Shown: piece after piece, positions 1-64,000 of the stretch
Position numbering within the stretch: the first letter of the stretch is position 1
Layout of the letters: each line of letters begins with the position of its first letter
Assembly: GCF_006345805.1 (NCBI RefSeq)
Contig: NC_042998.1
Coordinates: forward strand, 144,088,001 to 144,152,000
Direction of reading: 5' to 3'
DNA: 64,000 nt
From: Octopus sinensis
Lineage: Eukaryota
The notes under the pieces: model-generated
Databases searched by the model: none
What the model was told of the DNA's origin: nothing
Seen by the model: the letters and a program-made list of their open reading frames with translations, nothing else
Position numbers and translations under genes: made by a program

Positions 1-3000
1 AGTCATCGCTGAATCATTGCTTCACAGCTGCAGGATTTCTGGTTCAGCCTGGTTTTCCATGCAAGCATGGATTAGACAAATATATTAAGGCATTTTTGTT
101 TACAGCCAGATGCCCTACTAGTTGTTACCCTTTACCTGCCTTTTAATTAATAGGTCCCTTACTTCACAGATCCTTAAAGTAGACAGTCAGCAGAAGATTT
201 GTTGACAGGAAAATAACATATGCTGTTGAACCATCCAATCCATACCAACATGGAAGAAAGACATTAAATGTTGATGATATAGTAATAAAGATGTAACATC
301 ACTTGCAAAATCTGATCATAGTACAGCTATAGGGTTTATAGCAGATGCAAACCACAGCACCAAAGTGACAGCACAACTTTGACCATCCTAATTAGGAGAC
401 TTAAACTACATGTACTATAAATGACTTCCATGTTGAGAACAATAGATGAGCATCCAATTGTTAAATCAACTGAATTACCTACTAAATGAATTAGCATGTA
501 AGTGGATGAGTATTCCACTGGCATGATTCTCTAGCAGATGATACATAATACAAAAGTTAGACTTTTAATTGCCAGTAAAGTCCATATTGTGGACTTCTAT
601 ACAATATCCAGCCTCCCAATTTCATTCAGAAGGCTTGGTTGACCACGGCTATGGTAAAAGATACTTGCCTAAGATTCTAATCAATGTGAATGAACCCAAG
701 ATTTCATGATTATGAATGAAGTGAACTTCTTACCCCCCCACACACACACACACACAATCACATTAGGGTTGGTTTCTACAATTTGTCTTTGAAGCTTAGG
801 GTGAAAATTAGTCATGCATGAAGTAGCAAGAATGTCCCAATTATAAATTTTCAAAAGGAACAGGAGGAAAAGAAATGGAATGCCTGTCATTACAGAAAAA
901 AATATGAGGCTGCTGAAAATAAAATCAATGATGGATACCAATTCAAAAATCCACTTGTTAAATCTGATTATGTGGTTTTAAAGGATGTACTAAACAGAAC
1001 ATAGTAGGTGGGGTGAGGAAGAAGTGGTAGAAATAAAGCATGGTTATTTTAGCTTAATATTTTATTTATTATATTTGTTGAGGTTTTTTTTTGGTATTTT
1101 TTCCATTAGCTTTCTTTCCAGAATGTGCAAACATTAATAATTAAGTGTCAGTTGGCACAAAATTAGATTTTGTGCAGCACATCGGGAAACACACACAAAT
1201 ATAAAATGTTAAATATAATTTGTTCATAAAAATGTATACTAAGAGAAACACAAGAAATTAATGCGTGTGTATGTCAGAGAGAGAGAGAGAGAGAGAGAAG
1301 AGAAAAGAGAGAATGAGGAAGAGAGAGACAGAGAAACAGTGAATTAGTAAATAAGAGAAGAAGAGAGAGTAGTAGTGAGGGGGTAAGAAGAAGAAAATGC
1401 TTTCAAATTTTTATATATTGAAAGCTAATAAACAATTTAGCTTATTCAACTTCAACAATCACAAACCACCAACTTCTAGAGCTAGTGCAATAATAACTAA
1501 TGCTACCATTGCAACAACTACTAAATCACTATTATTTCTAGGTCAAGTACTTGAATCTTATGTCCTATATGTGATATACACACACACACCGAAGCGCAGT
1601 GGAATTTCTGCAGTCTTAGTTGTTGCTGCAATCAACTTTTGCTTGTTCCTCTAGGGAAAGACTAAGATAGGCATGAAGCATTTACTGGGGTTAGTTCAAT
1701 ATCAAACTAGGTCCATTCATTTCAAATTTGTGGCCTCATGCCAGTTTTATATATATATATATACACGCACACACATTTCATTCAATGTGGTTTATACTAT
1801 TCTTGAAGTTGGACTTTTATATATAAACACATTTATATACTTCCACAAAAAAAAAAAAAGATAAGTTATTTGCCAGCTGTTATAATGGAATGCTATTATT
1901 AGACTGTGGCACAGGCATGACTGTATCGTATAGAAATTTGCTTCCCAGTCACATCAGTTTGAACCTAGTCCCACTGCATGGGACCTTGGACAAGTGTCTT
2001 CTATAGCCCAGGACTAACTAAAATCTTGGGAATGGATCTGGTAAACAGAAACAGAAAAAAAGACCATCGTGTGTGTACCTGTGTCTCCTTGTCTTGACAA
2101 CAAGTGACAGTTGTAAATAAGTGTCACTGTCAAACAAGTGGTGTCATTATAAAATTAAGATCGTTATCAACCTAACACTTTAGCATTTAAACCAACCATA
2201 TACAGCCCAAATATTCTACCTGTTTTATGTTCAAATCAACAGGATCCAGCCTCTTACACCTATCCTACAATGTCATTCTAAAAATATGCAATCACATCAT
2301 TAAAATTTTGAAGCTATGGGATAATGCATGAATAATTCAAAACAATGTAAATAGATAAACATCACATTTAACAGAATAATCTGAAATACTAAAAAATTAA
2401 ACAAGTTCAATACTATGGCAAAGATAGGAGGATTATGTGGATGTAAACTGTTTTATCTTTTCATTAATACCCTCTCAACTCTTGCTCTTCATTTATCATA
2501 TTCACACTCACCCATTCCCCATACACTCTTGCAACCTCTACTCATCCATACATCTTGTTCTTCTATTTCTAATCATCTTGTACCTTGAGGATCCACCTAC
2601 TATTTTTATCACTTCCCAGCTGCATTCCGCTCACGCTTACCCTCTCTTCTACAGTTTGAATAGTTATATACCTCCTCTATAGTGAGAAAGCTGCTCGGTT
2701 TTGGCTCCTCCTCTCAATCTCTCACCTCCTAGCATAAAGCTACCTCTTGGGGGGGGGGGGGCTCAGTCTTGCCAGCTGCATGACAATTTACTCTAGTGCT
2801 GGTAGCATGAAAAAGAAAATCACTCAGTACACACTGTAAAGTGGTTGGCATTAGGCAGGACAGGCATCATACTACAGAAACCATGCTAAAGAAAACAGGA
2901 GAGTATGTGGCATTTCCAGAATGAGTCATATCCTGTCAAACTGTCCAACCCATGCCACCATGGAACATGGATATGAAATGATAATGAGGATGATAATTAA

Positions 3001-4631
3001 TGATAAAGAGGGAGAAGAGGGCAACAGAATTTATAAATATTTGGAGGGAGAGAGGCTGATCTTTCTTTGTGAAAATCACTAGAATACATCACTCTCCTAT
3101 AGCACTTTGATTTCTTTCAACACACAGGACACTTACAAAAACAAAATGAAGTAAGAAAAAAAGTGTAATTCAGTAAGTTGCAGTAAACAAAGAAGGTCCT
3201 AGGTAAGTGATAACACAAGACTTCAGTTCAGTATAAGCATCATAGTAATAGTTTATATTAGTGGTTTACAATGATGATATCAAACACTTTCACATTAGTA
3301 GACCTTTGTATTAGCTACAACATCAAGGTATTCTATTCATTTGGTTTATATCATGAACATACTTAATACAAATATTTTGTTTTGCAAAACAGAAACCTTG
3401 TGCTGCAAACAGAAATTAGTTTCTGAATGAAGCTTAGCTTTAGAAGCCATGTAAGATAGGCAGGCAAGCAGTGTGTGTATGTGTGTGTACATATGTCCAA
3501 GCTAGAGAAAGTGTTTGAGAATGCATGTGTGCATTTATGTAACAGATACTATGCATGTATTACATGAGTGTGTATTAGCTACATGTACATGATTAACACT
3601 TTTGCTATTATATTTCTGTTGAAATCCCTTTTAATTACTTTTAAAAATAATAAAAAATTTAATAAAATACCAGCAGCTAGTGTTTGAAATATAACTGACC
3701 ATGAAATTCTGCTGGAAGATTTTAATTTCTATCACTTTAATAAAACAGGAAGCTTGTATCACAGAATCAGGGGTGGTTTCTGGCAGGTTGGTATCAAAAG
3801 GGTTCATATGATGCACCATATAATACAGAACAAGACAAGCATATCAGAGAAAGAAAATACTCTAATTTCATCAGTGAAATACATCTGATATTATCCCAAA
3901 TAAAACAGAAACCAAGGTGCTGATAGGGCTGCATGAAAGAGAAATTATTTACCATATGTAAAATATATGCCATGTCAATGATGGTAAGACGATAGTGCTT
4001 ACTCCTTATCTATGCTAAATAGGTGCAATGTGACAACATTTAGTGATATTTCCTTTGTTTACATTGTTGCTTACACCGAAAGTAAACAATATTTCCTCTA
4101 AGCAACAAGATCACCATCTAATATCTCTATATTTTGTACAATTAGACATGTCTTGGTTGTTTATTGCAAAATTTCTACCTTACACAATGGGCATTCACTT
4201 GGACAATAGCTAACCATTTATTCTGTGTGTGTGCATGTGTGCCTGTCTGTATATTCTTGCCATACAGTGTCATTAATTTCCAATGTTCTACTGAAACATC
4301 AGGCCACGGTATATTATTACTTTACCTGGAAACATGAGAGATGGCAATGGGAAAGGGCATCCAGCTGCACAAGATCTGACTCAATAAAATCCATCCGGCC
4401 AATAAAAGTACAAGTTACAATATATATATGAATACATCACAACTATTTGACAAACAGGAACATGAAACTGAGTATCACTAGCCACTAAACCTTTTTCTAT
4501 TTTCTCTCCCTGTTTATTTCTGTGTTCCTTTCTGTCGAAACGTAAAAGACTTTCTCACTTCCTGAGCATTAAACTAACGCATCTGTTTGTTGTTTACACA
4601 CCTGTCTTCATTTTGTTTTTCTTGTAAATTC

Positions 4632-4673
<42 letters not shown>

Positions 4674-5350
4674 CACACACTAGTAGCACATAAAAAGCAC
4701 CAACCGAACATAGCCAATGCCAGTGCCCCTGACTGGCCCCCATGCTGGAGGCACATAAAAAGCACTATCTGAACATGATCAATGCCAGGCCCGCTTGACT
4801 GGCTCCTGTGTCGGTGGCACGTAAAAAGCACCCACTACAATTTTGGAGAGGTTGGCTTTAGGAAGGGCATCCAGCTGTAGAAGCATTGCCAGATCAGATT
4901 GGAGCCTGGTGCAGCTGCTGGCTCTCCAGACCTGAATCAAACCGCCCAACCCATGCCAGCATGGAAAACAGACATTAAACAATGATGATGATGATGTAAT
5001 CACTTGCCATACCACGGTTCACCTATCACGGTATATTATTTGAGCTTACATTGATTACTCCGTGGTGTTGTTTTGCATTTATAATAAAATAAATATATAC
5101 AAATTATAAAAATATAAAAAAAATATACAGTACAGTATTGTTTCTACTTCACAAGTTTTCACCTATCACAGGTGGTTTTGGAACGTAACTAGCATATAGC
5201 TTTTAAGTAACTGACCCTGAATGGGAAGATCTGCAAACAGATCTCTAACTTGATCAGGAGAATTTGTTGCAATTGCTTCCTATGGAGTCATACCCTAATG
5301 ATCATATTTGTTGCAAGAAATCATATTTAAAAAAAAAAAAAAAAAAAAAA

Positions 5351-5640
5351 AAATCGCCAAAGACAATTGCAGTAATGAAAACAAAGGAATCCAAAATTTC
5401 AGGATTGCAGGTCCAGATTCGGCCCAGAATGTTTTTAATTTACTCACAGAGTTAGCCTTTAAATTATTAAAATTGTTATCATACAAGAAAATTTGTCACA
5501 AAATGTCATGTAAAAAAAAAAAATTTTTTTTAAATCGCCAAAAGCAACCACAGTAATGAAAACTTAGGAATCAAAAATGTCAGGATTGTGGGTCTGGATT
5601 CAGCCTGGAATGTTTTTAATTTACTCACAGAGTCAGCCTG
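5351..5640. repeat. Tandem duplication, period 181 bp
   Basis: aaatcgccaa...tttaatttactcacagagt starts at 5351 and again at 5532. Confidence 0.85.
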
Positions 5641-6180
5641 ATTCCAAAATGGTATGATATGTTGGGCCCCTAGGAGTAAAGTTGAAAAAGTTATTGACAC
5701 ACTAACATTCACATTTGTTACATTAGATATGTTTAATATTGGGGAAACTTTATTTCAATTAACATTGTATACATGTGTGTGTGTGTGTGTGTATTAAAGA
5801 AAGCAAAAAATAAAACAAAAATTGGCCACAGGAATTGCTGTCAAAGAGACATGGTTAAACAAAGTTGTACATCATCTCCCTCTTTCTCTCTTATTATTTA
5901 TTACTCCCACTGCCACTTTTAATAAAGCATCATCAACTCTCCCTAAATTTCTTTGTCTCTCTTTCTCTCCCTCTTTTTCTTTCTCTCATTCTGTCTTTAC
6001 CACTGCCCTCACTGTTTCTATGCCTACTGTTACTCTTACTCCATCATGAGGAATAGTAGGAGTGTCACTGAATAGTGAGGGGGGAGGTCTAAGTGTGACA
6101 CACTGACACACAAATTAGTTTTCACATTCATTATATTAGATATATATACATATATAAGCACATCCGAACGTGGGGTGTAA

Positions 6181-7081
6181 CCAAGGCTGTGGCTATATAT
6201 ATACACACACACACACACACACATATCATCAACATCATCGTCGTTTAATGTCCATTTCCCGTGTTGGCATGACTTGGACAATTTGACTGAGGACTGGTGA
6301 GCTAGAAGGCTGCACCAGGCTCGATCTGATCTGGCAATGTTTCTACTGCTGGATGCCTTTCCTAATGCCAACCACTCTGAGAGTGTAGGGGGTGCTTTTA
6401 CATGCCACTGACATGAGGGCCAGTCAGGCGGTTTTGGCAACGACCACATTCAAAAAGTGTTTTTTACATGCTAGCTGCATGGGAACCAGTCCAGTGGCAC
6501 AGGCAATGACCATGCTTGAATGTTGTTTTACACATGCCACTGGCACGAGTGCCAATCAGGCGGTACTGTCATTGGCCATGTCAGCGATTTTGATTTGATT
6601 TTGATTTCACTTGCATGAGTACCCCTCATTCATTGGACAATAAACTTTGCTTGCGAAGACTTATTGAGGCAAGTGAAATCAAAATCGCTAACATGGCCAA
6701 TGACAGTACCGCCTGATTGGCACTCGTGCCAGTGGCATGTGTAAAACAACATTCAAGCATGGTCATTGCTTGTGCCACTGGACTGGTTCCCATGCAGCTA
6801 GCATGTAAAAAACACTTTTTGAACGTGGTCGTTGCCAAAACCGCCTGACTGGCCCTCGTGTCAGTGGCATGTAAAAGCACCCCCTACACTTTCAGAGTGG
6901 TTGGCATTAGGAAAGGCATCCAGCAGTAGAAACATTGCCAGATCAGATCGAGCCTGGTGCAGCCTTCTAGCTCACCAGTCCTCAGTCAAATTGTCCAAGT
7001 CATGCCAACATGGGAAATGGACATTAAACGACGATGATGTTGATGATATGTGTGTGTGTGTATATATAGCCACAGCCTTGG
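6181..7081. repeat. Near-perfect ~430-bp-arm palindrome (inverted duplication)
   Basis: Arms 6181-6614 and 6669-7081 are near-identical reverse complements; the ORF track gives the same peptides on opposite strands. Confidence 0.95.
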
Positions 7082-9612
7082 GGCTGGAACATATAAATGA
7101 ATATATAAGTACATATGTGTGGATGCATGTGTTGTAAAAACTCTCTAATAGCTTTCTATCTCTTGGGATACTGTTGGAAAACAACTATCCAACCTCTGCG
7201 AGCAGGGAAAAACAGATGTATGATGGTGATGTGTATTTTGTGTTATGTATTTCAGAGAAACTGAGCTTAGCCTGTCGTTACAACAAAAACGTACAACCAC
7301 AATACACTTCTGTAGTAGTGATGGTAGTAGTAGTAGAAGTCTATTTTAATTTTTCTATCAACTTCACTTTGCTTCCCTCTGATGGCTAATAACAAAACTC
7401 AGTACCAGTAATATTGTAGGATTCATTTTATTTCTTCCTTTCAAATTTGTGGCTTTATGCAAACATTCAAACTCACTGCTTTTAAGTTATTAGTGACTCC
7501 AAGGCCACACATTTATTTATAGAGAGTGCTAGAGCTGATAAAATTCAATGCAGTAGATACCTGATATTATTAAGTCCATGGGAATGAAAAACAAAATTAC
7601 CCTGACACAAAATGAATGTGGAAGATAAGAGTGGGTGGGACTGAATACAAGGCATTAGGTCAAATATCCTATTGTTTCTACCATATAAAATATTAATAAT
7701 AATAATAATAATAATGATAATAATAATAATAATAATAGTTTCAAATTTTAGCACAAGGCCAGCAATTTTGAAGGAAGTGAGGAGTGAATTACATTGACCT
7801 CCAGTACTTCATTGGTACTTATCTTATCAGCTCTGAAAGGATGAAAGGCAAAGTTGACTCCAGTACATAAAGATCTAGCATTTTTGTTCAATGTGCTAAC
7901 AATTCTCTCAGCTTGTCACGTTAATAATAATAATAATCCTTTCTGCTATAAGCACAAGGCCTGAAATTTTGGGGGAAGGAGGTTAGTCGATTACATCAAC
8001 TACAGTGCATAACTGGTACTCATTTCATCAACCCCAAAGATGAAAGGCAAAGTCGACCTTGGCAGAATTTGAACTCAGAACGCAAACAAAATTCCATTGA
8101 ACATTTTGCTGGGCGTGCTAACGATTCTACCAGTTTGCCATCTTAACAAATGCTTAATTAATCAATTAATTTCTATCACTGGGACAAAAGCACATGTCAA
8201 TCTCACTGCATTGCACCTTAGACAAGTGACAAACTGTAGCCTCAAGCCTTATGAGTGGATTTAACAGACAGAAACTGAAAAAGAAGCCTTTTGCATATGC
8301 ATCTGTGTGTGTGCATTATGTTTAAGTCTTCACTCACTTATTTGAAAGACACAAAATTCACTCAGTTTACTCGATATTTCTCCTGTCAAATTCTCTTCTT
8401 GCTTCATACTTTCAAAGCCATAGGAAATAAAGGGATTCCTTATTTGAAAAACAGATAAAGGTTAGCAGCAGGAAGGGCATTCAGCTGTTAAACAATGCCT
8501 TGATAATTTATCTAACCCATGTTGGCATGCAAAAAAATGGCCATAAAACACACACATACCTTTCAGTTTCTGTCTAACAAATTCTTTCACATAGCATTAG
8601 TCAGTTCAGACTATAGTAGAAAGCACATACCCAAGATATCATGTAGTGGGACTGAACCCTAAACTTCTGGACCACACAGTCATGCCTGCATTTAATCTTA
8701 ATATCATAATTGTAATTTGCAGCTCATAAGACAATTATAGCGGTGCACATTGAAACCTAGCTATGATAATATCACTTAAGCTGATAATAAATATCACTTT
8801 GCCTGATGGCTAAAAGCCATTATGAAATGAAGAATGTAAAAGATCTAAAGATAATGATACAAGAATTCTAAAGTGAACATTAGTAAGCAATGACAGTTAA
8901 TCTATTTTATTAAAAGAAAACAAACACAAAAACAATACTTCAATAAAATAATTACAAGAATATTCCTTTTTGGAAATTACTTTGAATTCATCAATAAAGT
9001 GGAGTGGGGTGCAACAAATCCACCTTAGTAAATAAATGAAAAATAAGTAAAAATATAAACATTAACATAGTTTTACACATGTTAGAACTATGGTGCAAAT
9101 AAGCTGTGTGATTTATTGAGAGCTGCTCTCCCTGATCTAAATGTTAGTGCTACGTATTTTACGTTATGTGTCTCAATATAGCTTTAACCCTTTTGATCCT
9201 AGCCTCCTTGAGATCACTCCTGGTCCTATTATTCAAATGAAGGTGATCTAAATTAAAATTTCAAGCAAGATTAAATTTGTCAAAACTCTGGCTTAAAAAC
9301 TGAAAAGTTATTTTACAAAATTATTCATTATTTTCCAAATTAATTGAAATAAAGGCAATGTCATTCAAAAGAAATATAGTAACAAAAGGGTTGACCCTTG
9401 TGATACTAACCTGCCAAGTTCAACAACACAAAACTATTTTAACTCTTTAGTATTTAAACAAGCCATATCCAGCCTAAATATTCTACTTGTTTTATATTCA
9501 AACTGGCTAGATCCAGCCTCTCACACTTATCCTACAATGTCATTTAAAAACAGACAATCACATCATCAAAATCATGAAGCTACAAACTAATGCATGATTA
9601 ATTCAAAACAAT

Positions 9613-10227
9613 TTTGGAAATTGTGCTGTGCTTGAGAAGACCAGGCAAGCCAAATGAGACCATATGCCAGGGGTGTAACTAGCCCACTTATGCATACCTT
9701 TCCTTCATTGGACACTAAACTCTGCTTGCGAAGACCTGTTGAGGCAAGTGAAATCGAAATCAAATTTGATGACTGGCATCCATGCTAGCACAGCAATAAG
9801 AGCACCATCTGAGTGTGATCATTGCCAGAGCAGCTAACTGGCTTCCATGGCAGTGGCACATAAAAAGCACCATTCGAGCGTTATCGCTACCAGTGTCGTC
9901 TTACTGGCACTTGTGCCGGTGGCACGTGAAAAAACATTCAAGCGAAGTTGTTGCCAGTGCCACTGGACTGGCTCCTGTGCAGGTGGCACATAAAAAACAC
10001 TATTTGATCATGGCATTTGAGTACTGCCTGACTAGGCCTCGTGCTAGTGGCACGTAAAAGCACCCACTACATTCTCGGAGTGGTTGGCGTTAGGAAGGGC
10101 ATCCAGCTGTAGAAACTCTGCCAGATCAAGATTGGAGCCTAGTGCAGCCATCTGGTTCACCAGTCCTCAGTCAAATCATACAACTCATGCTAGCATGGAA
10201 AGCAGACGTTAAACGATGATGATGATG
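9613..10227 (+). mobile_element. 5'-truncated RTE-type LINE (ORF2 end plus 3'UTR with internal tandem repeats and (ATG)n tail)
   Basis: Begins with the ORF2 C-terminus (AVLEKTRQAK*), contains repeated ggcac(g/a)taaaaagcacc units, and ends ggacgttaaacgatgatgatg. Related fragments at ~2780-2990, 4680-4995, 6225-7050, 25785-26120, 33660-33850, 41660-42000, 42765-43010, 47205-47420, 48300-48430 and 61140-61280. Confidence 0.8.
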
Positions 10228-10789
10228 AATGTGAATAAACAAGCATCACATTTGACAAAGTAATATGAATGCTAAAGAGTTAAAGTAATCTAAATTAAAA
10301 CATTCCATCAAAGTTTCATGTTCATTTATGTTGCAAACCCCAAGTTAATAACCACTAAATTATTTCTCTAAATTCTTTAGTTTCAAAATTAATTTCAACA
10401 GAAATATAGTAACAAAAGGGTTAAACCCAATCCAACAACATTAAAAGGAGCAAGTAGTTATTGTTGTAGCTTGAATGTCCCCTACCTACCAACCCAAGCT
10501 CCCAGTTATAATATATTCCATGTTTTAGCCTACATACCAATTATTGGTACCATTCCAGCTACTCCCAACAGCTGTGTTAACTAGGGAACATAGAACAAAG
10601 TGTACCATTCAAATACAGAATGGAACACCTGTAATACATCAGAACTCAGTACCTGGAGATTGCTAATCCAATAACCTGTCCACTTGGTTAATTTTACATC
10701 TAAAAAAATATATATGTAGATACATAGAACTGAGGTTCTTTATGATATCATACACAATTAACAGCCTGGCTCTCCTCAACCATGAAGTC

Positions 10790-11245
10790 ACGTGGTCTAG
10801 TGATCAGAGCATTGGATTCACAATTGTAAGATCATGGTTTTGATTCCCAGACAGAGTGATGCATAGTGTTCTTGAGCAGAACATTTCATTTCACAATGCT
10901 CTAATCTACTCAGCTGTAAATGACTCCAGTAGCAGCTTAGAAGTTAACCCTACAACAGACCATCATCCAATTCATGGTTAAGTATTGTAGTCTCAGTTAT
11001 TTATACACCATAGAAACCAATTAAGCTCTAGCCCAATAAATCTTACAGCTCATGACAGTTCTCTATCCCCTCAGTGGAGGAACACGGCTTAGTGGTTATG
11101 GTGTTGGACTCATGATTGTAAGATTGTGGTTTCGATTCCTGGACTGGGCAACAATGAGAAATCTTGTGACAGACCGACATCCCATCCAGTTGGAGAACTT
11201 ATACACCATGAAACTGGGAAACCAGCCCTTATGAGTCAGCCTCAA
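10790..11245 (+). mobile_element. Two decayed tRNA-head SINEs
   Basis: cgtggtctagtg...ggttttgattccc at ~10790 and cggcttagtgg...ggtttcgattcc at ~11085. Related reverse copies at ~21480-21735 and 46210-46450. Confidence 0.65.
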
Positions 11246-11427
11246 CCAGTAAGCGTAAGTTGCAAGGAAGAAGCTAGAAAGAAGAAGCAGGATGAATCTG
11301 CATATAAATTATGTGTGATCTCTAGTTTTCTTAGATCTGATATAGCTATTCAATTCCTACACTTTTTATTTAAGAACCCTATCCATCAATTTCATTTTTC
11401 TATATTCTCCATATGTCAACAACTCAC

Positions 11428-11560
11428 GATGTTTTTCACAATATACATCATATACAGACATCACATTGCAGGCATACAATGGCTGACATTGTATACATTG
11501 ACTTTTGATGTTAAGTGGTTTGCTTATCTCAAGATAATCCTTCACACTCAACATGTCCAT
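11428..11560 (-). CDS. Possible alternative exon MDMLSVKDYLEISKPLNIKSQCIQCQPLYACNVMSVYDVYCEKH, phase 1
   Basis: 133-nt ATG ORF ending at a strong ATC|gtgagt donor, with a GA-repeat leader upstream. No CpG island, and the phase does not match the C2 exon junctions. Confidence 0.25.
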
Positions 11561-13170
11561 CTTCTATCTCTCCAGATTAACTGCAATCGCTGGACATGTT
11601 CCACCTTCAAGTGCATATCCAACTCTCTCTTTCTCTCTCTCTCAATAAAGTGTTCTTTCTGTATGGAGAGAAATCATTTATAGATAATTAAATACACAAA
11701 AATATTTATGGCTTGTTATGTAATAAGAAAGTTGCTTCCCAACCATATGGTTTCAGGTTCAGTCCAGCTGCATAGCATCTTAGGCAAGTTTTTTCTACAT
11801 ATAATCCCTGGCTGACTAAAGCTTTGAATGAGTTTGGTAGATGGAAACTGGAAGAAGCCCATCGAACACACACACGTGTGTGTGTGTGTTTTGACTTCAT
11901 GCAAAAGTTGTAAACAAGCATTACTTTCACATGAGCAATGCAATCTGTTTCCAATTTTCCATGGAAACATGTCTGCCCATGAGGAAATATTACCTTGCTT
12001 AGAAACAGATATGGGTTGGTGACAGGAAGAGGATCCAGCTGCAGAAAATCTGCTTCAATGAATTCTATCTGACACATGCAATTGTGGAGAAGTGAATGTT
12101 GAAACAATGATGATGAATATACCTGTGTAGAAGATCATCTTTTTCTTACAAAAAATGAATTAGGATCAGAGAGCGAGTCAGTAAAACAAAATCTCTGCTG
12201 ACCCTATTTTGATTCACTATTAAACAAGCTCATTGTCAACAGGATCTGTCAGGGATTTTTTTCTTTTTTTTCATTATCATCATTTCATGGGTCAGACAGA
12301 ATATGCTGAGGCAGTTTTTCTACAGCTGGATGCCCTCCCTGTTTTTAAACCTTGCCTAATTCCAAGCAAGATTATATTTCCCCATAGTCAGATATGTTTT
12401 TCACAAAAAATAGCAAATTAATAACCAGATGTTCATTTACAACAATCATGTGATGTCAAGACAAAGTCACACTTGTGTCTATTATACATTTATATAGTTA
12501 CTTCTAATAACCAGTGTCATCACTTAATTTATTTCTGAAGACTAGGACATTGTTTTTATCTTTCAGCCACATTCCTGACCAGGACATGTGGTAACAGGAA
12601 GGAAAGCTTACAAGGAATTAAGTGCACTTAAGTGTGTAAATGTGAAATAAATAGTTTTTATTTTATTTTTTTATTGGATTATGAAGATATTGTATATGTG
12701 TGTGAGGGGGTGGAGAGGGAGACAAGGGCCAGTTACAAACTACCATTTATATCAGCCTAGGTCAAAATAAAAAGTTTGTTTACAAGTAACAACAGCTATA
12801 AATATTAGGGATGCTGAGTCAAAAAAAATGGTAAGATTCAAAAATAGATATAAATAACTTGAATATTCCTTTGTTATTTAATCAGCATTAATAATAGTAC
12901 TATACAGGCAAGATAAAAAAATTATCTTTAAATCCCATAACATATATATATACACGCACACACAATAAGTAAAGCAGTACTTTAGACATTTTCCTAAAAT
13001 GCATTACTAAAGAAAACAGTTCTAGATGGCGACGTCATTATAACATAGCATAAATATAGATATGAGATAGAGGGGCTATTTATAATAGTAATACAGAGAA
13101 AACTGATGGTAATGAACATCGCTAAATGACTGAAAACTCCAAAAACTCACTCATTCTAACACCTTCCAAA

Positions 13171-13552
13171 TCTCTCTCTATATATAAACGGCAGTTTGTC
13201 TGTGTGTGTTTCTGTGTGTCTGTTTGCTTGTACCCTCACCCTGACCACGGCTTTCAACCGATTCTGATGAAACTTGACACACACATAGCCCAATGTCATA
13301 ATTCAAAACTAACGCAGCGAACATTTTGAAAAGTTCCCCCAGTTCTGAAAAAAATCGATAAATTCGACATGGGGTCGACAATGAGAAACACAAACCACAA
13401 ACTGTCTAGGGGACGCAACTCCACCTTTTTTAAATCTCAAAAAAAAATTTACCATTTTTTTCCATTTTTTTGCTGTTTTTTGGCTATAACTCTAAAAATG
13501 CTTTATAGTTATTTCCCTTACAAACCTGAACAACGCCGGGCAATACTGCTAG
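13171..13552 (+). mobile_element. Non-autonomous Helitron
   Basis: A|TC...CTAG|T insertion, internal (TG/TCTG)n, subterminal GC hairpin-like cctgaacaacgccggg. Confidence 0.8.
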
Positions 13553-15649
13553 TCTTTAATAACTTTACATCATAATATGTAATGCAATTTTGTGTGAGGT
13601 TTATCTAAAGTTATGATGAAAACATGGAAAATGTTTAATTTAGTTTAATTCATTTGCCTCAGGTTAAGTCATGCTGACAATTTCTAACAGAAGCTTAGAA
13701 ATTTTTTATTTTATTTTGTAATGAGTAATCAAAAAAACTTAAATCATATATCCAATGCATCTTTTTTGTTGATCTTCAATTTAAAATTCAAACTTGTAAT
13801 CCCACCAAAATTTATCTAGAAATGATTATCTCCCTTACAATAAATGGCCACCAGGATAAGTTAATTCTCTCAAAAGACACTAGTTACTGAATTTCTTTCT
13901 CGAGGTAAAAATGTTGTTCTTAAATTTTATTTATTTTATTCCACCTTCACTTTTACAAACATGGGACAGCAGACAGTACGATAGCAAGAAAGATATTCTA
14001 GTTCTTTGTTATTCTTAATTACCTTTTTTACACTTGAGCAAAGCAATACCTATTTATTTTCACTTCCTATTACAGAACATTCTCTATGAAATAAAATCAA
14101 AGTCTCTGAAGCAATGAAAGAATAAGACATGAGAGGATACAGGCAATGGACAAGTGACGAACAAAGAGAAAGGAGAAAGGAAAACACAATAAACTTGGGA
14201 TAAAACCAAGAGATAAAATGAAAAAGAGCCGACAAGATTGAACATGAAATTGCAGGATACTAATGGTATCTGAGAAAAGTTAACAGATACAAAGAGAGAA
14301 CACTCCCTAGACATTGAACAGCAAACTAACTGTATACAATAATATCAAAAGATAGATAGAAGTGTGACAAAATAAAACGAATGAAATACAAGTCAGAATA
14401 TGAGGAAGAACTTACAGAAAGTAACATGCAAACCTGAACATGGAATGGTCGCTTAATTTGAGAAATATTCAAACTAAAAGACAATGTCAGAGAATTATAC
14501 GCTCATTGACATAGAAATCTTTTAAATAATGAAATGATGTTATAAAGGCATATACATTTATGCAGCAAAATAAAAGAAGTTTTATAAAAATGTGAAATTT
14601 CCATGGCTTCTGCTTGCAATGATAATCCTTTCTACTTTGGGCACAAGGCTTGAAATTTGGGGGGAGGGGACAAGTCAATTACATCGTCCAGTGTTTCACA
14701 GGTACTTCATTTATCGACCCTGAAAGGATATAAGGCAAAGTTGAACTCGGTGGAATTTGAACTCAGAACATAGCAACGGGCAAAATACTGCTAAGCATTT
14801 CATCCATCATGCTAACAATTCTGCCAGCTTGCCACCTTGCCTGCTTGCTATAATAATAATAATGTAGCGATGTAGCACTAAAAATACTGTCTCTGCTTAA
14901 ACAAATCATTGTTTAATGATGCAACACTAAATAATGTATTACTATAGATAGAAGAGAGTGTGCACAGGTATACAGGTATGGCTGAGTGAGTAAGCAGTTC
15001 ATTTACCAATCACATGATCTTGGGCTCAGGCCCACAACATGTCACCTTCAGCAAGTGTCTTCTACTATAGCCCCAGGCTATCTAAAGCCTTGTGGGTAGA
15101 TCTAGTAGATGGAAACTGAAAAGGGTTACAGAATTAACACAGGTTATAGGAACATAAACCTTCTTCCATGAAAAGATAGCTTAAACTGTGTTCTAAATGG
15201 AAGTGTAGTAAAATCCTATTTTATGGACTCAACCATGTTCTAAAATAAGTTGAAAGGTAAGCTACTATAAATTGGCACAAACTTTCTGGACAACCCAATA
15301 GCATTGTGACATTCTTTGGAGTAGCACTGGACATAATCATTCTGTAACATTAAATTATGTGATGCTGATCTGATATTAATCTCATTCATCACCCAAGCTT
15401 CTTGAGTTAGAAAAAGCAAAAGCATTCAAATTTGACTGATAAATGGCTGAGCTCAACAGATTAAAGATAAAGAAACATCTCAAGAATGTTTACACACAGA
15501 AGTAATCTAAACAGGTGCCATATTAATTGCATAAACAAAAGTGGTTTATGAGAAAAGTATAATAACAGAAAGTTAAACCACAACTAAACAAAATGATGTG
15601 GATCTTTAGAGAAGGATTAATTATAACTATATAAACTTTTTATGTGAAC

Positions 15650-15693
<44 letters not shown>

Positions 15694-15700
15694 ATACATG

Positions 15701-16271
15701 CAAACTTGTTGCCAGTTCAAATATGCTTGAGGCATGCTTGAACCTGCAAGAAAGCCATTCATTGTATTTTGAAAATTTTTCACTGCAGACAAATAGGTAC
15801 AAATACACCAAGTCAGCTTACAGCACCACCTAACTAGACTGTGGGATGCATGCATTTCAGAGTAGTGATCTCCTCTTCAGCTACAGAGACTGGAAAAGCA
15901 GGTGCCACAAACTGATATGAGAGACAGGTCTTTCTTATGATATCCCTATCATCATTCAATGATTAACTGTGATACTCAGCAGCTTGCAGTAAATAAAATT
16001 CAGGGTGACAGCACTAAGCAGAGCTGTGTATAAATAGAAACTTGTTACCAGTTCACAGTGCCTGTCTTTCCAATCTCTGTGGAAGAAAACAAAATAACCA
16101 CTCTGAAATACATACATCTCTCAGTCTGGTTAAGTTGTGCTGTGTGCTGACCCAGTGTATTTGTACCTATTTATCTGCAGTGAGAAATTTCCCCCATGAC
16201 AAATACAGTGAATGGCTTTCTTGCTGGTTCAAACATGCCTCAAGCATATTTGAACTGGTAACATAAGTTTG
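15701..16271. repeat. Inverted pair of ~215-230 bp MITE-like units
   Basis: 15701-15914 is the reverse complement of ~16049-16271, with moderate divergence. Confidence 0.85.
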
Positions 16272-16350
16272 TTTTTATATACATCACTGCTTAGTGCTGT
16301 CATATATATATATACATAAGAGAACAAGGTGTACGTTATGCCGCAATAAT

Positions 16351-17203
16351 ATATGTATAAAAATTATATATAAAAATACAAAATGGGACAAGAATGCAAA
16401 ACACACAAAGAGACGACACAAAAAACGGACGGGTCATTCGAAGCCTCTAATCTTCAGTCAGGAACCGGATCATCCTAGCAATTTCGGCTGATTAATCCTG
16501 ATATCGCTCCAATCCGGCCAGCCCCAAGGAAAAACTAAGCTGCGAGCATTAGATTTCTTGGAAAAAGAATCGAATGTATACGAAACAAGGACAGAAAAAC
16601 GGACGATGCCACACGAATATAAATACAAAAAACAAAAATAAAAAACAAGAATAGTAATAACAGGACAAAAACAGCGGGTGTCTTACAACTTTAGACAGTT
16701 TAACTTATCTTAGCTGGCGTATTTTGAAATAAATGCCTTTGCGGCAGACGAAGAAAACGGTGTTGTCGTGGCGTCGGTCAAAGGCCGAAAGGCTAGTTAA
16801 CCAGCGGTCACGTGAGAGGAGAGAAGAAGAGAGAGAAAACCGGGGGGCAAAGGAATTAAAGAGAGAGAGAAAAAGAGGGACAAAGACACCGGGGGGGGGG
16901 GGAGAAACAGAGCAAGGATTGGCTTGGCAACAGAATCAGTGGTGCAAAGTGAGAAAGACAGAGAAATGTGAGAGAGTGGGGGAGACATTCAATCCTTTTT
17001 CCAAGAAATCTAATGCTTGCAGCTTAGTTTTTCCTTGGGGCTGGCTGGATCAGAGCGATATCAGGATTAATCAGCCGAAATTGCTAGAATGATCCAGTTC
17101 CTGACTGAAGATTAGAGGCTTCGAATGACCCGTCCGTTTTTTGTGTCGTCTCTTTGTGTGTTTTGCGTTCTTGTCCCATTTTGTATTTTTATATATAATT
17201 TTT

Positions 17204-17211
<8 letters not shown>
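16351..17211. repeat. Foldback element with ~227-bp inverted arms and ~407-bp spacer (Penelope-like, tentative)
   Basis: 16351-16577 is the reverse complement of 16985-17211 with few mismatches; CpG-rich. The family assignment is from resemblance only. Confidence 0.85.
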
Positions 17212-17245
<34 letters not shown>

Positions 17246-17703
17246 CAAGCTTAGAAAGTACCTTGCTTCCCAACTACATGGTTCTAGGTTCAGTCCCACG
17301 GCATGGCACCTTGGGCAAGTGCCTTCTATAGTCACAGGTTGATTAAAGCCTTGTGAGTGGATTTGGTAGACAGAAACTGAAAGAAACCCATCATATATAT
17401 ATATATATATATATGTATCTATATCTATCTATGTATCTATGTGTGTGTATGTCTTTGTGTCTGTTTGTCCCCCCATTCCACCACTTGACAACCAGTGTTG
17501 GTATGTTTGCATCTTCGTAATTTAGCAGTTCAGCCAAAGTGACTGATAGAATAAGTACCAGGCTTTAAAAATAAGTCATGGGGGAGGGGGGACGATTCAT
17601 TTGACTAAAACTTCAAGGTGGTATCCCAGCATGGCCTCAGTCTAATGACTGAAAAAAGATAAAAGATAGTGAGAGAGATGTGTGATCTTTATACATATAC
17701 ACA

Positions 17704-18949
17704 CAGGGGTTGGACAAAATAATGGAAACACTTAGCATCATAATTTTGAAATATCTATAAAGCCGTCAAAAGCTTGTTTATTTTTATGTTTTTTGATTTA
17801 TTATAGTGTTGCTTAATATGTTTTGCTAAAATTGCTGTTTCTTTTCAGATATCATCAGAAAAAGGCAACTAAAATTCATTAAAATGACAGATCTATCAGA
17901 CTTTCAAAGAGGTCAAATTGTTGGTGTTCGTATGGCAGGCACTAGCATACCAATATCAGCCGAAATGTTTGGTGTATCAAGAAGTACTGTCTCGAAAGTA
18001 ATGACAGCCTTTGAGAAAGAGGAAAAAACCTTGTTGAAACAAAACTCTGGAAGAAAACCAAAACTTTCAGCTAGGGACTGTCGGACTCTTACACGAATTG
18101 TTAGAAAGGATCGCAAAAGTACAGCTCCCAAAATTACTGCAGAGCTTAATGACCACCTTCAGAACCCAGTTTCCACAAAAACTGTTCACCAGGAGCTACA
18201 CAAAGCCAGATTTCATGGGAGGGCTGCAATCAGAAAACCACTACTTTTAAAAACAAACATTGTAAAGCGTTTAGAGTGGAATAAAAACCTACAGAATTGG
18301 TCCCCAGAGCAGTGGAAGAATGTCAATTTCTTAAACGAGTGATCCTTTACCTTACTTCTGACCACCAGCCGAGTATACGTACAGAGACAGCCAAAAGAAG
18401 TATTTGACCCAGACTACCTTCTTCCAACTGTTAAACATGGAGGATCTGTGATGATCTGGGAGGCTATATCTTGGAAATCCACTAGCCCAATGGTTTCCTT
18501 TCATGGCAAAATTAATAGTCAAGACTAAGCATTTTATCTGATCAAATTCATCCTATGATTGCGGAACTGTTTCCAGAGGGAAATGCCATCTTTCATGATG
18601 ATAATGCACCAATTTACACAGATAAAGTTGTTACTGAATGGCACAAAAAACATTCTAGTGAAGTTGAACATCTTATCTGGCCACCAAAGTTCCCAGATCT
18701 CAATATTATTTAACATTTATGGTGCATTTTAGAAAAACAAGTAAAGAGTCGATATCCTCCACCATCATCACTATAAGAACTGGAGACTGTTTTAGCTGAA
18801 GAACATTCCTTTGGAAACAATTCAAACTTTGTATGAGTCCATACCTCATAGAATTCAAGCTGTAATTACTACCAAAGGCAGTCCTACCCCATATTAAAAT
18901 AAATTTGCTTGATATTTTTTAGGTGTTCCATTAATTTGTCCAACCCCTG
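17704..18949 (+). mobile_element. Tc1-family DNA transposon (1246 bp), inactivated
   Basis: TIRs caggggttggacaaaataatggaaacac / gtgttccattaatttgtccaacccctg, right TA flank. Transposase from 17884 (MTDLSDFQRGQIVG...) to ~18897 with VKHGG and DDNAP...PDLNII* motifs (catalytic Glu mutated to stop), plus further stops and frameshifts. Confidence 0.95.
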
Positions 18950-21900
18950 TATATACATTCACACACGCATGCTCAAAGGACAGGTGTTTAGCTAGCTACA
19001 TTCCTTTATGTTCTAAGAACAAATCCTACTTAGATCAACTTTGCCTTTTATCATTCTGATGCCACCAAAATAAGTAACACAGTCAATTTACTGGTTTGCA
19101 TCCTTCAAGAATGTATGCCAAAATGGCCACAGACCAATATCTGAAAGCAGTAACAGTATACAAAATACTTAAAACGTCTGACATTTACAGACCCTCAAAG
19201 ATAACTCTACATTACATGACAGTAAGTAAGATTAGGTTAATCTGACAACCAAAGATTCACTGTTGATTACCAAAAACCTCATGGATCTATTTAATACTTA
19301 CCAGAAAAGACCAAAAATTGGTAACAGTATATTCCTGCACCATACCAGTGCCAAGCAATTAGTTTATATTGAAGGTTGGCCCTGCATCTACATATGTAAG
19401 TGCAGGCTTGAGAAAGAATTCTACAGGAAGACTGATATTTTTTCATACATTCAAGTCTCACCTCTCTATACCATCAATGTTTATCCAAAGTGAAGGCCCC
19501 TGACTTGGATTGATACAGTTTGACAACAGTTTCATTACAACTGTTGCTGTCAGAACATTAAGAGCTGGAACCAAAAGACATCTAGCCCAACTCTTCAACA
19601 GTTTCACCAGTCCACCATCACCATCACCATCATTTAACATCCACTTTTTAATGCTTGTATTGGTTAGATGGAATTTAAGACAGATATTTTATGGTCTGAT
19701 GTCCTTCCTGCCACCAGCCCTCACCTGCTTCCAAGCAAGGTAATATTTCCCCTGACCAGAAATATTTTCCATGGAAGACTAGAACATCACTTGTATGAAG
19801 GTGATGTTTATTTACAACCATCACACAATGTCAAGGTTTAGATACACACACACATCTGTGTGTGTGTGCGTGCATGTGCACAGTTCAAATGTACAAAAAA
19901 CAAAAGGCAGAGACAGGTGAGGGAACAACAAGCAAGGTGTATTAGTTTGATGTTGGGGAAAATGGAAAAGTCTTTGACATTTTGAGCCCGTGCTCTTCAA
20001 CAGAAAAGAATGGAAAAAGGAAAAAATGTGGCAGGATACACACACACATACAATATGCTACTTTCTTAGTTGGCATGGAGCTATAACAGAAAACACTTGC
20101 CCAAGGTGCTACCCAGTGTGACTACCCAAGGAAATGATGAAAAGCAATGATGAATTTATTAGGATTTAAAATTCACATTCTATCCAACATTCTAATGATC
20201 TACCAATTCATCAGCACCAAATCACTATGAATCAGTTTAACCTAATAACAAGAGCAGCAATAAGCCCACAGCTCCTTCTCCCCCCCCCCCCATACTGTCT
20301 TCAGCCTTTTTTTTAATTATTGACTGACTGGCTGCTTACTGTCAATCCAACACTCAGAATGTTTTTGAGATCCAATAAATACTTGCTAATTATGAATTCT
20401 GATCCAGTGATTATGTACTTGCTGTAGTCGTGTAATGCTATATTGCCTCCAACTGCTATGAACAACACAGTGTTTAAGTATGAATGATCCAGGACTTGGA
20501 ATACTTCCAAGATCGAATAGACTTGAAACAAATAGTAACAATCAAATTGAATGAAAATATAAATGGGAAAACTTGACCTTTTTGTTACCATATTGCAATT
20601 CAAACCTATTATTATCAGAATAATGAAGAATTTAACAAAATAACTTTATCATTATTTAATGTTTGAAACATAAATTAACATGAAATTTTGGGGAAGATTT
20701 TACATTTAGACCATTTTAAAACACAAAGTTTGTATCAGAAGATCAGAGGCAGATTCTGATGGGATTGTATAAAAAGGGTTTAAAGATATTTGTCCAGTGT
20801 TTTTCAATCATTTTTTTGCCTATGGATCCCTTGGGTTCCATTAATACAAAGATAGACCCTCCTAGCCATGCAATGTTTAAAAAATCATATATATTTTATA
20901 AATAAATATTATTAGGAATTGTATTTAAAAAATAGTTAAAATATTTTGTGTACTGCAGGAATATAACCAATTTATTGCACATTAATTTTAACTACAAAAT
21001 TTTAAATGGACCCCTGTTGAGAACTGATATTTGTTAGATGATAATTAATAGACTTGCAATCTATTTTTCTCTTTTTGGTGCATTAAATTCATCATACAAT
21101 AAATAAGCTTAATCTTTCTCATACGATCAGTTTGAAAGAATCAGATTATTACCAATATTACACAAACACCATCATACAAATCCAGGATTTTTAAACAAGA
21201 AACATTTTGTTGTACAGCTTTTAGTTCAACCTTATAGAGTTAAGCAAAAACTTCACAAATAAGTTTAACTCAATATAGTTACAGTAGAAATTAGTGAAAG
21301 TTGGGGCTACTTGCCTTGGGGCTACAGAAGGAACACTTTCTTGTAAATAAAAATCAAAACCATATCAAAGTACAATATACTGTCGGGATTCTATGAATAA
21401 GATCTCAAGGATACATATTTGCAAATGAATAAAACAAAGACTCCACATCACATCATTCACAGGCGAGTTTGATATGGTAACATGTACCATACTTTCACTA
21501 AATGTCTTGGTACCTATATAGCAGACCAAGCAGACCTTGATACTCTCTTGGCCTTTCCACCTTTGACACAGCTAGGCAAAAAGGACTGCGCCAGCACAAG
21601 AGCATTATTCATTTTACCTGAGTAGACTAGAGCAACATGAAATGAAGTGCCTTGTTTAAGAACACAATACGCCACAATGTCCAGCAATCGAATTCCCAAT
21701 CTTATGAATCAAACACTCTAACCACCAAGCCATCAATAAACAAATTAAATGAGTTTCGAGAGGAAATTTTCCTGTCGAAGAGCAAAGAAGTAAATAAAGG
21801 AATATAATAAATTCTAGTAAATGGTTCAGGGATGTCTGCTAGAGAAAAAAATGTTTGCGTTCCTTTAATAATTAAAAAAAAAACAACTTTCTATTAATTT

Positions 21901-22584
21901 CATCTTGTATAAAATATAAAGATATAAGATATTTTAAAACAAACATTTGCTGGTGTAAGTCAATGGATTGTATCAGTCGTAAAAATACCACAAAATACGA
22001 TACACAAATGCGGATAAATGTATTACTTCATACAAAAAAAATGACAAAAATATATAATCATTAGAGATTTTGTGGCAGTTGACTATGGAAGCCAATAATG
22101 ATATAATTTTGATTACTTGATACGGAGGAGAAAAGTGATTTCGTTTGACAAGGCCATTTTAAAATATTTTTTTTAAATAGAGCAAATATACTCGTCGGTG
22201 ATTTTCTTATTTCCAAAGCCAATGAAATAAAGATCGACAAGAATATCATTTTCCTGCGGGATTTGAATTAGGAAAGAGATATTTTTAAAATTGGCACCAG
22301 ACCAGAAATTTGTTGAGGAGATATACTCGATTCGATGATCGTTTTATTGATCTCCAGTGGCAGGTGTGAAAGGAGGGAGGGGATCGAAAAGTAAAGTCGA
22401 TTACGATGGGTTTGAAATCAGAACAGGGAAGGGAAACAGGAGCTGGACAACATAGCGATGGTCACTCTAGTCACTGCACAAGTTTCTGTCAATCTAATAA
22501 TACTTTGAGATAATAAAAATATTTCATACACCAGCAGGAAACTTTAATATTTTACGTAAAAAAAAAAAAAGAAAAAAGACATAC

Positions 22585-22715
22585 CGGAAGATACGACGTG
22601 CAAGTTTCTCCCAGGGATTTGTAAAAGGAAATAGCTCAAGCTGGGATCCGAAACCGATTCGTAAAATTTGGATCACTGAGCATGTCTCACCGTGAACAGT
22701 TGTTTTTATTATCAT
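22585..22715 (-). CDS. NEDD4: Candidate internal first exon MIIKTTVHGETCSVIQILRIGFGSQLELFPFTNPWEKLARRIF(R), phase 2
   Basis: 131-nt ATG ORF ending TTC CG|gtatgt. Same phase as the donor of exon 37604-37689; inside a CpG-retaining island. Confidence 0.5.
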
Positions 22716-23429
22716 AAGACGGTAGTAGAATATTAAAAAAAAAAGCCTTGGCTATATTCAAAGTAAAAATAAAGTGTGATGGATAAAATCTTTAAAAACA
22801 TAGACCGGCAGCATATTAATTACACACACATACACTCACACAGGCACCTGTTGGTTATAAACGATATGATGACTGAATAAATTGAAACAGTTTTGACTGA
22901 GAAGGTTGACAGTAGTGAAGTAAAAGATGAAGAAAGGAGCAAGGATGTCACAATGACACGACTCCACCTCGGTCAGTAATTTTGGGTGTGGTCGACCATT
23001 TATACATTCAGTTCGCGTTGCAGTAAAAAAAAAATGCCATTCATCTCCTTTACGTTGTATCTACACATATGCACACACGCGCATACATTTATATATAAAA
23101 CAGATCATACAAAATATATTATACACACGCGCACACACGCACACACAAAACAACTTTCAAGACCACTAACAATAACACAGCAACAGCAGCAGCATGGCGC
23201 AATGCGTTTGTGTCCATCTGGTTTCATAGAACTGATATATTTTCAGAATATGTTACTTAGAGATTTCCATAGGCTAGCAAACTGTCGCATCGTTCATTCA
23301 ACCAAAACCGATCACCAGAAGCAAACTAGTTCAGTTAACGTCATTTGTCATGAATATATATCAAGTGATCAAAGACTCTCTGGATGGGGAAGTTGGTCGG
23401 TGGAAGCTAGTCACACTGGCATCACCTAC

Positions 23430-23446
23430 CGACACAGGGCAGCCAT
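23430..23446 (-). CDS. NEDD4: Candidate internal first exon MAALC(R), phase 2
   Basis: ATG GCT GCC CTG TGT CG|gtaggt; phase 2; inside a CpG-retaining island. Confidence 0.45.
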
Positions 23447-23717
23447 CAAATTGCACGACACACACAAACAGTCGACAGTGTGTATTGGGAGAATTAATAT
23501 AATACATACATATCATATTAATTATTGGAGAAAAAATAGTACATGTGACTTGGTATGACAGTCAAAATACCTAACATACAAACAACTGTAGGTTTATAAA
23601 CATCTTCCACGATGCAATTACTGTTGTATGGATGGAGCTAAGTGCAAATTATATGTGGTCCCTTCACCTGGGTGTGGCATGAAATGAATGTTCATACTCT
23701 ACATACCAGTATTGATC

Positions 23718-23748
<31 letters not shown>

Positions 23749-24040
23749 CGAGCGTGTGTGTGTGTGTGCGTTCGCGCGCAAGTACACATGATGAATTTTT
23801 TAAAGCAGTTTCCCGCAATCAATCGTAAGACCTCAATTATCATATCTCATCTTTGTCAACACAAACGTGAGCTAGCACACACGATTGAGGTTTGATTAAA
23901 ATAACGATTGAGAGCAGACAACATCCTCGAAATCAAATTAATCGACAGGAATCAATCAATTAGGCCGCCCTAAAACTTGACTGACATTTAATATAAGGGA
24001 ATGAAATGTGAAGCCGTTAAGGATAAGAGGAATTTCGCTT

Positions 24041-24300
24041 GGTGCAGCATGGCTGAATGGTAAGGAAGCTCGCATCGAAATCGACAAGGGCTCGAGTTCG
24101 ATCCCATTCTGTGGCATCTTGGGCAAGTGACTTTAACCTTTGTCGTTGGTCTATCTAACTCAAGTGAGTAAAACTTGGTAGAAGCCATGAGATAGTTGAT
24201 TGTACCTACACTTCGAAAGCCTTGTCTCATACTGCGACACTGCGTCACCTGATTTTACGTTAATTCGATTGATCAAACAACTGAATCCACATCGTTAAAC
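24041..24300 (+). mobile_element. Old tRNA-derived SINE with intact Pol III boxes
   Basis: A box TGGCTGAATGG at 24050-24060, B box GTTCGATCC at 24096-24104, followed by a ...cttgggcaagtg SINE core. Confidence 0.7.
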
Positions 24301-25468
24301 AGAGATCATTTTCGTTAGTGCCTCAACTATCAACTGCACTTAAAATAAATTTTATAAGGCTGAAAAGCAAAATCAACTATAGTGGGATCAGATTGTAGGG
24401 TGAAAAAGTATGAAAGTAAAAACTACAAAGTTTGTTTTGCACTGGTTGCTATCGTTTCTAATAACAATGACACAATCCTAGTTCCCATTTTGAAATCACC
24501 TCTAAATTTGTTGTGTATAAATTTAGTGTGTTCCACACCAGAATGCTAATTTGGAACATCATCATCATTTAACGTCCGTGTTCCATCTTAGCATGGGTGG
24601 GACACGTAATATATCAACAAAACAGTTAACTGAACAGCTAATAATCTTTTTTAAAATATTACATTACCAATTTTTACTTTCTAACCAAATGGTTTCAGGT
24701 CCGTTGTCACTGCTTAGCACTTTGGGCAAGTACCTTCTGTTATAGCCTAAGGCTGACTAAATCCTTATGAATGGATCTGGTGAATGGAAACTGAAAGAAG
24801 CCTACCACATTTTTTGTGTGTCTGTGGGTGTGACCGTCTGTGTCTTGACATCATGGAATAGTTATGAATGGCAGTCAGTATCATACAAGTAGAATACCTC
24901 ATTCAGTTTTCCTGAATATATGCCCAGTCATGGGGGAAATATTACCTTGTTTCAAATCAGGTGAGGGTTGGCAACAGGATGGGTAATGTAGTTATAGAAA
25001 ATTTACCACAATCAACTCCTTTGCAAGCATAGGAGACTGGAGAGAAAAACAAAAACCATTTGTATGATGGAGATATTTGTTTACAACCACCATACAATGT
25101 CAAGACAATGTGACAAACACACAACATATGCTTATAAATATGCCGCAGGCTTTTTAGCTTCAATCAACCAAATTCACTCACAAGGCTTTTAAATATACAT
25201 GTGTTTTTATATATATAAGTAAATCTAATTGCTTTTTGGACATGCACTTTTTTTTATATACATCAGCAATGACTTTCTCACTGGTAGTGTCTTCCCCAAA
25301 TATTGCAAAATTGTAATTCTTTTTCCTCAAATAAATTGCACTTTATACTCAACCAAGAGTCCACTGCATCTTATAGCAGAAACAGTTGTAAGCTAATGAA
25401 GTTCATAACATAACCACTGTTTTTCCTGTGTCATCTTTTTCTTACACACATATGCATACATACATATA

Positions 25469-25690
25469 CAGTAATCCCTCGACTATTGCAGGTGTTACAT
25501 TCCAAAAAAACCGCATGATAGGTGAAAATCCACGAAGTAGAAACGGTACTGTACTGTATATTTTGTTTTCTTATTTTTATAATTTGTATATATTTATTTT
25601 ATTATAAATGCAAAACAACACCAGAGGAATCAACGTAATTTTAAGTATTAAACCACGATAGGTGAACAGTGATATGGCATGGTATTACTG
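25469..25690. mobile_element. Tigger/pogo-like MITE with TA TSD
   Basis: TA|cagtaatccctcg ... ggtattactg|TA. Partial copies at ~5006-5190 and 48987-49100. Confidence 0.75.
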
Positions 25691-26411
25691 TATATTTATA
25701 TAGGCGCAGGCATGGCTGTGTGGTAAGAAGCTTGCTTCCCAACCACATGATTCCAGATTCAGTTCCACTCCATGGCACCTTGTTAGTCATCATCATCATC
25801 ATTTAGCATCCGCTTTCCATGCTAGCATGGGTTGGACGGTTCAACTGTGGTCTGGGAAGCCAGAAGGCTGCATCAGGCCCAGTCTGATCTGGCATTGTTT
25901 CTACGGCTGGATGCCCTTCCTAACACCAACCACTCCGTGAGTGTAGTGGGTGCTTTTTACGTGCCACCGGCACAGGTGCCAGATGAGGCTGGCAAATGGC
26001 CATGGTCGGATGGTGCTTTTTACATGCCACTGGCACGGGGGGGCCAGGCGAGGCTGGCAACGGCCACGATCGGATGGTGATTTTTATGTGCCACTGGCAT
26101 GGGGGCCAGTCGAGGCTGGCAGTAAATGGAAACTGAAAGAATCCTGTCGTGTATATTATATGTGTATGTGTGTATGTATATATCTGTGTGTGTGTATGTG
26201 TCAGTTCCCTTTCATCACTGCTTGACAACTGGTATTGATGTGTTTACGTTGCCATAACTTAATGGCACAGCAAAAACAGACCAATAGAATAAGTAGCAGG
26301 CTTTAAAAAGAAATAAGTACTGGAGTTGATTCATTTAACAAAAAACCCTTCAAGTTGATGCACCAGCATGACCACAGTCAAATGACTGAAAAAAAAAATA
26401 AAAGAATATAC

Positions 26412-26576
26412 AGCGCAGGAGTGGCTGTGTGGTAAGTAGCTTGTTTACCATCCACATGGTTCCGGGTTCAGTCCCACTGCGTGGCCCCTTGGGCAAGTGT
26501 CTTCTACTATAGCCTCAGGCTGACCAAAGCCTTGTGAGTGGATTTGGCAGACGGAAACTGAAAGAAGCCCGTTGTA

Positions 26577-26634
<58 letters not shown>

Positions 26635-26820
26635 ATATGCATGTGTGTGTTTGTCCCCCTAGCATTGCTTGACAACCGATGCTGGTGTGCTTATGTCCCC
26701 GTTACTTAGCGGTTCGGCAAAAGAGACTGATAGAATAAGTACTGGGCTTACAAAAGAATAAAGGCGGTGCTCCAGCATGGCCGCAGTCAAATGACTGAAA
26801 CAAGTAAAAGAATAAAAGAA
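26412..26820 (+). mobile_element. tRNA-derived SINE family A, near full length
   Basis: Head gcgcaggagtggctgtgtggtaag...ggttcagtccc, internal (TA)n, tail gactgaaacaagtaaaag. Decayed copies at ~560-730, 1910-2150, 8520-8690, 11710-11880, 14975-15120, 17240-17670, 24680-24960, 25703-26405, 28680-29060, 30880-31265, 32510-32900, 33110-33300, 48640-48860, 56800-56960, 60360-60660 and 63600-64000. Confidence 0.9.
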
Positions 26821-27688
26821 TATGCATGGCTGAGGGTTGACAACAGGAAGGGTATGGAACTATAGAAAAGCTGTCTCAAACAAATTCCATCAGCTTGGAA
26901 AAGTGGACATTAAATGATTATATAAAAATCAGCAATTCATTACATAAGCAAAATGACTGCCACACACATACACACACATACATACATACATATATATATA
27001 TATAATATATATATATATGTTATTATGTGTTATTTTCAACAACTTGTAAAATGTTGTCTGGGCAGTTAGATCAATCACATGACCTCGATGTGTGACTATA
27101 ATTTAACCTGAAAATGAACAGTAAATTAGCTGTGTTGTATGTAAGGTTTGATTGAACTCAACCTATACAGGTGAGAAATCTCATAGGACCTCATCAAATA
27201 TCATCAACACATTATAAGCTGAACTTGGCAATCTACTCAAGCAACTCCAATGTTTATCTCCTCTCCCATCTCTTTAACATGCTTTCCATTCCTTCCTCTG
27301 ATCCATCCATCGAAATGTAAGAGACACATTAATACAAGTAGATATAATATTCAAACAAACAAATTTAAACAGATCCTAAAGAAATTTTAAGAAATATTAT
27401 AAAATATTTGTTTATGAAAATACATTTAACATCACCATTTATGATAGGTAGATAGATAGATAGATAGATAATTACTAATAATTTTAATAATCAGATGTTA
27501 AGAGTTATTCTGTAACTTACACACACACACACACACGCATATATGAACTATAACCTAACAAAGGTAAAGTGTTTATATATATATATACATGAGGGGGTTA
27601 CTGAAAATTTCTTGACTTTAAGGGTATCGCAAAAGGCCTGGTTGGAGGCCCAACCTTCCAAGTTTTTTTACAGGGCTTAGAAAAATTG

Positions 27689-28310
27689 CCCTGAATGTTT
27701 GGATGCTAACCCCAATGATACATGTGATGCTCAACAACAGCTACACTGGTAGAAAACTTTTCAAAACTTCGTGGCAATGCTACCAGTCAATGGCCAAGAT
27801 ATCAAGCTGAATCCCTTCATTAATTACCTATCACCAAAAGTGTTTGAACATGTAGCTGATGTGTCTACTATACATGATACTGCTATAAATGCTCTGCAGG
27901 CTATATACATCAGTGCAAAGGATAAAGTAAATGTGTAGCATGCTTTGGTTACTCATCAGCAAGATTTTAATAAATCACTAGACCTGTGGCGCTCAACCAG
28001 GATCCATATAAGATTTTTGGGGGTCCACACAACAAAATAGTAAATTGGCGATCCTCAGTAGTATTTTAAGGGTCCCTGAAAAAATTTTGCTTTAGATGTA
28101 TGTATTGATATGTACTGCAAAAAACAGGCTTCTTTCTCTAACATTTTACAATAGTTCAACCAAAATAGTTATTTTAGAAGACATTCTATGAAACTAATTT
28201 TTAAACATAGAATGGCTATGGGGGTCCACCAGAATAAAATAGTCATGAAAAGGATTCCCAGCTAAAAAATTGTTAAGAACCCCTGCACTAGACAAATATT
28301 TACAAACATT
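27689..28310 (+). mobile_element. Gypsy-type LTR retrotransposon gag relic, split by a hAT MITE
   Basis: PECLDANPN...LHW*KTFQNF...INYLSPKVFEHVAD...AINALQAIY...HALVTHQQDFNKSLD[MITE]KYLQTL resembles Gypsy gag N-termini (from recall). Confidence 0.65.
27984..28285. mobile_element. hAT-type MITE, 302 bp, 8-bp TSD cactagac
   Basis: TSD at 27976-27983 and 28286-28293; ends ctgtggcgctcaacc / gttaagaacccctg. Confidence 0.88.
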
Positions 28311-29919
28311 AGACATCTATAAGATCATCATTTTAATATCCACTTTCCTGTGATTGCCTAGATTAGTCAAAATTCATCAAGGCAAAATTTCTACAGGTTC
28401 TTCTTGTCACCACTCACATGTTAAGTAATATTTCCACTCGTCCTTCAAAAATGAGCAGTGTGGATGGTTGGACAGGGTTCTATGGAAGATTGCAAACAAA
28501 TGACATTATTTGTGTGATGTTTACAATTAGTATGTGATATCAAAACAAAGGAAGCCATACACACATATAATACATCATTATCACTTTGACATCCACTTTT
28601 CAATGCTTGTATAGGTCAGAATTTGTTTGGTGGATTTTCTATAGTTGGATGCCCCTCCTGTTACCAACTCTCACTTGTTTCATTGTAATTCTTTTATTCT
28701 TTTACTTGTTTCAGTCATTTGACTGTAGCCATGCTGATGCACTGCCTCAGAGGGTTTTAGTCAAACAAGTCAACCCCAGGATTTATTTTTTTACAGAACC
28801 CAGTACTTATTCTATCGGTCTCTTTTGCCAAGCCACCAAGTTAGGGGACAAAAGCACACCAACACCAGTTGTCAAGTGGTGGTGGGAGGAACAAACAGTC
28901 ATATAGATATAAATATTAATATATACAAAGGGCTTCTTTCAGTTTTCAACTACCAAATCACTCACCAGACTTTGGTTGGCCCTAGGCTACAGCAGAAGAC
29001 ACTTGCATAAAGTACCATGCAGTGGGATTGAACCTGGAACCATATGGTTAGGAATGAAGACCACCACTTACATGGTGACACTTGTTTACAACTATCACTC
29101 AAAGTAAAAGCAATGTGACAGTAACACATACATATACACAACAGGCTTCTTTCAGTTTCTGTCTACCAAATACACTTCCAAAGTTTTGGTCAGGCAAGGA
29201 TTATAACTGAAGACAGTTGCCTAATATAACAGACACACAGTGGGATTGAACCCAAAACAACATGGGTGGAACCCAAACTTCTTAACTTCACAGCCATGTC
29301 TACACGCATTCAAGTACAACTACTTCTAAGCAGGGAAATACTAAGAGAGAGAGTACAGAGGAAGAGTAAGCAATTCAACAACAGAAATGGGTGAGTGAGT
29401 ACAAGTCAAAGAAACAACTTGAGAAACAGGAGAAGCAACTGGAGAATTTCAAAATAGTATGTTCCATTTAGTGTGGCATAATTAACGTCTGGGTATTTAT
29501 GTACAAGATAGCATACATATTGTGTGTGCAATAAATAGGATGTAGAATACATTCACATGCAACCAATAACCAAGTGTAACCTTTGGTTAATATATGCATC
29601 TATACACACATACATACATCATACGCATACATATCTATACACACACACACACGCACATGCATATATTCATACACAAACATACGCACTTCTGCTGAATTGT
29701 TTAAATAATAGATATCAAATAAATACCAATTCCATTGTTTGGCTCATAGAAGTCACCTGCTGGTCAGTTAGGATGACATGTAGGTCAACAAATTCATCCA
29801 CATTAAATATATATGTCCGAGATGCAATCTTTGGACACACTGGATCTTGTCAAACTGTACAACCTATGCCCACATGGAACACAGACATTACATGATGATA
29901 ATGGTGACATTTATATACA

Positions 29920-30379
29920 TCTATTATATAAAATCTGTTCTGTCTGTGTGTGTGTGTGTGTGTCTTCTAGGATCTCGGGCATCCTCCATCCAATTGCGCT
30001 CAAATTTGATATTTAGATACCGACAGTATCAGAGTATGTATAAGTCTTGACAAAATTACAAAAATCAATTCCAGGTGAGAATGCGATCGATAAAGCCATG
30101 GGTACATGCATTTGTATGCACAAGTACATCAGCTGTTGCGATGTACTTACTTGTACTTTAAACTCTTCGGTTGTATATTTGTGTGAATAAAATCGTTTTT
30201 CTTTGGAATAGAAAAAAATCTATCTTTATTTCTTCTTTTGCTGGTGTCTCAAATTTAGGTTAAATCAGTGTTTCTCAAAGGGGAGGCCTATGGGACGGTC
30301 GGACAAGTTGTTTTGTGAAAATTTGGTTTAAATATTTGACAACTCAGCACCGTCCATTGGACGGGGGGCGTTTTGCTCG
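29920..30379 (+). mobile_element. Non-autonomous Helitron-like element
   Basis: A|TCtattatataaaatctg start, (TG)n, 3' hairpin ccgtcca-t-tggacgg (30350-30364), ends CTCG|T. Confidence 0.7.
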
Positions 30380-32173
30380 TTTATATATATGGAGACCAGA
30401 AAACACACTTGTGTTTCAGGTACAGAGCCTTTAGTACTCACAAAACTAGCCACTCATGTTCAAAGGCTTAAATATACGCAAAATAAGGTATCAAATTATA
30501 AACAATATTTAATATTATTTAATATTTCATTCTTAGGTAAGGTGAAAAGCTGGCAGAATCATTAGCACATTGAGCAAAATACTTAGCGGCATTTTATCTG
30601 ACTTTGTGTTCTAAGTTCAAATTCCAGTGAAGTTAACTTCACCTTTCCTCCCTTTCATGATCAATAAAATAACTATCAATTGTACAATGTTGTTGATGTA
30701 CCAAAATTTGAAAATAATATTTTTAGGAAATATATTTTCCAATAAGTCTATAGAGTCAATTAACTTTACTTAAACATTATATAATACAAATGTTCATTTG
30801 TCAAAATAAACTGTGACCTCTAACCTTTTGCTCTATCAACCAAAAGGTTAAAGGTCACATCCAGTCAATAGTAATTCTTTTATTTATTTACTTGTCTCAG
30901 TCATTTTTCACTGCAGCCATGCTGGAGCACTACTTTAAAGGGCTTTTTAGTGAAAGAAATTGATCCTATGACATTCTTTGTAAGCCTAGTATTTATTCTA
31001 TCAGTTTCTTTTGCCAAACTACTACATTACAGGGATGTAAACACACCAACATCAGTTGTCAAGCAATGGTGGGAGAACAAACACAGACACAAAGAGACAC
31101 ATACACACACATGGCAGGCTTCTTTTAGTTTCAATCTACCAAATCCATTCACAAGGCTTTGGTCAGCCTGAGGCTATAAAAGAAACTTGCCCAAGATGCC
31201 ACGCAGTGGGACTGAATCCAGAACCAATGTGGTTGGGAAGCAAGCTTCTTACTATACAGCCATGGCTGTATCTATATCATAGCTACGCCTGTGCACCAAA
31301 TCTGTAAGCAGTTATTCACCAATGTAAGTAGTAAAAAAACACTATAATTGATGTTATAGTTAAGTACACACCCTTATACTGGCTTGGAGAAAGCTACAGT
31401 AAACCATTTGTCTATAAAACTAATTGTCAAACCAAAATCACCCCAGAACTGGAATATATTTACACTTTTGAAAACAAGGAATAAATACTGGTGAAACATA
31501 AAAAGCAGCAATCCGGTGCAATCACAACAAATCTATTGTATGTACTATTGTAAAGTTCAGCTGTCCAGCAGATGTGAATGTCTGATGTATTGTTATGGCA
31601 GAAGAGAACATCCATGGTGTACTAATGTGAAACCTATAGCTCTTGTATCCAAACCAAAAGCAAAGTAAATCAACTTGCATCCCTCAAGTTCTATCAATTA
31701 CTAGTTCAGCAAAGACTTGTAAAAACAGGTCTAAAACTCCTTCAAATATTGGTCGAAGTCTTCAGTAAAGTTGCAACATTATAATTTACAGGAGTTTGTT
31801 TACAAGGCATTAAGTACTTATCAAAGGAGCAAAGAGAGAGTTGATTTACTTAAAACATCTTTAACCTTTTTGTTACGAAATTTCTGTAGACATACACTGC
31901 CTTTGTTTAAAATAGTTGTTAATCATCCTCATCATGGTCATTTAAAGTCTGCCTTCTGTGCTAGCGTAGGTTGGACAGTTTGACAGGAGCTGGCCAGGCA
32001 GGCACCTGCACCAGACTTCTGAGTCTATTTTGGTATGGTTTTTACAACTAGATGTCCTTCCGAACACCAACCACCCAGAAGAGTGGAGTAAAATAGCTGC
32101 ATTATTAAACCAGTGTTTAGACCATAAATTAACATGATATTTTGATGGAAGGTTTTAATTTGGATCACTTTAA

Positions 32174-32390
32174 CCCTTTAGCATTTAAACTGGTCATATC
32201 TACCCCAAATATTCTGTTTTAAGTTCAAACTGGCCAGATCTGACCCCTCACACTTACCCTATAAAGTCATACTAAAAAGTAAAAAGTCACATCACTGAAA
32301 TCTCATAATTATGAGATACTGTATGATTAATTCAAAATAATGTGAATAAATAAGCATTACACTTGACTGAGTAATCTGAATACTAGAGGG
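32174..32390. mobile_element. piggyBac-like (TTAA-flanked) MITE
   Basis: TTAA|ccctttagcatt ... aatactagaggg|TTAA. Other copies at ~2170-2400 and 9443-10279 (split). A second TTAA family (cccttttgat...aaaaggg) lies at 9188-9390, ~3627-3805 and ~20575-20785. Confidence 0.8.
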
Positions 32391-34652
32391 TTAAAACGGA
32401 AAATTTATATTACCAAACCAAGGGCAATCTCAGGCAGGTGGACATGAAAAGTGTTAATATCTTGTAATGTGTTCTGCCAGCTCACACACACCATGCCTTA
32501 TAGGTGCTAGTGTGGCCATATGGTGAAGGAGTTTGCTTCTCAACCACATGGTTTCAGGTTCAATACCACAATATGGCACCTTAGGCAAGTATCTTCAACT
32601 ATAGTCTTGTGCTGCCCGTTTGGTAGGCAGATACTAAAAGAAGCCTATTGACTATGTGTATGAATGTAAATATTGGTGTAGGTGCATGAATACGTTTGTG
32701 TCTCGTTATCTTGACATTACATAATAGTTGTCAATGAATATCGCTATCATACAAGCAGTGTCATTCACTTACAATATTCTGACAGAGAAATATTACCTAG
32801 CTTGAAAACTGGTGACAAGAAGGACATCAAACTAGAGAACATCTGCTTCAAAATACTCCATCTGATCCATGCAAGAATGGAAAAGTGCACATGAAAACGA
32901 TGATGAAATAGTAGTTTTCAATTAATAATCTCAAATGTACTTCAAATAATTTAGCAACATCACAGGCAAAAAACTTTGGTTGAAGCTGAGAGATTTTAAT
33001 ACAAGAGACTGATATTGTAAAGTTAACTTCATAACATCAGCACTGACTTACAGAAGATAACTGAACATTTTTAGCTTGTTGTTTATAGTTAGTACATACT
33101 TTTAAAATAGATACAAACAAGGCTTTGTGGTTAAGAAGTTTACTTCCCATCTACATAGCTTCAGATTCAGTCCCAATGCAGAGCACCATGGACAAGTGTC
33201 TTCTAATAAAGTTTGGGCCAACCAAAGCTTGTGAGTGGATTTTGTAGGCAGAAACTCAAAGTCTGTCATGTGTATATGTGAGTGCACCAAAAGTAATCAT
33301 GTCTCCTTGTCTGGGTTTCACATGACAGTTAAATGATGATGAGTGTCAGAAGATGAGCAGCAAAAATATGCTCATAAATTTTGTGGATGCTGCCACACTG
33401 GTGAGATTGATGCAACCTTGATATTTAGCTTGAACATATACAGATCAATGCTGTAGAAAAAGAAAAAATAGTGGGAAGGAACTTAATCCAAATTTGATCA
33501 TAACCAGACTTTATTACATTCACTCTAACACTTTTCTATGCCAGCTCATTAGCAACTATTTCCTGTTATGTCACCAGTTAGAAGAAACTACTATTGCCAA
33601 ACAAATTGTATTAATTAATGTTGACAAAGTGCTTTTAATGTGGATAAAACCATGTTAAAATCACTCGTGCTAATGCCACATAAAGAGCAGCCAGTACACT
33701 CGGCAGAGTGGTTGGCATTAGGAAGGGTATCCAACCATATAAACCATGCTAGAACAGACGATGATACTCGATGCAGTCCCTGGCCTTGCCAGCTTTGTCA
33801 AACCATCCAAGCTGTACTAGCATGGAAAACATACATTAGAATGATGATGTAATTCCACAGCAAAGTGTTTATCAAAGTAAAACAACAGTTACACTAGGCA
33901 CCATACTTTCTGCTGGCTTTAATCAACTGAATAACCAAGTAAAACTAGTTGCATGGAAGACAATCAGAAAAGAAAGACTTCTCAACACAGGGAAGGTTAA
34001 AATAGCCTTGGTGACATGACCATTGGGTTGAGTCACATGACATTGTCATACAAAATGCATGCAACTCAACAAAAATAAAACACTGACACTACACTTTGTT
34101 CTAAAAGTACGTGTTTATGTTAAAAGCAGAAAAGATTTCCTTTTTCTTCATGCTGACTGCCACACTGTCACTGGAAATGTTCAGAGATGACTCCATTCTC
34201 AACTCCCAACAGAGAGTAAAGTCAAGTATCATCAATATCATTTAAATGTTCACTTTTCCATGCTTACATGGGTCCGATGGAATTTACTGATGTAAATCTA
34301 CAGCCAAGCCTTACCTGTTACCAAGCAAAGTAACATTTCCTCATCGTCAGATATGCTTTTCCAAAATACTGGAAATAAACAACATTCATTTACAACAATT
34401 ATGTGATGTGAAGACAAGGACACAAACAACTGCCACTATAATAACTCTGAAGTAAGCATTTGATGTTTCTTGGGTGAAGAAGCAGTAAAACTTCAGTAAC
34501 AAAGTGTGGGTGTTTTACAAACTTCATGTGTTGAGTGTGGAAATAGTGCAAAGGTGCAATGAAAATTTAAGGCACCATTCTTATGCAACAAACTAGTTAT
34601 TTGTGCAGTCCATCTGATTATATTAACAAAAACGGTCATTTATAAATATGCA

Positions 34653-34690
<38 letters not shown>

Positions 34691-34776
34691 CATACACACA
34701 CACACATCTTACATAAAAACACTTCCATATTCACACATATATATAACCCTATTCTGTATGTGTATATAAACATATA

Positions 34777-36006
34777 CAGGATGCGATGGGTAAATTGTCA
34801 CCATTTTATATTTTTAATTTTGTCAAGTACACAGTACAGTAGAGTTGTGGAGGCGCAATGGCCCAGTGGTTAGGGCAGCGGACTCGCGGTCATAGGATCG
34901 CGGTTTTGATTCCCAGACCGGGCGTTGTGAGTGTTTATTGAGTGAAAACACCTAAAAGCTCCACGAGGCTCCGGCAGGGGATGGTGGTGATCCCTGCTGT
35001 ACTCTTTCACCACAACTTTCTCTCACTCTTACTTCCTGTTTCTGTTGTACCTGTATTTCAAGGGGCCAGCCTTGTCACTCTCTGTGTCATGCTGAATATC
35101 CCCGAGAACTACGTTAAGGGTACACGTGTCTGTGGAGTGCTCAGCCACTTACACGTTAATTTCACAAGCAAGCTGTTCCGTTGATTCAGATCAACCGGAA
35201 CCCTCATCATCGTAACCGACGGAGTGCTATGGAACAGTAGAGTCAGTTGGGCACTGTCTATGATAAAAACAGCACCGTGATACAATTCACTTTGCCACAA
35301 ATTTGGAAACAACATACTGTACTGCTTGGCATTTGCACTGGAAGCTCTTTTACAAACATTTCAGAGTGTTTGGGTGTCAATCTGAGGACACCTAGAGTGA
35401 TAAAAATCAAACATCCCATCAACATCATGGTGTTTGGAGTGATCACCAGTGATGGTGACGTTATACCTCCAATCATCTTCCCACACAGCCTCACACTCAA
35501 TACAGAAGCCTACACGAAATGCCTGGAGGAGGTAGTGCTGCCCTGGGTCAAGAGGGTGGCTACTGGAAGACCCTATGTCTGGCAACAGGACTCTGCACCA
35601 TTCCACACAAGCAGGAGACCCCAGTCATAGTTGTCAGACAATTTCTGCGACTACATAACCCCTAACATCTAATCACCTAACTCTCCAGACTACAACCCGC
35701 TTCATTATTATGTGTGGGATGTAGTTGAGCGAGAGACCAACAAAACTCCTTGTAACAATCAAAGATGAACAGAAGGCAAGGATTATGGCAGCATTCATCA
35801 ACTTAAACTAAGAGACCGTCCAGAAGAGATGCAGGAGATTCTGAAGTCGTCTGGAGGCCGTGGTTGAATCCAGTGGTGATTTTATTGAATAAATTTACTC
35901 TTTAGTTTTTCAAGATATTTTTACGTAATTTTGGTAAATATATCTGTTAAAAGGAGATGTCAGTGTCATTTTTGTATAATTTAGACAATATATTTACTGC
36001 ACCCTG
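34777..36006 (+). mobile_element. Decayed DD37D (maT) Tc1/mariner element interrupted by a SINE
   Basis: Remnant ...MVFGVITSDG...WQQDSAPFHTS...SPNSPDYNPLH: 37 residues between the second catalytic Asp and the mutated third Asp position. Degenerate termini cagga.../...ccctg. Confidence 0.8.
34846..35233 (+). mobile_element. Young tRNA-derived SINE with 10-bp TSD
   Basis: A box TGGCCCAGTGG and B-box-like GGTTTTGATTCCC; CpGs retained; TSD acagtagagt at 34836-34845 and 35234-35243. Confidence 0.88.
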
Positions 36007-36009
36007 TGC

Positions 36010-36042
<33 letters not shown>

Positions 36043-37603
36043 TACACGTGGTGCCCCAGCGTGGCCACAGCCTTGACTGAAACTAGTAACAAGTAAACTA
36101 TATATGTATATATACACACACACAGAGCCCTGAAATGTTTATAGTGTATCATATAGTTGTAGCATTTTATAACACACACATATACACCACATATGCAAGC
36201 ACTCGACTCTGGGTGAGCTGCTGCTTTTGATGTTGTTAGACTTTGGCATGTGATAAGAATGTAGGTAGCACCAACACGATCGGATTTCAACTGGAAGAGA
36301 AAACAAAACAAAACTTCACCAGGGTTTATCAATGTGTGCAATACAGACACGAATTTCGATCATTAAGGTATTCGGTTGTTTGTATTTCACTGGAAACGTC
36401 ATTAATGCCCTGTCGTAATTAATATAAAATCTGTTTCCTATTAACTTTCCGAGAGTGTATAGTTTTTAAAAGTAATTTTGCACATGAACGTTTTCAACGG
36501 TGTAAATTACGATTACGTTGATAAAGCTTAAGGAGGAAATCTGGTGGGGTTATGGATCATTCTTCCACTAACTTTGATTCTGTTATTGACGATTTTCATA
36601 ACTTTCACGTTTTTATTTGTTTTCGTTTTCCTGAGGTGGGGGAAGGTTTATGTTTGCAACATCAACAAAAGCTACACTCGAAAACGTTTCTCTGCTAAAT
36701 TTTGTTTACGCAAAGTCAAAGAGGGGGCGCTAAACTGTAGTTATGCCATTTTCCCTACTACTTAGTTATGAATAATAAACTTGTAGCTCAGCGGTGACGA
36801 TACGAGATTACACGTACACTACGTATGTTTACACACACATACTATTGATTAAACTTGCAAAATATGTCAGAACTTCAACATCTAATTGTTATTGTCATTT
36901 CTTTCAACAATTAAGAGTGGAATGAATACACACACACATTTACACACGTTACATATATATGTATATAGCCCCTATATTCACTCATTTAGTGGGCCAAGTT
37001 ATTGTGGAGTTTACATGAAAAGCTTCTCGACTAGAAACATGGCCTCCGCAAGTCACACTCAGAACAAATGTCATTTTTACAGGAAACATGACAACGGAAA
37101 AGGAAAAAAAGTGTTTCCGAACAATAGTTGATGGTGGAGGGGGAAATGGTTCTTTTTATTGTAGACCCAGAATGGTATTTGGCGTAAAATGTCCAATTAC
37201 TTTGTGTCAGTTCCAGTGGCGAGAAAACGGAAGCCTCATCTCTCGCTTGAGAAAAGATGTGAGGGAAGAGAAAGAGAGGGAAACAGATGGGGGGGAGGAT
37301 ATAAACCAGCTGCCAGACTTATTGGAGACATATTACGCACACACTTTATGAATAATACACACACATACACAATACACACGCATACATACATCTTTTATCT
37401 TTTACTAGTTTCAGCTCGAGCTGCGGTCCTGCTGGGGCACCGCGGTTTAATATATATATTATATATTACACACGCACACATGCATACATACATATTACAC
37501 ATGTATTTATTATACACACACATACATACGTGTGTGTATTCTGTGTTCGATAATGCTGGATGGAGAGAATGAATAGGTAAAAGAGGAAGGATAAACGACT
37601 CAC

Positions 37604-37689
37604 CTAGCGCCGAATATATCCTTTTTCGCGAGATTAACTCCAGCAATAATCTTTACATGAATTATCTGAGTAGTTCCAGGTACGTCGCT
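37604..37689 (-). CDS. NEDD4: Nedd4-family HECT E3 ubiquitin ligase, first C2-domain exon (86 nt, phase 0 in, phase 2 out)
   Basis: Minus strand: acceptor ttttttgtttgcag, then AGC GAC GTA ... GGC GCT AG, donor gtgagt. Translates [28 protein letters not shown](S). [10 protein letters not shown] is the Nedd4/Nedd4L C2 signature (human NEDD4L from memory: [22 protein letters not shown]), and the phase-2 intron after GAS matches vertebrate gene structure as I recall it. Confidence 0.95.
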
Positions 37690-38475
37690 CTGCAAACAAA
37701 AAAAAAACTAAATAATAACAACAACAATAGGCGGCACAAGGCCAGCAATTTTAAAGGGAAGCAGTTCGTCGATATCATCGACCCCAGAATTTGACTGATA
37801 CTGCGTTTTATCAAATCCAGAGGGAATAAAGGTAAATACTTCGGCTGGATTTGAACTCGGGACGTAAAGAGCAGCAACAAAAAATTGCAAACCATTATTT
37901 CCCCACCCCACAGCCAATAAAGTAGAGTGTAGGACGAGGACAATTTATAGAGATGTTTATAGAAAGATGGCACAGGAATTTAAAGGTTTCAATGTAGGAA
38001 CGTGAATGTTAGAGAACCAAATTCTATAAACTTCGAAACTTGACACATGTCGAAGGAACCACAAGAACAGTGGTAACAAGACAAATAACAGTCAACCATC
38101 AAAATTAAATTTGCAATATCTACAGATGCTTAAGAAGTGACAGATGAATGGAAAGAGGGAGAAAATTGTGGAAAAATCAATATAAATAATTTCTAATATG
38201 ACATTTTGAAGTTGTCATACATAATTTTTCCATGGTTAATTAAATGTTGCTGTTGTTTAAAGTTAAACTTTACATATATATTTTCTTTTATTATTATGAT
38301 TACCAGAAGAGGGAGGCCACAACATCTCTACGCCAAACACGTTATATAGTGTGGTACAGATATATAATGCATAAAAGGCGTTAACAGATGTGTTGGTTAT
38401 GTACTGTATGCATACATAGAAATGAATAAGGTGTGAAGTGGAAAAAAAAACTGCTGATTGTTCATGTTTACTTAC

Positions 38476-38517
38476 AGGGATTTCCTGCAAGCCGTATATT
38501 TCATTTTGGGCAGCCAT
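38476..38517 (-). CDS. NEDD4: Nedd4 canonical first coding exon MAAQNEIYGLQEIP
   Basis: ATG GCT GCC CAA ... ATC CCT followed by donor gtaagt; phase 0, in frame with 37689. Resembles vertebrate first exons (NEDD4L MATGLGEPVYGLSEDE, from memory). Preceded by a long CT-rich leader. Confidence 0.85.
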
Positions 38518-38589
38518 AAACAAGCGAAGTTAACAGTTAGACAGTCGTGAGATAGTGTGTGAGTTAGTTGTGATGGGAGGTGATAAATA

Positions 38590-39010
38590 GTAGCACTAAC
38601 AGAGAGGGAGAGTGAGAGAGAGGGAGAGCGACAAAGACAGCTATAGAAAGGAAGTGAGAGACAGAGAGAGAAAGAGTTATAGAAAGAGGGTGAGAAGACA
38701 GCTGTAGAAAGGAGGGGAGAGAGAAAGAGAGCATGACACACGCACACATACACAGAACTATAGAGATTAGATGAGAGAAAAACAGCTATAGAAAGAAGGT
38801 GAGAGAGGGAGATAGTTATAGAAAGGGGGTGAAAGAGAGGAAGAGCCATGAAAGAAAGGAGGCAGAGATAGAGGGAAGAATCTATAGAAAGATATTTACA
38901 GAAAGAGTAGGAAAAAGACAGCTTTGAAAATAGAAGACATATGTAAAGAGGGAGAAAGTTATAGAAAGGAAGGATGAAGGCAGAAAGAGAGGGAAAGGTT
39001 GTAGAAAGGG
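38590..39010. repeat. Purine-rich degenerate minisatellite in the putative Nedd4 5' leader
   Basis: Eight copies of T(A/G)TAGAAAG embedded in GA-rich units. Confidence 0.8.
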
Positions 39011-39978
39011 AGGTAGAGAGAAAAAGACAGGGCATTGAACTGACAGTGCGTGGAAGGGTAGAAGTGACAGTGTTCATATTGGTTATTATTAGGAGTAGCC
39101 AGCGTCATACAAGGAGTGTAAAAAGGAGTGTTATATATATACATATATATTTTTGTTTTTTTTAAAGTGTGGGTGATTGAGGTGGCATTTTTCTTACATA
39201 ACCATTCTATTATTCTAATGTACTTCTATTACATTTAATCTAATGCAAAATTAGTCATGAAACAAAAATTTAAATGTTATTTTACCAAAAAAATCTAAAT
39301 TTAGATTTAATTCATATACATAAAACTTTTTTGAAGATTAAAGACTATACATACACACACATTTATTTATTTACATCATACATACACACAACGTACAAAA
39401 ACATATGAGAGAGAAAATGACAAGTAAAACGTATGTATGCATCGTATATGTATTTATATACTAGCATTTTGGGGTGTATATGCATGCTTCAGTCTGTGTT
39501 GCTATTTCCTACACAGCGCGCACGTGCAAGTGAGTATACCCAAATACATATATTTATGCACTAACTTCAGCATCTTAGCCGCTTTGCTGAACACTCACAT
39601 ATATGTTAGTTAGTGAACACTATACATAATGTCATTCTAACTCTATCTCAGTATACACACTAGTTTTATCTGATGTAGCATAACGAACTGTAATCATAAA
39701 TTAGTGTCACTTGCCTGGACAAATGACAAGACAACAAGTAATAGTAGTAAAAACATAAAAGCTATGCTCCACTGAAGACAGGGTCGTTGAATGTGTGTGC
39801 GTGTGTTTGTGCTATGTTTACGACACAACAAATGCTGTCTGTTAATTCTCACAAGACCTAAGTGCAGTTAAAGCTCGGAAGGTAAAAGCCAGAACAGGAT
39901 GGTAGAAGACAGTGCGTCTGAGAGGTGTACACTGTTTTAGTAAAACAGCTAAATTTTGTCCATTCAAAATACACTCAC

Positions 39979-40041
39979 TTTTTCTTCCCAATCACAAGCT
40001 TTCTGATGGTTCATCCATATAAGAAATGCCATCATAGTCAT
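39979..40041 (-). CDS. NEDD4: Candidate alternative first coding exon MTMMAFLIWMNHQKACDWEEK
   Basis: 63-nt ATG ORF ending GAA AAA|gtgagt, phase 0. Lies about 120 nt downstream of a YY1-type motif, in CpG-retaining sequence. No homology support. Confidence 0.5.
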
Positions 40042-40156
40042 ATGTTCGCTTGCATCACCTTTTTATCGTTCGTTCGTCTATCATGCAACTCTCATGAAAA
40101 CATCCATCATTATGCAAAATATCGGTTAAACTAAGCAAAATTCAGTATTGAATTCT

Positions 40157-40167
40157 GCCGCCATCTT
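40157..40167 (-). promoter_or_regulatory. YY1-type motif AAGATGGCGGC
   Basis: Plus strand GCCGCCATCTT is an exact match to the known YY1 consensus, which typically lies just downstream of a TSS. Confidence 0.6.
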
Positions 40168-43100
40168 TGAGAAATAGTGCTGTAGGGCCATGTATATTGG
40201 GTGTCCACTGTGAGCACCGCACAACCATCAGAGGTAGTAAAAGCTATCATAAATATCGTTATCACTCAATAATATGGTCATGAACCATAATGGGAAAACT
40301 CATTATTCTGTCCCTTGTTATGAAATACTCTGAGTTATACTGAGATAGCACTGCACATCTCACAGCTTGTTGCATTATATATACTGGACAGATGGAGAGA
40401 TAATGGGAGAGTGATAAAAATAAGGTCTTTTCACCAGTTTTTTTAAATTCACTTTTACATCTCTCTCGAAGAAAAATACTCTTTCTTTCTAGCATTCTAC
40501 ACTCCCTCTCCCACAAACTAGCCTCTTTAGTTTGGTTGTTCAAATTCATTGAACCCCTTTCCTCTTCCAATTTTTTAATATTCAGCTTATTAGTTAAGAC
40601 TTATTCTTTCTTACTCATTTTCACACTTCCCTCTAATAAATACTGCATTTTTGTATTTGCATACATTTTCGTATATGCATAAATAAATTTAAATAGATGT
40701 TAGCAAGTGAGACTGATTTTCCTTATGGTAATTCTGTTCATGTGGTAGACTGAAATAATATGCCTTTACAAATCTATTAATGTAAACCTAGAAACAAAGA
40801 TTAAAACAGACTGAAACACCTAGATATTCCTTTTTAATGTTGACTTTTGAGCAATACTTGTGCCAGCATGGCACCACAGAACACACTAACATAATAATCT
40901 TCATATGCAACTCAAGAAGAAGCATGTCATACTATCTGTGAAGCAGAAACAAACTTATAGTGATGTTTCATACTTGTGTTTCAGTGACGAAAGTTTCTGA
41001 AAAGTATGACATTAAAAAGCAGACAATTTCAAGAATATGCAAGACTAAAGACAAACTGACTACATTTTCTTTGAAATATAATACTGATTTCAAATTTTGG
41101 CACAAAGCCCGCAATTTCAGGGAAGAGAGTAAGTTGATTACATTGACCCTGATTACTCAACTGGTACTTATTTTATCAACCCTAAAAAGATGAAAGACAA
41201 AGCTGAACTCAGTGGAATTTGAACTCAGAGCAAGAAAACAGACAAAATACCACTAAGCATGTCATCTGGCATGCTAACAATTCTGCCAGCTCACTGCCTT
41301 CTTTGAGACATAGTACTAATGCAAATTTTAAATCATTATTAGTTGGTGCATAGAAGGCTATGAAAAATGTAAAAGGCACAAATCCTAAGAAAGCAGTAAC
41401 AAAGTTTGTTATCCAGCAACAATCCCATACTAATTACACCCAAGTTGTTTAAATTCAAATTCCAGCAACAATCCCATGCTAACTACATCCAAGCTGTTTA
41501 AATTCAAAGTGCTGCTGTCAAACACAGTATGTATTTTCAAAGTTCAATGCATCAGTTGCCTGTGCATTGTTACCACTCTAAGATGTTCAACATGCATATC
41601 TTTGGTGACTGGTTTTACTCACATTTCATTCTAGCAGTGCATAAATACTAGGAAGAGGTCTTCAAATTTCCTGCCAATGCCAGTGTCGCATACTTGGCAC
41701 ATAAGAATCACCCTTCAAACTTTGGGCCTCATGGAGGCAGTGACAAGTGACCAAGATCACTGGCAATATACTGTGCTTGAGAAAACCTGTGAAGCCAAGT
41801 GGGATCATAGTTGTGGCCAATATCAGTGTTTTGTAACTGGCACACATGCTGATGACACATAAATAACACCCACTACACTCTTGGAGTGGTTGGCATTAGA
41901 AAGGGCATCCAACTGTAGAAACCATGCCAAATCAGACTGAAACCGGATGCAGCTCCCCAGTTTTCAGTCAAACCATCCAACCCATGTCAGCATGGAAAAT
42001 GCACTTTCTCATCCAAATGGTTACCAACATGAGAATAACAACAGCAGAATAAGATGCATGAACTTAATACCCAATGTTATCTCCATTATCCAACTAATGA
42101 ATTAAGGCAGGGAAGGGGGAGTCAAATAAAGTGGTCAATAGTATTTACTGATTAAAGGGGTCAGTAAACACCTGAAATGATTTTGAGCAATAAGGGAACT
42201 GAATTATTAGTAAACTGAATCCAGAATAACATGGGTAATTTCCAGCCAAATATTGATGCAATAACTAGTATCCACCAAACACTTATTTCACATTAAATAA
42301 ATCAATATAATTTCGCAGAATTTTTATTGTTCTTTATCAATTTCCTTATATTTCTTTAAATATTTCTGATTAAAAATTGGTATTGACACAAAAGAATGAA
42401 GGAATTATGGTTCTTGAACCAAGGAATTTTTTATTAGTCAAACTTCTTAATTTATTTTAGAAACTTACATGATAGGTGGGGGAAATAAGTTTTCAATGGT
42501 TCCATGAAGGGGCCAACAATATAAGAAGTTTGCCACCACCTGGATAGATATAATACAAACTAAGTTACTTGAACAATATTTTTGTAGCATGGTAAACAAC
42601 CAAACTTGTCTGTTCTACGATATCCAACCATTTTACATTATATTTTTCACTCAGGATACACCAACACTGCTAGATATAATGAAATGGTAGGATGGGAAAA
42701 CAAACCCAAGAACCCCTGATTTGGAATGTGTTTGTATGTGTTTTAGTGTCAGCTTTTCCATACTATATGGCATGTAAAAAGCACCATCCGAACGTGATCG
42801 TTGCCAGGCCTGCCATACTGGCCCCCTGTGCCGGTGGCACGTAAAAAGCACCCACTACACTCTCAGAGTGGTTGGTGTTAGGAAGGGCATCCAGCTGTAG
42901 AAACTCTGCCAGGCCAAACTGGAGCAGCCACTGGCTCTCCAAACCTCAGTCAAACTGTCCAAAACATGCCAGCATGGAAAACGGACGTTAATCAGTGATG
43001 ATGATGATGATATGAGTCAGAGAGAATTCATTGAGGTAAATACGGTTAATGTTCTTGTTGGACTTTTCCAGTAAAAACATAAGTGGTGGTGGGGAAGGGT

Positions 43101-44282
43101 TCCAGAGGACTGACATTCTGGTAAGAAACAACAGAGTTTGGGTTATTAGTTTAGGGCAATTTGGGTCACATCATCTTATTTTAGAAATTTACATGATAAG
43201 TAGGAGAAATAACTACAGGTGATACAATACACTTGTGGTCAGGATCCCTTTGATCATAAAGGATTATTAAAGAGCATAGAATCCATCTAAATCATTTTGA
43301 CAACCACAAATATATTTTACCTGTATTACATCATTCACAGCCAAAACAAAATCTATTTACAATATGGCCACCCATCCCATTTATTATTCTGCTAACAACA
43401 CTTTCAAATAATTGTACCACTAAGCATATGAATTACATGGATGATATTTCAACTATTTGTGACACCAATGTATACTTTATTACGGCACTATGTAATATTG
43501 GATTTTCTATAATTGTCCTATTATGTTAATTTCTCACCACTGAATTATGTATAAAGTGAGATTCTCACGCAACGTGTTTGTCGTTATTTATTATAAAAAA
43601 GAATGCAACATCATCTATAGTTGAATATTGATTGCTTGAAGAAATATTATAATTTCCACAATGTCATCAATATGGATCAACTCTTCTCAGTTGAATGAGC
43701 TTCAGGCTGACCAAAACCTCATGAGTAGATTTGGTTGACAGACACTGAAAGAAGCCAGTCATGTGTGTGTGTCTCCTACCACTGCTTGACAACCAATGTT
43801 GGTGTGTTTAGATCCTTATAACTTAGCAGTTCAGCAAAAGAGATTGATAGAATAAGTACCAAGTTTAAAACAATGCCAAAGCTGACACTGCAACTTAATG
43901 CAGCCTCGAAACCTGTCAAACCTGCAACCCATGCCAGCATAGAAAACACATGTTAAATGATGATGATCATGACAATGATCACTTTAAAACAGTAAGTTTA
44001 AATTTTATTTCATAAAGCAACACATGATCTCAGGTTAGTTGGTATGAAGAGGGTTAAAAATGCAAGCATCTCAAAGCAAAATGTTTTAAGTTTGCAAACT
44101 GTTCAACACTGGAAACACCAGATTATTTATCACACACAAAAAAGTTTTACGTCTGCTTTCCATACCGATGTGAGGGTTGGATGGTTTGCCATGGGCAGGG
44201 CCATTTTATACCCTGATGCTCACTGACAGTTACTAACAGATTCATGCCCAGAGACTGTTACTAACTGACTGGTGCTCATATA

Positions 44283-45538
44283 CGAGGGGCGTTCAATAAG
44301 TAATGCCCCTGACCCACTTCCCATAGCAGTAGAGCAACGAAACTTGGCACAGTTATTAGTCTTTTTCTACATAGGAACCACCCAGAGTTACGCATTTCTC
44401 CCATCGTTTGATGCGGCTCTGGAGACCGTTTTTGTAGAAGAACCCAGCTTGGTCCTCTAACCTCAACATGACTTCAGAAATCAAGGCTGCATCATCTGGG
44501 AAATGCTTGCCTTTCAAAAACAACTTCATGATTGAGAAGAGGTGAAAATCAGAGGGTGCAAGGTCAGGAAAGTAGGGGGGATGGGGAGGAGTTCATAGCC
44601 ATACGCCTGTGCTTCTGATCTGGCGACAAGCGAGTTGTGGACCGGAGCGTTGTCCTGCAGGAGGAGGATACCTTTGCTGATCTTGCCCCGCCTCTTGATT
44701 TTGATAACTTCTCTTAATTTCCTCAAAAGTGAAGCATAATAGGCTCCTGCAATTGTGGTACCCTTTGCCAGGAAATCTGTCATCACTACTCCGTCCTGGT
44801 CCCAGAAGACTGTGAGCATGACCTTGCCAGCGGAGGGCTGCACCCTTGCCTTCTTTGGAGGGGGTGAGTCATGGTGCTTCCACTGCATTGACTGGGCTTT
44901 GGTCTCTGGATCATCGTGATGGACCCAGGTTTCATCCTGTGTAATCAGTCTTTTGAAAAATTTTGACTCATCTTCTTGGCACATCTCCAAATTCACCCTC
45001 GAGCACTCGACGCGTTCTTGCTTCTGGAAAGGCGTGAGCAACCTGGGAATCCATCTGGCAGACACCTTTTGCATATGCAAATGGTCATGAATGATAGTTT
45101 CCACAGACCCGGTACTAATCTTGACCTCATGGGCTATTTGGCAAATAATTATGCATCGATCTTCCAAAATGGCAGCCTCAACTTGACGGACAGATGCCTT
45201 ATCAATGGCAGAGTTCCGACCATGTTTGAATTCACGATGCCAGCGTTTTACAAGGTCATATGATGGGGCATCATCACCATAAGTTACTTTCATTTCATCA
45301 AAAGTCTCCCGTGGTGTGCGTCCTTTCAAATACAAAAACCGGATCACTGCTCGACACTCAACAGGCTCCATTTCACACTTGACTCGGTTCAAACACCTGT
45401 AAATCAGAAACCACAATTAATTCAGAGCTGTAATTTGCCACTTACTCTATAGAGATATAAATGATTGCACATGCAAAATTTCAGCTAGATCAAACAACTG
45501 CAAGTGGGTCAGAGGCATTACTTATTGAACGTCCCTCG
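44283..45538 (-). mobile_element. mariner-family (DD34D) transposon, 1256 bp, TA TSD
   Basis: TA|CGAGGGGCGTTCAATAAGTAATGCC ... GGCATTACTTATTGAACGTCCCTCG|TA. Transposase MEPVECRAVI (45371) to YVEKD* (44356) with WIPRLL, TQDETW and QDNAPVH motifs; internal deletion after the first HTH and a frameshift before the YSPDLAPSD-like motif. Confidence 0.96.
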
Positions 45539-45589
45539 TATGTCATTTGACTAGAGTTCTACAGTTGGATACTCTCCCTATTAAAGACT

Positions 45590-46020
45590 ATTGTACAGCA
45601 TAAACTGGGTGCACTTTTCTCTTGGCTCCAACATCAAAGAGGCCAACTAGTTTTTTGCCAAGACAAGACTAAAAGGACTTCACAATCCCATGCTTTCTCT
45701 GCCCATTTACTAACCACTTCACAACATGTACTGAATATACTTTTTTTTTCCTGGCACCAACATTAAAGAAGTTAACTTGTTTTTGTTGATACAACACTAA
45801 AAAGACAGCACAGTTTCATGCTTTCTCTCCTCATTTACCAACCACTTTACACAGTGGAATTTTTATCACGGTACTAACACTAGAGAAGTTGAAGAGTTCT
45901 CAACAAGACAGGGTAACTAAAAGGGACCTCATAACCCTATAGTTTCTCTGCTCATTTGACAACTTTATAGTGTGTACTGGGTGAACTTTCATGGTACCAA
46001 CATTAAAGAGGTCACCTCAC
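45590..46020. repeat. Degenerate ~120-bp tandem array (3-4 units)
   Basis: Recurring tgtactg..., ccaaca(t)taaaga and tttctct..ccatttac.aaccactt motifs. Related units at ~51790-51850 and 52010-52100. Confidence 0.7.
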
Positions 46021-47529
46021 TCGCCAATCACTGTAAAGCGAGTGTGGTTGTGGGGAGCCATTAGTAAATCCCATTAGTTTAACACATACCGTGATCTTCT
46101 AATTCAGTTTGCAACAGGGAGACATGATGCAGCTTCAAAAACAATTTATCTTGGTGTAACAGTCTCAAAAACAAACCATTTATCCCAAGACAAGATATTA
46201 TCAACTCCTAAACATTACTATCTTGAGTCTTAGGGCTCTCACAACTGCTTACCCAGTTTCCATGGTATATAAGAGATCACAACATCTCTCCCTAAAAGGG
46301 ACACTAATCCATCACAAGATTACTCATTCACAGCTGAGTGAACTGGAACATGAAACGGAGCGCTTTTGTTAAGGACACAAAGCACAGCTCAATCCAGGAA
46401 TTCAAACCATAATCTTTTGATCATAAATCTGTGATACCCAAACCACTAGGCCAAGAACCATCAAAACAGGAGAACTCTGATGAAAATCACAAATGCTTGG
46501 ATATACCATTTTTAAACTTATACACTAATGATGATAACATAATTTTGGAAACAGATGGAGGTGGGGAAGGGGATATCAAATCAGCACTCTGCTACAAGTG
46601 CAATAAACAATCCTAACAGACCAAAAATAACAAGAACTGCCTGCTTATTTGAATAATTATAATGTTCCAACAATAAACAATGGAGGCGTCTTTCTGTTAG
46701 ATTTTCAATTGTTAACTCCTGAGTTTTGTTCTGCTCACGAATTACCAACTTTTTGCCATTTCTTCTAAAGGAATTTCATTGTTGTGTAGTGAATGTAGTA
46801 TTGGATATTGCATAATTGGTTAATTACATTGTTAATTACAAACAGTAGATTTATGAGATTACGAATGTCCAATGTACATACATGCTCACCATTCATTATA
46901 AAGAATAGATAAAACAAATTGGTTGGTTGATTGCTTGGTAACTTCTGAAGTTGTTGGATATTGATTTCTTAAAAATTAAGGATTCTAATGTAGACATTGC
47001 CCCTTTATGTCAATAAGTAAAGTGCTGGGTTGATTCTTCTTTTTCCCTTTCACTCTTATATGTGTGGGTGTCTGTGTGTTTTGGTGTTTGTCCCCCCACT
47101 GCTTGACAATTTGTGTTGGTTTCTTTATATTCCCATAACTTGGTGGTTCAGCAAAAGAGAAAGACAGAATAAGAATGAGACTTAAAAGTGCTACACCTTT
47201 CACTGATTGAAACAAGTAATATATCATCATTTAACATCTGCTTTCCTTGCTGACATGGATAGGACAGTTTGCAAAGGAACTGGCAAACTGCAGTACAGAA
47301 TCAAACTTCAATATCATCTTTGGCACGACTTCAACAGCTGGATGCTCTTCCTAATATCAACCACTTTACAGACTGTAGTGAGTGCTTTTTATGTACCACA
47401 GGAACTAGTGAGGTTGCCATGAATCTTGCAAGACAGAAAAGAATAAAGGAAAAAAGTTCCCACTTCTAAGAGGAAGTATTTGGAAGGTGGAGGTGGATGG
47501 CTTTTATATCAGATGTTGAAAAGCTAAAG

Positions 47530-47832
47530 CAGTGGTTCTCAAAAGGGGTCCATATAAGATTCTGTGGGGGTCCATGCAACAAAATGATAAATTTGGGAGC
47601 CACAATAGTATTTTAAGGGCCCCTGACAAAATTTTTTTTAGATGTATGTAGTGGTATGTATTGCAAGAAACAGCTAGGTTTCTTTCTCCAGCATTTTACA
47701 TAGTTCAACCTACACAAGTTAATGTGTGGAAAACAAAATAGGAATTTTGAAAGAAGTTTCTACAAAACTAGTTTTTAAACATCAAATAGCAACCAAAGGG
47801 GTCCATAGATAAAAAATGGTTGAGAACCCCTG
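47530..47832. mobile_element. hAT-type MITE, same family, 303 bp
   Basis: TIRs cagtggttctcaa / ttgagaacccctg; TSD agctaaag / ggctaaag. A related element lies at ~20793-21025. Confidence 0.88.
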
Positions 47833-48921
47833 GGCTAAAGTATGATAGAGGGACAAGCACAGCAGATGCATGGATGAAGGAGAAAGAGGAAAGTAGTGAT
47901 GGGGTGCTAGAGCAAACTTTCAAGAAACAAGAAAGTGAGCATAATAATGTGTGTGTGTGTGTGTATATGTGAGTGTGGCACAGCTAATAGGGGGGCAAAG
48001 AGATGTGACTACTCCCCACAAGCACATTTTTTCAAAATTGGCACCTTTTCAATAATTTCTTTTAACTCTTTAGTTACCTATATCATTAGTTGTGAGTTTC
48101 ATACATAATAATATTGTTACTGAAACATGAAATTAATGAATGTAGAATACAATTACATGTACTATAACTAATGAAATATTTTCAATTTAATATGAGGAAT
48201 GAGTTAATAATTGTTTGGTATGTATCATGGTGCCTTTTGTTTTTAATGTGCTTACCCTTACTCAACTATAGAACCTGGCTACGTCTCTGATATATACATC
48301 ATCATTTAACATCCATTTTCCATACTGGCATGGGTTGGACAGTTTGACTGCAAACAGGAAAGCTAGTGGGCTGCACCAGGTTCCAATCTGTTCTGGTATG
48401 GTTTCTACAGCTGGATGCCCTTCCTAATACCAACCATTATACACACACAATCATGATCATCATCTTATCCATACTTGCATGGGTCAGGCTGAAATCTTCA
48501 AGCACATTTTCAATAGTCAGATGTCCTTCCTGTCATCAACCCTCATATGTTTCAAAGCAAGTTAATATTTCCCCATTGGCCAAACATGTTTTCATGGAGG
48601 ACTGGAAATGAATGACACCTCTTCGATGAGACTGACACTTGTTTAAAACTATCACACGATGTCAAGGCGAGACAGTACAAACACATACACACATATATCA
48701 GGCTGCATTCAGTTTCCATCTAACAGAGCCACCCACGAGGCTTTGGTCTGCTCGAGGATACAGTAGTAGAAGACACTTCCCCAAAGGGCTGTGCAGTCAG
48801 AGGGAATCTGAAACCACATGGTTAGGAAGCAAACTCCTTAACTACACATACATGCCTGCACACTACATACATACATCTTACACATATATACATATCTATG
48901 TTCGTTCGTTCGTACACCCAC

Positions 48922-48984
<63 letters not shown>

Positions 48985-50273
48985 TACAGTAATCACTCGC
49001 CATATAGCGGTTCACCTATCGCGTCCTCAGTACATCGCGGATTTTTCTGGTTAATTTATATCGCAGGTTTCTGCGGCAGATATTAAAATTATATTAAATT
49101 ATATTAAAATTTTTAAATGCCGATTTTCTTTGTAGATTCGGAATATCCGCAGTCGAAAAGGTGGGTTTCTGTAGAAAAAAAATAATAAATAAATAACCGA
49201 AAGAGGGTGCGGTTCATGTTCTTTACCTCCGCCATATATACATAAATATACATACTGTTCCATGAGAAGAGGTGTTACGGTCCACTACCAGCATCCTTTT
49301 CTAAGAGAAATGGCGAAGAGTTAGCAACCTCTTAGTAAAAACTAATTTGTTATGGCATCAGTCAAAAGACTGATGAAAATATGGAGAGCACGGAACAGAA
49401 CTACAGAAAAGGTGGTAGGAGGAGAAAGCTAATCTGTAAACTGTTTTATTTTTCTGAAATGCTTCTCTCTTTAAATGTCAAATTTGCGCGATTGCACGGT
49501 TTCCATGGAGAAACAATTCGAATCTCGTGCCTGGTGAGCACGTGCTCATAGGTAATTATATGATGTGTGTGTGCAAGCATGTATGAATGTATGTAGCAGT
49601 TCGATTGCCTATGTGTATGTGCGTGCGTGAGTGTGTATTTACGAATATGTACGTATGCCGCTTGATTGTCTCTGAGTTTGTGTATATATGCTCATGTTAG
49701 GTATGTCTGCATGTTTGGGTGTGTGTGTTGGATAAATGACGTGAAAATTAAATTACGGCCGGTATGTTTGAAAACAAAAGCATAAAGCAAAACCATTATT
49801 AACAACACTATTACTATCAGCAAGCCTTCTACATATTTATTAACACACATAAATAACAGTAATCTATAATTATTATACGATCCGGAAAACCAAAAACTAT
49901 TTCACAATCGATAAACAATTTGTTATATATACACATTCATATTTAATAGCTTAATAGCTGAAACAGAAAAATACCAACAGCTAAGAGGTTACGTATACAA
50001 CACAGAATAATAATAATAATTATTATTATTATTATTATTGTTGTTGTAGTTATTGTTACAAAAGGATAAAGCAAAAACAAGAAAAATTGAAATTTCGTCA
50101 TAATTACCATATCTCCAGCCCTAATCACACCTTTGTATGTATTAGAAGAAGCAGCTAATACTAAGAAGGTCTTTTTCTAGCTGATAACTTGACACGAGGT
50201 AAAAATATAATCGAGGTTACTGGATGAAAAAATATTGACATATATTCGTTTCCTACTTTATTGTTGGTGGAGT

Positions 50274-50334
50274 GGATCAGTAACCGAGAAAGACACATTA
50301 TATATATATTGGATCAGTAACCGAGAAAGACACA

Positions 50335-50402
<68 letters not shown>

Positions 50403-50430
50403 CAGTAACCGAGAAAGACACATTATATAT
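50274..50430. repeat. Triplicated motif tggatcagtaaccgagaaagacaca separated by (TA)n
   Basis: Three exact copies at ~50274, ~50310 and ~50398. Confidence 0.9.
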
Positions 50431-50816
50431 ATATATATATATATATCGTTTGTAGAAAACATAAATCTGAAAGAAGCACACTCTAAGATGTAGAACAGTA
50501 TATTTAACAAAAAACATTATATATATATGTGTGCGCATATATAAAATGTATGTATATACATGTGCATATGGGTGTACTTATGTGTGTATATGCATGTATA
50601 AATGTATGTGCACATGCGAGTATATAAATATATACATACGTGCGTGTGCGTGTGTATACGCACATGGATAGTTTCACAAATATAGCAATTGAAAAAGTAC
50701 TCCCCGTCCTCAAATCAAAGACCATGCTCGCTAATTGAGAATTTATTTAGTTCATCAATTAACAATTTTGAGACATCAGACTTCATTACTTCTGTAAATA
50801 AGTACCGTATTCTCAC

Positions 50817-50870
50817 CTCCCACCAAAGCCGGAGAACTTTACGAAAACGCAAAAATTTTGGACGAAACAT
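50817..50870 (-). CDS. NEDD4: Candidate alternative first coding exon MFRPKFLRFRKVLRLWWE
   Basis: 54-nt ATG ORF ending TGG GAG|gtgaga, phase 0, inside the 49-51.5 kb CpG-retaining island. Confidence 0.55.
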
Positions 50871-52316
50871 GACACAATGTTACAAATAACATATATATAC
50901 GTAAAGAAATAATGATTTCAAAAATAAATACCATTTGTTTTGAGTTTAGACTTTTGTTTTCTAAGGTAATTTTTGAATCGGTTAAAATGTATGTCAGTTT
51001 CGAGTATTGAATGATAAAAGGTTTGAAAGGACGGTAAAGGCGTAGGGAGACTGTTGTAAGTGAAACTAGAGAAAAACTGAGTAGAAATGGGATATGATTG
51101 AAGGAAAGAAGGAAGTAAAGGCAGGCTTGCCTGTAGTTGTTATGAGTGAATACGGATAGAAAAGGGATTTTTTTTAAAGCCAATGAATGGTGTGTTAGTA
51201 ATCTATGAAAAGAATTTATGGTTGGTCGCTTAGATAGGGTGTGTCATGTGAATGGACTCCTAGGTGTATGTAAATCTATAGCTACATAGGCTAATACACC
51301 TATGATGATAGGTACAAATGAAAATTTAGTCAAGGTACAAGTGCTCTCGCATTAATTCGCCATAAATACTCTCGTGTGTATGTGTGTGTATGTAAGTATG
51401 CTTGTAATGTGTGTATATGTGTGCGTTTTATTATTTTAAAAGCAGAAGTCACAAAAAGTGTCTCAAGTTCCGAAAGTTGCGTGAACGAAGTCAGATTGTA
51501 ATTTCTACCGTTTGCAATAAAATATACTGTTATACCAAATATGTATACACACAGAGACACACACAAAGATATATATGTGTGTGTGTACATACACACACAG
51601 AGATAGACATTGAGGGGTAGACAGACAGAATCAACAACATATCATTTAACGTCCACTTTCCATAGTGGCATTGGCTGAGCTGCTCTTTACGGTCAGAGTC
51701 CTATTTTACTAAGATCTACAGCGCCCAAAGACTTGGTGCCATTACTTGTCATTTAGCTCAGATTCTGTTGCTAGATGCAATTCCTATGGCCAACCACTTT
51801 ACAGAATGTACTGGGTGCATTTTCTCCTGACACCAACTCAAGAGAGGTTGGATACTTCTTAGAAACAGGGCCGACTTAGCAGCAATGTATCCACCCTGCG
51901 GCATTCAATGCACTTGGCACTATAGTATTCATTTATAGACAGCAGGCCACAGCAAATATAAATCAGAATTGGGCCCCTAGATTTGTGTGGCCACAGGAAA
52001 CTAACTGCACACTGAGCCCATTTACCAACCACTTTCTAGTATGTACTGGGTGAATTTTTCCAGGCACCAATACCAGAGAGCTTGTTTTGCTCAGCAAACA
52101 CCTGTTGGGGAAAAGATGTAGGGCTGGGTGGTTCCAGATAGTACTAGCACAAGAGAGGAGAGGGTGGTTTGTACAAAGTAAATATAGAATACTTAGTAAC
52201 ATAAAAAAGACATGTAGACTGAGGAGGACAGAAGGAAGGCAATAAGAAGGACAGAAATGAGTGGTTGAAAGGATGGGTAAGAGTTTGAGTGTACAGCATA
52301 TCAATAAGCTAGGGCA

Positions 52317-52318
<2 letters not shown>

Positions 52319-52360
<42 letters not shown>

Positions 52361-53015
52361 TATATATATATAGATAGATAGATAGATAGATACATACATA
52401 CATACATACATACATATAAATACAAATAGAAATATATATATATTTAAATATATATATATAAATATTATATGTATAAATATATATATAAATATATATATAT
52501 GTATAAATATATATATATATGTATAAATATATAAAATATATATATATGTATAAATATATATATATATATATAATATATATATGTATAAATATATATATAT
52601 ATAAATATATATATATGTATAAATATATATATATATAAATATATATATATGTATAAATATAGATATAAAATAATATATATATGTATAAATATATATATAT
52701 AAATATATATATATATGTATAAATTATATATATAAATATATATATATATGTATAAATATATATATATAAATATATATTATATGTATAAATATATATATAA
52801 TAAATATATATATATATGTATAAATATATATATATAAATATATATATAGATAAATATATATATATATGTATAAATAATATATATAATAATTATATATATA
52901 TAAATATAATATATATTATATATATAATATATGTATAAATATAATATATATAAATATATATATATGTATAAATATATATATATATATAAAATATATATAA
53001 AATATATATATAATG

Positions 53016-53046
<31 letters not shown>

Positions 53047-53108
53047 TATGTATAAATATATATATATATATTATATATATATATATAAATAATATATATA
53101 TATATTAT

Positions 53109-53140
<32 letters not shown>

Positions 53141-53314
53141 AATATATATATTAATATATATATAAATATATATATATATATATGTATAAATATATATATA
53201 TATATATGTTATAAATATATATATATATATATGTATAAATATATATATATATATATGTATAAATATATATAATATATATGTATAAATATATATAAATATA
53301 AATATATATATATG

Positions 53315-53363
<49 letters not shown>

Positions 53364-53369
53364 GTATAA

Positions 53370-53403
<34 letters not shown>

Positions 53404-53558
53404 GTATAAATATATATATATATATATGTATAAATATATATATATATATATATGTATGTATAAATATATATATATATATATATGTATAAATATATAGTAT
53501 ATATATATATATATTAATATATATATTATATAAAATATATAAATATATATATATATAT

Positions 53559-53589
<31 letters not shown>

Positions 53590-54110
53590 CTAAATATATC
53601 TATAAATATATATATACATATATATATATATAAAATATATATTTAAATATATCTAAATATATATAAAATATATATATAATATATATATATATTTAAATAT
53701 ATATATAAATATATATATACATATATATATATAAATAAATATATACATATATAAAAATATACATATATATAAATAAATATATATACATATATATAAATAT
53801 ATATATAACATATATATAAATATATATACATATATATAAATATATATATAATATATATAAATAAATATATATATACATATATATAAATACATATATATAT
53901 ACATATATATAATACATATATATATACATATATATAAATACATATATATATACATATATATAAATACATATATATATACATATATATAAATACATATATA
54001 TATAAATAAAATATATATATATATATAAATATATATATACATACATATAAATATATATATACATACATATATACATATATATAAATATAATATATATATA
54101 AAATATATAT

Positions 54111-54141
<31 letters not shown>

Positions 54142-54432
54142 AATATATATATACATATATATAAAATAAATATATATAATAAATAAATATATATAAATAA
54201 ATAAATATATATATAAATAAATAAATATAAATAAATAAATATATATAAATAATATAAATAAATAAATATAAATAAATAAATATATATACATATATATAAA
54301 TATAATATATATATACATATATTATAATATATAAATATACATATATATATATATATATAATATACATATATATAATATAATATATATATTATATATATAT
54401 TATATATATATATAATATATGTATATATATAA

Positions 54433-54470
<38 letters not shown>

Positions 54471-54496
54471 TATAGACATAAATATAAGTATAAATG

Positions 54497-54562
<66 letters not shown>

Positions 54563-54710
54563 CACAACACACATCTACGTGTATGAATGAATGTATATAC
54601 ATGCAAACATAAATGTTTTTACATGTATGCATATATACATACATTATATATATATACATATATATACACACACACTGATATATATTATATATATATATAT
54701 ATGCATTTAT
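52319..54710. repeat. ~2.4 kb compound (TA)n / TATAAATA / TATG microsatellite
   Basis: Almost exclusively A/T, with alternating TA interrupted by AAAT, TGTA and TACA variants. Confidence 0.98.
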
Positions 54711-54719
54711 AGATCCACA

Positions 54720-56100
54720 CACACGCGCGCATATGTAATAACGTATATATACAAATAGATTAATTTAGACACACACATCAGAGAGAGAAAGTTAGGGGAA
54801 ATAGAGTGAGAACTAACGCGGAAATGTTTTATTGAAAGCCTTGAAATGTGAAAAAAAAAAAAAAAAGATGGAATACATTTTCTGTTAAAGGTATAGCTGC
54901 AACCCAGTTCTTTCTTACAAGAACAGCTGGGTTTCGATGTAGCACGGAGGAAATAACGGATTTATACAGTAGCAGTTTATTGACAACAGCAAAATATCCA
55001 TTATATTTCGGTCATCATATTTATAATCTAAATAAATAGAGTAAAATCATAATTATACACACATACATACACAAAAATAAATCAAATTTAGGATGACTTA
55101 AATTTCAATTGTTCGCAAACCTACCGCTTCAGTTAAAATTTACATTTAACAAACCTTTCTTTCTAAAACATTACGGAGGGAGTTAATATAAGAAACGAAG
55201 GGAGCAAGTTTTCTGCTGTGATTCTTCTGCAACTGATGATAAGATATAACAATGATAAAGGTTCAGTTCTCTACTCTACTACAATTTTCCATTTGAATCC
55301 CGTCAGAAATATGCTGATACCCTAATTGGTTCTTGAAGGAAACTAAAACCTTCTTTAAATATAAGATTACTGAAATTTAATAGTGGATATTCGTGACAAA
55401 TTCGAATGTTAGACACGGCTTAAGTGGAGCGGAATATCTCCATAACCGGGAACACTTAAGATAACAATAATAATAACAATGATAGCGATAGCGTGCTTAA
55501 TTAATTAAGGGCAGCAGAAGAGAAATAATTAATCCTGAATTCCCTACCTGCGGTGACATCGGCATTACTGCTCGCATTCTCTCTGCATTTCTAGTAATAT
55601 CTGGAAATCACGAGCTCTGTGAGAAATATTAGTCCAAGGAATGCCAAGCACCACCACGAAGCAGATGCTTCCGACTGTCTCCTCTACTCCACAAGCTTTC
55701 TGCACCCCTCCATTTACCCCCACTACCGTCGCCAACGTTCTTCCTCGCTCCCTTCCTCCCCTCATACCACTCTCTATCAGCATTCGATTCTAACTTATCG
55801 ATTTCACTTACTGCATCACTTCTGGTCTCGTTCGTTGTCTTTATTTATTTATTTATTATTACAACTACTACTACTGTTGTTGTTGATCATAGTAGTAGTA
55901 GTAGTAGTAGTTCTTTAATTTTTCTCTTACATCGTTCGTCTTCACCAGAAAGGTTTACGTTAAGGATTAAGGGTTTACAACCTTTACTCATGTATAGATT
56001 TTGTTTTAAACTAAACACAACACTCAGTCTTAAATTAAGAGTTGAGGGGGGTGGAGGCGACGTAATAAGATGTTGCAACCTTCACGTCTTTCTAAATGGC
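54720..56100. promoter_or_regulatory. CpG-retaining island, putative distal promoter
   Basis: Frequent CG; contains the 55548 donor exon and a leader of ~300 nt. Confidence 0.6.
55548..55577 (-). CDS. NEDD4: Candidate alternative first coding exon MRAVMPMSPQ
   Basis: 30-nt ORF with three in-frame ATGs, ending CCG CAG|gtaggg, phase 0, inside the 54.7-56.1 kb CpG-retaining island. Confidence 0.55.
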
Positions 56101-56525
56101 ACTAAGTAATGCTTATGAACTGAAACAGCTTCAACTAAGAACTGAAACTTTGTCATATAGGTTTAAACTCACTATAAGCTTTACTCTTCTTGCTCTCACA
56201 GTATTCTCTAAATATGCATAAATTTAAACTGGTTAATTTGATAAAATATTAAGATACAAACAGCTCCTGAAATGGTAAATAAATGAGATGAGATGAGAAG
56301 GAAAGCTTTGGTACCCAGTAGGAAAGAAAAATTTACATAGGGAAATCAAAAGGGTATTTGTTAGATTTATTTTGATTCCTTTTCCTCTTTTCGGAAAGAC
56401 ATACCAGTAAGTAACCAAGGCTCATTCTGAGTTAAATCTTCTTCAGAACATTTATTGTTAAGAATTTAACAAAACTTCAAGTCTACACTTTTTTCCATTT
56501 ATATATGAATGTATAAGAGGTGGAA

Positions 56526-56557
<32 letters not shown>

Positions 56558-57329
56558 AAAGCTGACATACTTATGGGATTACAATAAATCTATTAACCAA
56601 GAAAACAGAACTAATTTGCTTGTTAATTTAGGAATACATTTGTTAAAAATTCATAGAGGAACCAATTTTAAGTTAATTTTTGAGTAGGTTTGCTATATCT
56701 TCAACTTTCTCAGCCTTGCTCTGCTCTTTTAGTGTTTGTCAAAGAATTTGAGTCGCAATCACATTATTTCATATTAGTTAGTAAAGGTCAATGCATCTTA
56801 AGCTTAGGTGCAGGTATGGTTGTATGATTTTCCAACCATGTGCTCTGAGGTTCAGCCTCACTGCATGGCTCCTTGGGCAAGGGTCTTCTACTATAGCCCC
56901 AGAGTGACCAATGCATTGTAAGTAAATTTGGTGGACAAAAGCCATGCTGAAGCCCATCATATATATAGAGAGAGAGGGGATGAGGCAAAATGGGTAAGTA
57001 GGGTAAAATGAGTAATTTCTGGGGTTTTTTTGTTATTGTTTTCTCTATTTGTTTGAAACCTTTATATTGCGAGTATCACATCATTACTGGGAGTAAAAAT
57101 TGGGCAGAATTGTTGGTGTTCAGGTTGAGAGAGTTTGAAACAGTCAGGTGACAGCAACTGTTTTTCTTTTTCAAGAAATTTTTCTTCAACTTTGACCCAA
57201 TTGTAACTGAAGTTGCTAATGAAATATCTGGATAATTTTTGATGATTAACAATCAAAATTCTTTTCTCTGTTGGATTACAAGTCAATCTTTTTCTTTACT
57301 AATATATTATTGTTCTGAGATCTGTAATT

Positions 57330-57742
57330 CTTTTATTCTATTATTTTATTTCAGTCATTTGACTGCAGCCATGCTGGAGCACCGCCTTTAGTCAAGCGAA
57401 CCGACTCCAGGACTTATTCTTTGTAAGCCTAGTACTTATTCTATCAGTCTCTCTTGCCGAACCGCTAAGTTACGGGGACATAAACACACCAGCATCAGTT
57501 GTCAAGTGATGTTGGGGGGACAAACACAGACACACAAACATATACATACACACACACACACATACATACATATATATATATGATGGGCTTCTTTCAGTTT
57601 CCATCTACCAAATCCACTCACAAGGCTTTGGTTGGCCCAAAGCTATAGTAGAAGACACTTGCCCAAGGTGCCACACAGTGGGACTGAACCCAGAACCATG
57701 TGGTTGGTAAGCAAGTTACTTACCACACAGAAACTCCTGCAC
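57330..57742 (-). mobile_element. tRNA-derived SINE family A, near full length
   Basis: Reverse complement of the 26412-26820 copy. Confidence 0.9.
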
Positions 57743-58194
57743 CTATGATATAATAAAAACAATTTTACATTAATCTGATACTTTTGTAGAATACAAATTT
57801 ATTATTCTTGAACAAGAATGGTGTTGACAGTGACTTCAAAGTTTTGGCTAGCTAAGCTATTTGTCAGCCGGCTGACAAAGCTTACCTAACTGAAACTTTA
57901 TAGTCACTGTCAACAACATTCTTGTTAATAAATAATAAATTTATGTGAGGTAGGGAAGGGGTGTCTCTGTGTCTGTCCTACCCCACCACTTGACAACCAG
58001 TATTGGTTTCTGCAAAAGGGACCGATAAGGTAAGTACAAGACTTTAAAAAAATAAGTACTGAGATTAATTTGTTTGACTAAACCCTTCAAGGTAGTGTTC
58101 CAAGCATGGCTGCAGTCCAATGACTGAAACAAGCAAAATATAAAATATATGTGTGTGCGAACACCTCAACAAAGCGTAAATGTTTTGAGAGAGA

Positions 58195-58450
58195 AATAGG
58201 GTATAAGAGGCAGCTGTTGTAGTGCACAAGAGAGAAGACTGTGCTGGTATGGCCATGTGATGCATATGGATGAGGAGAGCTGAATGAAGATGTGCCAATC
58301 TCTAAATGTGGAAGGAACCTATGGAAGAGACTGACCCAGGAAGACATGGGATGAAGTGGTGAGAAATGATCTTCAGATGTTAAGCCTCACAAAGAAGATG
58401 TTGAAGAATTGAAACAACTGGCAATATGCTGTGGTTGAGAACAAAAATGT
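58195..58450 (+). mobile_element. RTE LINE ORF2 C-terminal fragment
   Basis: ERRLCWYGHVMHMDE...PRKTWDEVVRNDLQMLSLT...WQYAVVE. Confidence 0.8.
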
Positions 58451-58639
58451 TTCTCCAGCACAGTATAGCAAGCAAGCTTGCTAGTCTCTTTACTATTCCA
58501 TCATCATCACTTTATGTATGCTTTTCCATATTTGCATGGGTCAGGCAAGAGTATGCTGAGGCAAAATTTTCTATGGCTGGATGCTTCTCCTGTCAACAAT
58601 CCCAAATGTTTCTAAACAAGGCAGAAGGGATGAGATCTC

Positions 58640-59310
58640 TTTCTCTGCTCGATGACAGTAGCCAGCAAATTGTAGCCATTTCTGCTTTAGCTTGAGGGAT
58701 ATTGGTATCAGATTTCCATAGAGGTTACTAAGTGTTGGGTGTGATCTCCAACTGATTTTCTGTATCTTTCTGGGCAGGTTGGTATATGTTTCATTTAGTT
58801 GTTTTTCTAAGACAGCCAGTAAGGTCCAGGTCTCTGATCCATAGAGAAGGACCAGCTCAATCAGTGTTCTAAATATTTTAACTTTTAAACGTGGGTGAAA
58901 GGTTCGAGTACCAGATCTTATCAAGTCGGTTACATGCATCCCAAGCAAGAGCTTTGCAGAGCTTTTGGCAGTCTACTATGTGTGATCCAAGATATTTGAA
59001 GTCATCAACATTTTTGATTGATATATTTAAGTTCAATTAACTTGGAGGAGATCGTGATACACTCTGTCTTACTCTCGTTGCAGCAAAAGCCGAACTGGTT
59101 TGCTGCTTCCTCCAGTGCTTATAACAAAGATTCTGCATCTTTAATACAATGAGATATCAAGGTAAGATTGTCAGGAAAGTCAAGATCAGTTAAATATTGT
59201 GCATAATGCCAATTGCTCTGGCGGGGTTTCAAAAGGAGTCCCTTTTCCTCCATACTGTCTAGGGAAATGCATAGAACATAGTCGATAACAATGATGAACA
59301 AGAGAAGAGC
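58640..59310 (-). mobile_element. RTE-clade LINE reverse transcriptase fragment (pseudogenised)
   Basis: FIIVIDYVL...LTDLDFPDNLTLISH (RT catalytic region) and KIFRTLIELVLLYGSETWT...WLQFAGYCHR. Confidence 0.9.
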
Positions 59311-59719
59311 AAGTGTGTCACCCAGCAGAACACATGCTTCAACTTCAAATAAATCAGTCTCTCCATCAGGAGATGACTGTGGCAGTGGTGTTTGGTATAG
59401 TGCTCTATTAGCATCAACAATCCTGGGAGGAATACCATTGAGTGCATATATATATTTTTCACTGTGTGCATATTATTTTTCACTGTGTGTAGTTCAGTTC
59501 TGAGTTAGTCTTATCTGCCACTGCATGTAGTTCAGCTCCTCATTGCCCCTGATATGTCCTGCATTATGACGACATAATTTCATCGTCTACATGACTGGCC
59601 TGAACAGCATACCTCACTGACTGATACTGCTTGCTGTGTCTGTCCACCATTTATCAGTAGTGGAACAGCCCACTTCTCACTTGGGGATGTCTGCCACAAC
59701 AAAAAGTTTATAAGTTATA

Positions 59720-60010
59720 AAAGTTTTGCTTTTTAAATGCTGTCCTCTTGCACTGCTCACTACATTGGCCAACAAGTGTCTCCACTGGATTTGGTCAGCA
59801 ACTACACTTGCACATCTATTCAATATAATGATGATTGTCTCCAGGTCATCTAGAAATATCCACAACCAACTGATCTTCAGCCTGCCCCTTTGATGCCTAC
59901 AAACAGGTGGTATTGCAATTATGACAGTTTTTGAGTACCATTGATTAGCTAGACAGAGAATGTGGCCAACCAGGCAGATTTGGTGCTCTACTACATTCTC
60001 TTGCAATGGT
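59720..60010 (-). mobile_element. RTE LINE 3' fragment
   Basis: CLVGHILCL...RHQRGRLKISW...DQIQWRHLL, resembling RTE ORF2 C-termini. Confidence 0.65.
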
Positions 60011-60144
60011 CTTGAACCTCACTCTTCTCAGAATCTCCTAGGATCTTTCCAAGGTACCTTTGATGGAATTCATTTACTACATAGTAAAGTATTTAACAGC
60101 TTTCAATAAAAATATTTCACAAAAATGTGTCTGTGTGATAAGAA

Positions 60145-60362
60145 GGCAGAATCGTTAGTACGCTGGGCGAAATGCTTAGCGGTATTTCATCTGCCATTAC
60201 GTTTTGAGTTCAAATTCTGCCGAGGTCGACTTTGCCTTTCATCCTTTCGGGGTTGATAAATTAAGTACCAGTTACACACTGGGGTCAATGTAATCGACTT
60301 AATCCCTTTGCCTGTCCTTGTTTGTCCCCTCTATGTTTAGCACCTTGTGGGCAATAAAGAAA
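60145..60362 (+). mobile_element. SINE family B inserted into a family A head, 7-bp TSD
   Basis: gcagaatcgttag...gagttcaaattc...gtcgactttgcctttcatcc; TSD taagaag at 60138-60144 and 60363-60369. Other copies at ~7740-7920, 7935-8140, 14625-14840, 37730-37925 and 41095-41300 (minus) and 30540-30700 (plus). Confidence 0.85.
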
Positions 60363-63029
60363 TAAGAAGCTTGCTTCCCAACCACATGGTTCTGGGTTCA
60401 CTCCCACTGTGTGGCAACTTGGGCAAGTGTCTTCTACTATAGCCTTGGGCTGACCAAAGCCTTATGAGCAGATTTGGTAGACAGAAGCTAAAAGAAGCCG
60501 ATCATAGCAAGCATGTGCCTTGGTGTCTGTGTTTGTCCCCCACCACCACTTGACAACTGGCTTAAAGAAAAAATAAGTACTGGGATCAATTAGTTTCATT
60601 AAAATTCCTGAAGGCAGTGCTCCAGCAAGGCCAATCTAATGACTGAAACAAGAAGAAGAAAAAAAGAAATAATCATGAGAAATTTTGTTACATCATTTAG
60701 ATACAGGAAGAACCTGCAGCCTTGCTCAACTTGCTAAAAATAGCAGCCAAATTTCCTTCTAATCACATTTTATCATCTCAAATGGAGAACCCATTGTAAA
60801 ATGTAGTGTAGTCTAACAGGAAAACAGGATGGTCATGAGTGGAAATTCTTTGACAACAAATCTACTTGAGCGCAGCTGTAGTGGTAGTAGTAGTAGTAGT
60901 AGTATCAACTAATCCCCTTACCTCAAAATTGCTGGCCCTGTATCTAAATTAGAAACAATCATCATCATCATCATCACTACAACCACCATCAACATGTCTA
61001 TTTTACCAAACCAACATGGATAGGATGAATCTGCAGTCCAACATACAACCACCTCTCTTCATCCTTTGCCATGAGGTCAAACAATCAGACAATGAGGAAC
61101 ATCACCACTTCTTTCTCTTCTTCAACTGATTGTACACATACATAATTATCATCCTTATGTGCATTTAATGTCCAGTTTCTCCAGCTGGATACCATTCTTA
61201 ACACCAACCACTTTACAGAGTTTACTAAATGTTTTTTATATGACACCAGAACTAGTGAGATCACCAAGTAACTCACAAGGCAAGAACCTCTCAGCTGAGT
61301 GGAGGAGGAGTATTCAGGTAAGGTGGCTTTTATGTCAATTGCCAAGAATTTGAAGTATGATAGAGGGACAGAAATAAATGTCTTCCTGTAAAGGAGATAC
61401 ATGGTTACCTTGATTAAAAAAGGAGAGAAGCTGGTACTGAGGTGTCAGGTTGTATCCTCAAGTTACAGAAAGGTGAATAAAGGTGGTTTCAAAATCCAGA
61501 GAAAAAAACAAAAGCCACCACACCATCACTTTGGACTTTAATAGTCTACAAAATAATATTCCTTGCACAATATAATTTTTCATTGGCAAAATTTAACCAA
61601 TATTTTTCAAAGAAAAATGAAATTTACAAATGCAAGGCTATCTGCGTGGTAAAATTTGAACCTTGCTCTCCATACGTTGCTAAAACAGTGAGAGAGAATA
61701 AACTATATCCTCAATACAACAATTTCGTGATAATTTTGGATTCTAGACAACTTATGTGGCTCAAATTAATGCATTTTTCATAGAAATATATGTTTACTTA
61801 GCAATTAGTTCATCTATTCCTTGAAATTTTGGCGCAAACTCAATATTTGAAGCCTTGAATTCATGTTCCATTTCGGTTCTTGCCACACAGGAATACATCA
61901 GTTTGACAAGTAGTGTTAGTATACATTAATCCTACACAAGCAACCCTTTTTATTGACGTTGCACTTTATGCCATCACATTGCCTGATTTGGTAATGGCCA
62001 TATTAAATTCACAAGAAATGTTTCTTTCTTATGGTAGAAATCTTGAAAGAAATATGTTCTTTTCTAAGTGAAAATTAATGATAAAATTTTCCCTCTTATA
62101 ATTCATAATGATTATCTGACCATCCCCCGTCAATTTTTATATCAAAATAAAGCAAAAACAGTCCTCTTCAGGACTATCATTTTTAACACAAATCAAGTTA
62201 TAGTGCTCCAGCGTATTAAATTAGAATGAGGGCTATAGTTCAGCAATAAAAAAACAAAAACAGGACAAACTTTATGAATTAGTGGGAATACCAAAGTGAT
62301 TGGAGAAACCAGGCATGATATGTAAGAGTCAGATTTTGACCAAAATTATATGAGAAGAAAGTCCACACCCAGAACTTTTGAATGATATATAACTGTCCAC
62401 AGAAAACATGTATTTTGACATGAAAATGATCAAGCAAAAAGTGAGTTTTCGTATGATCAAATTGTGTTTGTCTCCCTCCCTTCTATGAGCTCTTTAGTGA
62501 TACCTAGTGACAAAGGCAAAAATGAGGTGATGATGTCAATGTCTACTGGAAGAGTCTGTGACTGCAGCACAAGACTGCAGTGTGTGTGTGTGTGTGTGTG
62601 GTGAAAAGTGGTGGTTGGGTCTGAGGTTCCATAAACCTCAACAATAAGGTTGGATATATTCAATCAGTCATTCATTGTTTAATCAAGGATGACCTGTGAT
62701 GCAACAACATTGACAACAATCATTACTTGCAATATCTCTACTTCAATACTTCTCTTAACAACTGCAGCAGCACTGCTATTCCCAAAAGCACTTTGTTGTG
62801 GTCATGACTTTAAACTGCATCTGGTAGTGGGTCCCTGACTTGGGAATTCCAGGGTTTTGTGAAACAATATCTTAGCCACTATTGTTCCCAGGTCTACTTC
62901 GATCCAGAGTCGCAGCACCTGTTAAGGTCCCAGCTATGGGTTAATTAGCATAAGGGGCTTGCTAACCTAGTATATTAAGGCTAACCTAGTATATTAAGTG
63001 ACTAGAGTCCTTTGATCACCTCTGTCTAT

Positions 63030-63430
63030 GCCGCATCCTTTGTGTCCAATGGTATCACTTTGTCTCCAACAATTCGGTGCAACACCAGTGCAAAATCACC
63101 TCCCTCTGACAAGTCATCCTAACAAGACGTCTGCATTGGTTGGATCATACCCTCCATTGTTAACCAGGAGAATTCATCTATGAAGCAATTGCCCCAGCTC
63201 CCCTTCAGGGTTGGTGAAAACGATGTGGTGGACAACGAAAAACCTGGCTGATGACAGTCAAGGCTGATCTGGAACCCAACCTAGGCTCCCATGTCTGTGA
63301 CATTCGCCACTGGAATAAGGTGTGGTTGGAGATCACCCAGTCGTTAGCCTCAAATCACCAGGCCTGGTTGGCGTTTGTGAGAGATGCAGCATTGAGCATG
63401 AAGCCAGCTCAACCCACCCCGGGTGAATGC
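63030..63430 (+). mobile_element. RTE LINE 3' fragment
   Basis: RRLHWLDHTL...KTWLMTVKADLEP...WLEITQSLASNHQAWLAFVRDA. Confidence 0.8.
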
Positions 63431-64000
63431 TATCTCAAGAAGAAGATTAAGGCCTGCCAACCAAATGATACACTGGATCCAGTCTCTCAATTTCTCTCCC
63501 ATCAATGTTTTCATGAAGAAGGACTCTATCCAGAACACTGGATTTTCCACCTCCCACAGCAAATTCACTGTATTCTTTTTATCAATTTTATTAATTTATA
63601 CAAGCAATTGGTACAGACATGCTGTGTTGTATAATGAGTTTGCTTCCCAACCACAAGGTCCTGAATTTGGTCCAACTGTATGGCAGCTTGGACAAATGTC
63701 TCCTACTATAGCCGTGGGTTGATTAAAACCATATAAGTGGATTTGTAGACAGAAACTGAAAGAAACTCAGTGTGTGTGTATGTGTCTGTGCGCGCGCGTG
63801 CGTGTGTGTGTGTGTGTGTCTCCTTGTTTTGACATTGTGTGAAAGTTTCAAAATGATTGTTAGTCATACAAGCAGTGCTGTTCATTTCCAGTATCCTGCA
63901 AGAACATGTCTGGCCATGGAGAAATATTATCTTGCTTGAAAACAGGTGAGGGTTGGGGACAGAAAGAGCATCTGCTTCAATAAATGTTATCTGATCTATG

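What the first reader, a model, noticed from the sequence alone, without database searches (positions are those of the whole stretch)
22500..56430. Phase-matched array of alternative first exons: a variable-N-terminus system for Nedd4
Seen: four CpG-retaining islands, each with short ATG-initiated ORFs ending at good GT donors on the minus strand. Upstream of the C2 exon, the stronger candidates (55548, 50817, 39979, 38476) all end in phase 0, which matches the acceptor at 37689. Both candidates in the downstream island (23430, 22585) end in phase 2, which matches the donor at 37604. Known: vertebrate NEDD4/NEDD4L use alternative promoters to make C2-containing and C2-lacking isoforms. Inference: one constant ligase body carries 6 or more chemically distinct N-termini selected by promoter choice. 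Only 38476 has homology support, and I picked the donors by eye, so chance contributes.
Basis: partly seen in the sequence, partly recalled or inferred. Interest (0 to 1): 0.75.

Follow-up and report, generated by a model that had tools for sequence, protein, structure and literature searches.

The report
Octopus NEDD4 alternative first exons

Summary
The window is Octopus sinensis CM016860.1:144,088,001-144,152,000. It lies inside the ~345-kb NEDD4 gene on the minus strand.

The phase match is what chance gives. ATG-ORF plus donor candidates occur at 0.315 per kb per phase: 5.9 phase-0 candidates are expected upstream and 6 are seen, and the plus-strand control has 8.

The general idea is right, but it is already in RefSeq. 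Isoforms X1-X11 carry seven N-termini, all joined to the first C2 exon at 37689. Three of these starts are in the window:
- MAAQNEIYGLQEIP (38517-38476), the ancestral "IYGL" exon
- MRAVMPMSPQ (55577-55548)
- a lone ATG (50934-50932)

In the 50.8-kb island the annotated donor is 50932, not 50817. Sites 50817, 39979, 23430 and 22585 match no product. No isoform lacks the C2 exon, and the DPYV exon is not in the window. Four further starts and a shared 34-aa exon lie upstream of the window (the X1 start about 183 kb beyond its edge).

Cuttlefish-lineage mRNA assemblies show the same junctions, and vertebrate NEDD4L uses alternate promoters. Verdict: real, ordinary and already known, with most of the specific calls unsupported.

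The parts
37604..37689 (-). First C2-domain exon of NEDD4 (SDVPGTTQIIHVKIIAGVNLAKKDIFGA + AG). It is the common acceptor exon for every annotated 5' end. It enters in phase 0 and leaves in phase 2.
   Evidence: Sequence. 100% tblastn match to the RefSeq isoforms. phmmer match to the NEDD4L/NEDD4 C2 structures 2nsq, 3b7y and 3m7f. Genomic ORFs from other invertebrates end at the same ...KKDIFGAR-stop and begin after a ...Q acceptor.
38476..38517 (-). Coding part of the alternative first exon of isoform X8 (MAAQNEIYGLQEIP|GTAAGT). This is the ancestral 'IYGL' first exon.
   Evidence: 100% match to P0022/X8. Homologous N-termini occur in a cuttlefish-lineage mRNA, Patella, Pomacea, Mytilus, a sea urchin and human NEDD4L. 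The 217 nt upstream are ATG-free, at the 99th percentile of ATG spacing.
50932..50934 (-). Start codon that forms the last three bases of an alternative 5' exon (isoforms X10/X11, protein M|SDVPG...). The donor is ATG|GTATTT.
   Evidence: The collection records the 824-aa product at this 3-nt position. Locus L001 10001-10003 equals window 50934-50932 at 100% identity over 20,003 bp. The 313 nt upstream are ATG-free, at about the 100th percentile. The site lies inside CpG island 48651-51700. The donor PWM score is -2.3.
55548..55577 (-). Coding part of the alternative first exon of isoform X9 (MRAVMPMSPQ|GTAGGG).
   Evidence: 100% match to P0023/X9. Inside CpG island 54551-56150. An out-of-frame upstream ATG lies 11 nt before it. 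No homologue appears among the decapodiform or other mollusc N-termini.
54551..56150 (.). CpG-retaining island around the X9 first exon (o/e 0.92). Presumed unmethylated promoter region.
48651..51700 (.). CpG-retaining island around the X10/X11 start exon (o/e 0.95). Presumed promoter region.
36101..38150 (.). CpG-retaining island covering the C2 exon (o/e 0.87). It begins about 330 bp downstream of the X8 first exon.
21651..24600 (.). CpG-retaining island inside the >37.6-kb intron after the C2 exon (o/e 0.90, 88 CpG). It holds no annotated coding exon and its role is unknown.
   Evidence: No large repeats. No Pfam hit for its longest ORF.
50817..50870 (-). Unsupported.
   Evidence: Exists, but it is in no RefSeq isoform. 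It lies 62 nt downstream of the annotated exon end at 50932. A transcript starting at that promoter would carry the ATG at 50934 as an upstream ORF that stops at 50839-50841.
39979..40041 (-). Unsupported.
   Evidence: Exists. Not in any island (o/e 0.55). In no isoform. Upstream ATGs lie 4-14 nt away.
23430..23446 (-). The phase-2 ORF is only MAALC+CG. Unsupported.
22585..22715 (-). Unsupported.

Best explanation
The region is the middle of the Octopus sinensis NEDD4 gene, a C2-WW-HECT ubiquitin ligase on the minus strand whose coding sequence spans about 345 kb.

The gene uses several promoters. Each drives its own first exon, and every first exon, or a shared 34-aa second exon, is spliced to one acceptor in phase 0. 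That acceptor is window 37689, the start of the first C2-domain exon.

Three annotated starts lie in the window:
- The ancestral exon MAAQNEIYGLQEIP (38517-38476).
- An exon that ends in the start codon itself (50934-50932), which gives a protein beginning directly at the C2 domain.
- MRAVMPMSPQ (55577-55548).

The last two sit in CpG-retaining islands that are presumably unmethylated. The first lies just upstream of a third island.

Four further starts (MPSDRRR..., MDHLHLL..., MLPWSPYLEQ, MIPSVLQGVGFQ) and the shared exon SQLIPPRQPSGSSRIFQKSSKRRQSAPALGLSNSQ lie upstream of the window. The X1 start is about 196 kb upstream of the 50934 start codon, roughly 183 kb beyond the window's edge.

Shown here: the identity of the gene, the exon positions, the common junction, and conservation of the IYGL exon and of the long form across coleoids.

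Inferred: the islands are promoters, and for the short in-window forms the choice of promoter and leader matters more than the 1-10 residue peptide.

For: Identity of the window: it is 100% identical over 20,003 bp to GCA_006345805.1 CM016860.1.

Isoforms: cluster P0014 holds RefSeq isoforms X1-X11 plus O. vulgaris and Argonauta hians proteins. Their sequences show seven N-termini, all followed by SDVPGTT.

Mapping: tblastn places X8, X9 and the C2 exon in the window at 100% and finds none of the other N-terminal exons there.

Related coleoids: the decapodiform cluster P0145 includes intronless 2.6-2.9-kb RNA-seq contigs. Their N-termini are MATEPPAIYGLARIA|SDQPGTT, MPSDRRR..., MLRSQ|, MLLRRISLHC| and MSLLLSGK...|SQLLPP. 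They diverge exactly at the homologous codon boundaries.

Other molluscs show alternative N-termini joined at the same point.

Islands are described. The ATG-free leaders of 217 and 313 nt before the X8 and X10/11 starts are.

[quoted passage not shown] 2003).
Against: The octopus isoforms are Gnomon predictions. I could not see the underlying RNA-seq or any TSS data, and no octopus transcript fragments are in the protein collection.

X9 has an overlapping upstream ATG 11 nt before its start and no homologue in other species. Its peptide may never be made.

The X10/11 donor (GTATTT) is weak by a generic donor matrix.

That the islands are unmethylated or act as promoters is inferred from CpG retention alone. 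One CpG-rich patch outside the range (16151-17000) is a young inverted repeat instead.

Absence of the four unsupported exons from an annotation does not prove that they are never used.
Confidence: 0.85

Rival explanations
1. Six or more promoter-selected first exons in this interval, including 50817, 39979, 23430 and 22585, give chemically distinct N-termini. The downstream island produces C2-lacking Nedd4 by splicing to the DPYV exon.
For: The sites exist with compatible phases. Sites 50817, 23430 and 22585 lie in CpG-retaining islands. 50817 has a strong donor score of 6.7. Vertebrate NEDD4L makes a C2-lacking short form from an internal promoter (PMC3798379).
Against: None of the four peptides appears in the 11 RefSeq isoforms, the O. 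vulgaris or Argonauta proteins, or the decapodiform transcripts. No isoform lacks the C2 exon. Candidates of this class are as frequent on the control strand. The 50817 ORF is preceded by the annotated ATG at 50934, and all four have nearby upstream ATGs. The phase-2 ORF at 23430 is only 5 codons.
Confidence: 0.1
2. The intronic island 21651-24600 is a regulatory element, such as an enhancer, or the promoter of an unannotated non-coding or antisense transcript. It is not a Nedd4 first-exon promoter.
For: It is single-copy, 2.95 kb long, with CpG o/e 0.90. No coding product is annotated there, and none of the 11 isoforms starts there. No Rfam or tRNA hit and no Pfam hit for its longest ORF.
Against: There is no direct evidence of any activity. 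The three other large islands in the range are all associated with Nedd4 exons, so by analogy a fourth promoter is possible.
Confidence: 0.6
3. The short in-window N-terminal peptides (MRAVMPMSPQ and the lone M) are themselves functional determinants, for example N-degron, acetylation or localisation signals. On this view they are not by-products of promoter and leader choice.
For: They change the residue after the initiator Met (Arg, Ser or Ala), which in principle alters N-terminal processing. This is an inference from general N-end rule knowledge and was not tested here.
Against: MRAVMPMSPQ has no homologue in decapodiforms or other molluscs. Its ATG is preceded by an overlapping upstream ATG. 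Only the IYGL exon and the off-window long form are conserved.
Confidence: 0.1

Closest known systems
RefSeq (Gnomon) models of Octopus sinensis NEDD4, isoforms X1-X11 (e.g. XP_029648340.1, XP_029648377.1 = X8, XP_029648385.1 = X9, XP_036355909.1/XP_036355913.1 = X10/X11)
   Same: This is the same locus. All isoforms join the C2 exon at 37689.
   Different: The annotation has no product from 50817, 39979, 23430 or 22585. Four of its starts and a shared exon lie outside the window.
Vertebrate NEDD4L (Nedd4-2) alternate promoters and N-terminal isoforms (Itani et al. 2003, cited in PMC3798379; Fu et al. 2013, PMC3798379)
   Same: It is the same gene family (C2-WW-HECT). Several promoters and first exons give different N-termini on one ligase body. 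The canonical first exon carries the (V/I)YGL motif.
   Different: Vertebrate NEDD4L has a documented C2-lacking short form from an internal promoter. No such form is annotated or seen for the cephalopod gene.
Decapodiform cephalopod Nedd4 mRNAs (cluster P0145, with Acanthosepion pharaonis proteins; Logan contigs from SRR24189505, SRR24189490 and SRR27666073)
   Same: At least five N-termini are joined at the homologous junctions. The IYGL exon, the MPSDRRR exon and the shared SQL(I/L)PPRQ...KRRQSAP exon are conserved with octopus.
   Different: The short first-exon peptides (MLRSQ, MLLRRISLHC, MSLLLSGK...) are not alignable with the octopus ones. No counterpart of MRAVMPMSPQ or of the lone-ATG exon was seen.
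Clustered variable-first-exon loci (protocadherin alpha/gamma, UGT1A)
   Same: An array of promoter-linked first exons, each spliced to a common downstream exon.
   Different: In those loci the variable exons are paralogues that encode a whole functional domain. Here the exons are unrelated (no self-similarity) and encode 1-14 residues in the window.

Membership tests
NEDD4-family HECT E3 ligase gene | N-terminal C2 domain | tested here: met
   Exons 38517-38476 plus 37689-37604 match the NEDD4L/NEDD4 C2 structures. The full proteins carry PF00168.
NEDD4-family HECT E3 ligase gene | [quoted passage not shown] | tested here: met
   Precomputed Pfam hits PF00397 and PF00632 on P0014/P0019, whose N-terminal exons map to the window at 100%. 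Those exons themselves lie outside the window.
Alternative-promoter / alternative-first-exon gene (NEDD4L-like) | Two or more mutually exclusive 5' exons joined to one common acceptor | tested here: met
   Seven N-termini precede SDVPGTT in the RefSeq isoforms, and three of them map to the window. Transcript assemblies of a related coleoid lineage diverge at the homologous junction.
Alternative-promoter / alternative-first-exon gene (NEDD4L-like) | An independent transcription start site and promoter for each first exon | not testable with these tools
   Only indirect evidence is available. CpG-retaining islands lie at or next to the three exons, and ATG-free leaders precede two of them. No CAGE, RNA-seq or methylation data were available.
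C2-lacking short isoform from an internal promoter (NEDD4L-short type) | Transcripts that start downstream of the first C2 exon and skip it | tested here: not met
   None of the 11 O. sinensis isoforms, the O. vulgaris or Argonauta proteins, or the 8 decapodiform transcript proteins lacks the exon. The three Acanthosepion gene models that start at ...VNPRDN look like truncated predictions. Absence from these sets is not proof of absence.
Variable-exon cluster of the protocadherin/UGT1A type | Variable first exons are paralogous and encode a functional domain | tested here: not met
   There is no sequence similarity among the candidate exon regions, and the peptides are 1-21 residues.

The most novel reading that the evidence does not exclude
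The fourth CpG-retaining island (21651-24600) lies inside the >37.6-kb intron after the first C2 exon. It could be an unannotated internal promoter that yields an octopus Nedd4 with a truncated, Ca2+-insensitive C2 domain. That would be an independent parallel to vertebrate NEDD4L-short and would extend a coleoid first-exon array that already has seven annotated starts spread over about 210 kb.
Probability: 0.1. Interest if true: 0.35.

Novelty: already known. Interest (0 to 1): 0.15.

Why it matters
It matters little beyond annotation. Alternative promoters and N-termini are a documented property of NEDD4-family genes. For this octopus gene they are already in RefSeq.

The useful outcomes are corrective:
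- Phase-matched ATG...GT strings picked by eye are at chance frequency.
- The real donor in one island is a weak GTATTT that the eye would skip.
- The conserved, substantial N-terminal variant of coleoid Nedd4 lies outside the window. It is the MPSDRRR... exon followed by the shared SQLIPPRQ...KRRQSAP... exon.

If the intronic island proved to be a promoter for a C2-truncated form, that would be a modest case of convergence with vertebrate NEDD4L.

Tried and rejected
1. I searched the window for the DPYV exon with a degenerate DNA pattern and with tblastn, first using a remembered NEDD4L C2 sequence and then the real octopus protein. It is absent, so the acceptor for any C2-skipping form cannot be examined here.
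2. The representative-library search with the 42-aa N-terminus returned no cephalopod protein. It found only genomic ORFs and distant NEDD4s. These were useful for exon-boundary conservation only.
3. The short-fragment search with a 158-aa query, aimed at octopus transcript fragments with other N-termini, found no cephalopod hits.
4. The exact-ORF look-up of the C2-exon ORF, meant to fetch other octopod genomic contigs, found nothing on record. Cross-species conservation of the candidate exons therefore could not be tested.
5. Fetching the whole gene locus failed because the range is too long. A 3-nt record for the 824-aa product gave a 20-kb anchor instead.
6. I looked for repeats as an explanation of the candidates. 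There is no self-similarity at any candidate site.
7. Rfam and tRNA scans of the window found nothing.
8. Pfam scans of the ORFs in and around the islands found only mariner and Tc1/Tc3 remnants elsewhere.
9. A literature search for octopus alternative first exons found nothing specific.
10. The donor PWM uses generic metazoan frequencies written from memory. It was used only for relative counts between strands, not as evidence for any site.


Full report
**What the sequence shows**

The window has 35.6% G+C and an overall CpG o/e of 0.37.

On the minus strand, ATG 38517 opens MAAQNEIYGLQEIP, which ends at 38476 before GTAAGT. A strong acceptor (tttttttttgtttgcag) precedes an 86-nt exon, 37689-37604. 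That exon encodes SDVPGTTQIIHVKIIAGVNLAKKDIFGA plus the bases AG, and GTGAGT follows it.

Joined together, the two pieces match the C2 domains of human NEDD4L and NEDD4 structures (2nsq at E 5.8e-5; also 3b7y and 3m7f). The match includes the VYGL motif of the first exon.

One caveat applies at 23430. The phase-2 ORF there is only MAALC, and the longer ORF at that donor is in phase 0.

Four large CpG-retaining islands are real: 21651-24600, 36101-38150, 48651-51700 and 54551-56150. Their CpG o/e is 0.87-0.95, against a median of 0.27 for 1-kb windows. Sites 38476 and 39979 lie outside them. A 2.2-kb (AT)n microsatellite fills 52320-54558.

**Is the phase match more than chance?**

No. I scored every GT with a generic donor matrix and asked which phases have an ATG-initiated ORF of at least 4 codons upstream.

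| Region and strand | Phase 0 | Phase 1 | Phase 2 |
|---|---|---|---|
| Upstream of the C2 exon, minus strand | 6 | 2 | 5 |
| Same coordinates, plus strand (control) | 8 | 6 | 4 |
| Downstream of the C2 exon, minus strand | 4 | 7 | 6 |
| Same coordinates, plus strand (control) | 4 | 7 | 11 |

Over both strands of the whole window the rate is 0.315 candidates per kb per phase. That gives 5.9 phase-0 candidates expected upstream against 6 seen, and 4.8 phase-2 candidates expected downstream against 6 seen.

**What it is**

A word-based protein search found Octopus sinensis 'E3 ubiquitin-protein ligase NEDD4 isoform X2'. The query used the window's 42 N-terminal residues. Its 90% cluster holds RefSeq isoforms X1-X11 plus one O. 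vulgaris and one Argonauta hians protein.

The sequences show seven different N-termini, each followed by SDVPGTTQIIHV:
- MAAQNEIYGLQEIP (X8)
- MRAVMPMSPQ (X9)
- a single M (X10/X11)
- four forms that pass through a shared exon, SQLIPPRQPSGSSRIFQKSSKRRQSAPALGLSNSQ:
  - MPSDRRR... (X1/2/5/6)
  - MDHLHLL... (X3)
  - MLPWSPYLEQ (X7)
  - MIPSVLQGVGFQ (X4)

tblastn places X8 at 38517-38476, X9 at 55577-55548 and the C2 exon at 37689-37604, all at 100% identity. It finds none of the other N-terminal exons, nor the SDPYV exon, in the window.

The gene's coding span is 344.9 kb. The collection records the 824-aa X10/X11 product at a 3-nt position. Fetching that position gave a 20,003-bp locus that is 100% identical to window 60934-40932. 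Two results follow:
- The window is CM016860.1:144,088,001-144,152,000.
- The X10/X11 start codon is window 50934-50932, the last three bases of an exon followed by GTATTT.

By the same arithmetic, the X1 start lies about 196 kb upstream of that codon and the stop about 148 kb downstream. Both are off the window.

| Site | Outcome |
|---|---|
| 38476 | Exact hit (X8) |
| 55548 | Exact hit (X9) |
| 39979 | In no annotated product |
| 23430 | In no annotated product |
| 22585 | In no annotated product |

If the 50817 donor were used by a transcript from the same promoter, the ATG at 50934 would open an upstream ORF that stops at 50839-50841. No annotated isoform skips the C2 exon.

**Independent support for the general mechanism**

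A second cephalopod cluster (P0145) is 86% identical over the N-terminal region. It contains Acanthosepion pharaonis proteins and proteins from Logan RNA-seq assemblies. The transcript-derived members begin with:
- MATEPPAIYGLARIA|SDQPGTT
- MPSDRRRSLQ...
- MLRSQ|
- MLLRRISLHC|
- MSLLLSGKQSVPSRKSVYIAVH|SQLLPP...

Three of the contigs were fetched. They are intronless, 2.6-2.9 kb long and carry complete ORFs. Their sequences diverge exactly at the codon before AGTGAC (SD...) and before AGCCAA (SQLLPP). Alternative 5' exons joined to this acceptor are therefore a conserved coleoid feature.

The IYGL exon is conserved from octopus to cuttlefish lineage, limpet, apple snail, mussel, sea urchin and human. 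The MPSDRRR exon and the shared exon are conserved among octopus, Argonauta and the decapodiform.

Other molluscs' annotations also show alternative N-termini at the same junction, often Arg/Ser-rich. Genomic ORFs from other invertebrates end at ...KKDIFGAR-stop and follow a ...Q acceptor, so the exon's boundaries are old.

**Sequence-level signs of which in-window starts are credible**

| Start | Distance to the nearest upstream ATG | Percentile of ATG spacings on this strand |
|---|---|---|
| X8 (38517) | 217 nt | 99th |
| X10/X11 (50934) | 313 nt | about 100th |
| X9 (55577) | 11 nt, out of frame and overlapping | 23rd |

MRAVMPMSPQ has no homologue elsewhere.

My inference is that X8 and X10/X11 are real translation starts. 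X9 is a real transcript form whose 10-residue peptide is doubtful. For the in-window forms, what varies in practice is the promoter and the leader rather than protein chemistry.

**The fourth island**

Island 21651-24600 is single-copy and as CpG-rich as the others. It has no annotated coding exon, no Rfam or tRNA hit and no Pfam hit for its longest ORF.

It may be an enhancer, the promoter of an unannotated RNA, or an unannotated internal Nedd4 promoter. It has a vertebrate precedent: Nedd4l-short lacks the C2 domain and comes from an alternate promoter (PMC3798379). It has no support in the data I could reach.

CpG retention alone is not proof of a promoter. The CpG-rich patch at 16151-17000 coincides with a 229-nt inverted repeat that is 96% complementary, probably a young foldback element.

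**Comparison with the known, and verdict**

The gene meets the NEDD4-family definition (C2, WW and HECT domains). It also meets the definition of an alternative-first-exon gene.

It is not a protocadherin/UGT1A-type variable-exon cluster. The exons are unrelated to one another and tiny.

The phenomenon is documented for NEDD4L (PMC3798379, citing Itani et al. 2003) and already annotated for this very locus. The finding is therefore a partial rediscovery:
- The concept is right.
- Two of six sites are right.
- One island is right but with the wrong donor.
- Three sites and the C2-lacking branch are unsupported.
- The phase argument is at chance.

Interest is low.

Noticed in passing
window 52320-54558: A 2.2-kb imperfect (AT)n microsatellite lies between the X9 and X10/X11 first-exon islands. 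G+C there falls to 4-17%.
   Followed up: partly
window 16349-16577 and 16985-17213: A 229-nt inverted repeat, 96% complementary, with 407 nt between the arms. It is probably a young foldback or MITE-like insertion, which shows that CpG retention here is not always a promoter mark.
   Followed up: partly
window 44526-45416 (-) and 17884-18342 (+): Transposon remnants in the Nedd4 introns. One is a mariner/Mos1-type ORF (PF01359, PF17906). The other is a Tc1/Tc3-type HTH piece (PF01498).
   Followed up: yes
window about 42768-43010, 25787-26029, 4750-4996, 10037-10228; ORFs 6036-6449 (-), 6832-7137 (+), 25920-26228: An interspersed repeat family of about 250 bp, 81-82% identical between copies. 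Its translations share the strings ...PPDWPSCQWHVKAPP.../...DWPPCQWHIK.... A 64-nt tandem repeat lies at 25949-26121. Probably a SINE-like element; not classified.
   Followed up: no
window 38520-39080 (-): A long C/T-rich tract (ctctctc...) lies directly upstream of the X8 start codon. The plus-strand GC skew is +0.42 over 38001-39000. The last 217 nt contain no ATG. This is probably the leader and core-promoter region of the ancestral first exon.
   Followed up: partly
off window (upstream of window 64000); proteins P0019, P0017, P0267: The shared exon SQL(I/L)PPRQPSGSSRIFQK..KRRQSAPALG is nearly invariant between octopus, Argonauta and a decapodiform. It contains RRQSAP, which resembles a PKA site and a mode-1 14-3-3 motif. 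That is notable because 14-3-3 regulates vertebrate Nedd4-2. The resemblance comes from memory of the motifs and was not tested.
   Followed up: no
L001 10001-10003 = window 50934-50932: The gene-position index records the 824-aa X10/X11 product as a 3-nt 'gene', its first CDS segment. That quirk allowed the locus to be fetched even though the 345-kb gene range was too long.
   Followed up: yes
proteins P0262-P0264 (Acanthosepion pharaonis): Three gene models start MLFNLMKYVV...SESFFIVNPRDN, that is, inside the C2 domain after what looks like intronic read-in. They are probably truncated predictions rather than true C2-lacking isoforms.
   Followed up: no
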